In this document: positions 1 to 64,000 of the stretch, one piece after another | Numbering within the stretch: position 1 is the first letter of the stretch | Layout of the letters: each line of letters starts with the position of its first letter | DNA from: Candidatus Peribacter sp. | GTDB taxonomy: Bacteria > Patescibacteriota > Gracilibacteria > Peribacterales > Peribacteraceae | Direction: 5' to 3' | NCBI GenBank assembly: GCA_030647195.1 | Contig: JAUSKD010000010.1 | Coordinates: 197 to 64,196, forward strand | Length of the DNA stretch: 64,000 nucleotides | The notes under the pieces: generated by a model | Told to the model about the DNA's origin: nothing | The model's input: the letters and a program-made list of their open reading frames with translations, nothing else | The model's database searches: none | Position numbers and translations under genes: made by a program

Positions 1-205
1 CGATGTACCCGCGCCGGTCAAAGTGGAACATCTCGCTCAAGCGTTCGGGGAGGTTCTTTTCCGTTGTGGGGTACACATCCATCGAGGCATCCATCCCCTG
101 CTCGCGGAAGTGCGCATTCCACTCTTTCAGGATTTTGGATGCATCGGGAACAGAGCCGATCAGGCCATAGAGCTCGCGATTGGGGGAAGTACGTGGCTTG
201 GTCAT
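1..205 (-). CDS. shikimate dehydrogenase (AroE)-like protein, N-terminal fragment; gene runs off the left edge
   Basis: Open frame from ATG (complement 205-203) to the window edge. It is absent from the ORF track because there is no stop in the window. My translation is MTKPRTSPNRELYGLIGSVPDASKILKEWNAHFREQGMDASMDVYPTTEKNLPERLSEMFHFDRRGYI. It resembles the AroE N-terminus (LYGxIG..P.....N..F...G....Y), but the canonical SKSP residues are not conserved. Confidence 0.4.
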   Translation of the reverse strand, partial: MTKPRTSPNRELYGLIGSVPDASKILKEWNAHFREQGMDASMDVYPTTEKNLPERLSEMFHFDRRGYI

Positions 206-228
206 AGGAGCAGTATGCCATAGAGTGT

Positions 229-315
229 TGTCATCCTGAGCCCGTCAGTGTCATCCCGAGCTCTGTCGAGGGGCGACACTGTGAATATCATGGTTCGACA
301 GGGCTCACCATGACA
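229..315. repeat. REP-like intergenic palindromic element, copy A (first module duplicated)
   Basis: Sequence is tgtcatcctgagc..gtcatcccgagctctgtcgagggg..atcatggttcgacagggctcaccatgaca. Same modules as 13453-13517. The terminal module forms a hairpin (tcatggt/accatga). Confidence 0.7.
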
Positions 316-320
316 CTTGT

Positions 321-1418
321 ATGAACACAGCCTCGCAAATCATCGCTTGGACGAGTTTTGCCACTTTCGTGCTCACGGTGTTCCTGCACCTGCTTTCTCT
401 CAAGCTTTTCCCCCGTTGGGGCCTTTTGGACTTCCCCGTACGCTACGGACTCACGCGTTCGCCGATCCCCTATCCAACGGGGATCCTCGCGGTTTTCGTG
501 TTCCTCGCATTCTTCGTCACGTTTGAATCCACTCTCGCACTCAAGCCCTGGTCTCTGCAGGCATGCGGACTCATCGCCGGCATTGTGCTCCTCGCTCTGG
601 TCACGTTTCGCGACGACCGCCGTCCCCTCCCCTCCTGGGTGCGGCTGATCACGCAAATCACGATCGCGGTGCTGATCTACCTCACGGGAACGCGTATCTT
701 TACCCTCACCAACCCGCTGCCATGGTTAATCGATTGGGAAGAGATTCCCCTCTATTACCTGTCTCTGCCCATCGCCTTTCTGGACTATCCCTCGCTGCCG
801 GGTGCGCTCTTCACGGCGTTCTGGCTCGGTCTCACCATGAACGCCCTCAACTGGTTCGACGGCATCCGCGGGCAGACCAACGTCGTCTCGGTGCTGGGAT
901 TCGTAACGATCGGACTCCTCTCGCTCTCTGACCGCGTGGGTGATTTTTCACTCGGCCTGATTGCGTTCGCGCTCGCCGGTATCGCGCTGGCGTGTCTCCT
1001 GTTCGACCGGCCCGGCCCCCTGGCACTCATCGGCGACACGGGCGCCATGTTCTTCGGGCTGATGCTGGGCGTACTGACGATCTTTACGGGAGGCAAAGTG
1101 GCGACGGGATTCCTCGTGCTCGGTGTGCCGCTGATCGATTCGTTCATCGTGATCGTGCGTCGGATTCTCAAGGGGAAATCCGTTTTCAAAGGGGATGCCC
1201 AGAACGAGCATCTGCACCACCGGTTGCTCCGCAGGGGCTGGACCGAGTGGCAGATCATCGCGCTTACGTCGGCTCTCGGTGCGTCCTTTGGTATCACGGC
1301 GCTCTTCCTTTCGACGACTGAAAAATTCCTGGCGGCACTCGCGCTCTTTTTGATCATGCTCCTGCTTTCCATCTACTCTGCAGAGAAACCCCAGTTCCCC
1401 AGTTCCCGAGTTCCCTAA
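321..1418 (+). CDS. glycosyltransferase family 4 polyprenyl-phosphate sugar-1-phosphate transferase (WecA/MraY-type)
   Basis: 365-aa polytopic membrane ORF. Motifs NALNWFDGIRGQ (NxxNxxDGxDG), GDTGAMFFG and NEHLHHRLL are typical of WecA/TagO/MraY-family enzymes. Confidence 0.8.
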   Translation: MNTASQIIAWTSFATFVLTVFLHLLSLKLFPRWGLLDFPVRYGLTRSPIPYPTGILAVFVFLAFFVTFESTLALKPWSLQACGLIAGIVLLALVTFRDDRRPLPSWVRLITQITIAVLIYLTGTRIFTLTNPLPWLIDWEEIPLYYLSLPIAFLDYPSLPGALFTAFWLGLTMNALNWFDGIRGQTNVVSVLGFVTIGLLSLSDRVGDFSLGLIAFALAGIALACLLFDRPGPLALIGDTGAMFFGLMLGVLTIFTGGKVATGFLVLGVPLIDSFIVIVRRILKGKSVFKGDAQNEHLHHRLLRRGWTEWQIIALTSALGASFGITALFLSTTEKFLAALALFLIMLLLSIYSAEKPQFPSSRVP

Positions 1419-1422
1419 TCCC

Positions 1423-1752
1423 GTGCTCCACCACCTCATCGTCTACGTTCCCGTTGCAGCCGCACAGTCTGTGCGTGATGCGATGGCTGCATCTGGAGCG
1501 GGCAGGATCGGCAACTACGACAGCTGCTCCTTCTCGAGCACAGGGACGGGACGTTTTCGTCCGCTCAAGGGTGCCTCTCCGGCCATCGGAAGCATTGGAA
1601 CTCTGGAGGAGGTCGAAGAAGAGCGGATCGAAGCTGTCGTGAATGAGGAAGACCTGAAGAAGGTTCTGGAGGCGATCGTGAAGGTTCATCCGTACGAGGA
1701 ACCGGCGATTCACGTACTGCCTATGCAGGATTACAAAGACATTATGAAATAA
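1423..1752 (+). CDS. stand-alone NIF3/YqfO insert-domain (PII/CutA-like fold) protein
   Basis: GTG start 4 nt after the previous stop. The stretch VYVPVAAAQSVRDAMAASGAGRIGNYDSCSFSSTGTGRFRPLKGASPAIGSIG..EEERIEAVV..VHPYEEPAIHVLPM closely parallels the domain inserted into Bacillus YqfO, as I recall it. Confidence 0.65.
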   Translation: MLHHLIVYVPVAAAQSVRDAMAASGAGRIGNYDSCSFSSTGTGRFRPLKGASPAIGSIGTLEEVEEERIEAVVNEEDLKKVLEAIVKVHPYEEPAIHVLPMQDYKDIMK

Positions 1753-1860
1753 TTCGTCGCGAAGTTGTGGGTGGCTCCGACGGGCCCCACAACTGGAGCG
1801 ACACCACTGAAGGGAAAAGAGAGCTCGTGAGAGAGAAACCGTAGGTTTCTCTTTCGCGAA

Positions 1861-3342
1861 TTATTTCACGTATTTCATCGGCTGACTTTCCGAGCCAAAC
1901 GGCATGGCCTCGATGATCAGCGTGCGTCGCCCGTGCGGCAGCACGCTGACTTCGGCGCGCCCGTTCGAGAAGTCCAAAACCGAGAGGGTATCGGGCTGAA
2001 AGTCCGCGCTCCCGAAGGAAGCCCGAAGCACGATGTCGCGCGTGAGCATCGGGGACGTCACAACGTTTCCATTGGCATCCAGCAGGGTCAGGCGCACGCG
2101 CTCCCATCCCCGGTCGGAGTACGAGCCGTCGTGCGTGATTTCTACGGACGAGACAGGTGTGCCCACGGCCGGCGGCAGCGCTTCATCGCGGCTCACCACC
2201 ACTTCGCGCCGTTGCACCACTTCTCCCGTGGCAATGGGCAGCGAGGGTTCGGGTTCCTGCTCGGACGAAACACTACTTGAGGAGCTGGAGCTGGCCGCTT
2301 CGTGGAGGACCACGGTTGCCGTAGAAACCACCAGACGTGCTCTACGCTGCGCCACGCGGGACTGTACGCGTGAGAGCCAGGTCTGGCTGGCGATGCTGGA
2401 GGCGGCGGAAGACCGGGCGCTGATTGAACCGGCATCCACAACGGTGGTCACCGGTGCGTAACTGGCCTGCACATAGAGCAAGGGATTCACCGTGAAAGAT
2501 GTTCCACGGTCGGCATGGAATCCGCGGTTGATCGCAACGGCGGTAGAGTATCCGGCTGCCCGCAATTCCTCAGAAGTGAAGGGCCAGTAGGGATGCCAGG
2601 GGGCATCGGCGCGGTCGATCTGAAAGTGCAGGTGCGGGCCCGTGGCGTCACCGGTGACCCCAGAGAGCGCGATCTGCTCGCCCTTGTCCACGATGTCGCC
2701 GACATTCACGAATGTGACGCTCAAGTGGGCATAGTTGCTATAGAGCACGGTTGTCTCGGTGGGATGACTGGGATCCGGAATATTCGGATGACGGATCACA
2801 ACGGTCTTGCCGAATCCCGTTGCATCCTTCACTTCACTCACGACGCCGCTTGCAATGGAGCGCACTGGTGTGCCGATGGGCACGCGGATATCCACAGCCG
2901 GGTGACTGCCGGAGTTCTGCTCACCCGTCGTGTAGGAGCCCATGTAGCTGACGGAGTAGATCGCCTGGGCCTTTTCGTCATTGAGTGCCGACGTGTAGGG
3001 CGGCAGCGGAATGAGCATATCCTGCGGCACCTCGCGGAAGCTGTGTTCCTGCGGATTGCCGCCGTACCGGTACCAGCGCACATAATCGGGAACGAGGGCG
3101 ATGGGCGTGACTGTGCCGGTGTAGACGATCAGACTATCATTGTCGTGCCCCATCACGGATTTCCAGAACACCTGCCACCCATGCTGTCCGATCATGTTTC
3201 CGGTCACAAATGCCAGGAGCGAGAGGATCGCCACCCAGAAAGACGTGCGTTGCGCCAGGTAGTGGAACGCATGCGGTTCCACAGATTTGTGCAACGGAGC
3301 GGCATGAAAGCCGAGCTTTTTGCGGGAGACGAGATGGGTCAT
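1861..3342 (-). CDS. M23 family metallopeptidase with N-terminal membrane anchor
   Basis: Motifs HPAVDIRVPIGTPV and GDATGPHLHFQI (HxxxD ... HxH), a TM segment FWVAILSLLAFVTG, and a Ser-rich linker. I chose ATG at c3342 (MTHLVSRKK) rather than the track's TTG at c3432. A TTGACG-17-TATTAT promoter lies upstream, and the longer form would overlap tsaE. Confidence 0.85.
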   Translation of the reverse strand: MTHLVSRKKLGFHAAPLHKSVEPHAFHYLAQRTSFWVAILSLLAFVTGNMIGQHGWQVFWKSVMGHDNDSLIVYTGTVTPIALVPDYVRWYRYGGNPQEHSFREVPQDMLIPLPPYTSALNDEKAQAIYSVSYMGSYTTGEQNSGSHPAVDIRVPIGTPVRSIASGVVSEVKDATGFGKTVVIRHPNIPDPSHPTETTVLYSNYAHLSVTFVNVGDIVDKGEQIALSGVTGDATGPHLHFQIDRADAPWHPYWPFTSEELRAAGYSTAVAINRGFHADRGTSFTVNPLLYVQASYAPVTTVVDAGSISARSSAASSIASQTWLSRVQSRVAQRRARLVVSTATVVLHEAASSSSSSSVSSEQEPEPSLPIATGEVVQRREVVVSRDEALPPAVGTPVSSVEITHDGSYSDRGWERVRLTLLDANGNVVTSPMLTRDIVLRASFGSADFQPDTLSVLDFSNGRAEVSVLPHGRRTLIIEAMPFGSESQPMKYVK

Positions 3343-3381
3343 AGAGGTGTCTGTTTGTCTGTTAATATAATAACATTTTGC

Positions 3382-3394
3382 TATAATTTCGTCA
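3382..3394 (+). promoter_or_regulatory. -10 box (TATAAT) 7 nt upstream of the tsaE ATG; leaderless-type promoter
   Basis: The sequence reads gcTATAATttcgtcaATG, and the same layout recurs at many genes in the window. Confidence 0.55.
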
Positions 3395-4414
3395 ATGTCT
3401 GATTCCGTCACACTTTGGCTGAGGGATGCCAAAATGACCCTCTCCGCAGGGGCATCACTTGGCTCTACGCTCTATCGCGTTCCGGTGACGATTTCGCTGA
3501 CCGGAACACTGGGTGCAGGCAAGACGACATTCCTGCAGGGGCTCGGGTCTGCACTGGGCATCACGCAGCGGCTGACGAGCCCCACGTACGCTCTGGAGCA
3601 GCGTTACCCTCTCGAGCATTTCGGGGAGTTGCTGCACATCGATCTGTACAGACTGTCGGCCAAAGACGCACTGCACCTCATCCATTCCTCGGATCATCAC
3701 CACGGGATCCGCTGCATTGAGTGGGCGGACAGGCTGCCGGATGGAACGCCGGATGATGCATGCATCACCATTCACCTTTCGGAGCGGCAGGACGGAGCGG
3801 GCAGGGATCTTACAGTCACGTTTCAAGACATTGCCCTCCCCTCCCCTGAACAGGTACGCCGCTGGCGTGAGGAGGTCTGCCTTCCACACCTGATCGCCCG
3901 CCACTGCGATGCCGTTTCGGACGCGGCCGTTCGCCTCGGCGAGGAGCTGATACAGCGCGGACACATTGTCCGGCTCGGTGCGCTGAGGGCGGCGGCATCG
4001 GTGCACGATTTGCTGCGTTTCGTCGATTTTCACCGGGGGACAGGACATATCGAAAAAGAGATCAATCCCGACCATGAGCGCACGTGGGAGGAAGTAAAAG
4101 CCGGGTACCCAGGCCTGCATCACGAGGCAGCCGCAGCGAAGTTTCTCGTCGGAAAGGGATTCCCCGAGCTTGCCGAAATCGTGCGCGTGCACGGCCTGAC
4201 ACTGGCGGATTCCACGCGCATCACCACGGAACAGCGCCTGCTCTACTACGCCGACAAGCGTGTGAAGATCGACGAGGTCGTCAGTCTGGAGGAGCGGCTG
4301 CGCGATTTTACGGAACGGTACAGTCACCTTGGCCAGCTTCGGGAATCGGATGCCTGGTATGAAGAAGCGCGAAAAACGGAGCGCGAGCTCTTCCCTGATG
4401 GGCCGCCGTTCTGA
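3395..4414 (+). CDS. tsaE: tRNA t6A37 ATPase TsaE fused to a C-terminal HD-domain phosphohydrolase
   Basis: N-terminal half has the P-loop GTLGAGKTTFLQGL plus SPTYAL and HIDLYRL, the YjeE/TsaE signature. C-terminal half has H...HD (RHCDAV...SVHDLLRF), HHEAAAAKFL and YYADKRV, typical of HD superfamily proteins. Confidence 0.8.
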   Translation: MSDSVTLWLRDAKMTLSAGASLGSTLYRVPVTISLTGTLGAGKTTFLQGLGSALGITQRLTSPTYALEQRYPLEHFGELLHIDLYRLSAKDALHLIHSSDHHHGIRCIEWADRLPDGTPDDACITIHLSERQDGAGRDLTVTFQDIALPSPEQVRRWREEVCLPHLIARHCDAVSDAAVRLGEELIQRGHIVRLGALRAAASVHDLLRFVDFHRGTGHIEKEINPDHERTWEEVKAGYPGLHHEAAAAKFLVGKGFPELAEIVRVHGLTLADSTRITTEQRLLYYADKRVKIDEVVSLEERLRDFTERYSHLGQLRESDAWYEEARKTERELFPDGPPF

Positions 4415-4418
4415 CAGA

Positions 4419-5192
4419 ATGGCATGCATGCTCTCCTCCCCCACTCTCTTAAGCATCCTTAGCGTGTTCGTCGTGAGCGCGGTTTCGCTCATCGGGATGA
4501 CGACGTTCGTCCTGCGCGAACATCTGATCCGTCGCCTGCTCCTGACATTCATCGCCTTCTCAACGGGTGCGCTGCTCGGTGATGTCTTCATCCACATTCT
4601 GCCCGAGATGGCGATGCAGTCATCAGGGCTCGCCACGCAATTTCTTCTGGTCCTCGCAGGCATGTTGCTCTCTTTCATCATTGAGAAGGGCATTCACTGG
4701 CGCCACTGCCACTGCTCCGCACTGCCGGAGCGCAGCGGACATATCCACCCCGTCGGCATCATGAACCTGATCGGGGACGGACTGCACAACTTCATCGATG
4801 GCGCCCTCATCGCGGGCAGTTACCTCATCAGCCCGCAGATCGGCCTCGCCACCACGATTGCCGTCCTGCTGCACGAAATCCCGCAGGAGATCGGTGATTT
4901 TGCCATTCTGCTCTTCAGCGGATTCTCTACACGGCGCGCACTGCTGCTCAATCTTCTTACGGCCTGCATCGCCTTTCTGGGCGCGGCCATCATTCTCATG
5001 ACGGCCAAATCCGTGCCGCTGCTCGAGTGGGTGCTGCTGCCGGTCGCTGCCGGCAATTTCCTCTACCTCGCGGGGTCGGACTTGATCCCCGAGCTGCACA
5101 AAGAATCTCGTCCCTCGCATGCGGTTCTGCAGCTGATCACCATTCTCGCGGGCGTGGGGGTGATGCAATTGCTGAAGGTAGTGAGCATTTAG
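4419..5192 (+). CDS. ZIP family divalent metal (zinc) transporter
   Basis: Motifs GDGLHNFIDGALIAGSY and LLHEIPQEIGDFAILL in a multi-TM protein. Start moved to ATG 4419 (MACMLSSPTLLSIL), just after the tsaE stop. The track's 4329 start lies inside tsaE. Confidence 0.8.
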   Translation: MACMLSSPTLLSILSVFVVSAVSLIGMTTFVLREHLIRRLLLTFIAFSTGALLGDVFIHILPEMAMQSSGLATQFLLVLAGMLLSFIIEKGIHWRHCHCSALPERSGHIHPVGIMNLIGDGLHNFIDGALIAGSYLISPQIGLATTIAVLLHEIPQEIGDFAILLFSGFSTRRALLLNLLTACIAFLGAAIILMTAKSVPLLEWVLLPVAAGNFLYLAGSDLIPELHKESRPSHAVLQLITILAGVGVMQLLKVVSI

Positions 5193-5209
5193 CTGAGAGT
5201 ATTTGTTTC

Positions 5210-5249
5210 CTATCAGCTCAAAGCTAACAGCTCACAGCTAAAAGCTATC
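5210..5249. repeat. tandem 7-nt units (NNNAGCT)n between convergent genes
   Basis: Sequence ctatcagct caaagct aacagct cacagct aaaagct atc. It is related to the arms of the 42414-42483 hairpin. Confidence 0.7.
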
Positions 5250-5252
5250 TGC

Positions 5253-5846
5253 TTATATCCTCCACGGGATCATTTCGTGGGTAACGGTCGACAGAAATGC
5301 GCTGGTGGAAATGCCCAGAATGGCAGGGGCGGCGACAAAAAGAATGGTGGTCGCAATGAGCAGGAACACGAGTAATTGCTCCCCTGCAGCCAGTGACCTG
5401 CCCAGCCGTTCGTGCACCGTGCGCATGTGCCTTCCGATGTGCAGCAGGACACCCAGAAAACGCTCCAGGATCTCAAATTTCGGCAGGAAGATTCCGGTAA
5501 ACCTCGCCACGGTCAGATCCGCCCGCAGAACGCCGCTCATCGCCGCAATGCCAATCGTGTGATGCAGGTACACGGAGAAAGTGAGAGCCATGACCAGGAG
5601 GAAGACATCGACCAGGCTTTCGCGCACTGTGCCCTCGAACGTATGCATCCACGAGAGATGGTGCACCTCGCGGTACTTGACGAGATCGAGCGAGATATGG
5701 GCCGCGATGAGCACGGCAAAGGCGCCCAGATTCAGGATGGCCGCCGCGAGGATGGTCAGCACCAGGTATCCTGCATGAAACGCCGGCAACTCGTCGTGCT
5801 CGTGCGCGAAATGGCGAAGAGCCAGGAGAACAGTGTGGGAGTGCAT
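5253..5846 (-). CDS. hypothetical His-rich integral membrane protein
   Basis: 197-aa ORF with about 5 hydrophobic segments and its own consensus-like promoter. I recognise no family. Confidence 0.6.
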   Translation of the reverse strand: MHSHTVLLALRHFAHEHDELPAFHAGYLVLTILAAAILNLGAFAVLIAAHISLDLVKYREVHHLSWMHTFEGTVRESLVDVFLLVMALTFSVYLHHTIGIAAMSGVLRADLTVARFTGIFLPKFEILERFLGVLLHIGRHMRTVHERLGRSLAAGEQLLVFLLIATTILFVAAPAILGISTSAFLSTVTHEMIPWRI

Positions 5847-5855
5847 GTTTTTAAC

Positions 5856-5883
5856 ATTATATAATATATTTTATGAATTGTAA
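5856..5883 (-). promoter_or_regulatory. sigma70-like promoter TTACAA-16 nt-TATAAT, 9 nt upstream of ATG c5846
   Basis: The minus strand reads TTACAAttcataaaatatattaTATAATgttaaaaacATG. Confidence 0.6.
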
Positions 5884-5892
5884 ATCTTCCCC

Positions 5893-5920
5893 AAAAACCC
5901 CTCCTGAAGCCAGAAGGGGT
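5893..5920 (-). terminator. intrinsic terminator after the 1,225-aa envelope protein gene
   Basis: On the minus strand, an ACCCCTTC..GGAGGGGT hairpin is followed by TTTTT. Confidence 0.6.
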
Positions 5921-5945
5921 GTTGCAAGGCAATGATCGAAAGAGA

Positions 5946-8900
5946 CTACCCTCTGAAAACTGTTGAATTCACAGCGCTGTCGGGGGACTCCACCCACGTC
6001 CAGACTGAGGAGGAGGCGTTGTCACGATCCTTCCAGCGAAGGAAGCTCTTCGTCGGGAGGGACATGGGGCCGAAGTCCGTACGACGCGGGTCCGAGAAAT
6101 TATTGAGCGATACCTGCAGGATGCTTGATCCGCCGGACGACGCGGTCGTATTACTATTCGTAATGTTGCCGAGCAGTGCAAGGGTGATGGATCCCCCGGA
6201 GTCAATCGTCGAATTCACAGCACTGGTCGATGGCATGGAGCACTGGACGAGAAAGACACCCGTGACCGTTCCGGTGAGCGCCGTGCCCTGCAGGGAATAG
6301 GGCAGACACATCTCGCGCTGGCTCATGCTCGCCGCCTTGTTATAAATCCTGAAACCCGTGGCATCCAGTGCAACGTTGGTCGCGTTCACGGTGAAGATCA
6401 GGTCTGACAGCTCGGCCTGGTTTAAGCCATTCTTGGAATTGGCGTTCGGTGAAGCAGCGAAGGCAAATGACCCAATCTCTCGATCGGCTCCACTCGGAAC
6501 GGTACCGGTCGCCTGCCCGCCATTCGCAATGGACACGATCTTTGCGAGAACCGTTGTGTTAAAGTTTCCAACTACACGGACATTCATAGAAGCCGCAGTC
6601 GTTCTTCCAACGAAGATCTCGCCCTCTGCGATCATATCACCATTGTTTATGAGCAGTTCGTTCGACGAGATCAACCCACGGGCACGTACGGAAGTCGGCA
6701 GTGTCACAGAATCGATAAAGACGGCAATGGTGTCTCCACTCACGGCACCGTTTACGTCACTCTTCATCCGGGGTTTGACGAGCAGCTTGATGTCGCTTCC
6801 CTTCGGCACAACCAGTTGCTGGCTGTTCATACTGAAACAGAAGGTGCCGGCTGCGTACTCAGAGTCGCAATACCCGCTGGTGGCCAGAGACTGCGTTGCT
6901 CCTTCTTGCCAGAGTTCGAAAGAGTCCACGGAATTCGCCTGTCCTCCCGATGCAGTGAGCACGAGGGCCGTGACATCGATATCTTCATTCTCCGCATGGA
7001 GCTTGACGCGCAAAATGGGCTCATTGAGCGTACCGGCAAGCAGTTGGCGGGCGCCGATGGTCTGCGAGTCTAAGGTCACGTACAGATCACCCTGCCTGTG
7101 CAGCGAGAAGAGGGTGGAATTCACGGTGGTGAGAGACATCTCACAGCTCTGACTATTGGTGTTGCAGAAGCCATTCGTGCTCAAGCCCACGAGATCCCTA
7201 CCGGTGAGAGCGTCTTCACCCCCGATGGAATTGAACTGAAGTTGCAACTGGGGGCCCGTGAAGGAGCTAGCAATATCCGCATGCACCTCGAAGACGACAG
7301 ACGGAGCGGTATCGACAAACCCGTTGCCGCAACTGCCTGTGGGCAAACAGCGACAGTTCACACAGGTCATTCCGGTATCGCACCCAGAGCCGTCACACTC
7401 CTCTCCGGGATCCGGCAGACCATTGCCGCAGACTGGTCCTCCAGCACAATCTTTCAGACAACTGCATTTGTCTTCAGTACTGGCATCACACGTCCCGTCT
7501 CCGCAGGTCTTCCACCAGTTTTCTATACAGGTCCCGATGGAACCGTCGGACGTGGAGACGCACTCGTTTCCTGCCAGCACACTGTTCGGCTTGATGCCGG
7601 CATTTTTGCTGCAGCACTCCGTGGGGCCGAATACGGGGGATCCATAGACTCTCTTGCCATCCGGTGCGCAACGTTGTTCGGAAGAGACCGACGAGAAGGC
7701 AGAAGACGATGAAGACGGTCCGCACTGTGAAGGCTTGCAGAGGCAGGTGCCGAGTTCGCAAATTCTGCCGCCCGTACAGACGAATCCAACTTCGCACTCT
7801 TCAGGAGACTCAATGCGGCCATTACCGCAGACAACCGGTTCGGGCCTGCACGCTCCATCACTACAGCCATTGGGACACTTCACCACTTCGTTGGTGTGGT
7901 AGACCCCATCGCAGAAATGTTCGACGAGGTATCCCTTTTTCGCGTAGGGATTCGTGTCATCACCGCAAATATCGTCGCCTTCGTAGACTTCACCAGTAGC
8001 AGGACTGACGCCGACTGTGTGGCCCTTCACGCCGTAGATCTTGCCACCATCGGAATCCTTGCAGAAAGCTAAGGAAGAGGCGGAAGAATACGAGGAACTT
8101 GATCCTACACATCGCGCGCACTTGCCTCTGCACGCAGCAGTTCCGCAGGAGGTCGCGCTGTACTCGGGGGTTGATCCATCGCGGCAATCGATATGATCCG
8201 CATTAAAGCATCGGCCATTGGAACACATGGCAAGACAGGAATAGCCGGGAGGACACAGTTGCGTGGGCTGGCTGGTATCGCACTGATTACTGATGCTGCT
8301 GCTGCTCCTGAACCACGCCACGGAAGAACTGCTGCTCATTCGGGGCTGAACGCAGGTGCCGCTGCACACGTTCCGGCAGGCAACACCGGGCGGGCACGTA
8401 ATGTGGTTACAGACTCCGTACTTCGTGGAACAGACGAGCGAAGAGGGACAATCGCTGGGCGAAATACAGCGCGTTCCCTCCGCCTGTATCTGGCAGGTGT
8501 CGGAACAGCCATCACCCTTTACGAGGTTTCCGTCGTCACATTTCTCGTTGGTCTGCACGATGCCATCCCCGCACGCCGCGACGCGCTTCACGGTGACGAG
8601 CGTGCTGCAGCCGGTGCCATTCGAGCGGCAGAGTTTCACACGCTGGCCTTCGACAAGAGGAATGTCGGAAACACTTCGCGTAACCGACTCGTTCATGTTG
8701 CAGAAGAAGCTGCCGGTGTGCAGAGCCTGGCCCTGTTCGCTCATGAGCGTGGCGCATTCTGAGAATGACTTGGCGTACGAGACGCGCACATCTGACCGTT
8801 CCAGCACAACGGAACGGAGCAGGGCTTCGCGGCAGGCGCCATCCTCACAACCCAGCGCGCACGTAACCATGTTCGGGTAGGTCACCTGGCCGTAACTGAA

Positions 8901-9623
8901 GGGCGACGGGCAGTATCCCTCGAGCAGTTTCATGGGGTCCGCAGGAACCGAGGCAGGACGATTGGCCCAATCCTTGAGACAGGTATCCGTCCACGCGAGG
9001 AAGGTGCGCGCGCCCATACGGACGTTCGTGGTGATGCCTTTCACAGAGCCGTTCCTGCCCGCATCACTGTCGGTGCAGCGACTGCCAATATAGAGCGGAG
9101 TGACCAGTTGTCCTTTCAGGGACGTGCCCGGAGTGGTGCAGCGGCAGCCGGTGCACACCTGGCCATCACGGCAATTGGCATTGGTTTCGCATTCCTCGGC
9201 CCCGGGGAGCAGATAATCCATATCAAAGGTCACCGAATCGTTCGTGGGGGTGGCGGTCTTCAGAAGCGTATCGACCACGCGGTCACCGTCCGTGTCCACC
9301 CACAGAGAATAGGTTTGGGCATCGGTGGGCTTGCCCTGGGTGGTCGAGAAGGTTGCCCGGTTGAATCGAACGCCACTGGGTTGCTCCGCGCGCGCCTCGA
9401 AACGCAGCATCGTGACGTTCTTTTGGTTCGAGACGACCGTATCGGTGGTTGCGAGGGCTTTTTGCGAAACGGTCAGTTTCACCCCCGGCACATCGGTGAT
9501 GATCTGGGCAGTCGGTCGCAGCATCACGCGATTAAGTGCGAAGAGAACGATAACGGCGCACAGTAAAAAAAGCAGAAGGAGCGGGAGCTTGATCCTTCTG
9601 GGCGGAGTTGAAGAACGTGCCAT
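5946..9623 (-). CDS. large N-terminally anchored extracellular protein with Cys-rich central region and beta-rich flanks
   Basis: ATG c9623 (MARSSTPPRRIKLPLLLLFLLCAVIVLFAL is a signal-anchor). The central part has CGDGIVQTNEKCDDGNLVKGDGCSDTC, CGNGRIESPEECE and CGNGLPDPGEECDG, which are Myxococcus cysteine-rich repeat-type (TIGR02232-like), plus many other Cys knots. There is no C-terminal TM. Confidence 0.8.
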   Translation of the reverse strand: MARSSTPPRRIKLPLLLLFLLCAVIVLFALNRVMLRPTAQIITDVPGVKLTVSQKALATTDTVVSNQKNVTMLRFEARAEQPSGVRFNRATFSTTQGKPTDAQTYSLWVDTDGDRVVDTLLKTATPTNDSVTFDMDYLLPGAEECETNANCRDGQVCTGCRCTTPGTSLKGQLVTPLYIGSRCTDSDAGRNGSVKGITTNVRMGARTFLAWTDTCLKDWANRPASVPADPMKLLEGYCPSPFSYGQVTYPNMVTCALGCEDGACREALLRSVVLERSDVRVSYAKSFSECATLMSEQGQALHTGSFFCNMNESVTRSVSDIPLVEGQRVKLCRSNGTGCSTLVTVKRVAACGDGIVQTNEKCDDGNLVKGDGCSDTCQIQAEGTRCISPSDCPSSLVCSTKYGVCNHITCPPGVACRNVCSGTCVQPRMSSSSSVAWFRSSSSISNQCDTSQPTQLCPPGYSCLAMCSNGRCFNADHIDCRDGSTPEYSATSCGTAACRGKCARCVGSSSSYSSASSLAFCKDSDGGKIYGVKGHTVGVSPATGEVYEGDDICGDDTNPYAKKGYLVEHFCDGVYHTNEVVKCPNGCSDGACRPEPVVCGNGRIESPEECEVGFVCTGGRICELGTCLCKPSQCGPSSSSSAFSSVSSEQRCAPDGKRVYGSPVFGPTECCSKNAGIKPNSVLAGNECVSTSDGSIGTCIENWWKTCGDGTCDASTEDKCSCLKDCAGGPVCGNGLPDPGEECDGSGCDTGMTCVNCRCLPTGSCGNGFVDTAPSVVFEVHADIASSFTGPQLQLQFNSIGGEDALTGRDLVGLSTNGFCNTNSQSCEMSLTTVNSTLFSLHRQGDLYVTLDSQTIGARQLLAGTLNEPILRVKLHAENEDIDVTALVLTASGGQANSVDSFELWQEGATQSLATSGYCDSEYAAGTFCFSMNSQQLVVPKGSDIKLLVKPRMKSDVNGAVSGDTIAVFIDSVTLPTSVRARGLISSNELLINNGDMIAEGEIFVGRTTAASMNVRVVGNFNTTVLAKIVSIANGGQATGTVPSGADREIGSFAFAASPNANSKNGLNQAELSDLIFTVNATNVALDATGFRIYNKAASMSQREMCLPYSLQGTALTGTVTGVFLVQCSMPSTSAVNSTIDSGGSITLALLGNITNSNTTASSGGSSILQVSLNNFSDPRRTDFGPMSLPTKSFLRWKDRDNASSSVWTWVESPDSAVNSTVFRG

Positions 9624-9690
9624 GATGAAACAGGAACGAAATATTACATCGGATACTATCCTTCTCTCATCCATGCGCAACGTTGCAGTT

Positions 9691-10968
9691 TCAACGGCCG
9701 ATGATCTGACGCACGGACTGAAGCCTTGTCCTCACCTCCGATTCGAATCCCCGGTCCGTCGGTTCATAAAACGATTGCGGCGCCATCCCCATCGGAAAGT
9801 ACTCCTCCCGGACGACTCCCTGTACGTCGTTGTGCGGATACTGGTAGCCCTTGTGGTATCCCTGATCGGCCATCCCTTTGATGGGGGCATTGCGCAGATG
9901 CAGCGGAACTTCCAGCAGAGCAGAAGAGCGAATGGCCTCCCGCGCGCCGCCCATGGCACGGGTGATGGCATTCGATTTCGGAGCCTGACTCAGGTAGATG
10001 CAGGCATGCGCGAGAAAGAATTCCCCCTCAGGCAGCCCCACGAATTCAAAGGCCTGCCAGGCGGTGATCACGATCTGCAGCGCCCTAGGATCGGCATTGC
10101 CGACGTCTTCGCTCGCGAAGATCGCCATGCGCCGGAAGAGGAAGCGCGGCTCCTCCCCGCCCGCCAGCATCTTGAACATCCAGAGTAAGGCGGCATCGCA
10201 GTCGCTGCCGCGCATGCTTTTGATGAAGGCGGACACGGTATTGTAGTGCTCCTCGCCCGTCGCATCGTAGCGCTTGCCCCGCTCGCGGAAGAGCGCGTCG
10301 ATCTCCTTCATCGACAGTTTCTTTCCGGCGGTGAGCACGGCCATTTCGAGCAGGTTCAAAGCGATGCGTGCATCACCGTTTGCGAGAAGGGCGATCCGTT
10401 CCAGCGCTTTCTCCTCCACCTGCACGTTGCCGTTGAATCCCCGCTCATCCGTGAGGGCGCGCTCAAGAATGGTCATCAGATCTTCCTGTTCAAGCGGCCG
10501 GAGCATCGTCACCTGCGAGCGCGACACGAGGGCGGAGTTGACTTCAAAGTACGGATTCGCAGTGGTCGCGCCGATGAGGATGACGACGCCGCTTTCCACA
10601 TACGGAAGCAGGGCATCCTGCTGGCCCTTGTTAAAGCGGTGGATCTCGTCAATGAAGAGGACGGTGCGCTGCTTCAGGCCCGTAAAAATCCGCTCGGCCT
10701 CGGCGCATACTTCCCGCAGCTCCTTCACTCCGCTCAGGACCGCATTGATCTGGACAAAGTGCGCCTTCGTTCGCTCCGCGACGATCTTCGCAAGCGTCGT
10801 CTTGCCCGTGCCCGGAGGCCCCGAGAGGATGACGGATGAGAGCGCGTCCCCCTCGATTGCCGCGCGCAGGGTCGTCCCCTGCCCCATCACGTGTTCCTGC
10901 CCCACGAATTCCTCGAGGGTACGGGGGCGGAGGCGGTAGGCCAGCGGGGCGTCGTGCTTCTGAACCAT
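9691..10968 (-). CDS. rarA: replication-associated recombination protein A (AAA+ ATPase RarA/MgsA)
   Basis: RPRTLEEFVGQEH, Walker A GPPGTGKTTLAKIVA, LFIDEIHRFNK, and the C-terminal MgsA-type helical domain. Confidence 0.9.
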   Translation of the reverse strand: MVQKHDAPLAYRLRPRTLEEFVGQEHVMGQGTTLRAAIEGDALSSVILSGPPGTGKTTLAKIVAERTKAHFVQINAVLSGVKELREVCAEAERIFTGLKQRTVLFIDEIHRFNKGQQDALLPYVESGVVILIGATTANPYFEVNSALVSRSQVTMLRPLEQEDLMTILERALTDERGFNGNVQVEEKALERIALLANGDARIALNLLEMAVLTAGKKLSMKEIDALFRERGKRYDATGEEHYNTVSAFIKSMRGSDCDAALLWMFKMLAGGEEPRFLFRRMAIFASEDVGNADPRALQIVITAWQAFEFVGLPEGEFFLAHACIYLSQAPKSNAITRAMGGAREAIRSSALLEVPLHLRNAPIKGMADQGYHKGYQYPHNDVQGVVREEYFPMGMAPQSFYEPTDRGFESEVRTRLQSVRQIIGR

Positions 10969-11051
10969 GGAAGGCTATCGTAGCGTCGGTGCCGGTCGGT
11001 TGGTAGCTCGTAGCCGGAAAGGCCGGAACGTGATACAATGGCAGGAGTCCT

Positions 11052-11438
11052 ATGGCGGATTTCATCCAGACGATCGGCCAGCAGGTGGACCTCTCCGAGG
11101 CGGCCCAGGTGAAGGCGGGGCAATCAACGGCGAGCAAGATGGGCGATGCGCACGAGAGCTTTATGAAAGAGGTGCTGCGGCTGATCGATACCAAAGAGAT
11201 CGATGTCTCGAATGCCCAGTCCTTTCTGAAGATGGAGGTGTATAACCGACTCGATGAGATGTGGAAGAGCAAGGTCGATCTCGCGCTCGTGAATATCGCA
11301 GACCTGCTCAGGCACATCGTCGAATTCCGCCTGTCGAAGAAGACGCCGGACGAGGCACCGGAGTTGCAGTCGATGATCGAATACCTCTGGCAGATGAAGC
11401 AGCGCATTGAGGATACGCACGACGTTTTCAAATTCTGA
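11052..11438 (+). CDS. hypothetical protein
   Basis: 128-aa ORF with coding-like composition and AGGAG 4 nt upstream of the ATG. I recognise no family. Confidence 0.55.
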   Translation: MADFIQTIGQQVDLSEAAQVKAGQSTASKMGDAHESFMKEVLRLIDTKEIDVSNAQSFLKMEVYNRLDEMWKSKVDLALVNIADLLRHIVEFRLSKKTPDEAPELQSMIEYLWQMKQRIEDTHDVFKF

Positions 11439-11452
11439 TCCCCTCCTCTCTC

Positions 11453-11680
11453 ATGAAGCAGCCCATGAAAGTCCCCGAGCAGCCCAAAGAAAATTTCGAT
11501 CGTCCGACAGATGTTGCCCCCAAGACAGATATTCAGCCGCCCCGCACGGATGCTCCACGGGAGCGCGAAGTGATCGAGGCACGGGCCAATGTTATCGATG
11601 CCACGCGAAAGTCACTTGCAGATCTGGCGCGCAAGCTTCCCAAGTCCGAAGGAACGCGTCAGGAACGGTTCGCTGCCTGA
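11453..11680 (+). CDS. hypothetical small Pro/Lys/Arg-rich protein
   Basis: 75-aa ORF with GC3-rich codons, preceded by a CCCCTCCTCTCTC tract like other genes here. Its 3' end overlaps the miaA 3' end by 22 nt. Confidence 0.45.
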   Translation: MKQPMKVPEQPKENFDRPTDVAPKTDIQPPRTDAPREREVIEARANVIDATRKSLADLARKLPKSEGTRQERFAA

Positions 11681-12630
11681 GGTGTGAACCAACGGATGCG
11701 CGGATCGGGACGCCACCAGGTCATTTGCCTTTTGGCGTACTGACGTGAGGATGCGGCGATCCGCTCCTGCAGTTCCCAATCCGCTTTCACCACTTCAGGG
11801 GAATGATCCTGCAGAGCAGTGGCGATTTCGCGATACCCGTGGCTCAGCATGCCCGGATCATCCGCGCTGTATCCCTTCGCCAGGAGCGACTGTACTTCTT
11901 CCACCCAGCCTGCGGCGAACATCGCGTGCACGCGCTGCGTGATTCTGCGATGAAGCTCTTCGCGCGGAGGATCGATTCCGACAATGAGCAGGTCGTACGG
12001 CGACGGGTTTTTCTTCTTTGCTTTCTCAAGTCTCATACCTGTCGTCAGGCAGACCTCCAGCGCGCGAAGCAGGTACACCTCGTTTCGGGGATCAATCGAG
12101 AGCGCGCCCTCGGGATCCAGCTTCTGCAGCTCGGCATAGAGCACCGCCGCTCCCTCATCCTGCAGGCGTTTACTGAGCTTCGCGCGGAGCCCTGTGTCCG
12201 TCGTCGCGACAAACGCCAGATTATCGATGATCGCGCTCACATAGAGCATCGATCCGCCCACGAGAAACGGAATATTCCCCCGGGCATGGATCTCCGCAAT
12301 CATCCGCTCTGCTTCACGTTTGAACCAGGCTGCCGTCACCTCTTCCTTCGGATCGAGAACGTCGATCAGGTGATGCGGAACACCGCACATTTCCTCGTTT
12401 CGAATTTTTGCTGTGCCGATATCGAGGTGACGATAGAGCTGCCTGGAATCAGCATTGATGATTTCTATCCCCTTTCCCTTGATACTCCCCCCTTTTCCCT
12501 CATGCGCGATCAAGATCGCGCATGCCGTCTTGCCGCTGGCCGTCGGCCCCACGAGGACGAGGAGCGGCCTTTTGGCACCCGACAAAAATCCTGCAATGTC
12601 CGGAAGTCCTGACAGCTCCATCGGCTGCAT
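11659..12630 (-). CDS. miaA: tRNA dimethylallyltransferase
   Basis: P-loop GPTASGKT plus INADSRQLYRHLDIGTAK and HHLID. The true start may be the second ATG (c12621), which lies 7 nt downstream of TATCAT. Confidence 0.9.
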   Translation of the reverse strand: MQPMELSGLPDIAGFLSGAKRPLLVLVGPTASGKTACAILIAHEGKGGSIKGKGIEIINADSRQLYRHLDIGTAKIRNEEMCGVPHHLIDVLDPKEEVTAAWFKREAERMIAEIHARGNIPFLVGGSMLYVSAIIDNLAFVATTDTGLRAKLSKRLQDEGAAVLYAELQKLDPEGALSIDPRNEVYLLRALEVCLTTGMRLEKAKKKNPSPYDLLIVGIDPPREELHRRITQRVHAMFAAGWVEEVQSLLAKGYSADDPGMLSHGYREIATALQDHSPEVVKADWELQERIAASSRQYAKRQMTWWRPDPRIRWFTPQAANRS

Positions 12631-12800
12631 GATAGGCCGATGAGACGCATTTCACAGAATTGTTTTGTTTACTTTACATTCCTTCTCACCACATTCCCCC
12701 TGCCGCGCCAACTGCCGGGAAAACTCAAAAAGAAGTATAATTGCTGTGAGGTTTTCCGAATAAACCTACGCCCTACCCCCTATTCCTAACCCTCTCAAAC

Positions 12801-13448
12801 ATGCATCCCAAGCTCTCTTCGATCGCAGACAAGATCGCCCGCGGAAACCTGACGCCGCAGAACTTCCTCATCCCGACGGTGATCGAAAAGACGCAGTTCG
12901 GTGAACGCGTGTACGACATCTACAGTCGTCTTCTGGAGGACCGCGTGGTTTTCCTCGGCACGGCGATTAACGACGATGTGGCCAATTCCATCATCGCGCA
13001 GTTCCTGTTCCTGGAAAAAGAGAATGCCAAGAAGGACATCATCCTCTACGTCAATTCCCCGGGAGGTCAGGTGACCTCTACCATGGCGATGTACGACACT
13101 ATGCAGTACGTGCAGCCCGATATCTCGACGGTGTGTCTGGGCATGGCCGCCAGCGGAGGCGCCATCATCCTGATGGGCGGTGCCAAGGGTAAGCGCTTCG
13201 CGCTCGAGCACTCCGAAATCATGATTCACCAGCCGCTCGGGGGCACCGAAGGGCAAGCCACGGACATCGCGATTCATGCCGATCACATCATCCAGACGAA
13301 GAAGATCCTCAATACGATGATCGCGAAGCACACCGGTAAGTCTCTGGAGCAAGTAACTGCCGACACCGAACGAGACAAATTCCTCTCAGCAGAGGAGGCC
13401 CTGAAGTACGGCCTCGTTGACCGTATCCTGACGAAGAAGCCGGTTTAA
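12801..13448 (+). CDS. clpP: ATP-dependent Clp protease proteolytic subunit
   Basis: [27 protein letters not shown] (catalytic Ser) and MIHQPLGG (His). Confidence 0.95.
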
Positions 13449-13452
13449 GCAT

Positions 13453-13517
13453 TGTCATCCTGAGCTCTGTCGAAGGATGATTTGGAGTGTCATGGTTCGA
13501 CAGCGCTCACCATGACA
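13453..13517. repeat. REP-like intergenic palindromic element, copy B
   Basis: Sequence is tgtcatcctgagctctgtcgaagga...gtgtcatggttcgacagcgctcaccatgaca. It contains a 9-bp hairpin stem (tgtcatggt/accatgaca) and lies between convergent clpP and a membrane-protein gene. Confidence 0.7.
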
Positions 13518-13522
13518 CAACA

Positions 13523-13960
13523 CTACTTCTTGGCGGGTGTGCAGCAGCCGTTTTCGCAGCACGCGTCGGAAATCTTGGTGATCACGATGAGGGCGATCAG
13601 CCAGATGAGCGCGTTCACAGCGGGTTGCATGGTTTCCGAAAGCGGCAGACCCGACAGAACGGACTTGAGGAGCATGCCGGCCGGAATCGATCCGAGCGCG
13701 ATGCTCGAGGCCCAGAGGGCGATCTCGGTGAACATGTGGAGCACGAGCAGGGCACCGCCGACGATCATCAGTGCCGGCAGGATGTACGCCCAGAGCGTTC
13801 CGGGAAACGAGAGAAACGCGAGGTCCTCACTGACCATCCCCACGAAGGATTCGAATGTCATGTAGTGAATGAGTCCGACGAACACGAGCGAGGCGCCCAG
13901 ACTGATGCGTGCGACGGTTCCGACGATGCAGAGGGGGCACTGAGGCAACTTGAGTTGCAT
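13523..13960 (-). CDS. small 4-TM membrane protein with N-terminal CPLC and C-terminal CCENGCC motifs
   Basis: ATG c13960 (MQLKLPQCPLCIVG...), 145 aa with four hydrophobic segments. The track's longer 265-aa form runs into the divergent tgt promoter region. Family uncertain (DoxX/MauE-like is only a guess). Confidence 0.6.
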   Translation of the reverse strand: MQLKLPQCPLCIVGTVARISLGASLVFVGLIHYMTFESFVGMVSEDLAFLSFPGTLWAYILPALMIVGGALLVLHMFTEIALWASSIALGSIPAGMLLKSVLSGLPLSETMQPAVNALIWLIALIVITKISDACCENGCCTPAKK

Positions 13961-14086
13961 AGGGTGGGATGGAATGAAGTGATCTTGAGTATGGAGGGAG
14001 CCGTGAACTTGTACAATATATTTGTTCACAATGAACGAAATCCGCAAGACAAATCTGCGATACCGGACCGTCACCACCCTACAATC

Positions 14087-15184
14087 ATGCCGATGTTCAG
14101 TGTGAAAAAGGTTTCCCCTCTCGGCCGGCGCGGTACCGTTCAGACGAACCACGGGCCGATCGAAACCCCGTTCTTCTTCCCGGTTGCGACAGCCGGTGCC
14201 ATGCGCGGCATCACGCATGCCGACTTGAAGGATCTGCAGGCGCAGGCCCTGCTCTGCAATACCTACCACCTCCATCTGCATCCCGGGGAAGAGGTGATAG
14301 CGTCCGCGGGCGGACTGCATTCCTTCATCGGATGGAACCGGCCGATCCTGACGGACAGCGGCGGCTATCAGGTATTCTCATTGCGGGGACTGCGGCACAT
14401 TTCTGATCGTGGCGTCGAATTTCGCGCGCACACGGACGGCAGTTCACATTTTTTGGGACCGGTGGAGGCGACGCAGATCCAGTGGAAACTGGGCGCAGAC
14501 ATCATCATGTGCTTCGACGAGTGTCCGCCCTCAACCGCTTCGCGCAGGGAAATCGAGACGGCCGTGGACCGGACATTGCGTTGGGCAAAAGTGTGTAAGG
14601 AGACGCACGAAAAGCTCGGGAAATCGGGAACTGGGGAACTAGGGAATTTGAAAAGCAAGCCTCTGCTCTTCGGCATCGTGCAGGGAGGACTGCATGTGGA
14701 CCTACGCAGGAAGTGCGCTGAAGAGCTGCAGTCGATCGGCTTTGACGGATATGCACTGGGTGGCCTCGCTGTCGGTGAGAGTGAAGATGAGATGCTGGCT
14801 GTCCTGCGTGAGGTGACTCCCCTTCTCCCCGAGGACCAGCCCCGCTATCTGATGGGGGTTGGCGTCATCCATCAGCTGAAAGCCTGCGTGTCACTCGGCA
14901 TCGACATGTTCGATTGTGTCCTGCCCATGCGCATAGCCCGACACGGGACGATCCTGCTTTCGGATGGCACTGAAATCCGCATCACGAATGCGAAGTTCAA
15001 AGAGGATCACGCACCGATCGACCCTGCCTCCCCGTCCGACTTCAGCAGGACGCACACGCGCAGTTACCTTCATCACCTCTTTCACGTGAATGAGCGCCTG
15101 GCCGAAACCATTGCCTGCAAACAGAACCTGGGTGTGACACTGAAAATGATGCGCGATCTTCGCACGAAGATGGACAGTCTCTAA
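14087..15184 (+). CDS. tgt: queuine tRNA-ribosyltransferase
   Basis: TPFFFPVATAGA, LLCNTYHLHLHPG, LTDSGGYQVFS, FDECPP and GLAVGE. The track's 565-aa form has a non-homologous N-terminal extension. The start is ATG 14087 or, more likely, ATG 14093, which lies 7 nt after TACAAT. Confidence 0.9.
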   Translation: MPMFSVKKVSPLGRRGTVQTNHGPIETPFFFPVATAGAMRGITHADLKDLQAQALLCNTYHLHLHPGEEVIASAGGLHSFIGWNRPILTDSGGYQVFSLRGLRHISDRGVEFRAHTDGSSHFLGPVEATQIQWKLGADIIMCFDECPPSTASRREIETAVDRTLRWAKVCKETHEKLGKSGTGELGNLKSKPLLFGIVQGGLHVDLRRKCAEELQSIGFDGYALGGLAVGESEDEMLAVLREVTPLLPEDQPRYLMGVGVIHQLKACVSLGIDMFDCVLPMRIARHGTILLSDGTEIRITNAKFKEDHAPIDPASPSDFSRTHTRSYLHHLFHVNERLAETIACKQNLGVTLKMMRDLRTKMDSL

Positions 15185-15495
15185 GCGGAAATCTTCGTCA
15201 CCTCAATCTCCGTGAACCCCTGACGATGGCCGTGCAGGCGGCGGTAGCGCTTGCGCCGGCGCATCTTGTACACGCGGATCTTGTCGCCCTGACCGTGCGC
15301 GAGCACCTTGGCCTCGACGGAGGCCCCGGACAGGATCGGTGTGCCCACACTGACATCATCCTCGGTCTTTGCAGTCAGCAACACATCTTTGAACGTGACG
15401 ATGGCTCCCGGCTCGGCATCGAGTGTGGGAACCTTCAGTTTCATCCCCTCCTCCACTTTCTCCTGAAAGCCGGCGATCTTCACAACCGCAAACAT
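15181..15495 (-). CDS. rplU: 50S ribosomal protein L21
   Basis: MFAVVKIAGFQEKVEEG...KIRVYKMRRRKRYRRLHGHRQGFTEIEV. No rpmA follows it. Confidence 0.9.
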   Translation of the reverse strand: MFAVVKIAGFQEKVEEGMKLKVPTLDAEPGAIVTFKDVLLTAKTEDDVSVGTPILSGASVEAKVLAHGQGDKIRVYKMRRRKRYRRLHGHRQGFTEIEVTKISA

Positions 15496-15542
15496 GACCG
15501 CGGAAGTGTAGGGAACGCTTCTCGTGAGATCAAGGAGATTCC

Positions 15543-16247
15543 TCAGTCAGTTGTAATGAATCGCTCGTCCGCCTCTCGTTCTTGCCGGATTCTTCTATGA
15601 AACGAATGGAAATAATCAGCAATCTGCTCCACGGCTGCCTCGGGTGGGATGTTTTTGCGCACAAATGCCGCACCAACAGAAGAGGCTTTTTCGGAGAGCG
15701 AATCATCCGTCGAGAAGAGCACGGAAGGAACTCCTGTCCTCAGAAGATCGTAACGGAGATGATCGATCACACTGTGTCCCTTTTCTGTGTGACCGGCGTA
15801 CTCCATCGAGGGCAGCATCTCCAGATTCTCATCTGCAACAAGCAGATGCGGCTGCGGACAGAGACGAAGCCTCTGACGAATGTTTGTGGCGATTTCTGCC
15901 ACAGACTCGCCTTTGTAGGGAATCAATTCCACTCTCCTGCGCGTTGCAACGGTGAGGTGGGCCAGGAACTCGAAGTAGTACTGAGGTCCGTCATCGAGGT
16001 AAAGCACCTTCGCTCCATGGAGAGGTTCAACACCCCTAAGCTGACCGAGCATCGATGTGATGGTGCGCTGATTCGGATAGGGAATTTCCCTGAGTGAAAG
16101 GCCCACATGCCATGCGATGTTTTTTTTGTAGAGATCACGAAATTCCTGCAGTCGGCGTAGTAGTCTCTGTAGATCTTCCGGACTGACCTCACCGACATTC
16201 TCATTTCCCTCCGTGACCGGACGCCCCCGGTATGGGAGCTGATCCAT
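15543..16247 (-). CDS. hypothetical protein with possible CheY-like receiver domain
   Basis: 234 aa. The pattern VLYLDDG ... LLVADENL ... VLFSTDDS ... FVRKN resembles the receiver acidic pocket, phospho-Asp, Thr and Lys positions. I see no output domain. Confidence 0.5.
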   Translation of the reverse strand: MDQLPYRGRPVTEGNENVGEVSPEDLQRLLRRLQEFRDLYKKNIAWHVGLSLREIPYPNQRTITSMLGQLRGVEPLHGAKVLYLDDGPQYYFEFLAHLTVATRRRVELIPYKGESVAEIATNIRQRLRLCPQPHLLVADENLEMLPSMEYAGHTEKGHSVIDHLRYDLLRTGVPSVLFSTDDSLSEKASSVGAAFVRKNIPPEAAVEQIADYFHSFHRRIRQEREADERFITTD

Positions 16248-16475
16248 GATGCGGGGATTCTTCTCTTATCTTCACTATAGTCAAGAGAAATGCCAAATTC
16301 TCGAATGTGCACTGCTTACAAAGAACCAATAGTCGGCCGCGTAAAGGTCGTACCTCACTGCGTTCGCCACGTCCCACGCGGCTCACGTAAAATCGCTTCT
16401 CGAACGATAGTTCGAATGAATGATGCGGGGGTTGGCGGTGCCACGTGATCGCGAGCCACTGCGAGCGATTTTACG

Positions 16476-16550
<75 letters not shown>

Positions 16551-17012
16551 ACGAGGACGACAGTGTGAATGATAGCTGGCTGCCATACCACTTGCCTGCC
16601 CGTCCGACTTGTCCGGCGAAGCCCGAAGGGCGAAGTCGGAAGCTCGAAGCGAAGAGCGAAGGCGGGGCGACCCCCCAACGAATGGAACGGAAAACAGGCA
16701 GAAGATACCCTTCAACTGCATTTTGTCCAAATCAGTCAATATACTTGTAATTCCCAATGCATTCTTCTTTCCCCTCTTTTTCCCGTCACCGATCTTCCGT
16801 CGGAGCCATTGAGCAGTTCAGCCCAGTATATTCTGTTAAATACAGAATTTGACAAGTGTGTTAAATATTATTAACGGGACGTGAAATTTTGCCTAATCAA
16901 AAACAAGATCTCGATTGTTGACTACAGAGAGTTTCATTGACATTAAGAACCATTAACGTAGGATTCCATCCTTTATGGCAATTGTCCATCCTCCATCTTC
17001 CCCCATGCCGCT

Positions 17013-20000
17013 ATGGCAAAAATAGAAAACGCGAAGAAGCCCTTCGCCATTTTTGTTCTGTCGCTTCTTCTGCTCTCGCAACCGGGAGTCTCTGCGCTCT
17101 GGGCTCAGACTGCCGTGATCGCGCAAGAGACCGGTGCCGCGTCATCCGAAGCGGAATCATCTTCGGCCGCTTCGAACCCGCAGACTCCTTCGGTTTCAGA
17201 CATGAGAGCCATGACCAGCGCCATGGCGAGCACGACTGCGGGCGGAGGCAATTTTACGTGGCAGATTCTGTGTGGAGAGCCCGGGACGAACAGGAGCATC
17301 GCCTGCGATGACGCCTGTCGCCCGTGCATCAGTGATACTTACTTCTTCTGGAGAAAATTCGATCTGCAGAAAATCGGCTTCTACTACACGGACGGATCGG
17401 GACATCGCCAGCTCCTTCCGCCGTTTTCAACCGGAGGGAATATCTGCAGAGACGGCGTGTCAGCGATAAACGGGGGCGGAACGGTTCCCACAGGAATCAC
17501 CCCTCAGGGCCTGTATACCGAGTGGAATGCCTACGGTCATGTCTACACGTTGTACTCCGATACGCATGCTGCAATCGTGTGCCCGAGAGGCGGCGATCGC
17601 ACGGATTACTACTGGGACGACCAGGGGAATCCCGGCACGCACAATGACGGCCATGTGATCATCAACTACACGCCAGCACCCTCCAGTCAGTGCTCCGATG
17701 GCATCGATAACGACGGAGACGGCGCAGCGGATTTTCCGAATGATTACTCCTGCTCCACGACCACGGACAATGACGAAACGAATCCCAGGTCTCAGTGTCA
17801 GGATGGAGTGGATAATGACGGCAACGGATACACTGATTACCCTTCCGATGCAGGATGCAGCTCGCAGCAGGACAACACGGAGAGCGGGGGCCAGCAGCAG
17901 TACCAGTGTAACGACGGTATCGACAACGACGGGGACGGAGCCGCCGACTATCCGAACGATTTCTCCTGCTCGTCTGCCACGGACAATGATGAAACGAATC
18001 CCAGATCTCAGTGTCAGGACGGAGTGGATAATGACGGCGACGGCGTCACGGACGGACTGGATCCGGGTTGCAGCGGCAATCAGGACAACGACGAGCGCAA
18101 CATCTGCCCTGTGGGCACTTCTACGAGCACCTGCCGCTGTGCCACCAATGCCGATTGCACCGCGCCCAATACCTGCCAGAGCGGATACTGCCGGCCGGTC
18201 AGCAGCCAGTGCTCCGATGGCATCGATAATGATGGCGATGGCGCTACGGATTACCCGGCCGATTTCAGCTGTTCCTCAGCAACGGATACGGACGAGACCA
18301 ATCCCAGGGCCCAGTGCCAGGATGGATCGGATAACGATCACGACGGTCTCTCAGACTACCCCAATGATCCGGGCTGCAACTCAGCCCAGGACAATGACGA
18401 AACGAATGTGGGTACACCGTCCTGCACCCAGCCTGTCAGTGCATCCGTGTCCTTCAACTCCTTCAACGCTCCGTGGAATTACGGTACATCGTGCGCCCAA
18501 CCGCCCGTTGCCGTTGCGACGAACCTGCATGCCGGCGACGTTGTGCGACTCACAGGCACGACGGGTGGGGTCTGCGGACGCGAGTACCCGCGTGCGGGAT
18601 CCTGTGTCAGCGATACCTCCGGCTCCATTTTCGGAGACTGTGATGACGAGGGAACCCAGATGTACTCCTGCACGGACAATACCTATTCCAAGGCGGGATT
18701 CTACGATGCCTCACATAATCTCATTGCCGAGCACAACATCAGTGCGTTCAACGCGAGCGTCACGGTCCCTGCGGGAGCGACGGCGCTCTACGTATACTTC
18801 AAGGAATACAACCAGACCTACTACTACGACAACAACGGTGGATTCCGCTGCAATCTGAATTTCTCCATCACGGGCAACTGTCCTGCGCAGTGCAATGACG
18901 GCCTCGACAATGACGGTGATGGCGCCGCGGACTATCCCAATGACTTCAGTTGTTCCTCCGCAACGGATACCGACGAAACGAATCCCAAGGCCCAGTGCCA
19001 GGATGGCATCGACAACGACGGCGATGGCCGCATCGATGCCAATGATCTGGGGTGTACCGATTTTCAGGATAACGATGAATTCAATGCGTCCTCCTCTTCC
19101 TCATCATCCTCCTCCGTTCCGGGAACCGCACAGTGCAACGACGGCATCGATAATGACGGTGATGGCAAGATCGACGCTCTGGTCGAGCTGAGCCCCTCAA
19201 ACGGGCAATCGCGCGTGTGGTATGCCGATATGGTCGGTATTCGCACCTTCTACAACCAAATTGCTGCCCAACGTGGACTGCAACAGATTTCCACTGATTG
19301 GAACGGCCAGGGCATGGTCAGCAACGATGCGACGACAGCGGATAAGATCTGCGAGCTTGCCGGCTTCAACAACGTCGTCTCCCGTAACTGCTTCGAATAC
19401 GGCACAACCGGGCGCTGCAACTTCACGAGCTGCAGTAACAATACGATGGGTGTCTGGGGCGGATCCAACATGAATATTGTGAATGCATGCGGCTACACCT
19501 GGCTCGCCTCGCTCACCTGCCGCGATCGTCTGGCTGCCTGCAGTGATGGCATCGATAACGACGGAGACGGCAGAATCGACATGGCGGACACGGGCTGCGC
19601 AACGGTGAATGACAACAGTGAAATCATGCATGACCCGGACTGCACAGGACCGACGGATAACACCGAATCCTCCATTACGCAGTGCAACGACGGCATCGAC
19701 AATGACGGAGATGGAGCCGCCGACTACCCGAACGATTTCTCCTGCACCTCTCCCACGGATACGGACGAGACCAATCCCAAGTCCCAATGCCAGGACGGCA
19801 TCGACAACGATGGAGATGGTCTGTCCGATTACCCCTCCGATCCGGGATGCAGCTCGAGGCAGGATAATGACGAGCGCAATATCTGCCCCGCAGCGACGCA
19901 AACCTCCAACTGCCGTTGCGCAACCAATGCGGACTGTACGAACCCCGATACCTGCCAGAGCGGCATCTGCCGCCCGGTGTCGTACCAGTGCAACGACGGA

Positions 20001-23000
20001 ATTGATAACGATCAAGACGGTGCAACGGATTTCCCGAATGATTTCTCGTGCACGACTGCGACCGACAATGACGAAACCAATCCCAAGGCCCAGTGTCAGG
20101 ATGGCGTCGACAATGACGGCGATGGCCGCGTGGATTATCCGAATGATCTGGGATGTTCCAGCAGACAGGATAATACGGAGGCGGGTGAAGCCCAGTGTCA
20201 GGACGGCATCGACAACGACGGAGACGGCGCCGCCGACTACCCGAACGATTTTTCCTGCACCACTCCCACGGATACGGACGAGACCAATCCCAAGGCGCAG
20301 TGCCAGGACGGGATTGATAACGATGGAGATGGTCTGACGGACTATCCCAATGATCCGGGATGTTCCAGCCGTCAGGATAACGACGAACACAACATCTGCC
20401 CGGTGGCAACGCAGACAAGCACCTGCCGTTGTGCAACGAACGCAGACTGTACGAACCCGGATACCTGCCAGAGCGGCATCTGCCGTCCGGTGACGTACCA
20501 GTGCAACGACGGCATCGACAATGATGGAGATGGCGCCACGGACTACCCGGCGGACTTCTCGTGCTCCGGACCCACGGACAATGATGAAACGAATCCCAAG
20601 GCCCAGTGTCAGGACGGGATCGATAACGACGGAGACGGACGTGTGGATTATCAGAATGATCCGGGATGTTCCAGCAGACAGGACAACAATGAAGGAGACG
20701 AACCGCAGTGCCAGAACGGCATTGATGATGATCAGGACGGAGCCACGGACTACCCGGCGGACTTCTCGTGCTCCGGACCCACGGACAATGATGAAACGAA
20801 TCCCAGAGCGCAGTGCCAGGATGGAATCGACAACGACGGGGACAGTCTTGTGGACTATCCCGCAGATCCCGGCTGCTCCACTCGTCAGGATAACGACGAG
20901 CACAACATCTGCCCGGTGGCAACGCAGACGAGCACTTGCCACTGTTCCACGAATGCGGACTGCACCGTCCCCGATACCTGCCAGAGCGGCATCTGCCGCC
21001 CCCAGGGAGCCGATCTCTCCGTCTCAAAGACCGGACCCACCACGGTGGTCGCAGGCACGATCGTATCGTACACAGTGACAGCGACGAACGCCGGTCCGGC
21101 CACAGCCACGAACGTCGTGATCGCCGATGTCATTCCCTCGGGCCTGACCTTCAACGCCGGTCAGTCGACCGCAGGATGCGTGCTCAATGGAAATGGAACG
21201 AGTGTGCTGTGCAATAACTTCAGTCTGACAGCGGGCCAGAGCCGCACCTTCACGATTGTCTTCAATGTTCCTTCAACGCAAGCGTGCGGAGGGAACGCGG
21301 TGATCCAGAACGTGGCGACAGTCTCCAGTTCTTCACAGGATCCGAATACGGCGAACAATACGAGCCAGACGGTGACAACGGGGGTGTCGTGTCCGACACC
21401 GCAAGCCGATCTCTCGATTCAAAAATCAGGACCTTCCTCCGTGCTCCGCGGTGACGCTGTGACCTACACCATCACTGCAACGAACGCAGGCCCGAGTACC
21501 GCAACGAACGTCGTGGTGACCGATGTGATCCCGTCCGGTCTCACCTTTAACGCCGCCGGCTCTTCCGCGAGCTGCATCCTGAATGGCGCCGGAACGAGCG
21601 TGCTCTGCAACAACTTCAACCTGAACGCGGGCGAGAGCCGCACCTTCTCTCTCGTGTTCACCGCTTCCTCCTCGATGAGCTGCGGAGCAACCATCCGCAA
21701 TACCGCAGATGTCTCGAGTTCCTCGGTGGATCCCGTCAGTGCCAATAACCATAGTAATGAGGTGAGTACGTCCGTGACGTGCCCGCAGGCGGACGTGATG
21801 ATCGTGAAGAGCGGACCGCAGAGTGTCAATCGCGGCGGGAATATCCTCTACACGGTCACCGTCACGAACTTAGGTCCCCAGCGCTCCGATAACGTCGTCG
21901 TGGTGGACCGGCCGGAATCTATGGCAGGACTCACCTTTAGCGCGTCTCAGAGCGATACGGACTGTGTCCTGAACGGCACCGAAGTGCTCTGCAACAACAT
22001 CTCGCTGCAGGCCGGTCAATCCCGGACGTACAACATCGTCTTCACGGTTTCCCCCACCTTTACCTGCGGCAGTACGGTTGCCAATCGGGCGAATGCCAAT
22101 GTCTCGACCCCCGATCCTCACGGCGATAACAACTGGAGCGATCGCATTGTGACGACCATCAACTGTACGCAGTGCAATGACGGCATCGACAACGACCAGG
22201 ACGGCGCCACGGACTACCCGGCGGACTATAGCTGCAGTGATGCCAATGATAACGACGAAACGCTTCCCCGGGCCCAGTGCCAGGATGGCGTGGACAATGA
22301 CGGCGACCAGCTCGTCGACTACCCGAATGACCCGGGCTGCTCGAACAATCAGGACAATGACGAATCCAACATCGTTCTGAATCCGGATGCGTCCATTCAG
22401 AAATCAGGACCGACGACGGTCATCCGCGGCAACACAGTGAGCTACACGCTCACGGCAACCAACGTCGGCTCCGCGACGGCGCAGAACGTCGTGGTCTCCG
22501 ATAGCATTCCCTCCGGACTCACCTTCCAGGCAGGCGCCTCCTCACCCGAGTGCGTGCTGAATGGCGGCGGCACGAGCGTACTCTGCAATAACTTCTCGCT
22601 CGCTGTCGGCCAGACCAGAACCTTTACGGTGACCTTCACGGTGACCACGGCTGTTGCCTGCGGTGCCACCATTCAGAATACGGCGACGGTCTCGACCAGT
22701 AACGATGTCAATACTGCGAACAACTCGAGCCAGTGGAATACGGCCGTGCAGTGCGTTACGCCCCAGTGCTCCGATGGCATCGACAATGACGGCGATGGTG
22801 CGACGGATTATCCCAATGACTACAGCTGTGCCTCCCCCACGGATGATGATGAGTCCAATCCCCGGGCCCAGTGCCAGGACGGCATCGACAATGATCAGGA
22901 TGGCGCCATCGATTACCCCGCCGACATCGGCTGCACGTCCGCGCAGGACAATGACGAATCCAATCCCGCCACGCCCGATCTGTCGATCACCAAGACCGGT

Positions 23001-26000
23001 CCCCAAACCGTGAATCGCGGCGATACGGTGAGCTACACCGTGACCGTGACGAACATCGGAACGGCTACGGCCCTCAACGTCGTTGTGGCGGACGTGATTC
23101 CGGCAGGACTCACCTTCCACGGAGGCCTTTCCTCGACCGACTGTCTGCTCAACGGAGCCGGCACGAGCGTGCTCTGCAATAACTTCTCGCTCGCTGCAGG
23201 TCAGACGAAGACCTTCACCATTACCTTCAATGTCCCCACCACCACGGTCACCTGCGGTTCGACGATTCGCAATACCGCGACCGTCTCGACCAGTAACGAC
23301 CAGAACGGTTCCAATAATACGAGCCAGACGGTGAGCACCTCGGTGCAGTGTCCGGTGCAGAGCGCCGACCTTGGCATTAGTAAAACGTCCAATGTGTCTT
23401 CCGTGCTGTCCGGTGATCCGGTCACGTACACGCTGAACGTCACGAACAGCGGACCGCAATCCGCTGCAAACGTTGTCATCAGTGACTCCCTGCCTGCCGG
23501 AGTGTCCTTCGATGTCCTCTTCCTGCAGACAAACGGTTTCTCCTGCTATCGCCAGTCGAGCGACGCGAATCATCTGGTCTGCGTGCGACCTGCGATGGCA
23601 GTCGGCGAAACGGTGACCATCCGCTATCAGGTGCGCGTCCTCAATCAGGGAACCTGCACGCCACGCTCGCTCACCAATACGGCCGGCGTGACGGCTCTCT
23701 CGGGTACGGATCCGAACGCGGGCAATAACTACGCCCAGGCCACGGTGCAAATGACCTGTCCGAACCTTCAGTCAGACCTCTCGATTCAGAAATCAGTCAG
23801 TCCGTCCTCCGTCCTCCCGGGCCAGCCCCTGACGTACACGCTCTTCGTGCAGAACTTCGGGCCGGGCACCGCGCAGAATGTCATCGTGTCCGATTCGTTG
23901 CCTTCAGGACTTCCCATTACCGTCCAATTCCTGCAGTCCGACGGCTTCAGCTGCTGGAGACAGAATAGTGATCCGAATCACCTGGTCTGCACGCGTTCAT
24001 CCATGCCTGCAGGTGCAACCGCCACGATCCGCTTCACGGCGACCGTGAGCGGCAATAGCTGTACCCCACAAACCGTTCTCAATACGGCTGCCGTGAACGC
24101 ACTGAACAGCACAGATCCGAACGCAGGGAACAACGCCACACAAGTTACGGCCCAGCTGACGTGCCAGAACCCGGTCTTCACGATCTCGAAGACGGACAAT
24201 CGCGACACGACACACCCGGGCGATATCCTTACCTACAGCATTACGGTGACGAATACCTCTGACGTGAACGGCACGAACGTGACCGTGACCGACCTGCTCC
24301 CCGGCTCTGTGACCTTCCTCACCGCATCGGATTTCGGTTGGTCCTCCGGCGGCAGTGTCACCTGGCAGAATCTCTCGATCCCCGCGCATACGACGAAGAC
24401 GCTGACGGTGACCGTGCAGGTGCAGTACGGCACAGCGAACGGAACCGTGCTCACGAACAATGCGACAGTGGCGGGAATCACCGCGCAGGACCAGACAACG
24501 GTTCAGAGCGTCACCACCGCTGATCTCTCGATCATGAAGACCGGTCCGCAGCTTGCCCAGCGCGGTTCCACCATCTTCTACACCATCACGGTATTCAACG
24601 CCGGCCCCGGCTCTTCGCAGAATGCGACGGTGACCGACGTAGTACCGGGCGGCCTCGTCTTCCTGCCACAGCAGTCCACACCCCAGTGCGCGCTGAACGG
24701 CGGAACAGTGACCTGCAGCGGTATTTCACTCGCAGCCGGTCAGAGCCAGAGCCTGACGCTCGCCTTCGAAATCCCCTCCTCTGTCACCTGCGGCACGTTC
24801 CTGCTCAACGCGGCCGAAGTGCACGGCATCAATGATCCGAACTGCGTGAACGACCTGAGCCAGACCGTGACCACAGCGGTGCAATGCCTCAGCCCGACTT
24901 TCACGATGAGCAAGACGGACGGCCACACGACCGCGCAACCCGGCGACACGCTGACGTACACGGTCTCGGTGACGAACACCTCTACGGTGAACGCAACGAA
25001 CATCACGGTGACGGATACCCTGCCCTCCCTCGTCACGTTCCAGAGCGCCTCTGACGGCGGAACGCAGGCGGCAGGCGTGCTGACATGGTCCGGCCTCAGT
25101 ATTGCAGCCGGTGCGACCAAGCAGCTCACGGTGCAGGTGCAGGTGAGTCAGGCGGCCACAAACGGGGCGATCATCACGAACTATGCAAGTGTCGCGGGTG
25201 TCCTTGCGCAGGATTCCACGACCGTACAGGTGCCCCAGACCAATGCGGATGTCTCTGTGATGAAGACCGGCCCGCAGACGGCCCAGCAGGGCAGCATTGC
25301 GCTCTTCGCGGTCACCGTCTTCAATGCGGGACCGTCCGCAGCGACGAACGTCGTCATCGGTGACGTGATCCCGTCGGGATTCACCTTCAATCAGGCGCAG
25401 ACCTCGTCGGGATGCGTGCTGAACGGTGCCGGAACATCGGTGCTGTGCAACAACTTCTCGCTGACCAACGGACAGAGCCGCAGCTTCACGATTGCATTCA
25501 ATGTGACGCAGAACGCCACCTGCAACGGTGTCGTGCAGAATACGGCCACCGTTTCGACCAGCAATGACACGAATCCGGCAAACAATGTCAGCCAGCCGGT
25601 TTCCACCACGGTGCAATGCCCCTCCCCCACCTTCACGATCACGAAGACCGACAACCAGACGACCGTGCAGCCGGGCGGTGTGCTCACCTACGTGGTTTCG
25701 GTGACCAACACCTCGCAGATCGCCGCAACGAACGTCACAGTGACGGATACGCTCCCCTCCCTCGTCACGTTCCAGAGCGCCTCTGACGGCGGAACGCAGG
25801 CGGCGGGCGTGGTGACGTGGTCCGGCCTCAGTATTGCAGCCGGTGCGACCAAGACGCTGACGGTGCAGGTGCAGGTCAGCTCTGCGGCCAGCAACGGAAC
25901 GGTCCTCACCAATAACGCAGCCGTGTCGGGCGTGCTGACATCGGATACGACGACCGTGCAGACCCAGACTCCCACTTTCACTATCAGCAAGACTGATAAT

Positions 26001-28016
26001 CAGACCGTCGTGCTACCCGGTGCGACCCTGTCGTATACCATTTCCGTAACGAACACCTCTGCGGTGAACGCGACGAACGTGACGGTGACGGATGCACTGC
26101 CCGGACTCGTCACATTCCTGAGTGCCTCTGATGGGGGTACACAGGCGAGTGGCGTGGTGACGTGGAATGGCCTCAGCATTGCAGCCGGTGCGACGAAGGT
26201 ACTGACCGTCCAGGCGCAGGTGAGCTCATCTGCCACGAATGGCACTGTCCTGACCAACACGGCAACCGTTGCCGGTGTCTCGGCTCAGGATACGACCACC
26301 GTGCAAACGGGCGCGACCGGAGCGGATCTCTCTATCACCAAAACAGGGCCGAGTACCGTCCAGCAGGGCGGCGTGGTGCTGTACAACGTGACGGTCAGTA
26401 ACGCGGGACCGTCCGCAGCGACGAACGTCGTCATAGCGGATGTGCTACCCTCTGGCCTCACCTTCAATCAGGCTCAGACCTCCTCGGGATGCGTGCTGAA
26501 CGGCGGCGGCACATCGGTGCTGTGTAATAATTTCTCGCTTGCAGCCGGCCAAAATCGCAGCTTCACGATCGCGTTCACCGTGACGCAGACCGCAGCGTGC
26601 AACGCCTCGATCCAGAATACGGCAACGGTCTCGACCAGCAACGATCAAAACGGCCTCAACAACACCAGCCAAACCGTGAACACGACTGTGCTGTGCCCTG
26701 AAGCCACGTACACGATCAGCAAGACCGACAACCGCACGACGGTGCTGCCGGGTGAATCATTGACCTACCAGATCACTCTCACGAACACGTCGTCCTTTAC
26801 AGCGACGAACATCCAGGTCACGGACGCGCTGCCTTCGGGCGTCACGTACGTCACGTCTTCTGACGGGGGTACATTGAACGGCGCCACCGTACGCTGGACG
26901 CTCGGTAGTCTCGCCGCAGGCGCGAGCAGGACGCTCATCGTGATTGTCACCGTGCCCTCTACGGCTTCGAATGGAACCGTGCTGACGAATATCGCATTGG
27001 TCGGTGCAGCCACCGCTCAGGATGTGACCACGGTGAATACCGGCAGTTCGAGTTCCAGTTCCAGCACCAGCAGTTCCAGCAGTAGCAGCTCGAGCGAATG
27101 CAACCTGACGGTGACGCTGCGAGATTCCCAGGATCCCGTCGACTCGGATGAGTCCTTCACCTACACCATCGAAGTCCGCAACAACAACTCTACGACGGTG
27201 AATAACGTCGCACTCACGCAGACCCTGGATAGCAACGTCGACTTCCTCTCGACGACGGGAGGCGGCAACGATGACGCCGGCAACACGATCCGCTGGACCG
27301 GCCTCTCTATCGGCGGCAACTCCACCTCGACATTCACGACATCCGTGCGCGTGCGCGGCGACCGGGACGGCGCGACGATTCGCTCTAACGCCTTCGCCTG
27401 CAGTGCGCAGGATAGCGAGAACACCCAGGTGAGCGGCAACGATATTCCCCCTCCGCCTCCCCCTCCGCCCAACGGAGCCACGCTCACTGTTGATAAGCAG
27501 GCGGATCGCACGGAAGCCCAGGCCGGCAGCATCATCGCCTACACCATATCCGTGCGAAACCAGAGTAACGTCGCCGTGGGTCCCGTCACGATAGAAGACA
27601 CCTTCTCCGCAAGCGACATGACCGTGGAGTACGCCGATGGCGGCTCCGTAAACGGAGGCTCGATCCGGTGGGATCTGGGAACGCTGGGCGCCAACGCCAC
27701 GCGCCTGATCCACTACCGTGTGCGCCTGAGCCAGAGTCTGCAGCATGGCCAGACCGTCAGCAATACCGTGCAGGTGCTGGGCGGCAACGCCACCGATACC
27801 GCACAGGTGCAGATCATCCGCTACTTCCCCCAGACGGGTCTGCTCACCCGCTTCACACAGCTGGGAACAGATAAAGCGGCCTTCCTGCAACCGGTGAGCC
27901 CGAAGAAACGTAATGCGACGGATGCCAGCATCCCTGCCCTCACATGGATGATCCTCCTCTCGACCGGTCTCACGGGCGGTGGACTGCTCGGCAGAAAATT
28001 CCTCATTGGCTTCTAA
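17013..28016 (+). CDS. giant (3,667 aa) modular surface protein: acidic Cys-bounded Ca/metal-binding-like repeats plus DUF11-type repeats
   Basis: Single uninterrupted 11,004-nt ORF with signal-like N-terminus MAKIENAKKPFAIFVLSLLLLSQPGVSALWA. By my count it has 24 copies of C-x-[DN]-G-x-D-[ND]-D-x-D-G-x-x-D-[YF]-P-x-D-x-x-C (thrombospondin type-3 / MopE-like). It has 4 copies of ICPxxTxTSxCxCxTNADCTxPxTCQSGxCRP and 17 DUF11-like repeats (TxTNxGP..NVVVxDxIPxGLTF). It also has poly-Ser and P8 linkers, then FPQTG followed by a C-terminal TM and GRK. Confidence 0.9.
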   Translation: MAKIENAKKPFAIFVLSLLLLSQPGVSALWAQTAVIAQETGAASSEAESSSAASNPQTPSVSDMRAMTSAMASTTAGGGNFTWQILCGEPGTNRSIACDDACRPCISDTYFFWRKFDLQKIGFYYTDGSGHRQLLPPFSTGGNICRDGVSAINGGGTVPTGITPQGLYTEWNAYGHVYTLYSDTHAAIVCPRGGDRTDYYWDDQGNPGTHNDGHVIINYTPAPSSQCSDGIDNDGDGAADFPNDYSCSTTTDNDETNPRSQCQDGVDNDGNGYTDYPSDAGCSSQQDNTESGGQQQYQCNDGIDNDGDGAADYPNDFSCSSATDNDETNPRSQCQDGVDNDGDGVTDGLDPGCSGNQDNDERNICPVGTSTSTCRCATNADCTAPNTCQSGYCRPVSSQCSDGIDNDGDGATDYPADFSCSSATDTDETNPRAQCQDGSDNDHDGLSDYPNDPGCNSAQDNDETNVGTPSCTQPVSASVSFNSFNAPWNYGTSCAQPPVAVATNLHAGDVVRLTGTTGGVCGREYPRAGSCVSDTSGSIFGDCDDEGTQMYSCTDNTYSKAGFYDASHNLIAEHNISAFNASVTVPAGATALYVYFKEYNQTYYYDNNGGFRCNLNFSITGNCPAQCNDGLDNDGDGAADYPNDFSCSSATDTDETNPKAQCQDGIDNDGDGRIDANDLGCTDFQDNDEFNASSSSSSSSSVPGTAQCNDGIDNDGDGKIDALVELSPSNGQSRVWYADMVGIRTFYNQIAAQRGLQQISTDWNGQGMVSNDATTADKICELAGFNNVVSRNCFEYGTTGRCNFTSCSNNTMGVWGGSNMNIVNACGYTWLASLTCRDRLAACSDGIDNDGDGRIDMADTGCATVNDNSEIMHDPDCTGPTDNTESSITQCNDGIDNDGDGAADYPNDFSCTSPTDTDETNPKSQCQDGIDNDGDGLSDYPSDPGCSSRQDNDERNICPAATQTSNCRCATNADCTNPDTCQSGICRPVSYQCNDGIDNDQDGATDFPNDFSCTTATDNDETNPKAQCQDGVDNDGDGRVDYPNDLGCSSRQDNTEAGEAQCQDGIDNDGDGAADYPNDFSCTTPTDTDETNPKAQCQDGIDNDGDGLTDYPNDPGCSSRQDNDEHNICPVATQTSTCRCATNADCTNPDTCQSGICRPVTYQCNDGIDNDGDGATDYPADFSCSGPTDNDETNPKAQCQDGIDNDGDGRVDYQNDPGCSSRQDNNEGDEPQCQNGIDDDQDGATDYPADFSCSGPTDNDETNPRAQCQDGIDNDGDSLVDYPADPGCSTRQDNDEHNICPVATQTSTCHCSTNADCTVPDTCQSGICRPQGADLSVSKTGPTTVVAGTIVSYTVTATNAGPATATNVVIADVIPSGLTFNAGQSTAGCVLNGNGTSVLCNNFSLTAGQSRTFTIVFNVPSTQACGGNAVIQNVATVSSSSQDPNTANNTSQTVTTGVSCPTPQADLSIQKSGPSSVLRGDAVTYTITATNAGPSTATNVVVTDVIPSGLTFNAAGSSASCILNGAGTSVLCNNFNLNAGESRTFSLVFTASSSMSCGATIRNTADVSSSSVDPVSANNHSNEVSTSVTCPQADVMIVKSGPQSVNRGGNILYTVTVTNLGPQRSDNVVVVDRPESMAGLTFSASQSDTDCVLNGTEVLCNNISLQAGQSRTYNIVFTVSPTFTCGSTVANRANANVSTPDPHGDNNWSDRIVTTINCTQCNDGIDNDQDGATDYPADYSCSDANDNDETLPRAQCQDGVDNDGDQLVDYPNDPGCSNNQDNDESNIVLNPDASIQKSGPTTVIRGNTVSYTLTATNVGSATAQNVVVSDSIPSGLTFQAGASSPECVLNGGGTSVLCNNFSLAVGQTRTFTVTFTVTTAVACGATIQNTATVSTSNDVNTANNSSQWNTAVQCVTPQCSDGIDNDGDGATDYPNDYSCASPTDDDESNPRAQCQDGIDNDQDGAIDYPADIGCTSAQDNDESNPATPDLSITKTGPQTVNRGDTVSYTVTVTNIGTATALNVVVADVIPAGLTFHGGLSSTDCLLNGAGTSVLCNNFSLAAGQTKTFTITFNVPTTTVTCGSTIRNTATVSTSNDQNGSNNTSQTVSTSVQCPVQSADLGISKTSNVSSVLSGDPVTYTLNVTNSGPQSAANVVISDSLPAGVSFDVLFLQTNGFSCYRQSSDANHLVCVRPAMAVGETVTIRYQVRVLNQGTCTPRSLTNTAGVTALSGTDPNAGNNYAQATVQMTCPNLQSDLSIQKSVSPSSVLPGQPLTYTLFVQNFGPGTAQNVIVSDSLPSGLPITVQFLQSDGFSCWRQNSDPNHLVCTRSSMPAGATATIRFTATVSGNSCTPQTVLNTAAVNALNSTDPNAGNNATQVTAQLTCQNPVFTISKTDNRDTTHPGDILTYSITVTNTSDVNGTNVTVTDLLPGSVTFLTASDFGWSSGGSVTWQNLSIPAHTTKTLTVTVQVQYGTANGTVLTNNATVAGITAQDQTTVQSVTTADLSIMKTGPQLAQRGSTIFYTITVFNAGPGSSQNATVTDVVPGGLVFLPQQSTPQCALNGGTVTCSGISLAAGQSQSLTLAFEIPSSVTCGTFLLNAAEVHGINDPNCVNDLSQTVTTAVQCLSPTFTMSKTDGHTTAQPGDTLTYTVSVTNTSTVNATNITVTDTLPSLVTFQSASDGGTQAAGVLTWSGLSIAAGATKQLTVQVQVSQAATNGAIITNYASVAGVLAQDSTTVQVPQTNADVSVMKTGPQTAQQGSIALFAVTVFNAGPSAATNVVIGDVIPSGFTFNQAQTSSGCVLNGAGTSVLCNNFSLTNGQSRSFTIAFNVTQNATCNGVVQNTATVSTSNDTNPANNVSQPVSTTVQCPSPTFTITKTDNQTTVQPGGVLTYVVSVTNTSQIAATNVTVTDTLPSLVTFQSASDGGTQAAGVVTWSGLSIAAGATKTLTVQVQVSSAASNGTVLTNNAAVSGVLTSDTTTVQTQTPTFTISKTDNQTVVLPGATLSYTISVTNTSAVNATNVTVTDALPGLVTFLSASDGGTQASGVVTWNGLSIAAGATKVLTVQAQVSSSATNGTVLTNTATVAGVSAQDTTTVQTGATGADLSITKTGPSTVQQGGVVLYNVTVSNAGPSAATNVVIADVLPSGLTFNQAQTSSGCVLNGGGTSVLCNNFSLAAGQNRSFTIAFTVTQTAACNASIQNTATVSTSNDQNGLNNTSQTVNTTVLCPEATYTISKTDNRTTVLPGESLTYQITLTNTSSFTATNIQVTDALPSGVTYVTSSDGGTLNGATVRWTLGSLAAGASRTLIVIVTVPSTASNGTVLTNIALVGAATAQDVTTVNTGSSSSSSSTSSSSSSSSSECNLTVTLRDSQDPVDSDESFTYTIEVRNNNSTTVNNVALTQTLDSNVDFLSTTGGGNDDAGNTIRWTGLSIGGNSTSTFTTSVRVRGDRDGATIRSNAFACSAQDSENTQVSGNDIPPPPPPPPNGATLTVDKQADRTEAQAGSIIAYTISVRNQSNVAVGPVTIEDTFSASDMTVEYADGGSVNGGSIRWDLGTLGANATRLIHYRVRLSQSLQHGQTVSNTVQVLGGNATDTAQVQIIRYFPQTGLLTRFTQLGTDKAAFLQPVSPKKRNATDASIPALTWMILLSTGLTGGGLLGRKFLIGF

Positions 28017-28039
28017 GCAATCGTCCAAAGCAGCAGAAT

Positions 28040-28061
28040 CCCCGCCTCCGGCGGGGTTTTT
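28040..28061 (+). terminator. intrinsic terminator of the giant gene
   Basis: CCCCGCC-tcc-GGCGGGG followed by TTTTT, 24 nt after the stop. Confidence 0.8.
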
Positions 28062-28074
28062 GCAGGGGCGATCT

Positions 28075-28103
28075 TTTGCAGCCGGGGTTCATGAACCCCG
28101 GCT
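28075..28103. repeat. 29-nt palindromic element, copy 1 (tttGCAGCCGGGGTTCATGAACCCCGGCT)
   Basis: Identical to 47145-47173. It lies at a convergent gene junction and abuts the pth stop codon. Confidence 0.85.
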
Positions 28104-28657
28104 TAAGAGGCGGATCCCAGCACGTGTTCTTTCACCGTGCGCGTCAAATCCTCTTTCAGTGCCCGCTCAAGTTGATCGCGCTCTGCCGCCTGCGGCACGC
28201 TCAACACCCACTGGGCCAGATCCGTGCCTGCAGGAGCGTTCCCCAGTCCGATGCGAATGCGGGGGAACATCTCACCGACATGTTCCACGACAGACTTGAG
28301 TCCGTTGTGCGTTCCGGGTCCTCCTTCGTTGCGAAAGCGGATCTCGCCGAGCTTGAGGTCGCAGTCATCGCTGAGGACAAGCAGCTGAAACGAGGGGTCG
28401 GCTTTGTAGAAATTCAGGAGCTTCGAGACGGCCTCGCCCGAGCGGTTCATAAAGGTCGTCGGTTTTGCGAGAAGAACAGGCACCTCTCCGATGGCGATCT
28501 CCGAGACAACCGAAAGCACTTTGGCCTTCTCTTTCCACTCGCCTCCTCCGAATGACGCATGGAGTGCGTCGAGCGCGCGGAACCCCGCATTGTGGCGCGT
28601 ATGCTCATAGGAGGAGCCGGGGTTTCCCAGGCCCACGATGATCAGCGTCGGTTTCAT
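28103..28657 (-). CDS. pth: peptidyl-tRNA hydrolase
   Basis: MKPTLIIVGLGNPGSSYEHTRHNAGF, then NRSG and THNGLKS. ATG c28657 lies 7 nt downstream of TACAAT. The track's longer form adds a non-homologous N-terminus. Confidence 0.9.
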   Translation of the reverse strand: MKPTLIIVGLGNPGSSYEHTRHNAGFRALDALHASFGGGEWKEKAKVLSVVSEIAIGEVPVLLAKPTTFMNRSGEAVSKLLNFYKADPSFQLLVLSDDCDLKLGEIRFRNEGGPGTHNGLKSVVEHVGEMFPRIRIGLGNAPAGTDLAQWVLSVPQAAERDQLERALKEDLTRTVKEHVLGSAS

Positions 28658-28673
28658 GCGTGCGATTGTAGCA

Positions 28674-29066
28674 TCAGGAAAGGAACTGGTGGACGATCTG
28701 CGCGAATGCCTGCAGGGCCCGGTCGCTCTGCGCGGCAGAGACACGGATATTCATTTCGTGGGCGATGCGGTTACGGAGCCGGTGGGCATTCCAGATGTCA
28801 TCGATGTTCTTCAGCCGCGGGCCCGCCTGCTGCAGTTTTTCCGCGAACGTACCGGTGTAGTCCAGCGCTTTGAGCACGGCATCACAGACCTTCTCCGCCT
28901 CGATCACGCGCCGGGAGTGATCGTTGATTTCAATCACGGCATTCCACGCTTCACGAAAGTGGGCCTTGCGGAGTGCGGGGATTTTCGTGCGCCTGCGCAG
29001 AGACATCCAGATCACAAAACCGAGACTCAGGAGTGCAAACCCGATGAGAAGAAAAAACCAAAGCAT
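28674..29066 (-). CDS. hypothetical membrane-anchored protein (DUF4145-like HxxRNxxxH motif)
   Basis: N-terminal TM segment MLWFFLLIGFALLSLGFVIW, and a C-terminal AHRLRNRIAHE motif. Confidence 0.55.
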   Translation of the reverse strand: MLWFFLLIGFALLSLGFVIWMSLRRRTKIPALRKAHFREAWNAVIEINDHSRRVIEAEKVCDAVLKALDYTGTFAEKLQQAGPRLKNIDDIWNAHRLRNRIAHEMNIRVSAAQSDRALQAFAQIVHQFLS

Positions 29067-29073
29067 GGGAGCA

Positions 29074-29694
29074 TCAGGATTTCACGATGATCTTCTTCGC
29101 TTTCAGTTCCCCGAGCGAGAGCTCGCGGCTGACCACCCCCGAGAGCAGCTCCTGAATGCGCTTGGCGTCCTTGAGGTTCTTGCCGTGCAGGTACAGTTCC
29201 ATGTTCTGCAGGATGGCACCGGCCACCTCGCGCGGATGGGGAACATTATCGAGGGAGATCGTGCCTCCGGTGGAGACTTTCTCCACCGAAATGGTGCCGT
29301 AGCGAAAAAGTGTTCCCGAGATACCCTTGATCTCGTAACTCACGCCCTGGATATCGCTGAACAGCACTTTGGTCGCCGTCCGATGGAACCAGCCGTGCCA
29401 CTTCACATCGATGAGCGCCTGATTCGTGACAAGCCAGGCGTCGAGGAAGTAGTCGAAAAAATTGCGCACCCACCAGACCAGCGAGAGCACGCTCGCGAGT
29501 GCGACGAAGTAGAAGATGATGAGAAAGGGGGCGATGGCGAGGAACACCCACGAAACGATGAATGCGGCCGTGGGCCAGAACAGGCGCACGAGGCCCAGTC
29601 GCCAGTGCGTGTGCAGGTAGAGCCGCACTTCTTCGTCGTCCTCCAGGTGTTTCTTGAAGAACCAGCGGTTGAGGGAGTCTAGGAGCGAACGCAC
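29074..29694 (-). CDS. membrane protein with bacterial PH (YdbS/YdbT-like) domain
   Basis: GTG start. Two TM segments followed by a DAWLVTNQALIDVKW...GTISVE beta-rich domain. It is a paralogue of 53496-54071. Confidence 0.6.
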   Translation of the reverse strand: MRSLLDSLNRWFFKKHLEDDEEVRLYLHTHWRLGLVRLFWPTAAFIVSWVFLAIAPFLIIFYFVALASVLSLVWWVRNFFDYFLDAWLVTNQALIDVKWHGWFHRTATKVLFSDIQGVSYEIKGISGTLFRYGTISVEKVSTGGTISLDNVPHPREVAGAILQNMELYLHGKNLKDAKRIQELLSGVVSRELSLGELKAKKIIVKS

Positions 29695-29700
29695 GCGAGC

Positions 29701-29745
29701 AGTGTAGCAGAAACCCTACACAACATCGCCCTCATCCTCTATACT
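29701..29745. promoter_or_regulatory. back-to-back leaderless-type -10 boxes for the bPH gene (minus strand) and lepB (plus strand)
   Basis: TACACT (c29706-29701) lies 6 nt before GTG c29694. TATACT (29740-29745) lies 7 nt before ATG 29753. Confidence 0.5.
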
Positions 29746-29752
29746 GGACCAG

Positions 29753-30373
29753 ATGCAGAAGAAGCCCGTCACTCTGTGGTTCCATTTCTTCGACGTCCTG
29801 CTGAACATCGTCATCATCGTGGCGGTGGTGGCGGGCATCCGGACATTCCTCGTTTCGCCGTTTCAGGTGGAAGGCAATTCCATGATCGACACACTCGAGA
29901 ACCGTCAGTACATCATCATCAATAAACTTTCGTACTTTCTTCATGCGCCCGAGCGCGGTGACATCGTCGTCTTTCGCCCGCCGAACACGGATCACAGCAA
30001 ATTCTACGTGAAGCGCATCATCGGCCTGCCCGGTGACGAAATCATCATCCGTGATGGCGACGTCTTCGTGCAGAGCGAAGGCTCGGGCAAGGAACTCAGG
30101 CTGAACGAGACATACTTAAACGAGCGCAATACAGACCACACCTACGTCGGTGCCGCGGGAAGCGGCGAAGAGAAGCGCTATGCTGTTCCCGAAGACCACT
30201 TCTTCCTGCTCGGCGATAACCGTCTGGGCAGCCTGGATTCGCGCTCCTTCCGCAATGCCGAGAACGAACCAACGCCCTTCGTGCCGCAGAACGACATCAA
30301 GGGCCGCGTCTGGTTCGTGGCGTTACCCTTCAGCAAAGCGCATGCCATGGAGGCACCGGCGTACGGATTCTAG
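29753..30373 (+). CDS. lepB: signal peptidase I
   Basis: FQVEGNSMIDTL (catalytic Ser), GDIVVFRPP, YVKRIIGLPGD (Lys) and FLLGDNRLGSLDSR. Confidence 0.9.
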   Translation: MQKKPVTLWFHFFDVLLNIVIIVAVVAGIRTFLVSPFQVEGNSMIDTLENRQYIIINKLSYFLHAPERGDIVVFRPPNTDHSKFYVKRIIGLPGDEIIIRDGDVFVQSEGSGKELRLNETYLNERNTDHTYVGAAGSGEEKRYAVPEDHFFLLGDNRLGSLDSRSFRNAENEPTPFVPQNDIKGRVWFVALPFSKAHAMEAPAYGF

Positions 30374-30455
30374 GGAACTGGGGATAAGGGAACTAGGGAA
30401 CTCGGTTGATGAACCGATTCCGGTTTCCCTACTTCCCAAGTTCCCTATTTCCCTT
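30372..30455 (+). terminator. long imperfect hairpin built from (GGGAACTN)n units after lepB
   Basis: Left arm agggaactggggataagggaactagggaactcgg. Right arm ccggtttccctacttcccaagttccctatttccct. Confidence 0.5.
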
Positions 30456-30536
30456 CGCTAAACCACTTGCATCAGCCCAAAACCACTGTAAAATGAAGGT
30501 ATCTGCCCCTGCGGGCTTTTTTCTTCTAAGAAAGCA

Positions 30537-30728
30537 ATGTTTAAGAAGACCTCCGATTTCCTTCGCGGCGCTGTCGAAGAGCTGCACCACGTTCGCTGGC
30601 CCACCCGTCAGCAGGCTGTGCGCCTGTCACTCATTGTGGTCGCATTCGTCTTTGGTTCGGCTGTCATCTTCGGGGTCGTGGACTTCGTCCTCTCGCGCCT
30701 CGTGACCCTCCTTCTCTCCTTTACCTGA
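30537..30728 (+). CDS. secE: preprotein translocase subunit SecE
   Basis: 63 aa with ELHHVRWPTRQQ followed by a single TM. It lies immediately upstream of nusG, the conserved gene order. Confidence 0.85.
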   Translation: MFKKTSDFLRGAVEELHHVRWPTRQQAVRLSLIVVAFVFGSAVIFGVVDFVLSRLVTLLLSFT

Positions 30729-30736
30729 AACATCCT

Positions 30737-31282
30737 ATGGGCAAACAGGATCCGAATGCAGGTCGCAACTGGTACGTCGTGCACACCTACGCGGGGTATG
30801 AAGATGCCGTTCGTCAGGCCATTCTGCAGCGCGTGGAATCTTTCGGCATGCAGGATTACGTGCTGGATGTGCGCGTTCCCAAAGAGAAGCAACTCACCTT
30901 CAAGAAGGGCGAGCCCGTTGAGGAAGAACGCAAGCTCTTTCCCGGTTACGTGCTGGTGGACATGATCGTCACGGACGAGAGCTGGTACCTGGTACGCAAC
31001 ACGCCCAACGTTACGGGGTTCGTGGGCTCGGGCAATATTCCGGTGCCCGTCACGCCCGAAGAATTCGGCGTCATCGAGCGGCGGGTCGGCGAGCAGGAGG
31101 CGAAGTACAAGTCCGACTTCCAGATCGGCGACCTCGTTGTCATCATCGACGGTCCGTTCAAGAACTACGAAGCAACCGTCTCGGCCGTGGACGTGAACAA
31201 GGGCAAGCTGACCGTGATGGTGCTGATCTTCGACCGCGAAACTCCTGTCGAACTGGACTTCACGCAGGTCAAAAAGAAGTAA
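30737..31282 (+). CDS. nusG: transcription termination/antitermination protein NusG
   Basis: WYVVHTYAGYEDAV (NGN domain), FPGYVLV, and a C-terminal KOW region (GDLVVIIDGPFKNYEATV). Confidence 0.9.
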   Translation: MGKQDPNAGRNWYVVHTYAGYEDAVRQAILQRVESFGMQDYVLDVRVPKEKQLTFKKGEPVEEERKLFPGYVLVDMIVTDESWYLVRNTPNVTGFVGSGNIPVPVTPEEFGVIERRVGEQEAKYKSDFQIGDLVVIIDGPFKNYEATVSAVDVNKGKLTVMVLIFDRETPVELDFTQVKKK

Positions 31283-31293
31283 GTGTGCGTCCT

Positions 31294-31683
31294 TCAGGAA
31301 GGATTGCCGAAATCCGTCGGGAGCAGAATGAGAACCCCGTTTACCGATTCCGGGTCGATTTGCTGCTCGGCGCCATTGGCGTCGATATAACTGATCTGGT
31401 GGAACTGCTCAGCATCTGTAGCCATAAGGACGAGCGCCCGGTTCCCGACGTCTTTGCGTGTTATTGCACGTGATTCCTCGTACACCTCACGGACGAGTCT
31501 GTATCCAAAATCTTCGCGGTCAATTTCACCTGCCTCTCTGCTCATCTGCAATTTTTGCCAGAGAGGGTGTGCTTTGCATGTCTCAAGAATTTTTGCTCGC
31601 ATCGCCGCACCAATCTCCCCCAATGCCGGCTTGGGAGCATCGGTTAGGTGCTCGGGATTTGGAGTGTTTTGCTTCTCAGGCAT
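31294..31683 (-). CDS. hypothetical protein
   Basis: The ORF has coding-like composition. I chose ATG c31683 (MPEKQNTPNPE...) because TATAAT lies 6 nt upstream. The track starts at GTG c31728. Confidence 0.5.
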   Translation of the reverse strand: MPEKQNTPNPEHLTDAPKPALGEIGAAMRAKILETCKAHPLWQKLQMSREAGEIDREDFGYRLVREVYEESRAITRKDVGNRALVLMATDAEQFHQISYIDANGAEQQIDPESVNGVLILLPTDFGNPS

Positions 31684-31772
31684 ATTGTGATTATACATTA
31701 AATTATTCATTTCATCAACTTCACCCACTCCATACTCCCTTCTCCATACTGCATACTGCGTTTCAAGTACAC

Positions 31773-32051
31773 ATGCCCGCCCGTCACCTTCTAATCACCG
31801 GCTTAGTCCAGGGAGTCAATTTCCGCCACGAAGCAAAAGCCAAAGCCGACGCCCTCCATCTCACCGGCTGGGTACGCAACAATGATGCCGACGGCTCACT
31901 CGAGATGCACATCGAAGGCAGACCGGATGCCCTGAAAGAATTTGAGCAGTGGTGCCAAAATGGCCCACAGCCGGCACGTGTGGAAAATGTGCAGGCGAAG
32001 GACGATCCCGAGGATTACGGCAAGAGCTTTGTCGTCCAGATGTCGAGTTAG
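31773..32051 (+). CDS. acyP: acylphosphatase
   Basis: 92 aa with ITGLVQGVNFRHEAKAKADALHLTGWVRNNDADGSLEM, matching the acylphosphatase signature (V.G.VQGVGFR ... GWV.N...G.V). Confidence 0.85.
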   Translation: MPARHLLITGLVQGVNFRHEAKAKADALHLTGWVRNNDADGSLEMHIEGRPDALKEFEQWCQNGPQPARVENVQAKDDPEDYGKSFVVQMSS

Positions 32052-32067
32052 TAAGACAGTGTGAACA

Positions 32068-33366
32068 CTACCGGGCCGGCTTGTGTGGCAGCAACAGAGC
32101 CAGGCCCGCCATTTGGATGACGTGTCCGATGGTGTAGCCGAGGGGGAGGCTCAGGATCCCGATCGCAGGTGCGAACCACCAGGCGATCGCAACTGCCACG
32201 ACCGCATTCAACACGTTGAAGATGGCCGGCCGGGTCGTGTCCTTCAGGGCGAAGTAGGCACGGGAGAACAGGTGGTTCAGGCTCTCGAAGGGAATAGAGA
32301 AGGCATAGAGCGTGAGGCAGAGTGTGAAGAGTGCTGTCTGCCTCTGCAGGTGCACCAGCCAGATGGCGACTGGCGTGAGGAGTACGAGCGCGATTGCGCC
32401 CGGAACGGTGAGAACAAGCAGGTACAAAATCCCCTTGCGCAGATACACGCCGTAGCGGTGCCACTCCCCTTTTGCGGCGGACTGACTCAAGAGCGAGAAA
32501 ATGGAGAGCGCCAGTGCGATGCCCGAGACGCCGATAATAACGGATTGGAAGTTACGGGTGTACGCGTTCACGGTCACCGAACCTGCCGGCATGCCCGAAG
32601 CTAGCCCATCAAAAATAAGGAGCTCCACGTAGAGCATGGCGAGCGCGATCATCCGCGGAAGCATCAGCAGCCCCAGCTCACCGATATCCGGGTGCCACAG
32701 GGTGATGCGGGGGCGGTAGCCGCGCGAGAGCAGTGCAGAAAGACGCACGAGTGTACAGAGAACGGCGCCGAGCACCGTCCCGAGCATGGGCCCCAATTGG
32801 CCGTACACGGGCGTCAGCCACACCGTGCCCGCGATCGTACCCAACGTGTAGAGAATGGGCGCAATGCCGTACACCCAGAATCGCTGCACCGTGAGCAGAT
32901 ACTGCCCGTAGGCGTTGGCGAAGACAAAGAGGAGGTTCGTGAGCAGCGCCAGACGCGCAAACTGGATGTAGAGCGCGAGATCCGCCCCCGTAAATTGCGT
33001 CAGGTGCGGTGCGAGCCAAGGCAGCAGCGCTGTGAGCACAAGGGCGATCACGCCGAAGCCGATGGAAGAGACAAAAATCACGCCGTTGAGCAGCTTTTCC
33101 ATCTCGCGCTCGTCGCGTTCAACGTGATAGCGCGCGAGCAGAGGGACCAGCGCAACCGAGAACCCCGCCATGATGAAAATCTGGAACAGGAGATCAGAGG
33201 GCCGAAACGAGGCGATGTAGACATCGACCGTGCTCAGGCCCGGGAACGTCTGAGCAAGAAGACGGTCACGCATGAGGCCGACCACCGATGCACCGAACTG
33301 GGTGACGGCCAGCACGGCCGCACCGCCGAGGATGCGATGCTGAAAACGGAGAGCGCTGAAGCGCAT
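32068..33366 (-). CDS. murJ: lipid II flippase MurJ (MviN family)
   Basis: About 14 TM segments with N-terminal GASVVGLMRDRLLAQTFG-like motif. ATG c33366 lies 6 nt after TATTCT. Confidence 0.8.
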   Translation of the reverse strand: MRFSALRFQHRILGGAAVLAVTQFGASVVGLMRDRLLAQTFPGLSTVDVYIASFRPSDLLFQIFIMAGFSVALVPLLARYHVERDEREMEKLLNGVIFVSSIGFGVIALVLTALLPWLAPHLTQFTGADLALYIQFARLALLTNLLFVFANAYGQYLLTVQRFWVYGIAPILYTLGTIAGTVWLTPVYGQLGPMLGTVLGAVLCTLVRLSALLSRGYRPRITLWHPDIGELGLLMLPRMIALAMLYVELLIFDGLASGMPAGSVTVNAYTRNFQSVIIGVSGIALALSIFSLLSQSAAKGEWHRYGVYLRKGILYLLVLTVPGAIALVLLTPVAIWLVHLQRQTALFTLCLTLYAFSIPFESLNHLFSRAYFALKDTTRPAIFNVLNAVVAVAIAWWFAPAIGILSLPLGYTIGHVIQMAGLALLLPHKPAR

Positions 33367-33422
33367 GAAGCAAGAATAGCAAGAGTGAGCGCAAAAAGCA
33401 GCCTGATTCATTCGGCAAAGGC

Positions 33423-34214
33423 CTACCGAGACACATCATCCAACACCGCCTGCATGTACTGGAGCGTATTCAGTCCCTCGACGATGCGCATCGCATTGGT
33501 TTCGCGATTCAGGAAGATGAAGGAAGGCGCAACGTAGATCTGCGAATCCGTTTCTGCTGCGGCTTTGTCATCGATCACGAGATCATAGAGCTCTTTCTGC
33601 TCGATACAGGTCTGGAGTTTTGCCGTGTCTGCACCGACCGTCGAGGCCGTCGAAAGCAGGATGTTCAACGGAAGGGGGCTTCCGGTTTGCTTCATCAAAA
33701 GGTCAAGATATGCCCAGAAGGCATCATTCCCCAGTTGCGCGGCAACGCACTCCGTCGCCATACCGGACCGGTAGTCATTCTCATTGTTCGAGGCCGGATA
33801 ATGGCGGAAAACCCAGTGGATGCGATCCTTGTTCTTCTCGAAAAACTCATGCATCTTCGGGTGAACGAGTTGTGTGTAGAGACTGGTCAGAGCGGCATAC
33901 TCCACCACGATGATCTTGGTTCCGGGGTCGCCCAGAATATGCTCGTCCGCCTCAATATCCGTCAGAAAAACGTACGGGCTGGGTTCTGCCGGCAGCGGTT
34001 TGTCGCCGGTGTACTGGGCGACATCCTCGAATTTCTCCAGCGTAGGCTGGGCCGCAGGGGCGATCAGGGGCGCGGGTGGCTGTTCCGGGGAAGCGCCATG
34101 AAACGTCGGTTGACCGCCGATGAGCCAGTTCGCAAAAAAGTACCCGCCGATGAGCACGAGCAGACAGAGCGCGACGACAAACCAGACCTTCGTACGATCC
34201 TGTGATTCCATCAT
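33423..34214 (-). CDS. DsbA-family thioredoxin-fold protein lacking the CXXC active site, membrane anchored
   Basis: N-terminal TM segment. The stretch GDPGTKIIVVEYAALTSLYTQLVHPKM...FRHYP...ATECVAAQLGNDAFWAY matches the DsbA/Thioredoxin_4 layout, but the F-x-C-P-x-C position reads A-L-T-S-L-Y. Confidence 0.7.
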   Translation of the reverse strand: MMESQDRTKVWFVVALCLLVLIGGYFFANWLIGGQPTFHGASPEQPPAPLIAPAAQPTLEKFEDVAQYTGDKPLPAEPSPYVFLTDIEADEHILGDPGTKIIVVEYAALTSLYTQLVHPKMHEFFEKNKDRIHWVFRHYPASNNENDYRSGMATECVAAQLGNDAFWAYLDLLMKQTGSPLPLNILLSTASTVGADTAKLQTCIEQKELYDLVIDDKAAAETDSQIYVAPSFIFLNRETNAMRIVEGLNTLQYMQAVLDDVSR

Positions 34215-34401
34215 GAAGCGAAGAGTACGAGAAGAAAATGTTCCCGCCTAGACTCCATGACTTGACTCGAAATATTCCTATTCACAAATAGCACTTTGAT
34301 CGAACGAGGACACAAGAAAATGAATACGCAATCGATTGACCTCAATGCAAGGAAAGTCATGTGCATCTATAAGGAGTGCACTGCTACTCTTGCGTATAAT
34401 T

Positions 34402-37400
34402 ATGCGAAAACTGCTCGGTCGCATCACCGTTTCGATCGCGCTCGTTATCGTGATGGTTCTCGTCCTGCAACAGAATGTGACGCCGAAAAAGGGGAAATAT
34501 GAGCTTGCAGCAGAGCTGATTGGAGCGAGCATCTGCCCCACGGGAACCCACGACTTTAACTGTAAGTGTGATCGGGCCAAAATCGCGTCCACAGAACAGA
34601 TTTCGGAATCAGAGGCGGGCGGCGTGAGCGTGTATTGCTGCGCGGAAAAAGAACTGGGTTTCCTCACGCGCATGAAGGATACGACCAATCCCACGGATGC
34701 CGATAACGCGTATCAGGAGCTCGTGACTTTTCTGGATGCCTACAACGGAATGAAAGACGAAGGGCCGGACCTGCTGGAAAATTGGTTGCAGAACAACTGC
34801 GATAAGGCCACCTGTGATCAGTGTGACAAATTTATCGATCTCGTTGGCGGAAGCGCCGGGAGCAATCCTTCATCGAATAATAACTCTTCGGACAACAATT
34901 CCTCGGCCAACAACTCTTCGGAGGGCGGAGGCTCTTCTCGGGGAGGCACCTCGTCGAAAGGTGGCGGCAAGTCGAGCGCCGCAGGCGGAAGTTCCAGTGC
35001 AGGGGGGAGCAGCTCGAGTGAGGCCGCATCCAGTTCCAGCGCAGAGGCGAGCTCCAGCAGCGGTCAATCCTCCTCCGGAAAGAATTCCAGCACTTCTGTC
35101 GGCAGCTCGAGCGAAGCGAACAGCTCTTCATCCGGCGACTCCAGTTCCAGCGAAGAAAGCTCCAGCAGCGAAGACTCCTCTTCCTCCGCCTCAGAAGAGA
35201 GTTCGAGCAGCGAAGAATCCTCCTCCTCTGAAGAGAGCTCCAGCAGCGAAGGTTCTTCTTCATCCGAAGGGAGCTCAGAATCCTCCTCTTCCTCCGCGAA
35301 TACGTACTACGTCATCTGCGACAAGCCGGATCCCAAGGGCTACTGCTGCAAAGCCAGTGACAAAACATCGGGGAAAAAATGCGATGCGCTGGGGAGTGCG
35401 GATACCTGCTACGACAAAGGAGCGACTCCTGCGGCTGGTGACAACAAGCCCGGCAACTGGTACCTCGCTCAGCTGAACAAAGAGGAAAAGCAGGGAGTGC
35501 AGAATAAATGTATGAAAGAGGGAGGCGGCACGGGTACCGGCGGTGCTCCCGAAGAGTGCAAGGGGACATGTGGCGACGGACGCGTCGACAAGGAGGGCGA
35601 CGCCCCTGAAGAATGTGATGAAGGAGAGGCCAACACAACCGATCCCAATACAGAAGCAGAATCCATTACCGAATCCGACAAGGCCGTCGAGAGCCGGGAC
35701 GGCACCGTGAATATCCCCAAGGGAATATCCAATGCCCGTGAATCACTGACAGGGCCGATACCCTGGAGCAAGGCCTGGGGGGATCAGTTGAAAAAAAGTA
35801 ATTGCGACGACACATGCAAATTCACCAAATGCGTCGGGGTCAATCCATCGGCCGATACTTCGGCCTGTCTTGCCATTCATACCGGTGACAACAAGGAGCC
35901 GCTCTGTCAGCCGGTCACCCATCAATTCGTGAATGGAATGGGTCCCTACCTCAAGCCGAAAGGAGGCGTGACTGACGGAATGCAGTTGACCCTCGATGAT
36001 GTCGAAACGAATTTCGGCGCGTGTTCCAATCTGCCCGGCCGCAGTACGACCGGAAAGCTGTTCGCTCTCGGCGGCGGGCAGGATGTCGGCAATCCCGCCG
36101 AGATCGACGGAGGAGTGGAGGACGATATTGAATACGCGCAGCAAATCTCCACGACGGACCTGATGGCGACTGTACTGGTTGCCGGAAAATTACTGGCACT
36201 GGATCCCGCCAATAAGTGCGATGACGGGGCGGGCAATAATGTGCCTCCGGAGGATACGGATGTGGCTGAGGGGGCAGATTGTGGAAGATACTGCTGGGTA
36301 GAGAAAGAAGGAGGAGCTCGATGCACCTTCGGAGGAGAATGTCCGAGTGGTACTTGTTACTACTTTGATGTGAATGGCAGAAAAAAACATTGTCGTGGAA
36401 GAGCGGACGGAGTGGACCTGCTCCCCGACAATAATTGTCGTGCCGATAATGGTTTTTGCGCCTCACTCGTCACCTATCACAACATGGCCACGTGCGGCTC
36501 GCGCGAAGACGCCACTGGCGGAATGATGTGGTGCATTAATCACAGCTGCAAGAAACTGGCAGTGAAGGAGCGCCGACGTTCCGACCGGCAGGACAATACT
36601 CCGGCTCCGCCTCCGGGACAGGGTGGCATGCCTCCCGGCGGCGGTGGAGGCGGAGGCGGGTATCCGAGAGGATCTTCAGGAGGCTCCACTGGAGGTGGCT
36701 CGACCGGGAGTACAGGCAGTGGCGGCAGTGGCGGCAGTGGCGGCAGCCCCGGCCCCGGAAGCAGCCGCGGGAGCAGCGTTGCCTCGAGCAGGCCCAGCAG
36801 TGCTGGTTCTAGCGGGAGTGGTGGGAGCAGCAAAGCTTCTTCCAAGTCTTCTTCCAAGAGTAGTAGTAGCAGCAAGAGCGGAAGCAATGATTCAGGTGGC
36901 GGCGTAGGGAGCAAATCTTCATCTAAATCGTCGTCCAAATCTTCTTTAAAGAGCAGCAGCTCAAGCGGCCCGAGCAGCGCAAGCACTGGAAGCGATGATG
37001 GTGGTGGAAACAGCAGAAGGAGCAGTAACGGGAGTCAGGGCTCCGGGGGCAGTGGCGGCAGTGATGGTTCAGGAGGAAGCAGTGGAAGGAGCAGCAATGC
37101 AAGTAATAGCTCTGGAGTCAGTGGCGGCAGTGCCACCAGCAGTCGCAGCAGCAGTATGCAGGACTGCTGTCGTTATTCCGCTCCGACAATCAACGGAGAG
37201 ACCGGCGAGGTGTTCTGCCGTGACGGCACCCTGCAGCCGGATGGCCGGTGCCGCAACTGCGCGGGCTGCTACAGCAGTAGTAGCAGTAGTAAGAGCAGCA
37301 GCGTTGCCGAGTGTTGTAAGTACCAAAGCCCCATTTACAATGCAGAAACGGGGGTCTGGTATTGCCAGAAGGGAGAGCTGCAGGAAGATGGCCGATGCCG

Positions 37401-40032
37401 CGACTGCGGAGGCTGCTACAGCAGCACTTCCTCGGGCAGGTCCTCCTCCGGAGGAAGCGGCGGCTCTGACAGCAGCGGAGGTGGAGGAAGCAGTAGGAGT
37501 TCTTCGTGCGGTTCCCAGTGCTCCCGCAGCTCCGCCTCTTCGCGGTCCGCGAGCTGCGGCAACGGACGGATCGATCTGGGTGAAGACTGTGACAACGGAG
37601 GGATGTGCAAGAACGGCCCGAAGCAGTTCCAGACCTGCTTCTCCAATGCAGATTGCTTCAATGCACAGGGGCAATGCGTGAATGGCTGGTGCAGTGACGG
37701 CCTCCCCTGCTTCGGCGACTGGGATTGCGTGGATTTGTTCCAGTGCGTCTACAACACCTTGTCTGACCCGTCCTGCACCGCACAGTGCAAGCAAACGAGT
37801 TCGCGTTCCTCCTCTTCATCCAGCAATGACTCATCCGGGAGTGGCGCTTCGGGCTCCCGCACCAGTGCGAGTGCTTCCAGTGCCACCTCCGGCCAAAGCT
37901 CCCAATCCAGCAAGAGTGCGAGCATTCAGGAGTGCTGCAAGTATGCCAATCCTATTTTCAATGCACAGACCGGAGAGTGGTTCTGTCAGAAAGGCGAACT
38001 GCTGAACGGAGTCTGCCGTGACTGCTCCTCCTGCTTCAGCAGCAGCAGTTGCTCCCGCAGCTCAAGCATGCAGGATTGCTGCAGATACACCAATTCCGTG
38101 ATCAACGGTGAAACGGGGCAGATCTTCTGTCCTGATGGAGAGTTGCAGCCGGATGGTCGCTGCCGCAACTGCAGTGCCTGCTATAGCAGCTCTTCCCGCT
38201 CGTCCTCCCGTTCCTCCTCGGCCAGCCACTCCCGCGCCTGCGGCAACGGGCTGATCGAGATCGGAGAGGATTGCGACAACGGCAGCATCTGCGGAGCCGG
38301 TGAAGTGGCCGGTCGCCGCTGTGCAAACAACAGCGGCTGTTCCGTCTATCGCGGACCCTGCACAGGAGGGGTCTGCAGCCTGAAAACAGCCGTGTCCTGC
38401 GGGGGTGACGGGGATTGCGTCGAGGAGTACCCGTGCGTCTTCGACACTGCCTCGGATCTCACCTGCTCTGCGCAGTGCAAGCGCACCTCGAGCTCGTCAC
38501 GGTCCTCCAGCTCAAGCTCCAGCTCCCGTTCCTCCTCGTCATCCTCGGGATACGGTTACAGCAGCACGCCCCCGCCCTTCTGCGGGAATGGCGTTGTCAA
38601 TTCCGGTGAGCAGTGTGACGACGGAAACCTGAGTGAAGGCGACGGATGCGACCGGCTCTGCCGCATTGAGGTACCGCACATCTGTGGAAATGGGAGAGTG
38701 GAAGCACCCGAAGAATGTGACGACGGAAACCGGCAGGCGGGTGACGGCTGTTCTCCTTCCTGCATCCGGGAACAGGTTAATGCTCTCTGCGGTAACGGCA
38801 TTATCGAATCGCCCGAAGAGTGCGACGATCGCAACCTGCAGGATGGCGACGGATGCAGCAGAAGCTGCAGCATTGAGCGTCCCTGGGGGAGCAGCTCCAG
38901 CATCTTCATTCCGGGGACATTCGTCTGCGGCAATAACATTCTCGAGCCCGGTGAGGAGTGTGACGACGGAAACCAGATGATCGGCGACGGATGCAATGCC
39001 TCGTGTCGCAAGGAAGCGATTCATGGGCAGCCGGTCTGCGGCAACGGCGTGAAGGAAACCTACGAGCAGTGCGACGATGGCAACCGGCAGGCGGGCGACG
39101 GCTGCGATGCAAGCTGCCGCATCGAATCCACCATCATCACCGGCACGAAAGACTGCGGCAACAGCAAACTGGAGCCCGGCGAAGAGTGTGATGACGGCAA
39201 CCGCCGCGATTTCGACGGCTGCTCCGCAACCTGCTTCCTCGAGAAGGGTTCCTGCGGCGATGGCATCATTCAGCAAGCCCTCGGCGAACAGTGCGAGCCC
39301 TCTCTTCCGCGTCCCCCCGGGACGTCCGTGCCGTACGGGTGCGGCCAGAATTGCCGGTACACGCTGAACTTCTGCGGCAACGGTCTTTTGGATCCGGGCG
39401 AGCAGTGTGACGCCGGCAGCAGGCTGAACAGTAACCAGCCCGATTCGCTCTGCCGCTTAGACTGTTCCCTCCCCCGTTGCGGAGACAGGATCGCCGACAG
39501 CGGAGAGCAGTGCGATGATGGCAATGCCAAGAGCGGCGACGGCTGTGACCGGTTCTGCCTGCGCGAAGGAGGTGCGCCGACAAGCAGTATCTGCGGCAAC
39601 GGACGTCTGGAGATCGGCGAGGAGTGTGATGACGGCAACCGCATCATCGGTGACGGCTGCAATAGTTCCTGCCGTAAGGAGCCCGCGTGCGAGCCGGCGA
39701 ATATGATCTGCGGAGACGGCATCCGGGGCTGTCTGGAGGCATGCGATGACGGAAACCGAGTGAGCGGGGACGGTTGCTCGGCAGATTGCCGCATTGAAGG
39801 GCCTGCGACGATGATTGCAGCAAGCAGCAGCCCGCAGGGACAGCAACAAGGAACCTCGTCCGCCGGTGGAACGTTCAGTAAAGGCCCTGCGTTCGCCACC
39901 CTCCGCGCGTACACGCTCGCAACCTCGCGCACTCAATCCATTCCGGGACAAACCGGCCCTGCCGCGGTTGCGGTCATGGCCGCCGGCGCCGCCGCAGGAT
40001 TCTCCTGGATGCGTCGACGTCGGAGTCGGTGA
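34402..40032 (+). CDS. large (about 1,876 aa) Ser-rich, Cys-repeat envelope protein with C-terminal sorting-like signal
   Basis: Signal-anchor MRKLLGRITVSIALVIVMVLVL (ATG 34402; the track's TTG 34336 is less likely). It has a Ser/Gly/Glu low-complexity region of about 150 aa and 4 copies of a 6-Cys CC[KR]Y module. It also has about 11 CGNGxxExGEECDDGNxxxGDGCxxxC (TIGR02232-type) repeats. The tail reads IPGQTGPAAVAVMAAGAAAGFSWMRRRRSR. Confidence 0.85.
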   Translation: MRKLLGRITVSIALVIVMVLVLQQNVTPKKGKYELAAELIGASICPTGTHDFNCKCDRAKIASTEQISESEAGGVSVYCCAEKELGFLTRMKDTTNPTDADNAYQELVTFLDAYNGMKDEGPDLLENWLQNNCDKATCDQCDKFIDLVGGSAGSNPSSNNNSSDNNSSANNSSEGGGSSRGGTSSKGGGKSSAAGGSSSAGGSSSSEAASSSSAEASSSSGQSSSGKNSSTSVGSSSEANSSSSGDSSSSEESSSSEDSSSSASEESSSSEESSSSEESSSSEGSSSSEGSSESSSSSANTYYVICDKPDPKGYCCKASDKTSGKKCDALGSADTCYDKGATPAAGDNKPGNWYLAQLNKEEKQGVQNKCMKEGGGTGTGGAPEECKGTCGDGRVDKEGDAPEECDEGEANTTDPNTEAESITESDKAVESRDGTVNIPKGISNARESLTGPIPWSKAWGDQLKKSNCDDTCKFTKCVGVNPSADTSACLAIHTGDNKEPLCQPVTHQFVNGMGPYLKPKGGVTDGMQLTLDDVETNFGACSNLPGRSTTGKLFALGGGQDVGNPAEIDGGVEDDIEYAQQISTTDLMATVLVAGKLLALDPANKCDDGAGNNVPPEDTDVAEGADCGRYCWVEKEGGARCTFGGECPSGTCYYFDVNGRKKHCRGRADGVDLLPDNNCRADNGFCASLVTYHNMATCGSREDATGGMMWCINHSCKKLAVKERRRSDRQDNTPAPPPGQGGMPPGGGGGGGGYPRGSSGGSTGGGSTGSTGSGGSGGSGGSPGPGSSRGSSVASSRPSSAGSSGSGGSSKASSKSSSKSSSSSKSGSNDSGGGVGSKSSSKSSSKSSLKSSSSSGPSSASTGSDDGGGNSRRSSNGSQGSGGSGGSDGSGGSSGRSSNASNSSGVSGGSATSSRSSSMQDCCRYSAPTINGETGEVFCRDGTLQPDGRCRNCAGCYSSSSSSKSSSVAECCKYQSPIYNAETGVWYCQKGELQEDGRCRDCGGCYSSTSSGRSSSGGSGGSDSSGGGGSSRSSSCGSQCSRSSASSRSASCGNGRIDLGEDCDNGGMCKNGPKQFQTCFSNADCFNAQGQCVNGWCSDGLPCFGDWDCVDLFQCVYNTLSDPSCTAQCKQTSSRSSSSSSNDSSGSGASGSRTSASASSATSGQSSQSSKSASIQECCKYANPIFNAQTGEWFCQKGELLNGVCRDCSSCFSSSSCSRSSSMQDCCRYTNSVINGETGQIFCPDGELQPDGRCRNCSACYSSSSRSSSRSSSASHSRACGNGLIEIGEDCDNGSICGAGEVAGRRCANNSGCSVYRGPCTGGVCSLKTAVSCGGDGDCVEEYPCVFDTASDLTCSAQCKRTSSSSRSSSSSSSSRSSSSSSGYGYSSTPPPFCGNGVVNSGEQCDDGNLSEGDGCDRLCRIEVPHICGNGRVEAPEECDDGNRQAGDGCSPSCIREQVNALCGNGIIESPEECDDRNLQDGDGCSRSCSIERPWGSSSSIFIPGTFVCGNNILEPGEECDDGNQMIGDGCNASCRKEAIHGQPVCGNGVKETYEQCDDGNRQAGDGCDASCRIESTIITGTKDCGNSKLEPGEECDDGNRRDFDGCSATCFLEKGSCGDGIIQQALGEQCEPSLPRPPGTSVPYGCGQNCRYTLNFCGNGLLDPGEQCDAGSRLNSNQPDSLCRLDCSLPRCGDRIADSGEQCDDGNAKSGDGCDRFCLREGGAPTSSICGNGRLEIGEECDDGNRIIGDGCNSSCRKEPACEPANMICGDGIRGCLEACDDGNRVSGDGCSADCRIEGPATMIAASSSPQGQQQGTSSAGGTFSKGPAFATLRAYTLATSRTQSIPGQTGPAAVAVMAAGAAAGFSWMRRRRSR

Positions 40033-40063
40033 ACCCAAGGGGTTCCTCCTGTTCTCATTTTGC

Positions 40064-42400
40064 ATGACGACCCAAACGATCCTCCGGCGCTTTCTCCTCC
40101 CGACGATTCTGCTGGGGGCCGTCGTCGCCGTGCTCTCGTGGGAGCCATCGCATGTGTCACCCGGTTGGAAGGCTCAAGTGACGACCAGCTCGTCCTCCGC
40201 AGTCTGCGGCAATGGTGTACGCGATGGTACTGAAGAATGTGATTGTTACGGTGAGCAAAACCAATGGACCTGTAACAGTACGACACGATACTGCGATTGC
40301 CCTTCGCCCATCGGCAATGGAACCTGCACGTGTGTGAATGTTTCGTCGAGCTCCTCCTCCGCGGCATCCGTAGATTGTGCTCCGTGTACGAATGGCGGAT
40401 GTCAGACGTGCGCCGCCAACGCTCAGGATCCCCTGTGCGGAATTCCTCTGGCCAATGGTGGTACCTATGAATGTTTGGCAGCTCCCAATGCCAATTATAC
40501 GGTCTGTACCTGTCCGGCAGCCTCTTCTGCGACATCGTCCTCGCCATCAACCCAGAGTTCCGCAGCCAGTCAGGCATCTTCCGCTGCAGCAACTTCGCAG
40601 TCTTCCTCGGCTGTTGTATCTTCCCAGACTTCATCTGCCGCAGTGTCCTCTCAGGCCTCTTCCGTTCTCCCGCCTCAGAGTTCCTTCAGCTCGGCAGGTT
40701 CGGCGCCCAACGGCTCCGTCATCGGGATCGAAGCCGGGCTCTGCGCGCAGGTGAAGGCGGATCCCGTCACCGGCCAGAAGCTGGTGTACTGCTGTCTCGA
40801 TGAGGGTTTCATCTACCAGCGCGAAGCCAGCCAACAGGAATTCGAGCAGTTTGTGTCCCTGCTGAAACGTCTCGAAAGCATGTCGGCCAAAGATGCCAAA
40901 CCCATTTTCGATGTCCCCTATGACGGCAGCATTCACAGGAAGTACGGTTGGACCTCCCTCTGCGGAAAACAGATCCCCTGCGATGTGTGCTCCCAGGATC
41001 ACATCTGCGGCAACGGAGTGGTGGAAGCCACCGAGAAATGCGACGACGGCCCGCGCAATTCCGCCGAGACGCCGGACGTGTGCCGCATTGACTGCACGCT
41101 GCCCAAATGCGGAGACAGCGTGATTGACCGTCAGGCGGGCGAGGAATGCGACGACGGCAGGTTCAACGGCGATCAGCCCAATCGCTGCAGAACAGACTGC
41201 GTCCTTCCCCGGTGCGGCGACGCCATCATCGATTCCCTCAGCGGTGAAACCTGTGATACGGGAAGAGGCAATTCGGATACGCTGGCCAACAGCTGCAGAA
41301 GCAACTGTCAGTCCCCCCGCTGCGGCGACGGAGTGCAAGACTCGCACGAAGATTGCGATGACGGCAATCGGGCAGACAGTGACGGGTGCTCCTTCTACTG
41401 TGAATTGGAAAGAAGACAGACCTCCTCTGCTGCTGTCACCGTCCTCCCGACGCTGCGCTGCGGGAACGGAATCACGGAACCCGGGGAGGAGTGCGACACC
41501 GGTTCGAATAACGCAAACGTCCCCAACAACTGCAGGCAGAATTGCATCCTGCCACGCTGCGGAGACCGCATTCAGGACACCGGCGAGGAGTGCGACGACG
41601 GCAATAACGCAAACGGAGACGGCTGCACTGCCCTCTGTATGCGGGAACTCGTCCTCTCGCTGACAAATGTCTGCGGGAATCAGATCATCGACCCCGGGGA
41701 GGAATGTGATGCCGGCAGCGGTAACGCCAACATTCCCGACCACTGCCGCTTCGACTGTCGCTTCCCCACCTGCGGCGATGGCATCAAGGATACGAACGAA
41801 CAGTGCGACGACCGCAACCACCTGGATGGTGACGGATGTACGAAAGACTGCTTCAGCGAATTCTGCGGCGACGGCTTCAAAGAAATGGGCGAAGAGTGCG
41901 ACGATGGCAACCTGATCAGCGGGGATGGCTGCAGCCGCTTATGTCAAAAAGATACAGGGACGCCCGTTTCCGCCCTCATCATCGAGACGGGTTCCCTGGC
42001 CATGCGCTCTTCCAGGCCGCCGCTTCGCGGCGCAGCCTCCAGCAAGGCGTCGACCGCCGCATCTTCCAAGGTCTCCACAGCACAGCAGAAATCCTCTGCA
42101 CGGATGGTGAATCCGGTCGCCACTGTCTCGTCTTCGTCCTCCGCCTCGAGCGTGTTCTCCGTCACGGGCCAGGCGTTCTCGATAGCCTCATCCGCCCCGC
42201 AAATGGCTTCCACCACCCTGAACGCGCAGGTGATTCCCTTCCCCGCCGCAGCCACCGTTCCCGTATCCGCGTACTACTATCCGCAGCAACCGGTCTTCAC
42301 TACGACCACCCTGAATGACACCGGTCCTGCCGCCTTGAGCATCGTCGCCATGGGGGCGGCCGCGGGCCTCGCGTGGGCAAGACGGAAACGAAGGATGTAA
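40064..42400 (+). CDS. Cys-repeat envelope protein (778 aa) with the same C-terminal sorting-like signal
   Basis: ATG 40064 (MTTQTILRRFLLPTILLGAVVAVL), 31 nt after the previous stop. It has Ser/Ala-rich linkers and about 10 TIGR02232-type repeats. The tail reads LNDTGPAALSIVAMGAAAGLAWARRKRRM. Confidence 0.85.
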   Translation: MTTQTILRRFLLPTILLGAVVAVLSWEPSHVSPGWKAQVTTSSSSAVCGNGVRDGTEECDCYGEQNQWTCNSTTRYCDCPSPIGNGTCTCVNVSSSSSSAASVDCAPCTNGGCQTCAANAQDPLCGIPLANGGTYECLAAPNANYTVCTCPAASSATSSSPSTQSSAASQASSAAATSQSSSAVVSSQTSSAAVSSQASSVLPPQSSFSSAGSAPNGSVIGIEAGLCAQVKADPVTGQKLVYCCLDEGFIYQREASQQEFEQFVSLLKRLESMSAKDAKPIFDVPYDGSIHRKYGWTSLCGKQIPCDVCSQDHICGNGVVEATEKCDDGPRNSAETPDVCRIDCTLPKCGDSVIDRQAGEECDDGRFNGDQPNRCRTDCVLPRCGDAIIDSLSGETCDTGRGNSDTLANSCRSNCQSPRCGDGVQDSHEDCDDGNRADSDGCSFYCELERRQTSSAAVTVLPTLRCGNGITEPGEECDTGSNNANVPNNCRQNCILPRCGDRIQDTGEECDDGNNANGDGCTALCMRELVLSLTNVCGNQIIDPGEECDAGSGNANIPDHCRFDCRFPTCGDGIKDTNEQCDDRNHLDGDGCTKDCFSEFCGDGFKEMGEECDDGNLISGDGCSRLCQKDTGTPVSALIIETGSLAMRSSRPPLRGAASSKASTAASSKVSTAQQKSSARMVNPVATVSSSSSASSVFSVTGQAFSIASSAPQMASTTLNAQVIPFPAAATVPVSAYYYPQQPVFTTTTLNDTGPAALSIVAMGAAAGLAWARRKRRM

Positions 42401-42413
42401 CGAGGGAGCTTGA

Positions 42414-42483
42414 AGCTGTTAGCTGTTAGCTGATAGTACGAATTTTTGTTGTTCTAAAAGCTATCAGCTCACAGCTAACAGCT
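42414..42483. terminator. bidirectional hairpin built from (AGCTNNN)n units between convergent genes
   Basis: Arms agctgttagctgttagctgatag and ctatcagctcacagctaacagct pair at 22 of 23 positions, with a 24-nt AT-rich loop. Confidence 0.65.
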
Positions 42484-42485
42484 CG

Positions 42486-43385
42486 TTACCATTTGCCTCC
42501 CGCCCCACCACCCCCAAAGGATCCTCCTCCAAACCCTCCGAATCCCCCTCCCGATGAACTTCCGCCGGAACCGAATCCCCCGCCCCCCATCATTCCACCC
42601 CATCCGCCACGCCCTCCGCGACGACCGGGGCGGCCCGGTCGATAGGTCTTGGACGCGATGAAATCGATCAGCAAACCGACAATAAGCAAGAGAGGAATGG
42701 TCAACCACCAGCCAAAGACGACCGCAAGCCCGATGCCGCACACGCCTCCGAGCACGCCGCCCAACCACCACGACTTGGTGCGGCCCAGAAAGACCACTGC
42801 CCATTGAAGGAGGATGATGACAAAGAAGAAGAGGAAGGGAACGAATCCGCCAGAGCTGCCTTCGGATGACGTCGCATAGCGGTCCGCCGTATATTCGCCG
42901 CCGATGTGCTTCTGAAGCGCCGTGATGCCCGCCTTGATGCCCCCTGCGTAATCCCCATCCCGGAATTTTGGCGAGATCTCCTGCTCGATGATGCCTTTCG
43001 CCACGATATCCGGCACGGCCCCCTCGAGCCCGTAGCCCGTTGCGAGAAAGATCTCGCGATCGGAGTACGCAACGAGAATGAGGATGCCGTTATTATTTTC
43101 CTTCGTGCCGACCCCCCACTTGCGCCCCACCTGCACCGCGACATCGGCAATGGGCTCGCCGTTCAGCGTATTCACAATCAGCACGGCGATCTGGTTGCTC
43201 GTTTCCTTCTGGTAGGCGGTGAGTGTTTCGGAAATCTGTGTCTTTTCCTCCGCAGAAAGCACATTGGCCGTGTCCGTCACAAAGCCGTCATTCGGCGGGA
43301 CGTCGAAGGCCAGCGCGGTCACTGCACCTCCGAGGAGCACGAGGACGCCCGTCACGCCGACGAGAGCGACCTTGAGGCGCATCAT
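42486..43385 (-). CDS. TPM-domain (YgcG-like) membrane protein with Gly-rich tail
   Basis: Signal peptide, then FVTDTANVLSAEEKTQISETL..ETSNQIAVLIV..GILILVAYSDREIFLATGYGLEG, TM segments, and a GGGFGSGG... tail. Its start overlaps the lemA stop (ATGA). Confidence 0.8.
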   Translation of the reverse strand: MMRLKVALVGVTGVLVLLGGAVTALAFDVPPNDGFVTDTANVLSAEEKTQISETLTAYQKETSNQIAVLIVNTLNGEPIADVAVQVGRKWGVGTKENNNGILILVAYSDREIFLATGYGLEGAVPDIVAKGIIEQEISPKFRDGDYAGGIKAGITALQKHIGGEYTADRYATSSEGSSGGFVPFLFFFVIILLQWAVVFLGRTKSWWLGGVLGGVCGIGLAVVFGWWLTIPLLLIVGLLIDFIASKTYRPGRPGRRGGRGGWGGMMGGGGFGSGGSSSGGGFGGFGGGSFGGGGAGGKW

Positions 43386-43948
43386 TGGTCGAAATCAACG
43401 ACGGGAGCCTTGTCAGCGCCGGGAGCGGCCTCGAAGGGCTTCTCCTGAGCAAAACCGAAGATCCCGGCCAGTAGATTGGACGGGAAGCGCCGGATAGCCA
43501 CGTTGTAGGTCTTCACGGCATCGTTGTAGTCCTTGCGGGCCACGGAGATGCGGTTCTCGGTGCCTTCCAGCTGCGTCATGAGGTCACGGAATGCCTCTGT
43601 CGCCTTCAACTGCGGGTAGGCCTCGACCGTGACGAGCAGGCGACCCAAGGCGCCTTCCATGTTCTGGGCGGCTGCAAGCTTGTCCTGTCTCGTTCCGGCA
43701 CCCATCCACTGCGTACGGGCCTCCGTAACCGCCGTGAGCGTGGATTGCTCGAAATTTGCCGCGCCTTTAACGGTATTCACCAGATTCGGCACCAGATCGA
43801 TACGCCGTTGATAGACAGTCTCCACCTGCGCCCATGCGTTCTTCACGTTCTCCTGCTGGGCAACGAAGCCGTTGAAGCCGCTCCACAGCCACCCGCCAAG
43901 GACGACAAGGACCAGAATGAGTACGATGACCCAAGGTTTCTTGATCAT
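43382..43948 (-). CDS. lemA: LemA family protein
   Basis: N-terminal TM segment, then QQENVKNAWAQVETVYQRRIDLVPNLV...TEARTQ...YPQLKA..F..L..QLEGTENRISVAR..YN, the LemA signature. This is the classical LemA-TPM gene pair. ATG c43948 chosen. Confidence 0.85.
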   Translation of the reverse strand: MIKKPWVIVLILVLVVLGGWLWSGFNGFVAQQENVKNAWAQVETVYQRRIDLVPNLVNTVKGAANFEQSTLTAVTEARTQWMGAGTRQDKLAAAQNMEGALGRLLVTVEAYPQLKATEAFRDLMTQLEGTENRISVARKDYNDAVKTYNVAIRRFPSNLLAGIFGFAQEKPFEAAPGADKAPVVDFDQ

Positions 43949-44115
43949 GGAAAAAGGGGAAAAGCTTCCGCAGTATAGCATAGGCTTTCGCTCACGATCC
44001 AAACGTCCCGATCAATTCCGCTTCAGCCACACTATGCCCCTGCATGGCCGAATGGAGGGAGGACCCTCTGCACCTCTGCCAGTGCAGACAGCCAACCCTC
44101 CCCCGGCCCATCGCA

Positions 44116-44319
44116 TTACACAGCTTTCAGAGTCTCACCGTCGTCGAAGATGCCCGGCATGATTTCGCGGTAGCCCGCCTGCATGAAACGCTGCCGCTGC
44201 AGAAGCGGATCGACTGCACTGCGGTGACCGTTCGGGAAATTCTCGGGATCAGTGTGCGGCTTCACCGCTTCGGGTTCCAGCGGGCCATCGCGGCCCGCAT
44301 CTTCGAGCGTACGAATCAT
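44116..44319 (-). CDS. hypothetical small protein (67 aa)
   Basis: MIRTLEDAGRDGPLEPEAVKPHTDPENFPNGHRSAVDPLLQRQRFMQAGYREIMPGIFDDGETLKAV. Codons are GC3-rich, and the gene is preceded by the CU-rich tract (cttcttcccccttttcc) seen at other starts. The track's longer 138-aa form looks non-coding upstream. Confidence 0.45.
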   Translation of the reverse strand: MIRTLEDAGRDGPLEPEAVKPHTDPENFPNGHRSAVDPLLQRQRFMQAGYREIMPGIFDDGETLKAV

Positions 44320-44605
44320 TGTGGAAAAGGGGGAAGAAGTAGTACCGCCAGTCTCACAACATCTGAACGCACAGGAAATCGATTGGATGAGCGAAAGATT
44401 CCACTCCCCTCCTCTGCCTTTCCATAAAACAAAAATGCATAGAGGGAGTGGATCGGACACCCAGTTGCTGGCATTGGAAAACGGGCTGGGGAATGGCCCC
44501 ACACAACTCGCTTCGCTCGTATGCGGGGCCAAGGATCTTGCGACTCGCTGCGCCTGCCTGCCGGCAGGCAGGTCGTTTCACTCCTTGCTCGTCAGCAATT
44601 CACCT

Positions 44606-44682
44606 TGGTCGGGGTGGTGCGACTTGAACGCACGGCCTCCTGCTCCCAAAGCAGGCGCTCTAGCCAACTGAGCTACACCCCG
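44606..44682 (-). tRNA. tRNA-Pro (anticodon UGG), CCA encoded
   Basis: Reverse complement is CGGGGUGUAGCUCAGUUGGCUAGAGCGCCUGCUUUGGGAGCAGGAGGCCGUGCGUUCAAGUCGCACCACCCCGACCA, with anticodon loop UUUGGGA. Confidence 0.9.
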
Positions 44683-44766
44683 GACTGACGTAGGATACAT
44701 CAAAACAAGCAGTCATGGGCTAGAGCGCTGTATTGTTTATTGCTCGCATCGCAAGCGATGCTCTTG

Positions 44767-44806
44767 AGCCAACTGAGCTACACCCCGGATGCACAGAGAG
44801 GATACA
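44767..44806 (-). pseudogene. truncated duplicate of the tRNA-Pro 5' leader plus 5' half
   Basis: On the minus strand, TGTATCCT-N10-CCGGGGTGTAGCTCAGTTGGCT repeats the leader and first 21 nt of tRNA-Pro (copy at 44662-44699). The downstream sequence does not fold into a cloverleaf. Confidence 0.7.
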
Positions 44807-44841
44807 CTAGACACGCATGGGCTGCATTATCCCCATGAAGC

Positions 44842-45396
44842 ATGCCAACAGTATTTCTCTTCCACGGCGTCGGAGGTCACTCGCAGGAAAACTGGCTTCC
44901 CTGGCTTCAGGGTGAACTGGAGCGGCAAAGCTACGCTGTCATCGTTCCCGACTTTCCGAACGCGGATCATCCCGTGCTCGCGGAATGGTCCGCTGACTTC
45001 CGGAAGTACGACACACTGATTGATGAACACACAATGTTCGTCGGGCACAGTCTCGGGGGCGCATTTGCCTTGAGGCTGCTCGAGCGGATGAGCAAATCCA
45101 TTCGCGCCTGCTTCCTCGTCGCATCCGTCTGGGGCGTGATGGAAAACCAATTTGATCCGGTCATGAGTACCTTCACCGAACCTCCCTACGATTGGAAAAG
45201 GATTCGAAGGAACGCAAAACACTATTCGGTCATTCATTCCGACAATGATCCCTACATCAAACTGTCGCAGGCTGAGGAACTCGCAAAGAATCTCGGTACG
45301 AACGTGACGCTCGTCCGTGGCGGCGGGCATTTCAATGTGAGCGCCGGATATAGGGAATTTCCGTTCCTGCTCGAACGCATCACCGCTGCATCGTAA
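44842..45396 (+). CDS. alpha/beta serine hydrolase of the YdeN/RBBP9 family
   Basis: 184 aa with VFLFHGVGGHSQENWLPWL, a nucleophile elbow FVGHSLGG, and HSDNDPYI plus GGGHF. Confidence 0.75.
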   Translation: MPTVFLFHGVGGHSQENWLPWLQGELERQSYAVIVPDFPNADHPVLAEWSADFRKYDTLIDEHTMFVGHSLGGAFALRLLERMSKSIRACFLVASVWGVMENQFDPVMSTFTEPPYDWKRIRRNAKHYSVIHSDNDPYIKLSQAEELAKNLGTNVTLVRGGGHFNVSAGYREFPFLLERITAAS

Positions 45397-45742
45397 ACCT
45401 CCGCTCATAATCCGCCTTCTGGTACGCCGTGCCGGATTGAAGCTTCTCTTTCTCCGCCTTCTGGATCTGTCCTTCTTTGTCCCACTGCGCCTTCTTCACG
45501 CACCAGTTGCCGAATCGAAGCGCGGTGAAAGTGGTCTTGCCCTTGCTCAGGCACCAGTCAATGCAGCGGTCCACCTCGGCGGTCATTCCCTGCACACGGC
45601 CGTAATAGCGATGCACCGTCAGATAGAAATGTTTCGGCTCGCATTTCTCACACTTCAGCCCCACGAGCGCGCAGGCATCTTTGGCATGCTGCGAAAGCTG
45701 CTCAGCAAGGCTCAACTCTGTGCTCGAAAGTTCGATGGGCAT
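45380..45742 (-). CDS. hypothetical Cys-containing protein
   Basis: 120-aa ORF with coding-like composition. I recognise no family. Its 3' end overlaps the hydrolase 3' end by 17 nt. Confidence 0.5.
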   Translation of the reverse strand: MPIELSSTELSLAEQLSQHAKDACALVGLKCEKCEPKHFYLTVHRYYGRVQGMTAEVDRCIDWCLSKGKTTFTALRFGNWCVKKAQWDKEGQIQKAEKEKLQSGTAYQKADYERRFTMQR

Positions 45743-45917
45743 AGTGCCGATTCATACTATGGCAAAGCACTCGTGTGAAACAAGCTTCTCAGCGCGATTG
45801 GAATGATTGGCACACTGAAGCCAATGTCCAGTACTCCGCTCTGTTTCGAGGCGTAGAACAAGTGACATTGTGCCGCGGGACTGTACAATCCCTGATTAAT
45901 ACGTTCCCCCATCTCTC

Positions 45918-47135
45918 ATGAAGCGTCTGCTCTCCTCCTTCTTCCTCACTGCCCTTCTGTCTACGCTCACCTTGCCCGCCCTTGCGGCGACGCTCAAGGC
46001 TGGCGAGACCGTCAAAGTGACGACACCCATCAGTGACAATGCGTATGTCATCGGCGGGCAGGTCACGGTGGATCAGCCGGTTTTGAAGGATCTGGTGGTC
46101 GCAGGCGGAAACGTCCTCGTCAAATCGAACGTGAAAGAGGATGTCCTCGCGGCGGGCGGAACGGTGTTCGTGCAGGGGAACATCGGGGGCGACGTGCGCA
46201 TCGCGGGAGGCAACCTGGTGATCGGAGGGACGATCGGCGGTGATCTGGTTGCCGCAGGCGGCTCGGTCACGCTTCTGGACGGCTCGTCGGTCTTGGGCGA
46301 CCTCTGGATGGGCGGGGGTGACCTCAACCTTGGCGGAACGGTGGGGGGCGACCTGCAGGTGCGCGGCGGAGTTATCCGCATGGGGAGCATCGTGAAGGGC
46401 GATGTCGACATTCAGGGAGAAGACATCAGCATCTCCGGATCCGTGGATGGTTCCGCAGTGCTGGCAGCGAAGACCATCACGCTGGATCCCCGGGCCAAGC
46501 TGATGCGCGACGTGCGCTACTGGAGCGCGCTTGGTGAGAAACAGTTTGCTGCGACAAAATCACAGATCCGCGGGACGGTGACGTATGATCCGACCTTGCT
46601 GCCGCTTCAGGGAAAGCAATTCGAAAAGGCAGGCAAGATGACGGGCGCGGGCATCATTGTGGCGATCATCGGCGTGGGCGGCTTCCTCCTCCTCTCCGCA
46701 ACGCTGATCATCCTGCTCGTGGTGCTCCTGACGAAGACCTTCTTCGCCGACTCGGCCAAATTCCTGTCGAAGAAGACCTGGACGAGCTTCCTGTACGGAT
46801 TCCTCTTCTTCGCTGCGACCCCCGTGGCGGCCTTCCTCTTTCTCATTTCCATCATCGGGATCCCGATCGCGCTCTTCATCGGATTCCTGTATGTCTTTGC
46901 CATCTTGTTCGCCAATCCCATCACGGCGATCGTGCTGGCCCGCACGCTGGAGATGAGACGCGGCGCCAAGTGGGGCAAACCCATGATCATCCTCGTGAGC
47001 GTGCTCTTCTACCTCGCGCTGAAGATTGTCCACTTGATCCCGATCGTTGGCTGGATGGTCTGCTTCGTGACGGTGCTCTTCGCCTACGGCGCGGTGATGG
47101 CCACCAAGTGGTCAAAGTGGACGAAGGTGCGGTAA
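45918..47135 (+). CDS. membrane protein with extracytoplasmic bactofilin-like beta-helix repeats
   Basis: Signal peptide, then repeated GG(N/D)(V/L)xVxGxIGGD(L/V) units (VVAGGNVLV, AAGGTVFVQGNIGGDV, IAGGNLVIGGTIGGDL and others). The C-terminal half has about 5 TM segments. Confidence 0.65.
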   Translation: MKRLLSSFFLTALLSTLTLPALAATLKAGETVKVTTPISDNAYVIGGQVTVDQPVLKDLVVAGGNVLVKSNVKEDVLAAGGTVFVQGNIGGDVRIAGGNLVIGGTIGGDLVAAGGSVTLLDGSSVLGDLWMGGGDLNLGGTVGGDLQVRGGVIRMGSIVKGDVDIQGEDISISGSVDGSAVLAAKTITLDPRAKLMRDVRYWSALGEKQFAATKSQIRGTVTYDPTLLPLQGKQFEKAGKMTGAGIIVAIIGVGGFLLLSATLIILLVVLLTKTFFADSAKFLSKKTWTSFLYGFLFFAATPVAAFLFLISIIGIPIALFIGFLYVFAILFANPITAIVLARTLEMRRGAKWGKPMIILVSVLFYLALKIVHLIPIVGWMVCFVTVLFAYGAVMATKWSKWTKVR

Positions 47136-47144
47136 TAATGAATG

Positions 47145-47173
47145 TTTGCAGCCGGGGTTCATGAACCCCGGCT
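47145..47173. repeat. 29-nt palindromic element, copy 2
   Basis: Identical to 28075-28103. The stop codon and last codons (..SRGS*) of the methyltransferase gene lie inside it. Confidence 0.85.
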
Positions 47174-47620
47174 GCGGATGTGGTGCAGCGCGATCCCGGC
47201 TGCCACCGCAACGTTGAGCGACTCCTTCTTGCCGTGCATCGGGATGTGCACGACTGCATCACACAGCTTGAGGAGCTCTTTCGGAACGCCCAATACTTCG
47301 TGACCGAGGATCAGGCATGCTTTTGACGGCGGCACGTATGCCTGAAGATCGACTGCTCCCCTCGCCTGCTCCAGTGCGACAATCGTGAACCCCTGCTTCT
47401 TGAGCTTCGCGATGACCTTCACCGGATCTTCCGCTTTCTCCCACGAAACGAATTCTTCGGCTCCAAGAGCCGTCTTGCTGATTTCGCGTCGCGAAGGTGC
47501 GGCCGTGTATCCGGTGAGAAACATCTTCTCAATATTGAAGGAATCGGACGTTCGGAAGAGCGAACCCACGTTCCAGAGAGAACGGATATTGTGAGCCAAA
47601 ACGACAATGCGGCGCTGCAT
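47159..47620 (-). CDS. SpoU/TrmH-family RNA 2'-O-methyltransferase
   Basis: 153 aa with NIRSLWNVGSLFRTSD, LILGHEVLGV, and IPMHGKKESLNVAVAAGIALH (the SPOUT knot motifs). Confidence 0.8.
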   Translation of the reverse strand: MQRRIVVLAHNIRSLWNVGSLFRTSDSFNIEKMFLTGYTAAPSRREISKTALGAEEFVSWEKAEDPVKVIAKLKKQGFTIVALEQARGAVDLQAYVPPSKACLILGHEVLGVPKELLKLCDAVVHIPMHGKKESLNVAVAAGIALHHIRSRGS

Positions 47621-47712
47621 ACGATTACTTTATACCATTTCAGAGTGCCCTCTAGAGCATTGACGGGGAAAGGCCGTTCCTGTAAAGAAATTGATCCTTT
47701 CTCCCTCTTTTT

Positions 47713-48591
47713 ATGCCCAGTCCACGCAAATTCCAAAAGCAGCAGAAGACGATGGAATCATTCGCGCGCGTCGCGAAGGCTGTCTCTCTCCTGGCGGCAA
47801 CGGGCATGAGCAGGACAAAAGGTCCACTGGAGGCAGCGAAGGCCTATACCGACAGGATGGCACAGATGATGCGCACGCTTCTTTCGGAGGAAGGGCTCGC
47901 CTCGCAGATAGCGTCTCTTCGGCAGGAGCAACGATCGGCACTGGTGCTCGTGCTTGGCGCTGACAAGGGGCTCTGCGGCGGCTATCACGCAAATCTGACG
48001 AAAGTGGCGGGCCCGCACATTCAGACGCTGCGTCAGCAGGTGCCCGATGTGCACGTCGAAGTCTTCGGTAAACGGACAGGACGCCTGATGCGAGCGCAAC
48101 AGATGGAGCCTGAGATCGTGCGGGAACGTGGCACCAAAACGCCGACGCTGAACGACGTGCTTCCGGATGCCGATCGGTACTGGGCCGCTTTCCAGGGAGG
48201 AAAAGTGGATCGTGTTGACGTCGCCTACACGCACTACGGCAATGCCACAACGATCAAACCGGTCGTGGAAACGCTGCTCCCCATCCAACCTGTCTTTGAT
48301 CAGGAAGACATGCAGGATGATCAATCGGACAGAATGGATTTCTACCCATCGCGCGAGGATCTGCTCTCAAGCATGCTCCTTCCCTACTATCAGGCGCGCT
48401 TCTACACGCTGTTTCTCGAAGCCACACTCTGCGAGCAGAAGGCGCGCATGGAACGCATGAGTGCGGCAAAATCCAGTGCGGAAAAGCGCGGCAAGAAATA
48501 TGGCCAACAGTACCGCAGGGCACGGCAGGGCAAAATCACGAACGAGCTGCTGGAGCTCACGAGTGGCGCCGATGCGGTGAGCGAGCAATGA
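47713..48591 (+). CDS. atpG: F-type ATP synthase gamma subunit (isolated from other atp genes)
   Basis: N-terminal FQKQQKTMESFARVAKAVSLLAATGMSR, GADKGLCGG, and C-terminal EQKARMERMSAAKSSAEK...YRRARQGKITNELLELTSGADAV. These parallel E. coli AtpG (DRGLCGG ... SEQAARMVAM ... RQASITQELTEIVSGAAAV). Confidence 0.8.
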   Translation: MPSPRKFQKQQKTMESFARVAKAVSLLAATGMSRTKGPLEAAKAYTDRMAQMMRTLLSEEGLASQIASLRQEQRSALVLVLGADKGLCGGYHANLTKVAGPHIQTLRQQVPDVHVEVFGKRTGRLMRAQQMEPEIVRERGTKTPTLNDVLPDADRYWAAFQGGKVDRVDVAYTHYGNATTIKPVVETLLPIQPVFDQEDMQDDQSDRMDFYPSREDLLSSMLLPYYQARFYTLFLEATLCEQKARMERMSAAKSSAEKRGKKYGQQYRRARQGKITNELLELTSGADAVSEQ

Positions 48592-48596
48592 GGGAA

Positions 48597-49838
48597 TCAG
48601 GACATCCGTTCCAACGTGCTCGCATGGGGATTGGCAAAGACCTCCAGCACTTCGCGCCGAAGGATCTCCTGCTCTTTGACTCCACGGCAGATGTAGCAGA
48701 CGCCTGTTTCACTCCCCTTCCCCAGTGTGGCCGCGCCCGTATCCGGCTCGTCCCGCCGAAGAAGCGTCACCGCTTCTGTCAGAGGGGACTTCTGTGCAGG
48801 AACCAGTTTCTTCTCGTTGATCTCCCACCGATAAAATGTCCCGCCCTGTCGCACGAGTGCCGTCTCTTTGTTGGGATTAAAGAACGACAAACGTGAAAGA
48901 AGCTCCTCCGGCTTCGTCTTGCCCGGCGACAGGTACTTGAGTTGCGTGAGCCTGAGTCCCGGAACAAGCCGGTGCGCCGCCTGCTCCACCGTCCGCTCCT
49001 CGTTATTGGTGATGATCGTACCGACGAAGATCTCGACCGGGCGTGGTGGTCTGGAACCAACCTCCCATTGTTCCGACGTTTCTTTCTTTCCTGCCATTTC
49101 TTTCTTTCCTGCCTTCCGTCCCTCAATCCACCGTTTCATCGACTCGAAATACGGCAACCCGTTCTCCGTGCGCTCCGGATGCGGCATAAGGGCTACGACA
49201 TTCCCGGCAGGATTGCAGATCCCCGCAATGGCGAATGCGGAACCGTTCGGGGTCACGACAGGATCCTCCGAGACTTTTCCCGCGGCAGAGCAGTACGAGA
49301 ACACCATCTGATCATTCTTCTTGAGCTCCTCCCACACATCCTTGTCCTTGGTCGTGAAACGTCCTTCGCCGTGCGCAATCGGCAGGTGCATGGCTCCCGT
49401 CCAGTCGGAAGTCGCGCAACGATCGCGCTTGCAGGTCGGCGTGATCCACACCCACTCGTTGATGAAGCCCACGGCCTGATCGTTGAGGGCATTGCGCGCC
49501 AGGCTCATCTTGAGTCCTTGATTGAGCGGAATGAGCCCGCTCTCCACCAGAATCTGCGCGCCGTTGCAGTTGCCAATGATCACTTTGCCACGCTCATTCT
49601 CCTCGTGGAGAAACGTGAGCAAGGGATCGCGCGCCGCCACCATGCCCGACCGGCCGCGGTCCTCGTAGCTGAAACCGCCGGGGACGAAGTACCCGTCAAT
49701 GTCTTTGAGCTTCTCTTGGGAATCGTTCCACTTGAAGAACACCGCTTCCATGCCTGCCTGCTTCACTGCCCGAAGCGATTCCACTTCGCAGTTGTTGCCG
49801 GGAAAGGAAAGGACGGCGATACGAGGATATGTTGCCAC
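48597..49838 (-). CDS. purQ: phosphoribosylformylglycinamidine synthase glutaminase subunit PurQ with about 150-aa C-terminal PurS-like extension
   Basis: RIAVLSFPGNNCE, GGFSYED, GNCNGAQIL (nucleophile Cys), and MPHPER (His). The C-terminal part ends ..EVLEVFANPHASTLE, resembling PurS ..LLANPVIE... I chose GTG c49838 (MATYPRIAVL) because TACAAT lies 6 nt upstream. The track starts at TTG c49871. Confidence 0.75.
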   Translation of the reverse strand: MATYPRIAVLSFPGNNCEVESLRAVKQAGMEAVFFKWNDSQEKLKDIDGYFVPGGFSYEDRGRSGMVAARDPLLTFLHEENERGKVIIGNCNGAQILVESGLIPLNQGLKMSLARNALNDQAVGFINEWVWITPTCKRDRCATSDWTGAMHLPIAHGEGRFTTKDKDVWEELKKNDQMVFSYCSAAGKVSEDPVVTPNGSAFAIAGICNPAGNVVALMPHPERTENGLPYFESMKRWIEGRKAGKKEMAGKKETSEQWEVGSRPPRPVEIFVGTIITNNEERTVEQAAHRLVPGLRLTQLKYLSPGKTKPEELLSRLSFFNPNKETALVRQGGTFYRWEINEKKLVPAQKSPLTEAVTLLRRDEPDTGAATLGKGSETGVCYICRGVKEQEILRREVLEVFANPHASTLERMS

Positions 49839-49970
49839 ATACGCATTGTAACAGCTTGTCTCAAACTTCAATAATCATCGCGAAGGCAAGCTCCGCTTGC
49901 CTGGAGCGATACCTTGAAGGGAAAGAGGGTCCGTGGGAGGAAACCGACAAGGTTTCCTTCCACGCAATCG

Positions 49971-50046
49971 TGGTACCCCCGGCAGGACTCGAACCTGCGG
50001 CCAACAGGTTAGAAACCTGCTGCTCTATCCACTGAGCTACGGGGGC
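49971..50046 (-). tRNA. tRNA-Arg (anticodon UCU), CCA encoded
   Basis: Reverse complement is GCCCCCGUAGCUCAGUGGAUAGAGCAGCAGGUUUCUAACCUGUUGGCCGCAGGUUCGAGUCCUGCCGGGGGUACCA, with anticodon loop UUUCUAA. Confidence 0.9.
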
Positions 50047-50127
50047 ACGCGGACAGTTGTTAGTAGAAATTATAGCAGAGAATTCCTCTTCCTTCAGCCC
50101 CACCTCACCCGCTATACTTTCGTACCG

Positions 50128-50835
50128 ATGAAGTACAAAAGAATCATGCTCAAGATCTCGGGCGAAGCGCTCGCAGGAGATCGTGGTTTTGGCATAGAGC
50201 ACAAGACCCTGCAAAAGATCGCCAAGCGCATTGCCGAGGTCGCCAAGAAGGATATCGAGATGGCAGTCGTCATCGGCGGCGGCAACATCTGGCGCTACCG
50301 CGACACAATGGAAAGCGGCATCGAACGGACATCGAGTGACGCCATGGGCATGCTGGCCACCGTGATGAACGCCGTTGCTTTGCAGTCCGCACTCGAAACA
50401 CAGGGCTGCTACACCCGCGTCCTCTCCGCCGTGGATATTCCGCAGCTCGCCGAGCCCTACATCCGCCGCCGCGCCGTGCGCCACTTGGAAAAGAGCCGCA
50501 TTGTCATCTGCGCGGGCGGCACCGGCAACCCCTACTTCACGACCGATTCCGCGGCGGCTCTGCGTGCGCTGGAACTGGGCTGTGACATCCTGCTCAAGGC
50601 CACGAACGTGGCAGGCGTGTACGACAAGGACCCGAAGAAGAGCCGCAGCGCCAAACTCTACGATGAGCTCACCTACCAGCAGGCCATCGAGCAGCACCTG
50701 AATGTCATGGATCAGGCCGCCTTCTCGCTCTGCGCAGACTCGAACCTGCCCATCCGCGTCTTCGACTTCAACAAAGAAGGCAACTTGCTCAAAGCGGCAA
50801 CGGGTGAGAAGATCGGCACCCTCGTGCACAGCTGA
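50128..50835 (+). CDS. pyrH: UMP kinase
   Basis: YKRIMLKISGEALAG, VVIGGGNIWRY, ICAGGTGNPYFTTDSAAALRA, and the conserved pyrH-frr gene order. ATG 50128 lies 9 nt after TATACT. Confidence 0.9.
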   Translation: MKYKRIMLKISGEALAGDRGFGIEHKTLQKIAKRIAEVAKKDIEMAVVIGGGNIWRYRDTMESGIERTSSDAMGMLATVMNAVALQSALETQGCYTRVLSAVDIPQLAEPYIRRRAVRHLEKSRIVICAGGTGNPYFTTDSAAALRALELGCDILLKATNVAGVYDKDPKKSRSAKLYDELTYQQAIEQHLNVMDQAAFSLCADSNLPIRVFDFNKEGNLLKAATGEKIGTLVHS

Positions 50836-50865
50836 ACCTCTCCCCCACTCTTCCCCCCTTATCGC

Positions 50866-51411
50866 ATGCCTACTCCACGCGTCGCGGCTTTTGGTACCGA
50901 ATCCGACAAAGTCCTCAAGTTCCTGCAGACGGAATTCAGCAAACTGCAGACCGGCCGGGCCTCGTCCGCACTCGTCGATCATCTGGAAGTGGAGGCCTAC
51001 GGGCACCGTCAGCAGCTCAAAACCCTCGCGGGCGTCACGGTGCAGGATGCGCGCAGTCTCGTCATCCAGCCGTGGGACAGATCCATCCTCGCCAATGTGG
51101 AGAAGGCGCTGCAGTTGGCGAACCTCGGCACCTCACCCGTAAATGACGGACAGGTGCTGCGCATCAACCTGCCCCCCATGAATGAGGAGCGGCGCAAGGA
51201 ACTCACCAAGGTGGTGCAGAAGCTTGCGGAGGAAGCCAAGATCACCCTGCGTCAGCATCGGCAGGCCGTGCTCGACAAGATCAAGACGGAGGAGAAAGAC
51301 GAAGACGCCCGCTTTACGCAGCAGGATGAAATCCAGAAGCTGGTGGACAAGGCAAATCTGCAGATCGAGGAACTGCGCAAGAAGAAAGAACAGGAGGTGA
51401 TGACGGTTTAA
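50866..51411 (+). CDS. frr: ribosome recycling factor
   Basis: 181 aa with LQTGRASSALVDHLEVEAYG, LGTSPVNDGQVLRINLPPMNEERRKEL, and a coiled-coil C-terminus. Confidence 0.9.
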   Translation: MPTPRVAAFGTESDKVLKFLQTEFSKLQTGRASSALVDHLEVEAYGHRQQLKTLAGVTVQDARSLVIQPWDRSILANVEKALQLANLGTSPVNDGQVLRINLPPMNEERRKELTKVVQKLAEEAKITLRQHRQAVLDKIKTEEKDEDARFTQQDEIQKLVDKANLQIEELRKKKEQEVMTV

Positions 51412-51446
51412 AAAAACCGCTCGTCGACACAAAGGAGGACGAGCAG
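51410..51446. terminator. bidirectional intrinsic terminator between frr and the RTX-like gene
   Basis: AAAAAAA-CCGCTCGTC-loop-GACGAGC(AG). On the minus strand the hairpin is followed by TTTTTTT. Confidence 0.65.
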
Positions 51447-51484
51447 TTTAACAGTCATTCGCGCGAATGGCTCTCAGAAAGGCG

Positions 51485-52981
51485 TTAGCAGTTCAGGGGA
51501 TCGACCCCGCCGCCGCCAGCGACCACGATCACTTCGATCTGGAACCCTGCACTGAGCAGGGCATTCCGGGTCAAGGTGTCAATCGTGAACGCAGACAACG
51601 AGGGCACCTCGACGCGCAAACTGGACGCGAAGAAGTGCAGTCCCCGGGCTTCGCCGGCGATGTCGACATAGGCCGGAACGCGGCCCAGAGGATCGACATA
51701 CGTCGATGAGGTGACGGTCACAGTGGTTCCACGGAGGAGCCACCATTGACCCCACGGGTCGTACTGCTGATCGACGGTGCTGATCGACGACCCGTCACCC
51801 TCGAGAAAATCCCCAGGGTTCTTGTCGTTGAAGCGGTCACCGAAGACGCCATCGAGGTGATACACGAAGTCGTTCTCCGTGCCTCCCCAGACCTGGTCCA
51901 ACCCGTCCCCTCCGGTGATCTGGTCACTGCCCGGCCCTCCGTAGAGCCAGTCATTGCCGTCATTGCCGAAGATGACATCGTTGGCATGGCCACCCTTCAA
52001 CGTGTCGTTCCCGCCCGCACCGTGCAACTCCGTGGTCCCTGCGAAGAGGGTCATATCCACGCAATCGTCGTATTGCGAGCCGTAGAACACGAAACGGGAG
52101 ACCCCCTCAACCGTCCACGTGGATCCGCTCCACGTAATGTTGACGGTCGTGGGACCAGTGGCAGTGATGCAAGCACCAGCACCCTGCTGGCTCCAGTCCA
52201 CCGTCAGCGTGCCAGACTGGATCGTCCACGGCGGGGTGACGCGGGTGGGATCAGGCGTGATCAAGATGTCAGGGGTCCGCCAGTCGTTATCAAGGCTCAG
52301 GGTATCCTCACCCGGCTGGTAGTAGTACCAATCCGAGACGTGACACCCGCCCACGTACCGGTCGTATCCCCATCCACCGTACAAGGCATCGGCTCCGCCG
52401 TCGCCGTTGAGGTAATCGTTCCCGCTCATGCCCTTGAGGGTATCGTTGCCATTACCCCCGTACAGGTAGTCATTGTTGGATCCTCCAACAATGAAATCGT
52501 TCCCATTATCCCCGTAAGCGTACAACTGTCCGGACCCAAACTGCTGGATCACGTCGTTGCCATCGCCTCCGCGGACGATGAGTTTGCCTGAGCCGTAGGC
52601 GGTGATGGTATCGTTCCCGCGATCGCCCTTCACCGTAACGGGAATGTTGACACCCGCTCCGATGACGATCGTGTCATTGCCTTTGTAGGCTTTGACCACG
52701 ATCGCGTTGATGGTCTTAGACGCCGGCGTTTGCCAGTGCGTCCCGTTGACGTTGAAGTCGATTGCGTTGGACGGCAATTTCTGGACGCTGATCGGGACGT
52801 TACTCGTGTACGTCTCCGTCAACGTTGCCGTCGTCCCGCTAATCTTCAGGGTGACTCCAGCGGACAACAAGTCCAGCTGTTCGAGGTTTTCAAACCTCGC
52901 GATTCGGGTCCGTGAGGACCCCGTCGAGCGCGAATCTTTGCGCTTCCGCTGAAACAACTTCAGCCTTTTCTCGCACACCAT
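51485..52981 (-). CDS. secreted protein with hemolysin-type (RTX) calcium-binding repeats
   Basis: It has GGDGNDVIQ, GDNGNDFIVGGSNNDYLYGGNGNDTLKGMSGNDYLNGDGGADALYGG, and GAGGNDTLKGGHANDVIFGNDGNDWLYGGPGSDQITGG. ATG c52981 is preceded by GAAGGAG with a 6-nt spacer. The N-terminus has a basic stretch followed by RFENLEQLDLLSA. Confidence 0.8.
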   Translation of the reverse strand: MVCEKRLKLFQRKRKDSRSTGSSRTRIARFENLEQLDLLSAGVTLKISGTTATLTETYTSNVPISVQKLPSNAIDFNVNGTHWQTPASKTINAIVVKAYKGNDTIVIGAGVNIPVTVKGDRGNDTITAYGSGKLIVRGGDGNDVIQQFGSGQLYAYGDNGNDFIVGGSNNDYLYGGNGNDTLKGMSGNDYLNGDGGADALYGGWGYDRYVGGCHVSDWYYYQPGEDTLSLDNDWRTPDILITPDPTRVTPPWTIQSGTLTVDWSQQGAGACITATGPTTVNITWSGSTWTVEGVSRFVFYGSQYDDCVDMTLFAGTTELHGAGGNDTLKGGHANDVIFGNDGNDWLYGGPGSDQITGGDGLDQVWGGTENDFVYHLDGVFGDRFNDKNPGDFLEGDGSSISTVDQQYDPWGQWWLLRGTTVTVTSSTYVDPLGRVPAYVDIAGEARGLHFFASSLRVEVPSLSAFTIDTLTRNALLSAGFQIEVIVVAGGGGVDPLNC

Positions 52982-53274
52982 AACGCACTCCTTCACACTT
53001 GTTTCCCATCGAACATAGACACCATTCCACCCCCCGGCTACATCCTCCTTTCTTTCTTTGAGAGCCGTTGTTTCGAATGACCGAGTGAACCGCTCACCCG
53101 TTCCAAAATCTCCTTTTATCATCGAAACAGGAGCGGAAAGGTAATCCTATGCTCTAAATCACCGATTTGCAATATTTTACTTAATGTTGTGTGGAGAACA
53201 ACAGGTCATCAAATTCTGAGGGCAATCCACAAATGGAGAGTGAATTTGAAGACATGCTAGAATGAAGGATCACC

Positions 53275-53499
53275 ATGGATCCGCTGCTCCCCTCTATCGC
53301 CTGGTCGGCAGTAATACTCCTCCTCGAGGGAATATTGTGGGCGCTCTTTCAACGACGCTTCTCGCAGATCGGCCTGCCGCCATCTGATCGCACGTTCTTC
53401 CACCTCTTCACGATCGGACGGATGCGCCTGTTCATCCTCTTCCACGCCATCGTGCTCTGCTCCCTTGCCTTCGTGACGCACTTCCTCCTCTGGGCATGA
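53275..53499 (+). CDS. hypothetical small 2-TM membrane protein
   Basis: 74 aa. AAGGA lies 5 nt upstream of the ATG. Its stop overlaps the next start (ATGA), which suggests translational coupling. Confidence 0.5.
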   Translation: MDPLLPSIAWSAVILLLEGILWALFQRRFSQIGLPPSDRTFFHLFTIGRMRLFILFHAIVLCSLAFVTHFLLWA

Positions 53500-54071
53500 G
53501 CACTGCGCCCTCGACCGCCGGCTTCACCTTTCAGGGCAAGGACCAGGACGAGGAGTTTCAGTTCTACTTCCACCAGCATTGGATCCGGCTGCTCTGGCCC
53601 ATCACGCGGCTCATCATCTTAAACCTCTTCATGGTCGGCATTGGGGTGGTGATCCTCTTCTCAACGCAGTTCGCCGACCCTATCAGCCGCCGGACGATCC
53701 TGACCATTCTCACCGTGTTCGCTCTCATCCTGCACTTCGAGTTTCTCGTGCGCTTCTACTGCTACCTCCTCTACATCATCATCGTCACGGACAAGCGCGT
53801 GCACCGGATCAAGAAGACGCTCATCACCACCGACGATCACGAATCCACCGATCTGTGGGTGCTGCAGGACATTCACAAGAGGCAGCGCGGGCTTGTCCAG
53901 AATCTGTTCGGATACGGCAGCCTGATCCTGCAGGCACAGGAAACAGAGATACGCATACACTTCACACCCGCAATCAACAGACGCTACGAGGCACTGACCC
54001 GTTTGCGTGAACAGGCCCGGTCGTACATCAATCGTCAGGGAGAGGGAAGGTGGAAATCAGCATCACAGTAA
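53496..54071 (+). CDS. membrane protein with bacterial PH (YdbS/YdbT-like) domain
   Basis: FYFHQHWIRLLWP, two TM segments, then VTDKRVHRIKK...GYGSLILQAQETEIRIHF. It is a paralogue of 29074-29694. Confidence 0.6.
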   Translation: MSTAPSTAGFTFQGKDQDEEFQFYFHQHWIRLLWPITRLIILNLFMVGIGVVILFSTQFADPISRRTILTILTVFALILHFEFLVRFYCYLLYIIIVTDKRVHRIKKTLITTDDHESTDLWVLQDIHKRQRGLVQNLFGYGSLILQAQETEIRIHFTPAINRRYEALTRLREQARSYINRQGEGRWKSASQ

Positions 54072-54155
54072 TTTGCCCATCAGAACACAACCGAAAGTTT
54101 CGTCAGTGCATCTTCCTTCACAGAGAGGGAACGCGGGTGGTACAAATCCGTTCCT

Positions 54156-54671
54156 TTGAGAAAGATGCTCGTCCTCCTCGGCCTCTGCAGTCTCTGCATA
54201 AGCGGCACGGTGCTCGCGGCACAGAACTGCAGTGAGGTGCAGCAGAAGAGCGGCGGTGCCGCCTTTCAGAAGTGCGTGTACGACGAGCAGGAATCTCGCA
54301 TCAAAGACCAGCTCACCGCGTACAAGAACATGATCGACCGCAACAAGGAATCGGTGAAGGCGCGGTACGATTCCCAGATCAATCAGGAGGACTTTTCGTG
54401 GAAGGATGTGGACCTGAAGATGCAGCTCGAAGAGGCCAGCCGCAAGCTGCGTGTCTCGCAATTGGGCACGACCAAGGAGAATGCGGAGCAGGTGCAGATC
54501 GAGAAGAACCTTCTCACGCGACTGCAGAAAATCCGTTCCCTCACGTCCTCGGTGCACAGCAAAAAAGTGAGCCGCCTGCAGAAGCGCCGCGAGGCGGAAT
54601 TGGCCGATTACGACAATGCCGTCTCGGAATACGAGCTGCAGCTGCGCAGGAAGCAAATGCCGGGGCTCTGA
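54156..54671 (+). CDS. hypothetical secreted coiled-coil protein
   Basis: Signal peptide MRKMLVLLGLCSLCISGTVLAA followed by charged heptad-like sequence. The start is TTG 54156 (9 nt after TACAAA) or ATG 54165. Confidence 0.55.
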   Translation: MRKMLVLLGLCSLCISGTVLAAQNCSEVQQKSGGAAFQKCVYDEQESRIKDQLTAYKNMIDRNKESVKARYDSQINQEDFSWKDVDLKMQLEEASRKLRVSQLGTTKENAEQVQIEKNLLTRLQKIRSLTSSVHSKKVSRLQKRREAELADYDNAVSEYELQLRRKQMPGL

Positions 54672-54774
54672 GGGGCAAATGATTAGGACACACCATTTTC
54701 TCAAGTCCACCAGTGCACCTTGACTGTATCCCGCACGTGGATGACCATATCCCTCCTCCCTTCACCTCTCCCCC

Positions 54775-55188
54775 ATGAAGAAACTCCTCTTTGCAGCCCT
54801 CGGCCTCCTCCCGCTCCTGCTGCTCGCTCCGGCGGCGCATGCACAGAGCTACACCTACGATTGTCTCTGTCTCTACTCCGACCCCAATGGCACCTGCCGG
54901 GAATACACCTGCGATGCCTTTCAAAACAGCCGCCGTTCCTACTACGACAACGATCGTTCCTGCGGCAGCCGGTACGACAACTGCGATTACTATCCAACAA
55001 CCGGTACCGTCTATCGCCAGCGTTACTGGAATTCTTCGAGTCAGTACTACAACAATTACTCGAACCAGCAGTACTACAACAACAGTAACGATTACAACTG
55101 GTACTACAATCGCTATAACACTCAACCGAGCTACTACAACCTTCCGAACTACAACACGTACGGCAACAACTATCCGTATTACTACTGA
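54775..55188 (+). CDS. small secreted protein with 6-Cys head and extreme Asn/Tyr-rich tail
   Basis: Signal peptide MKKLLFAALGLLPLLLLAPAAHA. The tail reads YWNSSSQYYNNYSNQQYYNNSNDYNWYYNRYNTQPSYYNLPNYNTYGNNYPYYY. A clean terminator follows. Confidence 0.65.
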   Translation: MKKLLFAALGLLPLLLLAPAAHAQSYTYDCLCLYSDPNGTCREYTCDAFQNSRRSYYDNDRSCGSRYDNCDYYPTTGTVYRQRYWNSSSQYYNNYSNQQYYNNSNDYNWYYNRYNTQPSYYNLPNYNTYGNNYPYYY

Positions 55189-55213
55189 AGAAGATCTTCA
55201 GGAGGAACGTTTA

Positions 55214-55248
55214 CCCAGCACTCTTGCACAGCAAAAGTGCTGGGTTTT
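55214..55248 (+). terminator. intrinsic terminator
   Basis: CCCAGCACT-13 nt-AGTGCTGGG followed by TTTT. Confidence 0.75.
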
Positions 55249-55254
55249 CGGTAT

Positions 55255-55283
55255 TTGATTAAATCATCATTAAATGTTATAAT
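55255..55283 (+). promoter_or_regulatory. sigma70-like promoter TTGATT-17 nt-TATAAT upstream of pyk
   Basis: TTGATTaaatcatcattaaatgtTATAAT, about 45 nt upstream of ATG 55329. Confidence 0.55.
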
Positions 55284-55328
55284 TACATATTCTTCATTTA
55301 TCCGAAAGATTGCTACCATGCACCTCTG

Positions 55329-56759
55329 ATGACGGAAGAGACACAGAACCCCCGGCTGACGAAAATCGTCTGTACCCTCGGTCCCTCCAGCAGAACAGCG
55401 GAGCAACTGGAGGCACTTGCAAAGGCGGGCATGAACGTCGCGCGCATCAATCTGTCGCACGGCTCGCAAGAGGAACATGGAACAGCCATCGGCATGATTC
55501 AGGCGCTCAATGCCAAAGGTTTCTGCATCGCCACCATGATGGATACGCGCGGAGCGGAAATCCGCACAGGCATCGTGATACAACCCATTCCCATTGCCCT
55601 GGGTCAGGAAATCGTCTTCTCCTCTGATCCACAGCATGTGGATCCCCAGGGCCGCACGGTGATTGAGGTCAACTATGACGGATTCAGCAACGATGTGCGT
55701 GAGACCAACACGATCCTGATCGACAATGGCTCCATCTCGTGCACGATTGTGTCTCTCGAACCGGACGGCAGCGTCGTTGCCCGGGCAAAGGATGCCGGCG
55801 AAATCGGTTCCCGCCGACACATCAACCTGCCGGGGGCGGATATCGACCTGCCTTCGCTCACCAAGAAAGACTGGGATGACATCGCATTCGGCGCAGAACT
55901 GGGTGTCGACTACGTGGCGCTCTCCTTCATCCGAAACGCGGAGGAAATCACGGAGGTACGGACGTTCCTGAAGAAGAAGGGCAGCGACATGAAGATCATC
56001 ACAAAGATCGAAACAAAGCGGGCCGCCGAAGAGAACCTGGCGGAGATTATCGCCGTATCCGACGGGATCATGGTGGCACGCGGCGATCTGGGCACCGATA
56101 TTCCCATCGAGGAGCTCCCCGCCATTCAGGATGAAATCGTCGTGCGCTGCCGCGATGCCGGCAAACCCGTGATCGTCGCCACACACATGCTCGAGAGCAT
56201 GAGCGCCTATCCCCTCCCCACCCGTGCCGAAGTGACCGATGTCGCCCACGCCGCCGTAACGCGGACCGACGCAACGATGCTCTCGGGAGAAACAGCATCG
56301 GGCAAACACCCCGTGAAATGCGTGGAGATGATGGATCGTATCCTCCGGGCCACCGAAGGACACGAAGCGCGGCTGCAGGAACGTCCTGAAGGGGCCGTGC
56401 ACAACGAGCGTGAGGCCCGCGCGGAAGCGGCGGTGACGCTCGCCCATTCCACGGAGGCCAGTGCCATCATCGCCATTACACGATCCGGCCAGACCGCGCG
56501 CGAGATCGCCAAGTTCCGCCCGTGGGTTCCCGTGATAGCCTTTGCGGCCACCCCCTTAGTCCAGCGCAAGCTCAGCCTCAACTTCGGCATCTTCCCGGTG
56601 CTAGCAACGTTCACGGATCCTGACGCAACCATTGAAACCGGCATTGCTGCGGCAAAGAAGGCCGGCCTGCTGAAGAAAGGCATGCGGGTAGTCCTGCTCT
56701 CGGATGCCCCCGCCAAGGGCGGCAACGTCAGCACCGTGCAGATGCGCACGATTGCGTAG
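55329..56759 (+). CDS. pyk: pyruvate kinase
   Basis: TKIVCTLGPSS, GMNVARINLSHG, IITKIETKRA, MVARGDLG, and a C-terminal allosteric domain. Confidence 0.95.
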   Translation: MTEETQNPRLTKIVCTLGPSSRTAEQLEALAKAGMNVARINLSHGSQEEHGTAIGMIQALNAKGFCIATMMDTRGAEIRTGIVIQPIPIALGQEIVFSSDPQHVDPQGRTVIEVNYDGFSNDVRETNTILIDNGSISCTIVSLEPDGSVVARAKDAGEIGSRRHINLPGADIDLPSLTKKDWDDIAFGAELGVDYVALSFIRNAEEITEVRTFLKKKGSDMKIITKIETKRAAEENLAEIIAVSDGIMVARGDLGTDIPIEELPAIQDEIVVRCRDAGKPVIVATHMLESMSAYPLPTRAEVTDVAHAAVTRTDATMLSGETASGKHPVKCVEMMDRILRATEGHEARLQERPEGAVHNEREARAEAAVTLAHSTEASAIIAITRSGQTAREIAKFRPWVPVIAFAATPLVQRKLSLNFGIFPVLATFTDPDATIETGIAAAKKAGLLKKGMRVVLLSDAPAKGGNVSTVQMRTIA

Positions 56760-56820
56760 GAAATAGGATGAGGGTTGAGGTTAGGGATCAGCACTGATCC
56801 TAGCCCTATCCCTATAGCCT
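56758..56820. terminator. imperfect hairpin of GGGAT/AGGG-type short units between convergent pyk and Cys-repeat gene
   Basis: The core ggttagggatcag-c-actgatcctagcc is flanked by ataggatgaggg / ccctatccctat. Confidence 0.4.
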
Positions 56821-56821
56821 G

Positions 56822-58810
56822 TTACTTCCACTTGTGCCACGGCATTTCTAATTCGTCCAGAGGAATATCGTCCAGCGACACCCCGGGACCGGACACCTGC
56901 TTCGAGAAAGAGAAGAGCGACCGCAGATGGCGGCGGAACAGAATGCCAGCCGCAATGATGATCAGAAGCAACGCTGCTCCGACGGCGGAAAGCGCAGTGG
57001 AATACTGCTCGAAGAGAGCAACGGACGTGCACTCGTTCGTGCAACCGCTGCCTCCGTCACACTGTTCGGCAGAATCAACGACATGATCGCCGCAGATCGG
57101 TTTGCTGCACGCAAGTCTGCAGGCATTGGGGAGCGTATCGGAATTCGACAGGCCATCATCACACTCCTCTCCCGGCTGCAGGACGCCATCCCCGCATTTC
57201 TCCAGGCGGCAGGCTGCGCTGCAGCCATCTCCGTCTGCGGCATTGCCGTCATCGCATTGCTCCCCGGCCTCCAGAACATTGTTCCCGCAGGTCGGCAGTC
57301 TGCAGGTGTTCGGACAACTATCGTCATTCACCTGGTTGCCATCGTCACACTGTTCCTTGCCTTCCACCACTCCGTCGCCGCAGGAGGGAAGCTTGCAGCT
57401 GTTGGGACACTCGTCGAACGAATTGCGGTTGCCGTCGTCACATTCCTCGCCCGGCTGCATCACCCCGTCGCCGCAACGGGCCTTCTGACAGGAATTGTTG
57501 CATTGGTCATCCGGGATGCGATTGCCATCGTCGCACTCTTCGCCTGCCTGCGTAACCGCATCCCCGCAGCGGGATTTCTGACAGCCGTTCGTACAGGTGT
57601 CATCGTTGACCTGGTTGCCGTCGTCGCACTCTTCGCCCCGTTGCATCACGCCATCACCGCACTGCGGCAGCGTGCAGCTGTTCGAACAGGTATCGGTGTC
57701 GTTCCGGTTTCCGTCGTCACACTCCTCCGTTCCCTCGCGGATGCCATTGTCACACACCGGCAACCTGCAGTTGTTCGGACAGGGATCCCAGTTGTTGAAA
57801 TTTCCGTCGTCACACTGCTCACGGCCCTCCATGACGCTGTCGCCGCACACCGAGAGCGCGCAGTCATTCGGACAATCATCAAGGTTATTGCGATTTCCGT
57901 CGTCGCACTCTTCGCCGGTCTGCACGACATTATCGCCGCAGCGGGATGCCTTGCATAGATTGCTGCAAGCATCGTCGTTCACGCGATTGCCGTCATCGCA
58001 CTCTTCATTCTGCTGCACGAATCCATCGCCGCACCGTGGACGTGTGCACTGATTCGTGCAGCTGTCCTCCACCACCTGATTGCCGTCATCACACTCCTCC
58101 CCAGTTTCAACCCTGCCATTGCCGCAGAGCGGAGCCGAAGAAGACGATGCCGCATCGGCGGGATGCAGGGCGGCGGAAGACGACGAGGCAGCCGCGCTGC
58201 TCGTGGACTCGCTGGCACTCACACTCTGAATGGAACTGGCGGTCGCCGAAGAGGATGCTTCAATCGAAGATACCTGTGAGGAAGCTGAAGAAGAGACGCT
58301 GGATGAAGACGGGCAGGCCGCTTTGAATTTCCACTGGCATCCGCCTTCGCACAGCCCCTCTGCATCGCAACTGGGCGCTGCGCACGTGCGACCGCACGTA
58401 CTCTCCACATACTGCACTTTCGTCGTGAGCAGATTGGTCTTTGGATCCAGGATATAGACCTCCTGAACGGACGGCTCGCACTCCTCACCCAGATACGGTG
58501 TGATCGTGGCATCGCCGCAGAAGAGCGCCATGCAGGTCATGGAACACGAACTCAAACCGTTGAACCGGCCCAGATCGCACTGTTCGCCCTCCGCCTCCTG
58601 CAGAATACTGTCTCCGCAATGCGGGGGCTTGCTGCGCGCAGAGGAAGACGAACCCGGCCGCACGGGGCATCCCGGCGATCCGTAGGGCAATCCGACGCAT
58701 TCCGATGGCGCGGCATCCTGTGCGCTGCCGGTCGTCCGCAGAGAAAACCCGAGAGAGACCAGTCCCACGAGACACAGCACGACAGCCGGGAGATGTTGTT
58801 TTCTTTGCAT
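56822..58810 (-). CDS. type I membrane protein with about 12 tandem Myxococcus-type cysteine-rich repeats
   Basis: ATG c58810 (MQRKQHLPAVVLCLVGLVSLGFSL is a signal peptide). It has about 12 repeats of about 31 aa each, CGDxVxQxGEECDDGNxxNxDxCxNxCxxxR. It then has one TM segment (ALSAVGAALLLIIIAAGILF) and a cytoplasmic tail of about 45 aa. Confidence 0.85.
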   Translation of the reverse strand: MQRKQHLPAVVLCLVGLVSLGFSLRTTGSAQDAAPSECVGLPYGSPGCPVRPGSSSSARSKPPHCGDSILQEAEGEQCDLGRFNGLSSCSMTCMALFCGDATITPYLGEECEPSVQEVYILDPKTNLLTTKVQYVESTCGRTCAAPSCDAEGLCEGGCQWKFKAACPSSSSVSSSASSQVSSIEASSSATASSIQSVSASESTSSAAASSSSAALHPADAASSSSAPLCGNGRVETGEECDDGNQVVEDSCTNQCTRPRCGDGFVQQNEECDDGNRVNDDACSNLCKASRCGDNVVQTGEECDDGNRNNLDDCPNDCALSVCGDSVMEGREQCDDGNFNNWDPCPNNCRLPVCDNGIREGTEECDDGNRNDTDTCSNSCTLPQCGDGVMQRGEECDDGNQVNDDTCTNGCQKSRCGDAVTQAGEECDDGNRIPDDQCNNSCQKARCGDGVMQPGEECDDGNRNSFDECPNSCKLPSCGDGVVEGKEQCDDGNQVNDDSCPNTCRLPTCGNNVLEAGEQCDDGNAADGDGCSAACRLEKCGDGVLQPGEECDDGLSNSDTLPNACRLACSKPICGDHVVDSAEQCDGGSGCTNECTSVALFEQYSTALSAVGAALLLIIIAAGILFRRHLRSLFSFSKQVSGPGVSLDDIPLDELEMPWHKWK

Positions 58811-58891
58811 GTTTCTAAGTATTCTATCACATTTCGCCCTCCCGCTCACGCCTCAAAAATTGCATAAACATGTAAGATGTTTCCTAATATG

Positions 58892-59194
58892 CTATTTGGT
58901 TTCCTGCTGGTTGGAGGCCACCGTTGTGTCCTCCTGAATGTAGCGGGGGTTCTTGAGCGCCACCATCGCCTGCACAACGGAATCTTCAGACAGCTGATGG
59001 AGGGCCTGGGCCTCGGCCACCTGCATGTTGAGTATTTCCTCCTCCAACAGCAGCTGGGACCGTTCCCGTTCCAGATTCCTGAGCTGGTAGCCCTTCGTGG
59101 CGGTTGCGTTCTGATGAAACAGGATGAAGAGCGCGAGAAGAAAAATGAGCGAACCGATACACACCATCAGCAAAATGGTGCTCTGATTCACCAT
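58892..59194 (-). CDS. ftsL: FtsL-like cell division protein
   Basis: It lies directly downstream of rsmH. It has a single TM segment (ILLMVCIGSLIFLLALFILF) followed by coiled-coil LRNLERERSQLLLEEEILNMQV. The start is uncertain: I chose ATG c59194, while the track's c59365 would overlap rsmH by 80 nt. Confidence 0.6.
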   Translation of the reverse strand: MVNQSTILLMVCIGSLIFLLALFILFHQNATATKGYQLRNLERERSQLLLEEEILNMQVAEAQALHQLSEDSVVQAMVALKNPRYIQEDTTVASNQQETK

Positions 59195-59285
59195 GCGACC
59201 GAGACTTGCGCGGGAGGTGGGGGCCGAGAGGGTTGCGATCGGATCGGGCACGCTGACGAGGGAGTGTAACAGAGAGAGGGAAGAA

Positions 59286-60197
59286 TCACGATAGCGCAGA
59301 GTTTCTTCGCATGATGACACGCAACTTCGCGCTGCGGGAACGGGGATTTCTGTGCTGCTCCTCATCGGAGGGAACCACGGCTTTGCGTGTGAGCAGGCTG
59401 AAGTCCGCAGGATGGAGATCCTGGCCGGTGGCAGAATCTTTCGGGGCGGTGCTCAGCACGCGAAAGACCTGCTTCACCCGCCGATCCTCGAGGGAATGGT
59501 AACTGATCACGCCCATGCGCCCGCCGGGATTGAGCAGCGCGGGACCGGCAGACAGCAGGGCGTCGAGGGCACCCAGTTCGTCATTCACCGCGATGCGCAG
59601 TGCCTGGAACACCTGTGGCATCACCGAGGGGGCCTTCCATCCGAACACCTCTTCAACGGCGTGAACGACGGAGAACGTCGTTGGCATCTCCCCCTCCTTG
59701 AGCTTCTGTGCGAGACGGTGCGCACCCTGCATCTCGCCAAACGCTCTCAGAGCATGCGTGAGATCATGCAGGGAAATCCGCCGGAGCCACTCCGACGCCG
59801 GCAGTCCCTGTGAGCGATCGAACCGCAGATCGAGCGGCACATCCACCCGGAAGGTGAATCCCCTTTCGGGCTCATCCACGTGCGGCGAACTCAGGCCCAG
59901 ATCCGCGAACAGGATGTCCACCTTCGGCAAATCGAGTTGTGCAAGATCACGAAAATTCGCATGCCTGCAATCCGCGTTCCCCGGAAGGGCACGCAACCGT
60001 TCCTGCGCCTGAGCGAGATTTTTCTCATCCGCATCGAGCCCGATGAGGCGGCCATGGGCACCGATCCGCTCCCGAAATTTCATCGCATGTCCCCCGAGTC
60101 CGAGCGTGACATCCAGCACGGTCTCGCCCTCTTTTGAATCGAGGAGAGTGACGACTTCATCGAGCAGAACCGGCGAGTGTTTCGAGGACGCATCCAC
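59286..60197 (-). CDS. rsmH: 16S rRNA (cytosine1402-N4)-methyltransferase
   Basis: HSPVLLDEV, DVTLGLGGHA, DLGLSSPHVD, and ISYHSLEDRRVK. GTG c60197 lies 6 nt after TACACT. No mraZ lies upstream. Confidence 0.9.
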   Translation of the reverse strand: MDASSKHSPVLLDEVVTLLDSKEGETVLDVTLGLGGHAMKFRERIGAHGRLIGLDADEKNLAQAQERLRALPGNADCRHANFRDLAQLDLPKVDILFADLGLSSPHVDEPERGFTFRVDVPLDLRFDRSQGLPASEWLRRISLHDLTHALRAFGEMQGAHRLAQKLKEGEMPTTFSVVHAVEEVFGWKAPSVMPQVFQALRIAVNDELGALDALLSAGPALLNPGGRMGVISYHSLEDRRVKQVFRVLSTAPKDSATGQDLHPADFSLLTRKAVVPSDEEQHRNPRSRSAKLRVIMRRNSALS

Positions 60198-60350
60198 AAG
60201 CGAAGTGTAGTGTTGGCGGTCACTGTTTCAATGGTTTCACCTTGCGTCCTTCGGTGAGAGTTTCAATGTATACAAAATTTATACGTAATTAGACATTTCG
60301 TGATGATAGGCAACGACTGAAACGGCTATTAAACGCTCTATAGTGGTGCA

Positions 60351-60378
60351 TTGACATAACTTAAGAAGTAACTATAAT
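60351..60378 (+). promoter_or_regulatory. consensus sigma70 promoter TTGACA-16 nt-TATAAT
   Basis: TTGACAtaacttaagaagtaacTATAAT, with TTG start 60387 only 8 nt downstream. Confidence 0.7.
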
Positions 60379-60386
60379 ACTTCGCT

Positions 60387-60941
60387 TTGATCCCACTTAT
60401 TCCGATTGCGTTGGGTGTCTCTCTCGCCATGAGCCCGACGTTCCCGGCCCTCGTTCCCTCCTCCATTCCCCAAGCGGAATGGCAGGCGCAACCGGGCGAC
60501 CGGATCGTGGTCGACACGAAGGCAAACGAAGGCTATCTCATCCACCAAGACGGGCGCGCTCTCTCTTTCCCCGTGGCAACGGGCCAGCGCCGATACGTCT
60601 GCTACATCGGCCGCTGCTACAACGCGACGACGCCGGAACGCACTTGGCAGATCCAGAAGAAAGACATCAAGGGCGATCACATCACCTTCGGCCCGAGCGG
60701 AAGGTTTCTGCGCCTGTTCTACAAAGACGAGAGCACGGCCTACGGATTTCACGAGTACGGATTTGAAGACCGGATGTTCGATGATCAACCGCGCTTCAAG
60801 AGCATGGGATGTATCATCGTGAAGAAGGACATGATGGATATCCTCGACAAGACCTTTGCCGTGAACGAGGGGAATGTGAACGTGGTAACGAAGTTCGGGG
60901 TGAGTGAGCCGGATAATCTTGCACTGAAGACAAGCTCTTAA
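60387..60941 (+). CDS. L,D-transpeptidase (YkuD domain)
   Basis: Signal-like N-terminus IPLIPIALGVSLAM. The catalytic region is FHEYGF...FKSMGCIIV (H ... S-x-G-C). The start is TTG 60387, or alternatively ATG 60429. Confidence 0.75.
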   Translation: MIPLIPIALGVSLAMSPTFPALVPSSIPQAEWQAQPGDRIVVDTKANEGYLIHQDGRALSFPVATGQRRYVCYIGRCYNATTPERTWQIQKKDIKGDHITFGPSGRFLRLFYKDESTAYGFHEYGFEDRMFDDQPRFKSMGCIIVKKDMMDILDKTFAVNEGNVNVVTKFGVSEPDNLALKTSS

Positions 60942-60944
60942 GCT

Positions 60945-61036
60945 GGCGGAGAGGGAGGGATTCGAACCCTCGATACGGTTTTACCCGTATACCACATTAG
61001 CAGTGTGGTGCTTTCGGCCGCTCAGCCACCTCTCCA
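60945..61036 (-). tRNA. tRNA-Ser (anticodon GCU), long variable arm, CCA encoded
   Basis: Reverse complement is GGAGAGGUGGCUGAGCGGCCGAAAGCACCACACUGCUAAUGUGGUAUACGGGUAAAACCGUAUCGAGGGUUCGAAUCCCUCCCUCUCCGCCA, with anticodon loop CUGCUAA. Confidence 0.9.
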
Positions 61037-61131
61037 CGCAGCCGCAGTATACGAGGTCACCAGAGGAGATGCCACACATTCGGCTGAGGATTGGACGTGC
61101 TATCATGCGTCCTCTTCCCCCCCCTCCTCCC

Positions 61132-61524
61132 ATGAAAGGCTTTGTCACCAATATCGAAGAAGCTGCCAAACAAAATAACAACTTTCGCAAAGTACTCTAC
61201 ACGGCCCGCCACAGTCAGCTGGTCGTGATGAGCATTCCACCGGGAGAGGACATCGGCATGGAAGTCCATACACTGGACCAGTTCATCCGCGTCGAACAGG
61301 GTTCGGGCAAGGCCATTCTGGATGGCGTGGAACATGCGATCGAGACGGAATTTGCCGTGGTCGTTCCCGCCGGCGCGAACCACAACATCATCAATACCGG
61401 CAAGACGGATATGAAACTCTACACGCTCTACTCCCCTCCCGAGCACCGTGACGGCGTCGTGCGACGCACGAAGGCCGAAGCGGAAGCCGAGGAGGAACAC
61501 TTCGATGGCAAGACGACAGAATGA
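61132..61524 (+). CDS. cupin domain protein
   Basis: GEDIGMEVHTLDQFIRVEQGSGKAILDG...VVVPAGANHNIINTG matches the two cupin motifs. ATG 61132 chosen because the track's upstream extension overlaps tRNA-Ser. Confidence 0.75.
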   Translation: MKGFVTNIEEAAKQNNNFRKVLYTARHSQLVVMSIPPGEDIGMEVHTLDQFIRVEQGSGKAILDGVEHAIETEFAVVVPAGANHNIINTGKTDMKLYTLYSPPEHRDGVVRRTKAEAEAEEEHFDGKTTE

Positions 61525-61567
61525 GGGGTTCTGATCATTTTGCTCTGCTGTGCTACAGTGCCGGTGT

Positions 61568-62440
61568 ATGCCAACCGTGCTCGGAATCGATCTCGGCGGA
61601 ACAAAACTGGCCATTGCACGCTTCGCATCGGCAACCTGGAAGAAACAGGGCGAGCGCGTTCTTCCGACTGCGGGAAAAACCTTTCCGGTGATCGTCGAAG
61701 AAATGCTCTCCCTCATTCAAGAATTCCGCACGGATGACACCACGGCGATCGGCATCGGCATACCTGGCCTGATTGAGAAAGACAGCGGAGAGATCCGTGC
61801 GGTTCCCAACATCCCCGAGGGGAACGGCTTCCCTCTGCTCGCCACTCTCAAGAACGCAACGAAGCTCCCCGTGTTCCTCGAGAATGATTCCGCCTGCTTC
61901 GCGCTTGCCGAGGCGCTGCAGGGAGCGGGAAAAGGCCAGAACGTCGTCGTCGGCATCACCATGGGTACGGGCGTGGGTGGAGGCATAGTGGTGGACGGAA
62001 CAATCTTTCGGGGACAACACGGGTGCGCTGCGGAGTTCGGACACATGCTCTTGAAACCCGGCGAGTCGCCCACCAGCGAGGGAGCCGGAAGGGGGGAAAT
62101 TGAGGAATACCTTTCGGGCACTGCCCTTCTCAGGCGCTGCCCCGCCGCAAAGCGCCCGGAAGACCTTCTCTCGGGACCAGCATGCACGCACCTGCACGCA
62201 TTCTTCATCCGGGAGGTCGCATGGGCATGCTGCAGCCTTGCGCATTGCATCGATCCCGGCATCATCGTCTTCGGCGGCGGCGCAGGACATGCACTCAAGC
62301 CTCACCTGCCGGCGATCGAAAAAGAATTGAAGCGCTGGATGCTGCCAGAGAGCCCCCTTCCGAAACTCGCCATCGGGACATTGGAGCACGCGGGAACGCT
62401 GGGTGCGGCGTTATTAACGAGGGATATGGGATCAGTATGA
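61568..62440 (+). CDS. glk: ROK family glucokinase
   Basis: VLGIDLGGTKLAIARF, GIGIPGLI, ENDSACFALAE, GITMGTGVGGGIV, and GCAAEFGH. ATG 61568 lies 8 nt after TACAGT. Confidence 0.8.
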   Translation: MPTVLGIDLGGTKLAIARFASATWKKQGERVLPTAGKTFPVIVEEMLSLIQEFRTDDTTAIGIGIPGLIEKDSGEIRAVPNIPEGNGFPLLATLKNATKLPVFLENDSACFALAEALQGAGKGQNVVVGITMGTGVGGGIVVDGTIFRGQHGCAAEFGHMLLKPGESPTSEGAGRGEIEEYLSGTALLRRCPAAKRPEDLLSGPACTHLHAFFIREVAWACCSLAHCIDPGIIVFGGGAGHALKPHLPAIEKELKRWMLPESPLPKLAIGTLEHAGTLGAALLTRDMGSV

Positions 62441-62500
62441 AGGGATATGGGAACCAATTTCCCTGATCCCATACTACTTTCCCCTTACCCCATATTTCTC
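62421..62500. terminator. imperfect hairpin of GGGATATG-type units between convergent glk and tal
   Basis: Sequence is gggatatgggatcag...gggatatgggaaccaatttccctgatcccata...ccccatat. It overlaps both stop codons. Confidence 0.4.
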
Positions 62501-63124
62501 CCAGTCATCCATAAACTTCTTCAGTCCCGCATCCGTCAGCGGATGGAGCGGGAGCTCTTTGAAGACCGCGTACGGAATCGTGGCAATGTGCGCGCCGAGG
62601 ACCGCTGAACGGAGGATGTGTTCCGGCTTTCTGGTAGAAGCCACTAATACTTCTGTCGGGAACCGGTAGTGTTCCCAGGCCTTCATGATGTCCGCGATGA
62701 GCAGCATGCCATCACCGCCGGCATCATCAATGCGCCCGACGAAGGGACTGATGATCGACGCCCCGGCCTTGGCAGCCAGCACCGCCTGTGGAACGGAGAA
62801 GACTAAGGTGCAATTGGTCCTGATCCCCTTCTCTTTGCAGAATCGCAGTGCCTTGAGTCCCTCCACCGTCATCGGAACCTTCACAACGACATGCTTGTGC
62901 CACTTGCTGTATTCCACCGCCTGTTTCTTCATCCCTTCCGCATCGGTGGCCGTAACTTGCGCAGAGACGCATGGAACGAGCGCGCACATCGCCATCACCG
63001 TCTCTTTGAAGTCTTTGCCCTCTTTGGCGACAAGCGACGGATTGGTGGTGACGCCATCGAGGACGCCCCAAGAGGCAATCTCGGCAACCTGATCAACGTT
63101 CGCGGTATCGAGGAAGAGCTTCAT
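62474..63124 (-). CDS. tal: small transaldolase / fructose-6-phosphate aldolase family enzyme
   Basis: MKLFLDTANVDQV, GVTTNPSL, VVVKVPMT (Schiff-base Lys), and ISPFVGRIDD. Confidence 0.9.
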   Translation of the reverse strand: MKLFLDTANVDQVAEIASWGVLDGVTTNPSLVAKEGKDFKETVMAMCALVPCVSAQVTATDAEGMKKQAVEYSKWHKHVVVKVPMTVEGLKALRFCKEKGIRTNCTLVFSVPQAVLAAKAGASIISPFVGRIDDAGGDGMLLIADIMKAWEHYRFPTEVLVASTRKPEHILRSAVLGAHIATIPYAVFKELPLHPLTDAGLKKFMDDWEKYGVRGK

Positions 63125-63159
63125 GACGACACTATACGCGATCAGACACGCGGAGGGAA

Positions 63160-63435
63160 TTACTCGCGGGAGTCCTTCAGGCCTTCCATGACGGCAGCCA
63201 GACGCCCCTGGAATCCATCAGTCCCGGCGTCAACTTCGATGTCACCCAGCTCGCCGTATGGAAGCCCCGAATCCCGGTCATCCGGCGAGGGTTGCCCGTC
63301 GACATTGTGCCACTGACGCGCTTCTTCATTCTCCCCCGCATCGGTCATGACCACATCGATCACCGATGATCCGGCTTGGCCTGTTTCTTGCTGTGCAAGG
63401 AGCTGATTCCAGTCTTCAGGTGATCCGCAAGGCAT
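63160..63435 (-). CDS. hypothetical acidic protein (91 aa)
   Basis: ATG c63435 is preceded by a CU-rich tract (cccatttctttcccccattcct). Composition is coding-like. I recognise no family. Confidence 0.4.
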   Translation of the reverse strand: MPCGSPEDWNQLLAQQETGQAGSSVIDVVMTDAGENEEARQWHNVDGQPSPDDRDSGLPYGELGDIEVDAGTDGFQGRLAAVMEGLKDSRE

Positions 63436-63493
63436 AGGAATGGGGGAAAGAAATGGGTGACAAGCTAATCCCCTGCCCTGCACAATGCAAGTG

Positions 63494-64000
63494 ATGAAAC
63501 GACTCCCAATTCTGCTGGCTCTTTGCCTCCTCACGGCCTGTTCTGCACAGCCCGAAAGATCCGCAACTTCCTCTGCATCCTCGGATTCTTCTGTTTCCTT
63601 TCATTCCTCTATTTCTTCTGATTCTTCTTATTCCTTTATTTCTTCTTCATCCTCTCCATCCTTTCCATCTTCCCCTCTCCCCTACACCGTCCGTCTCTCC
63701 GTCCCCTTCTCGCCCCAGGCTCCCTCTGCCAACTGGGATGCTCTCCACGAAGAGACCTGTGAAGAAATGAGCCTGCTCCTCGTCCACCACTATCTGGCAG
63801 GAACCGACATCAATCCTGAGCAGGCGGAATCCGAGCTCCTCGCACTCACGTCATGGGAAACGGAGCACCGCTTCTCGCAGGATGTGACGGTTCAGGAGCT
63901 GGGAAAGATCGCAGAGGAGTACTTCGGCTACCGTTTCCGCATGATAGAAGATCCGACGGTAGATGGTCTGAAGCGCCTGCTTGCAGACGGCCACCCCGTG
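63494..64000 (+). CDS. lipoprotein with peptidase C39-like domain, N-terminal part; gene runs off the right edge
   Basis: Absent from the ORF track because there is no stop in the window. My translation is MKRLPILLALCLLTAC|SAQ (lipobox), then a Ser-rich linker. It continues VPFSPQAPSANWDALHEETCEEMSLLLVHHY, which resembles the Peptidase_C39_2 / YvpB-like N-terminus. Confidence 0.65.
   Translation, partial: MKRLPILLALCLLTACSAQPERSATSSASSDSSVSFHSSISSDSSYSFISSSSSPSFPSSPLPYTVRLSVPFSPQAPSANWDALHEETCEEMSLLLVHHYLAGTDINPEQAESELLALTSWETEHRFSQDVTVQELGKIAEEYFGYRFRMIEDPTVDGLKRLLADGHPV

What the first reader, a model, noticed from the sequence alone, without database searches (positions are those of the whole stretch)
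5946..58810. About 41% of the window encodes six large repeat-modular, Cys/Asp/Ser-rich envelope proteins
The genes at 5946-9623, 17013-28016, 34402-40032, 40064-42400, 51485-52981 and 56822-58810 sum to 26,136 nt by my coordinates. All six have signal peptides or signal-anchors. Four share the same roughly 31-aa repeat, CG[ND]G-x5-GE[EQ]CDDGN-x4-D-x-C-x3-C (Myxococcus cysteine-rich repeat type). One adds 24 acidic Cys-bounded metal-binding-like motifs and 17 DUF11 repeats, and one has RTX repeats. They are embedded among minimal housekeeping genes rather than in an obvious island: no mobility genes and no compositional break visible by eye. Such investment suggests a dedicated cell-surface adhesion or host/partner-interaction apparatus stabilised by disulfides and Ca2+. 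I regard this as the best candidate for an undescribed system in the window.
Basis: partly seen in the sequence, partly recalled or inferred. Interest (0 to 1): 0.75.

Follow-up and report, generated by a model that had tools for sequence, protein, structure and literature searches.

The report
Peribacter cysteine-rich surface repeat proteins
Six large repeat-built proteins fill 41% of this stretch of a tiny groundwater bacterium (Candidatus Peribacter); they are most likely surface proteins for attachment, a feature already reported for its sister species in 2016 and not a new coordinated system.

Summary
The six ORFs exist, total 26,136 nt (40.8%), and carry the named repeats: DUF4215/TIGR02232 in A, C, D and F; 17 DUF11 plus 24 acidic Cys-bounded repeats (NF033662) in B; RTX in E. 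Two details fail. E has no signal peptide and is not Cys-rich, and PF11617 is not matched.

The window is a Candidatus Peribacter sp. MAG contig, syntenic with Ca. P. riflensis genes 458-499. B, C, D and F correspond by position to genes 471, 482, 483 and 499. Anantharaman et al. 2016 listed three of them (471, 482, 499) as large, Cys-rich proteins, described for the set as mostly signal-peptide-bearing, many extracellular and possibly for attachment. A and E have no counterpart at these positions.

The genes are not an operon or a conserved neighbourhood; only the C-D pair recurs as a tandem.

- C and D carry a lineage-specific C-terminal sorting signal, xTGPAA-hydrophobic-WMRRRR.
- B carries an LPxTG-like signal followed by a spacer.
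- F belongs to a conserved single-pass membrane family whose cytoplasmic tail ends DDIPLDEIEMPWHKW.
- A is a beta-sandwich surface protein with a roughly 580-aa Cys-rich insertion.

Function is untested. Interest is modest.

The parts
5946..9623 (-). Gene A (1225 aa). It has an N-terminal signal-anchor, a beta-sandwich domain interrupted by a roughly 580-aa Cys-rich insertion, and a conserved 484-aa C-terminal tandem beta-sandwich region.
   Evidence: ORF. NCBI calls it a 'DUF4215 domain-containing protein', 1225 aa. One TIGR02232 unit. Hydrophobic segment near the N-terminus.
7389..9131 (-). Cys-rich insertion of A (aa ~165-745). It holds one to two DUF4215 units plus Cys knots that match no family.
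   Evidence: In the consensus of 18 homologues the N-terminal domain (LRFEA...LWVDTD...V.F) runs straight into VVFEVH. No Pfam match for the insert.
5949..7400 (-). Conserved C-terminal region of A, modelled as tandem beta-sandwich domains.
   Evidence: 18 homologues; all that carry a source name (4 of 18) are Peribacteraceae. Nine GTDB species at 40-43% identity. AF2 pLDDT 82.4. Foldseek best matches are AgI/II C-domains, integrin alpha legs and MSCRAMMs, E 1e-9 to 1e-5, but TM-scores are only 0.1-0.3.
17013..28016 (+). Gene B (3667 aa), a giant surface protein. Order: signal peptide, three family-less globular domains interleaved with acidic repeats, a DUF11 stalk, then an LPxTG-like C-terminal signal.
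   Evidence: NCBI calls it 'hypothetical protein Q7S29_01245', 3667 aa. Its positional counterpart is P. riflensis gene 471 (3861 in the length column), annotated 'likely cell surface'.
17691..21011 (+). Acidic Cys-bounded repeat region of B. It has 20 of the 24 units of form C-x-DG-x-DND-x-DG-xxD-xxD-xx-C and four 6-Cys knots. Domains B2 (18408-18890) and B3 (19158-19541) are embedded in it.
   Evidence: Regex. NF033662 at 328 bits. The unit is widespread, with 3484 hits. B3 model has pLDDT 80 and no PDB fold match.
21012..27821 (+). DUF11 stalk of B, 17 repeats of two subtypes: about 130 aa with 4 Cys, and about 116 aa without Cys. Four further acidic units lie within it at aa 1721-1790 and 1919-1985.
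   Evidence: PF01345 17 stretches, TIGR01451 17 stretches, TIGR04226 6 stretches. Subtypes.
27822..28013 (+). C-terminal signal of B: YFPQTG, a roughly 35-aa spacer, a hydrophobic segment, then RKFLIGF.
   Evidence: Three DUF11 relatives end LP[VQK]TG, spacer with FLxP, TM, basic tail. No curated sorting-signal model matched.
34402..40032 (+). Gene C (1876 aa). It has a signal-anchor, Ser/Gly-rich linkers, family-less Cys modules, an array of DUF4215 units, and a TGPAA-type C-terminal sorting signal (39940-40029).
   Evidence: Positional counterpart of P. riflensis gene 482.
37165..38481 (+). Family-less Cys modules of C: four copies of CC[RK]Y...C[RK][DN]CxxC[YF] and two roughly 80-aa 12-Cys modules that each start with a DUF4215-like CGNG..CD core.
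   Evidence: Regex. No significant Pfam match.
40064..42400 (+). Gene D (778 aa), 32 nt downstream of C. It has a signal peptide, a 'YCC' domain (40700-41008), DUF4215 units (41006-41959) and a TGPAA-type sorting signal (42311-42397).
   Evidence: NCBI calls it 'DUF4215 domain-containing protein', 778 aa. The YCC domain has only 19 representatives among 1.84 billion proteins. 13 family members plus a C-like neighbour end with the same signal. The C-D tandem recurs in L031.
51485..52981 (-). Gene E (498 aa), an RTX-repeat protein with two blocks of nonapeptides. It has no N-terminal signal, 1% Cys, and no counterpart at this position in P. riflensis.
   Evidence: PF00353 at 102 bits; all RTX toxin and protease family models are far below cut-off. 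No hydrophobic segment. Only repeat-level relatives in metagenomes. Synteny.
56822..58810 (-). Gene F (662 aa), a type I membrane protein. Order: signal peptide, conserved Cys-rich N-domain (58271-58717), Ser/Ala linker, 11-13 DUF4215 units (57011-58126), TM helix and cytoplasmic tail (56825-56995) ending SLDDIPLDELEMPWHKW (56828-56878).
   Evidence: 57 of the top 120 hits (486-707 aa) share the TM plus tail motif. The identical protein occurs in Logan SRR13727527. Positional counterpart of P. riflensis gene 499, which also has 63 Cys.

Best explanation
The window comes from a Candidatus Peribacter sp. (class Peribacteria, Peregrinibacteria, CPR). It encodes six independently transcribed modular proteins, of which only C and D are adjacent. 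Five of them are most likely cell-surface proteins. They belong to the set of large, Cys-rich extracellular proteins already reported for Ca. Peribacter riflensis.

Proposed mechanism, with each step marked:
1. Export by Sec through N-terminal hydrophobic signals for A, B, C, D and F. This is inferred from sequence. A signal peptidase I gene lies at 29753-30373.
2. Folding outside the cell into small modules held by disulfides. There are 4 Cys per 31-aa DUF4215 unit, 2 per acidic unit and 6 per knot. The Cys counts are shown; the disulfides are inferred.
3. The DxDxDG-type acidic units of B and the RTX repeats of E probably bind Ca2+. For RTX this follows from family knowledge. For the acidic units it rests on the motif only.
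4. Retention on the cell by four different anchors. B uses an LPxTG-like signal with a spacer. C and D use a lineage-specific xTGPAA-hydrophobic-WMRRRR signal. Both are presumably sortase substrates, since P. riflensis encodes two sortases. F uses a TM helix with a conserved cytoplasmic tail motif. A uses an N-terminal anchor.
5. Long repeat arrays (17 DUF11 units in B, DUF4215 arrays in C, D and F) and Ser/Gly-rich linkers act as stalks. They hold out family-less distal domains that are the likely binding parts. The role proposed is attachment to other cells or surfaces, and it is inferred.

The genes are not one co-ordinated machine.
For: - Taxon and gene calls: Candidatus Peribacter sp., contig 64,252 bp; relatives in Peribacteria MAGs.
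- Repeat families above curated cut-offs.
- Synteny with P. riflensis genes 458-499, and prior description of 471, 482 and 499 as Cys-rich proteins of a set described as mostly signal-peptide-bearing, many extracellular.
- N-terminal hydrophobic segments in five of six proteins.
- TGPAA signal conserved in 16 tails from proteins less than 50% identical to each other.
- LPxTG-plus-spacer tails in B relatives.
- F tail motif in 57 of 120 hits.
- A's C-terminal region models as tandem beta-sandwiches resembling Gram-positive adhesin stalks.
- The DUF4215 unit matches the solved PAPP-A module at residues 866-897, E 1.5e-6.
- A 12-repeat DUF4215 protein sits in diatom adhesive trails, and that protein is hit P0061.
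- TIGR04226 matches inside the DUF11 stalk.
Against: - There is no experimental evidence for localisation, disulfides, Ca2+ binding, sortase cleavage or any ligand.
- The sorting signals match no curated model. The best score is 17.5 bits against cut-offs of 16-29.
- B's LPxTG-like motif is FPQTG and sits about 35 aa from the hydrophobic segment, which is atypical.
- No sortase gene is in the window.
- The DsbA-like gene next to C lacks the CxxC motif (read from the translation).
- The acidic repeat has no significant match to any known Ca2+-binding family.
- The Foldseek matches for A have low TM-scores (0.1-0.3), so they show a generic Ig-like array, not a specific adhesin.
- The putative tip domain B3 has no fold match, so nothing points to a ligand.
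- E has no export signal and may not belong with the others.
Confidence: 0.6

Rival explanations
1. The proteins form a structural envelope coat. They would be a protective or rigidifying layer, disulfide-cross-linked and possibly glycosylated, similar to an S-layer or matrix, and would not bind specific partners.
For: - The 2016 paper itself offers rigidity as an alternative and reports S-layer genes and heavy investment in surface sugars.
- Some homologues of A's C-terminal region carry SLH domains.
- One Peribacteria sortase is fused to SLH domains.
- Long Ser/Gly/Ala-rich linkers are typical O-glycosylation sites.
- PMT-family glycosyltransferases lie near an F orthologue.
Against: - The architectures are stalk-plus-tip, not self-assembling lattice proteins.
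- The proteins are very diverse in length between close relatives (B 3667 versus about 3860 aa, C 1876 versus about 1751, D 778 versus about 694). A and E are present or absent within the genus. This looks more like interaction or arms-race proteins than a core coat.
- No SLH domain occurs in any of the six.
Confidence: 0.22
2. One reading: the six genes together make one dedicated, previously undescribed adhesion or host-interaction apparatus.
For: - High local density, 41% of the window.
- A shared repeat type in four of the six proteins.
- The C-D tandem recurs in another genome.
Against: - The genes are separated by unrelated housekeeping genes on both strands.
- F orthologues sit in a different, conserved neighbourhood in three other genomes.
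- A homologues are not syntenic.
- A and E are missing at these positions in P. riflensis.
- The proteins use four different anchoring modes.
- The phenomenon was published in 2016.
Confidence: 0.06
3. The proteins act mainly as extracellular metal buffers or scavengers, using their many Cys and Asp residues for Ca2+, Cu, Zn or other metals.
For: - Very high Asp and Cys content.
- DxDxDG-like motifs.
- RTX repeats in E.
- A ZIP metal transporter is encoded nearby at 4329-5192.
Against: - PF11617, the MopE metal-binding motif, is not matched.
- Cys residues occur in even, regularly spaced sets typical of structural disulfides. The same unit sits in the solved PAPP-A entries; that its cysteines are disulfide-bonded there is my recollection, not checked here.
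- Ca2+ in RTX-type and TSP-type repeats is structural, by general knowledge of those families.
Confidence: 0.05
4. The long repeat ORFs are assembly artefacts, meaning collapsed or chimeric repeats.
For: The source is a metagenome-assembled genome, and repeat-rich genes are error-prone in assembly.
Against: - Repeat copies are only 60-84% identical at the DNA level.
- The reading frames are intact over as much as 11 kb.
- The identical F protein was assembled independently in another dataset.
- Positional counterparts of similar size exist in closed P. riflensis genomes.
Confidence: 0.02

Closest known systems
Large cysteine-rich extracellular proteins of Ca. Peribacter riflensis (Anantharaman et al. 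2016, PeerJ 4:e1607; genes 471, 482, 483, 499)
   Same: - Same genus and the same gene order across about 40 genes.
- B, C, D and F correspond by position to genes 471, 482, 483 and 499.
- F and gene 499 both have 63 Cys in about 662 aa.
- The paper reports the same weak similarity to Myxococcus Cys-rich repeats and pappalysin, and the same attachment hypothesis.
   Different: - Lengths differ: B 3667 versus about 3860 aa, C 1876 versus about 1751, D 778 versus about 694.
- A and E have no counterpart at these positions.
- The passages and tables of the paper I read mention none of the C-terminal sorting signals, the F cytoplasmic tail motif, the insertion in A, or the DUF11 and acidic-repeat anatomy of B.
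DUF4215 / TIGR02232 'Myxococcus cysteine-rich repeat' proteins, including the single unit in human PAPP-A and PAPP-A2 and the diatom adhesive-trail protein Ca5255
   Same: - The same 31-aa unit, CG[DN]G-x5-GE[EQ]CDDGN-x4-D-x-C-x3-C, with 4 Cys.
- HMM scores are far above cut-off.
- A profile of the window's units finds PAPP-A residues 866-897.
- Ca5255 is a direct hit.
   Different: - The Peribacter proteins combine the array with lineage-specific N-domains and anchors: the TGPAA signal, or a TM helix plus conserved tail.
- At least two Myxococcota-type hits instead end in Cys-containing MYXO-CTERM-like tails (P0038, P0104).
- PAPP-A has one unit inside a metalloprotease.
Sortase-anchored Gram-positive surface proteins with Ig-like stalks (DUF11 / B. 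anthracis repeat proteins, RrgB-type pilins, AgI/II and MSCRAMM adhesins)
   Same: - A signal peptide at one end and a tripartite C-terminal signal at the other.
- A long array of Ig-like domains.
- TIGR04226 matches.
- Fold-level similarity of A's C-terminal region to AgI/II, MSCRAMM and pilin domains.
   Different: - No curated LPXTG-type model is matched.
- B has FPQTG and a roughly 35-aa spacer.
- C and D keep only TG followed by PAA.
- Isopeptide bonds were not tested.
- There is no sequence-level membership in AgI/II or MSCRAMM families.
RTX (repeats-in-toxin) Ca2+-binding proteins secreted by type I systems
   Same: E has two blocks of GGxGxD nonapeptides. PF00353 scores 102 bits.
   Different: - Every RTX toxin, lipase or protease family model scores far below its cut-off, for example 76 bits against 625.
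- No ABC, MFP or TolC genes are in the window.
- The organism belongs to a lineage without a typical outer membrane (general knowledge, not tested here).

Membership tests
DUF4215 / TIGR02232 cysteine-rich acidic repeat | HMM score above the curated cut-off (Pfam 27 bits; NCBIfam 20.8 bits) | tested here: met
   Scores are Pfam/NCBIfam bits: A 33.9/46.5, C 114.5/322, D 92.6/149.3, F 217.9/260.2.
DUF4215 / TIGR02232 cysteine-rich acidic repeat | A unit of about 31-38 aa with four conserved Cys and a CDDGN core, usually in tandem | tested here: met
   In 21 aligned units C1, E10, C12, D13, D14, N16, D21, C23 and C27 are invariant. Arrays occur in C, D and F; A has only 1-2 units.
DUF11 (PF01345 / TIGR01451) | HMM above cut-off, in tandem copies | tested here: met
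   B has 17 stretches, 931.5 bits against 24.6 and 557.6 bits against 24.
Acidic double-disulfide repeat (NCBIfam NF033662) | HMM above the cut-off of 41 bits | tested here: met
   B scores 327.7 bits over 18 stretches. 24 units by motif.
   Not listed for B at E<=0.01. A single repeat pair gives 7.4 bits, E=7.
RTX Ca2+-binding repeat (PF00353) | HMM above the cut-off of 23 bits | tested here: met
   E scores 102.2 bits over 5 stretches.
RTX toxins, serralysins and other T1SS substrates | A family-level model above cut-off, and adjacent T1SS genes | tested here: not met
   Best is NF046115 at 76 bits against 625; NF033943 gives 63 against 1000. No transporter genes were found among the window ORFs scanned.
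LPXTG-type sortase substrates | An LPXTG pentapeptide followed directly by a hydrophobic segment and a basic tail; a curated sorting-domain model above cut-off | tested here: inconclusive
   C and D have the tripartite layout but only TG is kept (xTGPAA). B has FPQTG plus a roughly 35-aa spacer, while its relatives have LP[VQK]TG. The best curated hits are NPXTG at 17.5 bits against 23.5 and GVDTG_CTERM at 16.8 against 29.
LPXTG-type sortase substrates | A sortase encoded in the same genome | not testable with these tools
   There is no sortase in the window. P. riflensis has two, genes 264 (SLH plus sortase) and 350. SLH-sortase genes are present in three other Peribacteria genomes.
Cys-rich extracellular protein set of Ca. 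Peribacter riflensis | Positional correspondence, large size, elevated Cys and an export signal | tested here: met
   Gene order 458-499 matches the window. B = 471, C = 482, D = 483 and F = 499, with Cys at 3.7-9.5%. D's counterpart 483 is not in Table S4. A and E are not part of the published set at these positions.
Intramolecular isopeptide (RrgB D2 / CnaB-type) domains | HMM match plus a Lys-Asn(Asp) pair with a catalytic Glu or Asp in the fold | tested here: inconclusive
   TIGR04226 scores 209 bits over 6 stretches. A Lys near the start and an Asn near the end recur in the repeats. Geometry was not modelled.

The most novel reading that the evidence does not exclude
Peribacteria may have their own surface-protein sorting and signalling logic, with two parts.

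(a) A lineage-specific C-terminal signal (L-x-x-TGPAA, about 12 small or hydrophobic residues, G-[FL]-[AG]-W-M-R-R-[RK]-R) marks the C/D family of DUF4215 proteins. The idea is that one of the two Peribacteria sortases cleaves it, one of which is fused to SLH domains. B-type DUF11 giants would use a separate LPxTG-plus-spacer signal.

(b) The F family would be a single-pass receptor-like protein. Its nearly invariant cytoplasmic tail, DDIPLD[EQ]IEMPWH[KR]W, would dock a conserved intracellular partner. That would couple what the cell surface touches to the inside of an episymbiotic cell.
Probability: 0.3. Interest if true: 0.55.

Novelty: new member of a known kind. Interest (0 to 1): 0.3.

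Why it matters
CPR bacteria such as Peribacteria are thought to live attached to other cells, yet no attachment molecule has been shown for this lineage. These proteins take up about 8% of a 1.25-Mb genome in the sister species (my arithmetic from the published table) and 41% of this window. They also vary between close relatives, so they are the obvious candidates for host contact.

That idea has been in print since 2016, so the finding itself adds another species, not a new concept.

What could move the field is the finer anatomy found here. There are two conserved C-terminal sorting signals and a conserved cytoplasmic tail motif. These give concrete peptides for sortase assays and pull-downs. 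They also give simple sequence tags for listing the surface proteome of Peribacteria genomes.

Tried and rejected
- Exact look-ups of ClpP and pyruvate kinase found nothing. The source was identified later through cluster look-up.
- Single-sequence phmmer of F and B against the PDB gave nothing. Only a repeat-unit profile found PAPP-A.
- The acidic repeat as an EF-hand, MopE or other known Ca2+ or Cu family gave only non-significant hits. Its resemblance to thrombospondin type 3 repeats is from memory only and was not recovered by any search.
- I considered that F belongs to the division (dcw) cluster, because in the window it follows rsmH and an ftsL-like gene. I rejected this. In three other genomes the orthologue sits between a receiver-only response regulator and tsf/rpsB.
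- I considered that C's N-terminal domain is the same as D's 'YCC' domain. BLASTP gave E=11.
- Curated C-terminal sorting models (GVDTG, NPXTG, MYXO-CTERM, PEP-CTERM, IPTL) are all below cut-off.
- Flanking repeats or mobility signatures around A and E: none found.
- E relatives in metagenomes show only RTX-level similarity.
- Fold assignment for B3: no PDB match, best E 0.88.
- Pfam on ten family-less segments gave nothing significant.
- The DsbA-like neighbour of C as the oxidase for these proteins is unlikely, because the CxxC motif is missing.

Full report

All six ORFs are present. NCBI's annotation of the same contig gives the same lengths for A, B and D. The six genes sum to 26,136 nt, 40.8% of the window.

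- The Myxococcus cysteine-rich repeat (PF13948/TIGR02232) is above cut-off in A (1 unit), C (9), D (4-5) and F (11). A regex for the core finds 2, 11, 9 and 13 copies.
- B has 17 DUF11 stretches. It also has 24 acidic Cys-bounded units: 23 by regex plus one variant at aa 262. NCBIfam already models this unit as NF033662 (328 bits against a cut-off of 41).
- E has RTX repeats (PF00353, 102 bits).
- PF11617 is not matched.

The six proteins are 5.4% Cys, 7.8% Asp and 12.2% Ser. The other 33 proteins of the window are 1.1%, 4.7% and 6.0%.

Two statements fail. E has no N-terminal hydrophobic segment, and it has only 1% Cys.

Assembly collapse is unlikely:
- Repeat copies are 60-84% identical at the DNA level.
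- An identical F protein was assembled independently in another run.
- Closed genomes of the sister species have genes of similar size at the same positions.

**2. Where does it come from, and is it already known?**

The exact proteins are on record as a Candidatus Peribacter sp. MAG, on a contig of 64,252 bp. Relatives of A occur only in Peribacteria/Peregrinibacteria MAGs.

The published gene table of Ca. Peribacter riflensis (PMC4736985) shows the same gene order as the window from gene 458 (wecA) to gene 499. Many lengths are identical: TsaE 339, RarA about 425, ClpP 215, signal peptidase about 206. I identified the window's own flanking genes.

B, C, D and F correspond by position to genes 471, 482, 483 and 499, whose length-column values are 3861, 1752, 695 and 663. 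Gene 471 is annotated 'repeated DUF - likely cell surface'. Gene 499 has 63 Cys, the same number as F.

[quoted passage not shown] It also notes the following:
- weak similarity to Myxococcus Cys-rich repeats and to pappalysin;
- one disulfide-bond formation protein;
- a sortase;
- a 14-gene cluster of such proteins elsewhere in the genome.

**3. Is it one system?**

No. The genes lie on both strands, separated by tRNA-modification, translation, cell-wall and central-metabolism genes.
- Only C and D are adjacent, with a 32-nt gap. That tandem recurs in another genome (L031).
- F orthologues in three other Peribacteria genomes sit in a different, conserved neighbourhood: YchF, an SLH-sortase, a TrwB-like ATPase, a PLD, a receiver-only response regulator, then the F orthologue, then EF-Ts and S2.
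- Homologues of A in nine species share none of the window's neighbours.
- In P. riflensis, genes 462 and 463 are separated by about 70 bp where A sits in the window. An 80-aa ORF lies where E sits. A and E are therefore presence/absence differences within the genus.
- No flanking repeats or mobility genes explain these differences.

**4. Anatomy of each protein**

*A.* The consensus of 18 homologues shows that an N-terminal beta domain (LRFEA...LWVDTD) normally continues directly into VVFEVH. Those homologues that carry a source name are all Peribacteraceae. In A a Cys-rich block of about 580 aa (aa ~165-745) is inserted at that point, and it matches no Pfam family.

The conserved C-terminal 484 aa model confidently (pLDDT 82.4) as tandem beta-sandwiches. 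The best PDB matches are the C-terminal domains of streptococcal AgI/II adhesins, integrin alpha legs and MSCRAMMs (E 1e-9 to 1e-5). TM-scores are low (0.1-0.3), so this is a generic adhesin-stalk resemblance.

*B.* The order along the protein is:
- a signal peptide;
- three globular domains without any family, B1, B2 and B3;
- 24 acidic units arranged as a/b pairs, four of which are followed by a 6-Cys knot;
- 17 DUF11 domains of two subtypes, one of about 130 aa with 4 Cys and one Cys-free of about 116 aa, with TIGR04226 isopeptide-domain matches;
- a tail reading YFPQTG, a roughly 35-aa spacer, a hydrophobic segment, then RKFLIGF.

Three DUF11 relatives end LP[VQK]TG, a spacer containing FLxP, a TM segment and a basic tail. 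B3 has about 25 homologues, usually at the N-terminus of acidic-repeat proteins. It models well (pLDDT 80) but has no PDB fold neighbour (best E 0.88). The acidic unit itself is widespread, with 3484 hits including Myxococcota and Patescibacteria.

*C and D.* These have Ser/Gly-rich linkers, several Cys modules without a family and DUF4215 arrays. The family-less modules include four CC[RK]Y modules in C.

D's 'YCC' domain has only 19 representatives among 1.84 billion proteins. Thirteen family members, a C-like neighbour in L031, and C and D themselves all end with one conserved signal. Its consensus is L..TGPAAL...AAGAA.G[FL][AG]WMRR[RK]R.

Curated sorting-domain models score below cut-off. 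The best are NPXTG at 17.5 bits against 23.5 and GVDTG_CTERM at 16.8 against 29.

*E.* It has two RTX blocks. It matches no RTX toxin or protease family, has no export signal and has only repeat-level relatives.

*F.* The order along the protein is:
- a signal peptide;
- a conserved Cys-rich N-domain;
- a linker;
- 11-13 DUF4215 units;
- one TM helix with a basic juxtamembrane stretch;
- a cytoplasmic tail ending SLDDIPLDELEMPWHKW.

Fifty-seven of the top 120 hits (486-707 aa, about 40% identical) share this architecture and a nearly invariant tail, DD[IV]PLD[EQ]IEMPWH.

**5. How it most likely works**

- *Shown:* the repeat families, the even Cys counts per module, the N-terminal hydrophobic segments in five proteins, and the conserved C-terminal signals and tail motif.
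- *From family knowledge:* RTX repeats bind Ca2+, and DUF11 and Ig-like arrays form extended stalks in sortase-anchored proteins.
- *From a search plus recollection:* a profile of the window's DUF4215 units matches residues 866-897 of solved PAPP-A structures at E 1.5e-6. That this module is disulfide-bonded in PAPP-A is my recollection and was not checked here.
- *Inferred:*
  - Sec export, with oxidative folding outside the cell;
  - Ca2+ loading of the acidic units, on motif evidence only (searches are non-significant);
  - sortase cleavage at the TG of B, C and D (P. riflensis has two sortases);
  - presentation of the family-less distal domains for binding.

The only experimental hint for any DUF4215 array is the diatom adhesive-trail protein Ca5255, which is hit P0061.

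The DsbA-like gene that lies divergent to C (33423-34214) lacks the CxxC motif, so it is probably not the oxidase.

**6. Rivals**

- A structural or protective coat is the main alternative. Supporting points are SLH links, glycosylation-type linkers, and the 2016 paper's own mention of rigidity.
- Metal scavenging is unlikely, because the Cys residues are patterned as structural sets and PF11617 fails.
- A single apparatus is contradicted by the lack of conserved linkage (section 3).
- An assembly artefact is contradicted.

**7. Verdict**

'Surface, probably attachment, disulfide- and Ca2+-stabilised' matches the best current reading and the literature. 'A dedicated, undescribed system' does not.

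Novelty: a new member of a known kind. The new, testable details are the TGPAA-type sorting signal, the B-type LPxTG-plus-spacer signal, the F-family cytoplasmic tail motif, the domain insertion in A, and the A/E indels within the genus.

Noticed in passing
window 33423-34214 (-): A membrane-anchored DsbA-like protein (Thioredoxin_4, E 3.6e-9) lies divergent to gene C. Where the CxxC active site should be it reads ...VEYAALTSLYTQ.... It is conserved in position with P. riflensis gene 481. It is probably redox-inactive, which is odd next to a protein with 132 Cys.
   Followed up: partly
window 56828-56878 (-); proteins P0003-P0112: A nearly invariant cytoplasmic tail motif, S[IL]DD[IV]PLD[EQ]IEMPWH[KRS]W, follows the TM helix of F. 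It occurs in 57 of the top 120 hits (486-707 aa, about 40% identical overall). No NCBIfam model matched the tail on its own, and Pfam on full-length F found only DUF4215. It suggests a conserved intracellular partner.
   Followed up: partly
L011 132-1403, L012 1976-3100, L013 2602-3768; P. riflensis genes 264 and 350: Peribacteria encode a sortase fused to SLH (S-layer homology) domains. It sits in a conserved block with YchF, a TrwB/VirD4-like ATPase (DUF8128), a PLD and a receiver-only response regulator next to the F orthologue. P. riflensis has a second sortase (gene 350) next to a 628-aa pappalysin-like protein (gene 349).
   Followed up: partly
window 5946-9623 and 51485-52981, compared with the P. 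riflensis gene table: Genes A and E have no counterpart at these positions in Ca. P. riflensis. There, genes 462 and 463 are about 70 bp apart, and an 80-aa ORF lies between frr and gene 495. No flanking repeats or mobility genes were found.
   Followed up: partly
window 19158-19541 (+), B residues 716-843: Domain B3 is an alpha/beta domain of about 128 aa with eight Cys. It has about 25 homologues, usually at the N-terminus of acidic-repeat proteins. The AF2 model has pLDDT 80 and no significant PDB fold match (best E 0.88).
   Followed up: yes
window 37165-38481 (+): C contains four copies of a 6-Cys module, CC[RK]Y-x(20-30)-C[RK][DN]CxxC[YF]. It also has two roughly 80-aa 12-Cys modules that begin with a DUF4215-like core. 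Neither matches any Pfam family.
   Followed up: partly
window 45918-47135 (+): A 405-aa protein has a signal peptide, many G-G-x-[VL] repeats that look like a bactofilin-type beta-helix, and a polytopic membrane C-terminus. It has no Pfam hit at E<=0.001. It is another uncharacterised envelope protein.
   Followed up: no
window 52840-52981 (-), N-terminus of E: E begins with a basic stretch followed by RIARFENLEQLDLLSAG, not a hydrophobic signal peptide. From memory this resembles the LEPR-XLL type N-terminal motif of some Planctomycetes proteins. No NCBIfam model matched it.
   Followed up: no
window 16476-16550 (-), 49971-50046 (-): tRNA-Gln lies upstream of B, and tRNA-Arg overlaps the start of the longest ORF for uridylate kinase. 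Both tRNAs are at the same places in the P. riflensis table. The real pyrH start is therefore downstream of 50046.
   Followed up: partly
window 19197-20942 (-), 22542-23750 (-), 26757-28028 (-), 40631-41821 (-): Long antisense ORFs (about 400-580 aa) lie inside B and D. They have Arg-rich, low-complexity translations and look like shadow ORFs of GC-rich repeat genes, not genes.
   Followed up: no

Follow-up and report, generated by a model that had tools for sequence, protein, structure and literature searches.

One gene in the window, that is, the whole stretch of 64,000 nucleotides analysed here, probably encodes a giant fibrillar-adhesin-type cell-surface protein of Candidatus Peribacter, a reading to which we give a probability of about 70%. 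The architecture of fibrillar adhesins is defined by a signal peptide, a stalk of tandem repeats and an anchor at the surface, and the protein has all three. The original prediction, which had read the protein as a signal peptide, heads, acidic Cys-bracketed repeats, a DUF11 stalk and an LPXTG-like end, was essentially right about these modules, and nearly all of its coordinates are correct. Rather than a new kind of protein, it is a member, unusual in its completeness, of a family that is already common in its lineage. New in it are the U2 fold, which has no match, the N and U1 domains, both orphans, the six-Cys knots and a tail with a long spacer.

A life attached to other cells is assumed for CPR bacteria, Peregrinibacteria among them, and to our knowledge almost nothing is known of the mechanism of this attachment; metagenome assemblies usually break at their giant surface proteins. 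The source of the DNA, Candidatus Peribacter, is a tiny uncultured groundwater bacterium (Peregrinibacteria, CPR). Peribacter genomes carry large Cys-rich extracellular proteins with a proposed role in attachment (PMC4736985), and giant DUF11 proteins are the proposed host-attachment fibres of Vampirococcus, a related CPR predator (PMC8080830).

The gene is real and intact. As had been predicted, its reading frame is uninterrupted, with an ATG start, 3,667 codons and no internal stops, and the start is backed by orthologues with the N-terminus MAKIEKAKK. In the database the product is annotated as 'hypothetical'. A promoter-like site, with 10 of 12 positions matching (a consensus match only), precedes the gene and a terminator-like hairpin follows it, and given these two signals the gene looks like a stand-alone unit. 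The features are as follows.

16937..16964, +, promoter-like site TTGACA-16 nt-TAGGAT, about 49 nt upstream of the ATG
17013..28016, +, complete ORF of 3,667 aa (MDO8468365.1, Candidatus Peribacter sp. MAG)
17013..17105, +, Sec-type signal peptide, aa 1-31, with a putative cleavage after ALWA as read from the sequence
17238..17687, +, N-domain, aa 76-225, 6 Cys, a globular orphan, candidate head at the distal end
17688..18101, +, acidic units 1-4, two A/B pairs (NF033662, regular expression, AF2 pLDDT 85-90)
18102..18206, +, six-Cys knot 1, ICPx7CxCxTNADCTxPxTCQSGxCRP
18207..18413, +, acidic units 5-6
18414..18887, +, U1, aa 468-625, 8 Cys, beta-rich orphan domain
18888..19109, +, acidic units 7-8, followed by a 9-Ser linker
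19131..19679, +, U2 composite head module (AF2, recurrence among relatives)
19680..21005, +, acidic units 11-20 with knots 2-4, containing two 171-aa pair-pair-knot super-repeats
19881-19985, 20394-20498 and 20907-21005, +, knots 2, 3 and 4
21006..22169, +, CLIPPER/DUF11 domains D1-D3, type A, 4 Cys each
22170..22379, +, acidic units 21-22, stalk insert
22380..22763, +, CLIPPER/DUF11 domain D4
22764..22967, +, acidic units 23-24, stalk insert
22968..27047, +, CLIPPER/DUF11 domains D5-D15, of type A (4-Cys), A' and type B, alternating in part
27048..27095, +, Ser16 linker, SSSSSSTSSSSSSSSS
27096..27446, +, divergent DUF11 domain D16, all triad residues replaced (L3369, Q3403, S3458)
27447..27473, +, Pro-rich linker with a Pro8 run
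27474..27824, +, divergent DUF11 domain D17, triad present (K3495, D3529, N3584)
27825..28013, +, C-terminal sorting domain: FPQTG, 30-aa spacer with an FLQP motif, hydrophobic segment, RK-FLIGF
28040..28061, +, terminator-like hairpin of 7 G-C pairs followed by T5, 24 nt past the stop codon

Given that the sequence comes from a short-read MAG, the long frame or its repeat count could in principle be an assembly artefact, and the suspicion draws on the fact that all four N-domain orthologues from other MAGs end at contig ends, which shows that the locus commonly breaks assemblies and leaves the present gene as the only end-to-end copy found of the N-domain-bearing form. However, no two internal repeat copies exceed 84% identity in their DNA, no exact internal repeat is longer than 64 nt, and a MAG assembled independently is collinear with the protein over 1,720 aa, covering aa 1232-2914, at 72% identity; an artefact is therefore very improbable. 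Tandem Repeats Finder detected no arrays, because the DNA of the repeats is too diverged. The N-terminus matches that of relatives P0022, L003 and L004, and the tail matches that of P0142. Both flanks of the gene are syntenic with orthologous loci, and the GC3 of the ORF is similar to that of the neighbouring genes.

The predicted signal peptide is present, with an n-region carrying K residues, the h-region FAIFVLSLLLLS and the junction of ALWA with Q at aa 31. The strongest hydrophobic window of the whole protein (aa 10-31) lies within it, and its sequence is conserved in P0022, L003 and L004. The Cys-containing N-domain that had been placed after it is present at aa ~76-225, with 6 Cys, and its relatives were seen only in Peribacteraceae orthologues, P0022 matching it with 218 bits in a local phmmer comparison. 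Neither the N-domain nor U1, which corresponds to the unique region predicted at ~470-620, yielded a match in word-indexed homologue searches; for the N-domain this null result is weak, because P0022 was missed as well. Likewise, none of N, U1 and U2 matched a Pfam or NCBIfam family. When aa 70-626 were modelled with AF2, the N-domain (pLDDT ~30-40) and knot models were unusable and that of U1 was marginal, with low to medium confidence. Foldseek matched the U1 model weakly to the CUB, GOLD and PliG beta-sandwiches (E = 2e-3 to 0.1), and these matches (E >= 2.4e-3) are only a hint that U1 may be a beta-sandwich. Homology between the N-domain and U1 was considered and not accepted, the pairwise similarity being weak (16 of 47 residues identical, E = 4e-4 in a single comparison).

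U2 was modelled with confidence (AF2 pLDDT 90.9). It is a composite that opens with half of acidic unit 9, its first part (CNDGIDNDGDGKIDAL), continues with an alpha/beta insert of ~120 aa and closes with a variant unit 10 ending in HDPDC; the globular insert, aa ~722-842, is nested inside acidic unit 9, a feature that had been overlooked in the original prediction, as had the 9-Ser linker at aa 692-700. This composite recurs in 22 or more of the best 120 relatives, in most cases immediately behind the signal peptide. A Foldseek search of the PDB and BFVD with the U2 model gave no match at E <= 0.001 (best E 2.2 and 1.1), and searches of the PDB with the U2 and knot sequence profiles gave no related folds. 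An SRCR-like fold, which had been guessed from sequence, is unsupported, as the model reached only TM 0.24 against CD163 and enteropeptidase, both of which contain SRCR domains.

The paired acidic motifs are present where they had been predicted. There are 24 units that match C.[DN]G.D[ND]D, of which 23 are complete and one, at aa 708, is interrupted. They belong to the acidic double-disulfide repeat of NCBIfam, NF033662 (327.7 bits against a cut-off of 41, in 18 stretches), for which a literature search under the name of the repeat found no publication. The two further acidic pairs expected within the DUF11 array lie at nt 22170-22379 and 22764-22967, and the four expected six-Cys knots begin at aa 364, 957, 1128 and 1299. 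A higher-order super-repeat of 171 aa also exists, in which two acidic pairs and a knot recur with a spacing of 513 nt. The knot has no match in Pfam, and its profile found no PDB sequence at E <= 10. The number of Cys is even in each acidic block, and indeed in every module except D9, and the AF2 models of the acidic blocks are confident (pLDDT 85-90). A DsbA-like thioredoxin is encoded near the giant gene.

The resemblance of these units to calcium-binding repeats, which had been suggested for both thrombospondin type 3 and MopE motifs, is reasonable at the level of the motif; at the level of domain models it does not hold. The DNDGDGxxD pattern is found in nearly all acidic units, and the flanking helix-loop-helix is absent. 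Thrombospondin type 3 (PF02412) was not matched at E <= 0.01 by the whole protein or at E <= 1 by an isolated pair, and the MopE motif (PF11617) has no Pfam match in the protein, its model being listed only for P0053, a distant relative. With the variant acidic unit included, a profile matched the C-rich Ca-binding domain of teneurin-4 (PDB 7PLP) over 23 residues with E = 1.4e-3, whereas the profile of canonical units gave E = 6.6 against teneurin and, in the PDB, found EF-hand loops only (E > 0.2). Matches of the acidic units to calmodulin loops (E 0.03-1) were not significant. The likeness of the acidic core to the Ca loops of EF-hands, the teneurin C-rich domain and thrombospondin type 3 is one of motif only, and homology is not established.

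The DUF11 domains of the stalk belong to the CLIPPER isopeptide type. DUF11 (PF01345) was found in 17 stretches with 931.5 bits against a cut-off of 24.6 (E = 1e-286), single domains scoring 54-88 bits, and NCBIfam added 17 matches to TIGR01451 and six to the isopeptide domain TIGR04226. The count of 17 repeats plus 2 divergent ones that had been proposed must be corrected, since Pfam and our own profile HMMs give a total of 17, namely 15 in the main array and the 2 divergent domains; the S16-like linker and the P8 linker are both present as predicted. Type B domains are Cys-free, contain FTISKTD and are CLIPPER_2-like. A profile of the 17 domains matched the solved CLIPPER domain 9IFR with E = 1.3e-5, and its K, D and N align to the triad residues described for that structure, which there form an isopeptide bond within the domain (PMC12617251). 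The Lys/Asp/Asn triad is kept in 16 of the 17 domains, including 11 of 11 in D5-D15, and D16 lacks all three residues together. From this conservation, intramolecular isopeptide bonds are predicted in the 16 triad-keeping domains.

At the C-terminus, FPQTG was predicted at, and is found at, exactly nt 27825-27839. The TM segment and basic tail postulated after it stand in part: a hydrophobic stretch is present at aa 3640-3660 (27930-27992) and is followed by RK, but it is moderately hydrophobic (Kyte-Doolittle ~1.3 by our own sum, with no C-terminal window above 1.34) and RK is followed by FLIGF. The LPXTG-type pentapeptide is thus present as FPQTG, whereas a directly adjoining hydrophobic segment and a strongly basic tail are not, as ~30 residues separate the motif from the segment and only RK precedes FLIGF. 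The same pattern, [L/F]PQTG, a spacer of ~30 aa, a weak hydrophobic segment and G-K/R-K/R-F, defines a family of 111 protein clusters, the named ones from Peregrinibacteria, in which xPxTG occurs in 105 of 111 and LPQTG in 64 of 111, always at the extreme C-terminus. Of its 64 longer members, 63 are DUF11 proteins. Peptides that could serve as candidate sortase substrates are IIRYFPQTGLLTRF and xLPQTGxx.

How this tail is processed can be read in two ways. The protein might be anchored in the membrane by its C-terminal helix, or be handled by an undescribed dedicated sorting enzyme, and in either case not be a substrate of classical sortase A; LPQTG-spacer-W-TM-GKKF would then be a new Peregrinibacteria-specific sorting signal. 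This is unlikely, albeit far from negligible. What speaks for it is that the distance from motif to C-terminus is long (median 54 aa, minimum 47, among 105 family members), that the FLxP and W positions of the spacer are conserved, that the tail has no match to the anchor models TIGR01167 (NCBIfam, E <= 10) and PF00746 (Pfam, E <= 1), TIGR01167 reaching no more than 12.7 bits (cut-off 15.9), and that only for the tail of one relative, and that the 64-kb window contains no sortase gene. However, the pentapeptide of the family is overwhelmingly the canonical sortase motif LPQTG, and motif, hydrophobic segment and basic residues follow each other in the order of a cell-wall sorting signal. Moreover, Peribacter genomes are reported to contain peptidoglycan synthesis genes and a sortase A, the latter in complete genomes and for Ca. 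P. riflensis (PMC4736985). A literature search on CPR sortase signals returned nothing useful.

In the adhesin reading, the protein would be exported through its Sec signal peptide, and its C-terminus would be held at the envelope by the [L/F]PQTG-spacer-hydrophobic-RK domain, most likely after sortase cleavage and linkage to peptidoglycan. The stalk would be formed by the seventeen CLIPPER (DUF11) Ig-like domains, 16 of which may be locked by isopeptide bonds, with four additional Cys in each type-A domain. On the assumption of ~4 nm per Ig-like domain, the surface fibre would measure an estimated ~100 nm. The distal ~1,300 residues, with 24 acidic Cys-bracketed units and four six-Cys knots, could form a strongly negative rod stiffened by calcium and disulfides, provided that the DNDGDGxxD core acts as a DxDxDG-type Ca-binding loop, which its motif suggests. 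Carried on this rod, N, U1 and U2 would be candidate heads for binding a ligand or a host.

A purely structural role, as an S-layer-like envelope coat protein or a sortase-polymerised pilin and not as a ligand-specific adhesin, has to be weighed against this. DUF11 is also found in porins associated with the S-layer of archaea and in OmcB of Chlamydia (PMC12617251), the protein has a weak Chlam_OMP6 match, TIGR04226 is named for fimbrial proteins, and no recognised adhesive or ligand-binding domain was identified among N, U1 and U2 by Pfam and NCBIfam, or by Foldseek at E <= 0.001. Several further observations stand against the adhesin reading, namely that the models of the orphans N and U1 are of low confidence and U2 is unmatched, that the tail is non-canonical as a cell-wall sorting signal and no sortase is encoded in the window, and that the Ca-binding similarity of the canonical units is not significant. 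Nevertheless, a coat or pilin role is rather improbable, as a single chain of 3,667 aa with three different globular inserts distal to the anchor has the layout of a fibrillar adhesin (PMC12617251), neither a pilin-type gene cluster nor a class C sortase was found in the 64-kb window, and at the orthologous loci SLH-domain proteins have genes of their own.

The original prediction knew of no other protein that combines acidic repeats with DUF11 arrays, and this novelty is not upheld: 27 of the best 120 relatives carry both, 19 of them interleaved, and among the 64 longer members of the tail family 14 likewise have both. Positional orthologues are present in other Peregrinibacteria at the same syntenic locus, which lies between tgt and pth-lepB-secE-nusG, and they differ in module number, P0140 being a shorter complete orthologue. 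The locus is hypervariable, and the gene represents its long, complete allele. Knowledge of the protein class is unchanged by it; from the full copy, the whole order of modules in the N-domain-bearing form of the adhesin locus can be read, and the protein supplies defined candidate head domains for host binding and a testable sorting signal. Its compact Ca/disulfide and isopeptide modules could also interest protein engineers. A more tentative proposal, which we consider possible at rather less than even odds, is that two elements represent new families. The U2 composite could be a fold by which CPR episymbionts recognise their hosts, and the LPQTG/30-aa spacer/W-TM/GKKF tail could mark a sorting pathway specific to Peregrinibacteria, or a subclass of sortases that follows a substrate rule of its own.

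Several known systems share parts of this architecture. With the NF033662 proteins it shares the A/B-type alternation of acidic units, which occurs in 2,250 database relatives, whereas here one unit is split by the nested U2 and four six-Cys knots punctuate the array. The pattern CxDxxDNDGDGxxDxxDxxC holds the acidic residues that coordinate calcium in teneurin-4, where two of the Ca sites of the C-rich domain have been described as thrombospondin type 3-like (PMC9058538); the Cys pattern differs, with 2 per acidic unit here and 6 in teneurin. As in the LPXTG sorting signal (TIGR01167/PF00746), xPQTG, a hydrophobic segment and basic residues occur in this order, but here with a conserved hydrophilic spacer of ~30 aa, a weak Gly-rich hydrophobic segment and the family ending G-K/R-K/R-F.

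Closest in lineage are the Cys-rich proteins of Ca. Peribacter riflensis (PMC4736985) and the giant proteins of Vampirococcus (PMC8080830), which come from the same or a sister lineage and are likewise giant, exported, strain-variable and proposed to attach to other cells. Those studies did not dissect the architecture seen here, and the DUF4215 Cys-rich proteins that they emphasise are separate genes, four of which lie in this window. Similar in design are the CLIPPER/CLIPPER_2 fibrillar adhesins. The present protein differs from them in the four extra Cys of its type-A domains, in the acidic Cys-bracketed pairs placed between stalk domains, in heads that are not known adhesive domains and in its host, a CPR bacterium. 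In common with them it has 17 domains above the Pfam threshold with the triad aligned to that of 9IFR, two alternating tandem subtypes in the middle and C-terminal part, secretion and a terminal sorting signal, and its A/B alternation agrees with that of DUF11 and DUF7507, the alternating stalk domains of fibrillar adhesins (PMC12617251).

The open reading frame 17013-28016 (+) begins with ATG and comprises 3,667 codons with zero internal stops. Its product, an adhesin-like giant protein, is identical in sequence to MDO8468365.1 ("hypothetical protein Q7S29_01245"), which forms a singleton cluster at 90% identity. The contig that encodes it has a length of 64,252 bp and belongs to a MAG of Candidatus Peribacter sp., a member of the Peregrinibacteria (CPR). 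The GC3 of the gene (0.73) is similar to that of adjacent housekeeping genes, and owing to a promoter-like site upstream and a hairpin with T5 downstream it looks like a stand-alone transcription unit:

upstream neighbours: mgsA, miaA, clpP, tgt
16937-16964: promoter-like site TTGACA-16-TAGGAT, 5' of the giant gene
17013-28016 (+): giant gene
28040-28061: hairpin (7 bp, all G-C), then T5, 3' of the giant gene
downstream neighbours: pth, lepB, nusG, acylphosphatase gene, murJ

Two neighbours deserve mention. The TGT domain of the 565-aa tgt product (13487-15184, +) is confined to aa 213-562; its N-terminal extension of about 200 aa is kept at the orthologous loci L003 and L004 of other Peregrinibacteria assemblies (38-48% identity); at L005, an orthologous locus that is more distant, TGT has 360 aa. 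A DsbA-like thioredoxin gene (PF13462; 33423-34214, -) adjoins murJ, some 5 kb away from the giant gene, and is relevant to the oxidation of the 135 Cys of the giant protein; VKOR takes its place at L005.

The modules follow one another in this order:

aa 1-31: signal peptide, then a Ser/Ala linker
aa 76-225: N-domain, 6 Cys
acidic Cys-bracketed units 1-4, six-Cys knot 1, acidic units 5-6
aa 468-625: U1, 8 Cys
acidic units 7-8, Ser9 linker
acidic unit 9, split after CNDGIDNDGDGKIDAL by an insert of ~120 aa (U2), then variant acidic unit 10
acidic units 11-12, knot 2
two 171-aa pair-pair-knot super-repeats (units 13-20, knots 3 and 4)
DUF11 domains D1-D3, acidic pair 21-22, D4, acidic pair 23-24, D5-D15
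Ser16 linker at the D15/D16 junction, D16, Pro8 linker, D17
nt 27825-27839: FPQTG
30-aa spacer, moderately hydrophobic segment (aa 3640-3660), RK-FLIGF

Against this map from Pfam, NCBIfam and motifs, the module coordinates of the original prediction are accurate and its order is as read, except that U2 and the Ser9 linker had been overlooked; FPQTG was placed correctly, the spacer behind it went unmentioned, and the 19 DUF11 domains counted (17 + 2) are reduced to 17 in all (15 + 2). The Cys count is even in every module except D9 (5 Cys).

We consider a surface-anchored fibre of the fibrillar-adhesin type to be the probable nature of this protein (about 0.7). Its CLIPPER stalk would be stabilised by isopeptide bonds and disulfides, its acidic distal rod would be stiffened by Ca and disulfides, and N-domain, U1 and U2 would be three candidate binding heads.

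DUF11, now named CLIPPER (PMC12617251), is matched in 17 stretches (Pfam, E = 1e-286), and NCBIfam adds TIGR01451 seventeen times and the isopeptide-forming domain TIGR04226 six times. In the crystal structure 9IFR, Lys and Asn are joined by an intramolecular isopeptide bond, with Asp as the catalytic residue (PMC12617251); a profile built from the 17 domains matches this structure at E = 1.3e-5, its near-invariant K, D and N columns aligning to the 9IFR triad. The triad is complete in 16 of the 17 domains, and in D16 all three residues are replaced (L3369, Q3403, S3458), a joint loss that would fit their working together. Subtype A (~130 aa, 4 Cys) is present in eight copies, A' in two, and the Cys-free, CLIPPER_2-like subtype B (~116 aa, FTISKTD) in five.

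The acidic units belong to NCBIfam NF033662, "acidic double-disulfide repeat" (327.7 bits, cut-off 41), for which a literature search found no paper. Their core, D-N-D-G-D-G-x-x-D, is a DxDxDG-type loop, and searches of PDB sequences with the whole protein and unit profiles picked out calmodulin EF-loops without significance (E 0.03-1). A profile including the variant unit matched 23 residues of the C-rich domain of teneurin-4 (7PLP; E = 1.4e-3), in which three Ca2+ ions are bound through these same acidic positions and two of the sites are thrombospondin type 3-like (PMC9058538). The proposed likeness to Ca-binding repeats is reasonable as a resemblance of motifs; neither Pfam TSP_3 nor the MopE motif matches. 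Considering the loop motif, the teneurin-4 match and the confident AF2 models (pLDDT 85-90), Ca binding and disulfide stapling are putative but well motivated. The knots (C-x9-C-x-C-x5-C-x6-C-x4-C) are restricted to the closest relatives P0022, P0054 and P0067, and their profile has no match among PDB sequences. Elsewhere in the window, a 545-aa product (51485-53122, -) has five stretches of RTX calcium-binding nonapeptide repeats (PF00353) and may likewise be secreted and Ca-dependent.

N-domain and U1 match no Pfam or NCBIfam family, have no detectable relatives except close orthologues, and are modelled with low confidence (AF2). Foldseek matches of the beta-rich head region to CUB, GOLD and PliG sandwiches are weak (E >= 2.4e-3) and only hint at a possible sandwich of the jelly-roll type in one beta-rich domain. 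A word-indexed search for homologues of N-domain was empty, yet P0022 matches it at 218 bits by phmmer; therefore such negatives need caution for short orphan domains. The U2 composite (acidic half-unit, insert, variant unit ending HDPxC) recurs in at least 22 of the best 120 relatives, mostly directly after the signal peptide. Since its model is confident (AF2, pLDDT 90.9, pTM 0.83) and Foldseek found nothing at E < 1 in PDB and BFVD, U2 is, as modelled, a recurrent head module absent from any library.

Relatives have a common tail layout: a final beta-strand, [L/F/I]PQTG, a spacer of ~30 aa with FLxP, W, a Gly-rich hydrophobic segment and G-K/R-K/R-F. A HMMER profile of five tails, searched against 1.84 billion representatives, retrieved 111 clusters at E <= 1e-3 (30 at E <= 1e-10), nearly all matched at the extreme C-terminus. 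xPxTG is present in 105 of the 111 (LPQTG 64, FPQTG 4), at a median of 54 residues from the C-terminus; of the 64 members with 400 aa or more, 63 have DUF11-like domains, and the named members are Peregrinibacteria. On the one hand, the tail of the giant protein matches no Pfam or NCBIfam sorting-signal model and the 64-kb window encodes no sortase, as would suit a protein that stays anchored in the membrane or is handled by a dedicated sorting system. On the other hand, complete Peribacter genomes encode sortase A together with peptidoglycan synthesis (PMC4736985); with the conserved xPxTG family, this favours a sortase acting on a non-canonical signal with a long spacer.

Different ends were seen nearby and in relatives. 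Four more large Cys-rich proteins of the window carry DUF4215 (myxo-type cysteine-rich repeat):

5946-9680 (-): DUF4215 protein
34336-40032 (+): DUF4215 protein
39815-42400 (+): DUF4215 protein, start probably mis-set, as it overlaps the preceding frame by 218 nt
56822-58849 (-): DUF4215 protein

Two of them end, unlike the giant protein, without a spacer (..IPGQTGP or ..LNDTGP, Ala/Gly-rich TM, RRRR/RRKRR), a signal weakly like the NPXTG, MYXO-CTERM and PEP-CTERM models and scoring below their cut-offs. In 8 of the 27 acidic + DUF11 relatives among the best 120, a conserved ..NDRxWxDRWRExWNWNW-COOH after two last acidic units replaces the LPQTG tail; this type of ending (P0024, P0026, P0027, P0029, P0030, P0032, P0049, P0051, P0064) may represent a further C-terminal signal, as yet uncharacterised, or a motif for anchoring. 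A third group of relatives (P0023, P0025, P0033-P0036, P0041, P0042 and others), acidic-repeat proteins of ~800-1,500 aa without Pfam domains, ends in a basic helix-like stretch and ..LPRFATEC[KNE]-COOH, and many begin with a U2-type head. A 381-aa frame without family match (49861-51006, -) is probably not a real gene, because it overlaps tRNA-Arg (49971-50046, -) on the same strand.

The first 1,330 aa match 2,250 proteins at E <= 1e-5. The original prediction implied that the combination of acidic motifs with DUF11 arrays is novel, but 27 of the best 120 relatives carry at least two acidic units together with DUF11-like domains, in 19 of them between DUF11 domains. The plan recurs in the tail-family members P0164 (3,207 aa, 15 DUF11-like domains, 19 acidic units) and P0172 (5,567 aa). 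The gene order miaA-clpP-tgt ... X ... pth-lepB-secE-nusG-murJ is common to the window, P0140 (1,728 aa, complete) and P0091, and L003 and L004 have the upstream synteny. Because relatives combine both repeats and orthologues are syntenic, the giant gene is, by sequence comparison, the long allele at a conserved locus that shuffles modules and not a unique mosaic.

Could its length be an assembly artefact? All four N-domain orthologues run open at a contig end; this locus normally breaks assemblies, and therefore the complete copy is an exception. Repeat copies, however, do not exceed 84% identity over 200-300 nt, exact repeats within the gene reach 64 nt at most, and Tandem Repeats Finder reported zero arrays. 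Both ends and both flanks match independent assemblies: P0022, L003 and L004 begin with an orthologous N-terminus and share its signal peptide, fragment P0142 has a near-identical tail, and L004 is collinear with aa 1232-2914 (72% identity across 1,720 residues). An artefact is thus unlikely, and the exact repeat number is the one given by the assembly.

The giant protein is a new and unusually complete representative of a known kind. Its features that deserve further work are the fold of U2, the LPQTG-type sorting domain with its long spacer, the six-Cys knots, and N-domain and U1 as orphans. Giant surface proteins, Cys-rich or carrying DUF11, have been proposed for Peribacteria (PMC4736985) and for their relative Vampirococcus (PMC8080830), and huge proteins are enriched in Peregrinibacteria (PMC11573180); a fibre would agree with both. 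DUF11 and DUF7507 are reported to alternate in the stalks of fibrillar adhesins (PMC12617251), and the DUF11 subtypes of the giant protein likewise alternate in part along its length.

Follow-up and report, generated by a model that had tools for sequence, protein, structure and literature searches.

Promoter-like TAnnnT hexamers directly upstream of start codons point to leaderless mRNAs in Candidatus Peribacteria

There is ample documentation of leaderless initiation for Actinobacteria, Deinococcus-Thermus and archaea. In the bacterial genomes assigned to group C by GeneMarkS-2, such as those of Mycobacterium tuberculosis, Streptomyces and Deinococcus deserti, a Pribnow box is found 6-8 nt from where the first genes of operons begin, and 25-50% or more of the transcripts are predicted or measured to be leaderless (PMC6028130). 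We analyzed a 64-kb stretch of DNA (the window) from Candidatus Peribacter sp., a groundwater bacterium of the candidate phyla radiation (CPR), and found a comparable arrangement: 21 of 51 genes on our own gene list have the hexamer TAnnnT 5-10 nt upstream of the start codon, with a spacing that peaks at 6-7 nt in Peribacteria. The phyla named for group C, Actinobacteria and Deinococcus-Thermus among them, do not include the CPR (PMC6028130), and we found no description in the literature of leaderless genes in CPR, Patescibacteria, Peregrinibacteria or Saccharibacteria. Our results support leaderless initiation of the ordinary group C kind in a lineage for which we found no earlier report of it.

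Hexamer sites in the 64-kb window

When the sequence was re-read, all 21 hexamers and start codons of the original prediction were recovered at their coordinates and on their strands (Table 1), with gene names that agree with Pfam and hexamer-to-start spacers of 6-9 nt, as had been claimed. The pattern TAnnnT itself holds strictly at 18 of the 21 sites, the exceptions being the spoU-like gene (TATAAA), the gene at 54156 (TACAAA) and the C39-like gene (CACAAT). In the spoU-like gene, TAAAGT (c47632-47627) overlaps the listed TATAAA and lies 6 nt from the ATG. Two further carriers were added, pyk (TACCAT, 9 nt, ATG 55329) and the gene of a DUF4215 protein (TAGAAT, 10 nt, ATG c58810). The lepB promoter, whose gene product matches Pfam Peptidase_S26, was also detected by a generic promoter scan; it stands back to back with the start of the bPH-domain gene, the two sharing a 58-nt intergenic region.

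Table 1. Hexamers, start codons and accessory promoter elements in the window (c, minus strand; lower-case letters precede the hexamer).
Feature	Position	Strand	Arrangement
tsaE	3382..3397	+	tgcTATAAT 3382-3387, 7 nt, ATG 3395
Membrane protein	5844..5884	-	TTTACA c5884-5879, 17 nt, TATAAT c5861-5856, 9 nt, ATG c5846; predicted 2-3 nt leader
rarA/mgsA, weaker case	10966..10982	-	TACGAT c10982-10977, 8 nt, ATG c10968
miaA	12619..12634	-	TATCAT c12634-12629, 7 nt, second ATG c12621; first ATG c12630 overlaps hexamer
tgt	14080..14095	+	TACAAT 14080-14085, 7 nt, ATG 14093; Pfam TGT from residue 11
rplU	15493..15510	-	TACACT c15510-15505, 9 nt, ATG c15495; predicted ~3-nt leader; Pfam L21 from residue 1
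tRNA-Gln -10	c16574-16569	-	TATCAT
pth	28655..28670	-	tgcTACAAT c28670-28665, 7 nt, ATG c28657; Pfam Pept_tRNA_hydro from residue 6
bPH-domain gene	29692..29706	-	tgcTACACT c29706-29701 (extended -10 TGn), 6 nt, GTG c29694; Pfam bPH_2
lepB promoter	29717..29755	+	-35-like TACACA 29717-29722, 17-nt spacer, TATACT 29740-29745, 7 nt, ATG 29753
Hypothetical gene	31681..31718	-	TTGATG c31718-31713, 17 nt, TATAAT c31695-31690, 6 nt, ATG c31683
murJ	33364..33378	-	tgcTATTCT c33378-33373, 6 nt, ATG c33366; same start in independent gene call
DsbA-like thioredoxin gene	34212..34227	-	TACTCT c34227-34222, 7 nt, ATG c34214
tRNA-Pro promoter	44683..44697	-	TATCCT c44697-44692, 9 nt upstream of tRNA 5' end
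spoU-like methylase	47618..47634	-	TATAAAGT c47634-47627, ATG c47620
purQ	49836..49850	-	tgtTACAAT c49850-45, 6 nt, GTG c49838; Pfam GATase_5 from residue 5
tRNA-Arg -10	c50074-50069	-	gcTATAAT
pyrH	50113..50130	+	TATACT 50113-50118, 9 nt, ATG 50128
Gene at 54156	54141..54158	+	TACAAA, 9 nt, TTG; unsupported as leaderless start
pyk	55314..55331	+	tgcTACCAT 55314-55319, 9 nt, ATG 55329
DUF4215 protein	58808..58826	-	tgaTAGAAT c58826-58821, 10 nt, ATG c58810; predicted 3-4 nt leader
rsmH	60195..60231	-	TTGAAA c60231-60226, 16 nt, TACACT c60209-60204, 6 nt, GTG c60197
ldt (YkuD)	60351..60389	+	TTGACA 60351-60356, 16 nt, TATAAT 60373-60378, 8 nt, TTG 60387
tRNA-Ser -10	c61051-61046	-	TATACT
glk (ROK)	61554..61570	+	tgcTACAGT 61554-61559, 8 nt, ATG 61568
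tal	63122..63136	-	TATAGT c63136-63131, 6 nt, ATG c63124
C39-like gene, tentative	63457..63496	+	GTGACA 63457-63462, 18 nt, CACAAT 63481-63486, 7 nt, ATG 63494

TAnnnT is a loose pattern that occurs at 514 sites across the window, and its frequency near start codons was compared with shuffled controls, as the original prediction had proposed. Among 47 called ORFs, 18 have the hexamer at a spacer of 6-9 nt, compared with 6.95±2.4 in shuffled upstream regions (2000 shuffles, maximum 16; a hit was counted before any of an ORF's first three starts), so that the hexamer is above chance in the window. Spacer windows displaced by at least 12 nt scored 4-9 of the 47 ORFs as positive, and an annotation-free scan of the window gave 30 hexamers at spacers of 6-10 nt before the starts of long ORFs (∼8.8 expected). 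The stop codons of upstream genes were considered as a source of the hexamer and rejected, given that A occupies its third position in 6% of cases and G in 14%.

Because the null models predict ∼5-7 hits with lenient start choice, a few of the 21 sites may be coincidental. rarA, miaA, the spoU-like gene, the gene at 54156 and the C39-like gene are individually weak and may be false positives; a minority of the listed cases, namely the genes at 54156 and C39-like and those with a spacer of 9 nt (2-3 nt leaders), are weak as leaderless starts. The 54156 gene is not supported as leaderless, since its hexamer lacks the final T and TTG starts show no pooled enrichment. The CACAAT of the C39-like gene received no support from orthologues; in relatives, tRNA-Met promoters use CACAAT or CAGAAT as their -10. 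A spacer resembling TTCG or TCGCTT had also been proposed, and this holds in the host genome (TCG in 8 of 20 window spacers) but not in more distant relatives, where TCG occurs in just 6 of 146 spacers; we therefore rejected it as a clade-wide element.

Promoter features, start codons and the proposed site of transcription initiation

To the window we added 54 related Peribacteria loci (800 kb) as a comparison set for the spacing. TAnnnT before coding-like starts peaks sharply at spacers of 6 nt (7.1%) and 7 nt (4.2%), as opposed to ∼0.9% elsewhere. A few orthologous families sampled in many species make up most of the pooled data, so that the statistics are not fully independent; against this bias, we removed all orthologues of window genes, after which the spacer-6 peak survived (28 versus a background of 5.2), and used a second, independent set of loci.

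The hexamer is accompanied by the accessory elements of a promoter. An extended -10 TGn precedes 8 of the 21 window hexamers but only 4.9% of the 493 remaining TAnnnT sites (p = 3.6e-6), and the pooled frequencies are 28.5% versus 6.1%. Matches to a -35 element at 16-18 bp are stronger than at other TAnnnT sites (p = 2e-11, pooled), with T enriched at exactly 17 bp upstream of the hexamer, and TTGACA-like boxes are clear at ldt, rsmH and the membrane protein gene. The -10 consensus is TACACT-like. TAnnnT also clusters 8-23 nt upstream of tRNA genes, whose transcripts undergo no translation (33 tRNAs from the window and relatives). A generic TTGACA-17-TATAAT scan of positions 28-35 kb returned just two sites, which is not above shuffles; the -35 boxes are weak, and we therefore argue promoter identity from TGn, position-specific enrichment and the tRNA genes instead. 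These features support the view that the hexamer behaves as a genuine sigma-70-type -10 box and not as a ribosome site.

In the pooled data, ATG is enriched at spacers of 6 and 7 nt (57 and 46 versus a background of 7.0), as is GTG (26 and 19 versus 3.9), while TTG is not (2 and 0 versus 3.9). TTG was accordingly rejected as a general leaderless start, with ldt as a conserved exception. Purines are scarce in the 6-9 nt that separate the box from the start codon; at the base preceding the start codon they drop to 8% in the spacer-6 class (n = 85), with C in 71%, whereas in the spacer-7 class this base is G in 48%. When a Y-R-Y element in bacterial promoters has its centre 7 or 8 bp past the -10, it determines the start site in 93% and 79% of cases, respectively (PMC12641261).

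We consider it highly probable that the TAnnnT hexamers are -10 boxes of housekeeping promoters that set the start of transcription at, or 1-3 nt before, the ATG or GTG. At a spacer of 6 nt, the commonest, the first base of the start codon (A or G) would be the 7th past the hexamer, and Y(-1)-A/G(+1)-T(+2) of the start codon would be the promoter's own start element. The resulting mRNAs would have neither a 5' leader nor an SD (Shine-Dalgarno) site, and ribosomes carrying initiator tRNA would presumably bind the 5'-terminal AUG or GUG directly. Every sequence-level and comparative test that we ran supports the earlier claim that transcription starts at or next to the start codon; it is from these features that we infer where transcription starts and in what way the mRNAs are translated. 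A search for RNA runs containing this sequence found none. About 4 in 10 genes have a -10 box 6-10 bases upstream, which makes it very probable that the start codon is the beginning of their mRNAs. Where the spacer is 8-10 nt, leaders of 2-4 nt would result, so that these mRNAs would not be strictly leaderless, and in ldt a conserved cGc at +5..+7 suggests that transcription starts at the G, giving a 3-nt leader.

The chosen starts are consistent with protein family boundaries, as Pfam profiles begin within residues 1-13 (Pth 6, PyrH 4, RsmH 5, Tal 3). The rule had also been said to rationalize several start-codon choices. Those of purQ, tgt and the gene at 31683 fit Pfam N-termini, an independent gene call or antisense overlap: the 129-aa product of the gene at c31683 is identical in the independent call, and an upstream extension of the tgt ORF overlaps an antisense 145-aa gene (c13960-13523). 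For miaA, the choice comes from the promoter model only.

Conservation, gene context and the remaining genes

Conservation of the arrangement was assessed gene by gene. TAnnnT and the start codon are kept in all 54 lepB orthologues, which also have cTGTACAg or CTACACA ∼17 nt upstream of the -10, and in 52 of 54 orthologues of the bPH gene, mainly as TACACT-6-GTG. The arrangement is likewise kept for murJ (38/42) and pth (37/53) and, in the second locus set, for the DUF4215 gene (9/13) and glk (5/6); among nine pyk orthologues in that set, six retain TAnnnT at a distance of 7-10 nt from an in-frame start codon close to the aligned N-terminus. For ldt, again in the second set, the promoter with a 7-10-nt spacer is found in 12 of 14 orthologues, 11 of which have the TTG start. 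The conservation of tal is more varied: a scripted count found TAnnnT in 4 of 7 orthologues (one of these before a GTG that precedes the aligned start by 15 codons), CATACT lies 7 nt before the ATG in two orthologues and much further upstream in a third, and in one close orthologue a C/U-rich leader takes its place. In the second locus set, too, rsmH carries the arrangement in 17 of 23 in-clade orthologues versus 1 of 21 homologues of other lineages. Control genes scored low, both in the first set (operon-internal secE, 2/53; nusG, 9/52; the gene at 29066, 6/38) and in the second (0/9 and 0/4).

Of the seven window genes that follow a same-strand neighbor at a distance below 35 nt, only one carries the motif (pth, whose promoter lies 16 nt past the stop of the same-strand gene upstream), compared with 20 of the 44 other genes, and carriers inside same-strand arrays have a promoter of their own. 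These counts support the conclusion that the motif is confined largely to the first genes of transcription units and that tightly coupled internal genes are without it. We propose that the leaderless arrangement, present in ∼40% of the window genes, is a lineage-wide property of Candidatus Peribacteria (Peregrinibacteria, CPR).

The original prediction held that there is no room for an SD site before the carriers, and this is borne out by the purine-poor gap of 6-9 nt and by the lack of enrichment of SD words. Upstream of the other genes, GGAG, GAGG and AGGA occur at 0.4-1.2 fold, again without enrichment. Candidatus Peribacter riflensis is listed as SD-scarce (7%) and without a conserved CCUCC, and the published 16S 3' end of three Peribacteria genomes reads GAACACTTCCTTA in place of ...CCTCC... 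(PMC10783764). No rRNA genes occur in the window or in the fetched loci, and the 16S 3' end was taken from the literature. Compensatory SD pairing with the altered anti-SD was rejected, as GGAAG-type words are flat (GGAA 0.67, GAAG 0.82). The motif, its spacing, the accessory promoter features, the conservation and the absence of SD sites are direct observations.

In place of SD sites, C/U-rich leaders free of G stand before other genes. (The C/U-rich sequence preceding nusG was discounted as a leader, being the coding 3' end of secE.) We tentatively suggest, at somewhat less than even odds, that Peribacteria lack SD pairing wholly and use two SD-independent modes of initiation, with ∼40-50% of genes leaderless and most others having G-free C/U-rich leaders. 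Such leaders, which contain CCCUCC, UCCC or CCCU words and would be of a type not described as an initiation signal, might keep the start region unstructured or bind a ribosomal protein. If this two-mode reading is true, it would link the mutated anti-SD and reduced ribosome of the clade to a distinct initiation regime, and start-codon calling in CPR genomes would be affected.

Alternative explanations and comparison with known systems

With no SD sites and an altered anti-SD, another start-proximal signal would be expectable, and the hexamer lies at the usual distance of a ribosome-binding site; TAnnnT might then be a non-SD ribosome-binding or translation-enhancer motif within longer leaders, like that of Bacteroidota group B, with transcription starting further upstream. 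We regard this as very improbable, since the same hexamer stands upstream of tRNA genes, comes with TGn and with a -35 element 17 bp away, and is missing at operon-internal genes, whereas the group B motif precedes all genes (PMC6028130); the enrichment of ATG and GTG only and the pyrimidine at -1 moreover fit start-site selection rather than the binding of ribosomes. Chance combined with freedom in start-codon choice is scarcely credible as the source of the pattern. The pattern is loose, with its 514 window sites, and shuffles give ∼7 of 47 ORFs a match when three candidate starts are allowed, but the observed 18 exceed the maximum of 16 in 2000 shuffles, and chance would leave unexplained the sharp two-position peak in 800 kb of relatives, the gene-specific conservation with its contrast between in-clade and out-of-clade homologues, and the TGn enrichment (p = 3.6e-6).

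We also think it unlikely that the hexamers, while real -10 boxes, are minor or internal promoters, the main transcripts being leadered ones that stem from promoters further upstream or from read-through, or the actual start codons lying further downstream. Several carriers do follow closely behind a same-strand gene (pth at 16 nt, glk at 43, rplU at 47, murJ at 56), which makes read-through plausible, spacers of 8-10 nt yield short leaders, and some genes have additional TAnnnT boxes upstream. However, hexamer and start codon at the aligned N-terminus are conserved together with fixed spacing across species, Pfam profiles run from residues 1-13, and a discriminator that is free of purines and has Y at -1 indicates that initiation exactly at the start codon has been selected for; a leadered copy, being without an SD, would lack any obvious signal for initiation. 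Leadered transcripts of the same genes could nevertheless arise by read-through from promoters upstream, alongside the leaderless ones that we favor.

Promoters placed at the start codon would account for translation initiation without SD pairing in Peribacteria and provide a start-codon rule for their genomes (ATG or GTG 6-7 nt past TAnnnT, with a pyrimidine at -1). They predict an unusually promoter-dense genome with many genes transcribed singly, and offer a natural system in which to study a promoter start element and a start codon united in one sequence.

Among the known systems, Peribacteria resemble group C in the ATG or GTG that would stand at the mRNA 5' end, and differ in a -10 that is TACACT-like where that of group C is TATAAT. 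The remaining genes of group C genomes use SD sites, whereas in Peribacteria SD words are unenriched and the published 16S 3' end is without CCUCC; the missing SD in the remaining genes is atypical of a group C genome but is no departure from leaderless initiation as such. Archaeal group D (Haloferax, Sulfolobus) has a high leaderless share, as Peribacteria probably do, and has lost the anti-SD core in some lineages (PMC10783764), but its TATA/BRE box lies ∼26 nt upstream of the start (PMC6028130), in contrast to the bacterial -10 at 6-7 nt with TGn and -35 found here. Bacteroidota group B has very low SD use and an altered or unused anti-SD, and Candidatus Peribacter riflensis falls in the same SD-scarce class (PMC10783764); in group B, the motif stands before every gene, operon-internal ones included, and cannot act as a promoter (PMC6028130), whereas the Peribacteria motif avoids internal genes, precedes tRNAs and shows the features of a promoter. 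Finally, bacterial core promoters have a start element, Y(-1)R(+1)Y(+2) centred 7 bp past the -10, of the same geometry (PMC12641261); unlike that element elsewhere, the one in Peribacteria would double as the translation start codon.

Hexamers upstream of start codons in the window

Codon statistics called 47 coding ORFs in the window (G+C of ~58%), and curation extended this list to 51 genes and four tRNAs. The original prediction named 21 genes with a TAnnnT hexamer 6-9 nt before the start codon and read them as leaderless. Upon re-reading the window, we found all 21 hexamers and their start codons where they had been placed; 18 fit TAnnnT, and those of the spoU, 54156 and C39-like genes deviate (see the table). 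The gene names agree with Pfam matches (TsaE, MgsA/RarA, IPPT, TGT, L21, Pth, bPH_2, MurJ, Thioredoxin_4, SpoU, GATase_5, AA_kinase, MraW, YkuD, ROK and TAL; LepB is a Peptidase_S26), with profiles that begin within residues 1-13 of the proposed starts. In the curated list, TAnnnT lies 5-10 nt before the start in 21/51 genes, including two carriers absent from the original list, pyk and a gene for a DUF4215 protein.

An annotation-free scan, covering start codons among the first three of each ORF of at least 100 aa, found 30 TAnnnT hexamers at spacers (nt between hexamer and start codon) of 6-10 versus ~8.8 expected. Of the 47 called ORFs, 18 carry the motif at spacer 6-9, compared to 6.95 +/- 2.4 with shuffled upstream sequence and 4-9 in displaced spacer windows. 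Based on these controls the enrichment is real, while a handful of single cases could be coincidence.

The box is distributed according to gene organization: only pth has it among the seven genes that overlap a same-strand neighbor or follow it by <35 nt, versus 20 of the other 44. The carriers pth, glk, rplU and murJ lie within same-strand arrays, each with a separate promoter placed 16-56 nt behind the stop of the gene before it. Gaps at the tightly spaced TPM, gene 1423, gene 29066 and nusG are -4 to 8 nt, making these four candidates for translational coupling.

Several other features of the gene list were observed. The tgt start at 14093 is consistent with an overlapping opposite-strand gene: an upstream extension of the ORF to GTG 13487 (13487-14092, plus strand) overlaps c13960-13523 (c, minus strand), which encodes a 145-aa hydrophobic protein from ATG c13960 and is hidden by ORF-length rules. 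Upstream of the Ser_hydrolase gene (ATG 44842), TACACT is followed after 8 nt by an ATG in another frame, 22 nt upstream (44806-44842), which may mean that a short leader or small upstream ORF precedes the gene, or that there is a frameshift. Very large proteins, probably surface or secreted, are encoded by about one third of the window; those of 3667 aa and 1876 aa have no Pfam match within their first 1000 residues, three others have DUF4215 repeats, and one has RTX repeats.

Positions and sequence features of promoters, leaders, large genes and repeats (c, minus strand; L, loci from relatives)
Feature	Position or locus	Description
Focal stretch	29695-29755	58-nt intergenic region with two back-to-back arrangements
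bPH gene start	minus strand	tgcTACACT, 6 nt, GTG
lepB start	plus strand	TACACA, 17 nt, TATACT, 7 nt, ATG
spoU		TATAAA; overlapping TAAAGT 6 nt before ATG; TAnnnT exception
54156 gene		TACAAA; TAnnnT exception
C39-like gene		CACAAT; TAnnnT exception
ldt promoter		TTGACA-16-TATAAT
rsmH promoter		TTGAAA-16-TACACT
Membrane gene promoter		TTTACA-17-TATAAT
tRNA-Met promoters of relatives	L011, L014, L015, L018, L020, L023, L034, L042, L043, L055	
54775 gene	54744-54774	G-free run, 31 nt
clpP	12771-12800	G-free run, 30 nt
c13960 gene	c13983-13961	G-free run, 23 nt
Cupin	61110-61131	G-free run, 22 nt
atpG	47694-47712	G-free run, 19 nt
lemA	c43964-43949	G-free run, 16 nt
45918 gene	45904-45917	G-free run, 14 nt
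Further C/U-rich leaders	16990-17012; 50836-50865 (frr)	
Large-protein genes	17013-28016, 34402-40032, c9623-5946, 40064-42400, c58810-56822, c53122-51485	
Tandem repeats, window	1389-1415, 5210-5247, 31727-31757, 42414-42484	
Tandem repeats, relatives	L029, L036, L037, L045, L053	Upstream of lepB/pth/murJ
Palindrome copy	288-313	8 nt before ATG of GT4 gene at 321
Palindrome copy	13490-13515	3' side of clpP

Promoter features and predicted transcription starts

Several independent features identify the hexamer, at the level of sequence, as a sigma-70-type -10 box. An extended -10 TGn directly precedes 8/21 window hexamers versus 24/493 other TAnnnT sites (p = 3.6e-6), and the pooled share is 28.5% versus 6.1%. 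When sequences are aligned on the hexamer, T is enriched where a -35 hexamer would begin at a 17-bp spacer, and the best TTGACA match at 16-18 bp exceeds that of other TAnnnT sites (p = 2e-11). Single promoters with a clear -35 are those of ldt, rsmH and the membrane gene (see the table). Weak -35 boxes are the general rule, and numerous promoters belong to the extended -10 type; a generic two-hexamer scan of 28-35 kb found two sites only, no more than in shuffles. The tRNA genes display the same box: each of the four in the window carries TAnnnT upstream of the mature 5' end, at a distance of 9-22 nt, and hexamers cluster 8-23 nt upstream across 33 tRNAs of the window and its relatives. Because tRNA-Met genes of relatives have a conserved promoter of TTGCAA, 16-17 nt, and CACAAT/CAGAAT, a -10 box beginning with C is, judging by these genes, in use in the clade, which bears on the CACAAT before the C39-like gene and on a CATACT before tal orthologues.

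Two other readings of the hexamer were considered and rejected. It might consist of stop codons of upstream genes, but in 81% of cases C or T stands at position 3. It might instead be a ribosome-binding motif, but there is no reason to expect such a motif before tRNAs.

As a -10 box, the hexamer would place the transcription start at the start codon, as we infer from the sequence signature of the spacer. At spacer 6 (n = 85), the purine share of the spacer drops from 41% to 8% toward the start codon, which is preceded by C (71%) or T (21%) and begins with A (67%) or G (31%). In the spacer-7 class, G precedes the start codon in 48%, again a purine at the seventh position. A recent study covering 49 bacteria as well as E. 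coli promoter libraries describes a "start element," Y(-1)R(+1)Y(+2), that is reported to determine the start site in 93% of cases when its center lies 7 bp past the -10 and in 79% when it lies 8 bp past it (PMC12641261). The C/T-A/G-T found here is best read as this element, with R-Y supplied by the first two start-codon bases. Consistent with this, ATG peaks at spacers 6 and 7 (57 and 46 vs. a background of 7.0), as does GTG (26 and 19 vs. 3.9), with no peak for TTG (2 and 0 vs. 3.9). The sole well-supported TTG case is ldt; because a c-G-c three bases before its TTG is conserved in most orthologues, the sequence suggests transcription starting at that G, which would give a 3-nt leader. For rplU, pyrH, pyk, the membrane gene and the DUF4215 gene, leaders of 2-4 nt are predicted from their 8-10 nt spacers.

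Conservation across Peribacteria

A protein identical to the window's LepB is encoded on a groundwater metagenome contig. We retrieved 54 loci with LepB (54-90% identity) from species-representative genomes, nearly all labeled Candidatus Peribacteria, Peribacteraceae or Peregrinibacteria (800 kb, 43-64% G+C), which assigns the window to a Peribacteria genome within the candidate phyla radiation. Before coding-like candidate starts, TAnnnT occurs at 7.1% for spacer 6 and 4.2% for spacer 7, with a shoulder of 1.8% at spacers 8-9 and a background near 0.9%. Since the loci have orthologous genes in common, we also removed every orthologue of window genes, and the peak persisted (28 and 11 cases at spacers 6 and 7, respectively; background 5.2). 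The arrangement is kept among orthologues of lepB (54/54), bPH (52/54), murJ (38/42) and pth (37/53), and genes lacking the box in the window seldom have it elsewhere (secE 2/53, nusG 9/52, gene 29066 6/38). Between distant species the lepB upstream region cannot be aligned except for promoter pieces and the ATG, in the order cTGTACAg/CTACACA box, ~17 nt, hexamer, 6-9 nt, ATG.

A second, independent set of metagenome loci around rsmH gave TACACT-6-GTG or similar in 17/23 rsmH homologues at >=48% identity, versus any such motif in only 1/21 from other lineages at <=40%. The box is kept in ldt (12/14), glk (5/6), the DUF4215 gene (9/13) and pyk (6/9), and two genes motif-less in the window have 0/9 and 0/4 orthologues with it. 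For tal, the script counted 4/7 orthologues, one match lying 15 codons upstream of the aligned start; two further orthologues have CATACT 7 nt before ATG. The tal orthologue of locus L061 (protein 97% identical) has no -10 box near its start and carries a C/U-rich cttctcttttcttcctttctt ATG in its place, which suggests that the two start types can swap over short evolutionary distances.

Repeats were also observed. Directly after the lepB stop (30368-30452 and 30502-30520), mutually inverted 8-mer arrays, CTAGGGAA x4.2 and TTCCCTAC x3.8, together form a single long hairpin (-58 kcal/mol, z = -4.1 for the 166-nt stretch 30365-30530 around it), and a small GC hairpin that has a T run comes next; the predicted structures may serve to terminate transcription or to insulate lepB from secE. 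Intergenic regions of this genome and its relatives commonly have tandem repeats of 7-8 nt (e.g., CCCCAGTT, CTAACAG, AGCTGTT, and ACTCCAT/GCATACT heptads before acyP), which often sit immediately before a promoter or in the gap where two genes converge. A 26-nt palindrome, TCATGGTTCGACAGsGCTCACCATGA, occurs twice in the window, with none expected by chance.

Genes without the box and known systems

Upstream of genes without a start-proximal box, the Shine-Dalgarno (SD) words GGAG, GAGG and AGGA occur at 0.4-1.2x expectation, i.e., without enrichment. A 2024 survey lists Ca. Peribacter riflensis as SD-scarce (PMC10783764); for the 16S 3' end, the supplement shows GAACACTTCCTTA in three Peribacteria genomes. 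An SD matching this variant end was rejected, as the complementary words GGAA and GAAG are not enriched.

In many box-less genes the sequence abutting the ATG is G-free and C/U-rich, often with CCCTCC, TCCC or CCCT words. G-free runs of 14 nt or more precede the ATG of 7/51 genes versus 1.4% of all window ATGs (p = 8e-6), and none of the 51 has a comparable C-free run. In pooled relatives, TCCC, CCCT, CCCC and CCTC are enriched 4.5-5.6 fold at -20 to -3, and G is down to 10-19%. The 54775 gene leader is C/U-rich in 4/4 orthologues, with CCCTCC in three and CCTCCC in the fourth. Folding of 40-nt windows gave -4.5 kcal/mol for start regions versus -7.7 for internal coding sequence (p = 0.005); the same holds for leaderless genes over their first 40 nt (-5.3 vs. 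-8.4, p = 0.006). Such predicted weak structure would agree with initiation by way of an unfolded start region.

The leaderless interpretation originally put forward draws support from spacing and promoter features, from the signature at the start site, from conservation and from the missing SD sites. Our full-text literature search found no description of leaderless genes in the candidate phyla radiation, Patescibacteria, Peregrinibacteria or Saccharibacteria, and the Peribacter genome paper mentions neither promoters nor SD; the architecture itself is known, in a lineage for which this search found no earlier description. The archaeal box lies at ~26 nt, unlike that of Peribacteria, and the Bacteroidota motif, also unlike it, precedes all genes. 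In group C of the GeneMarkS-2 genome classes, a Pribnow box lies 6-8 nt from the start of operon first genes and 25-50% of transcripts are leaderless, a class that accounts for 90% of Actinobacteria and 97% of Deinococcus-Thermus (PMC6028130). The Peribacteria architecture matches this definition, with one departure: its non-leaderless genes do without SD sites.
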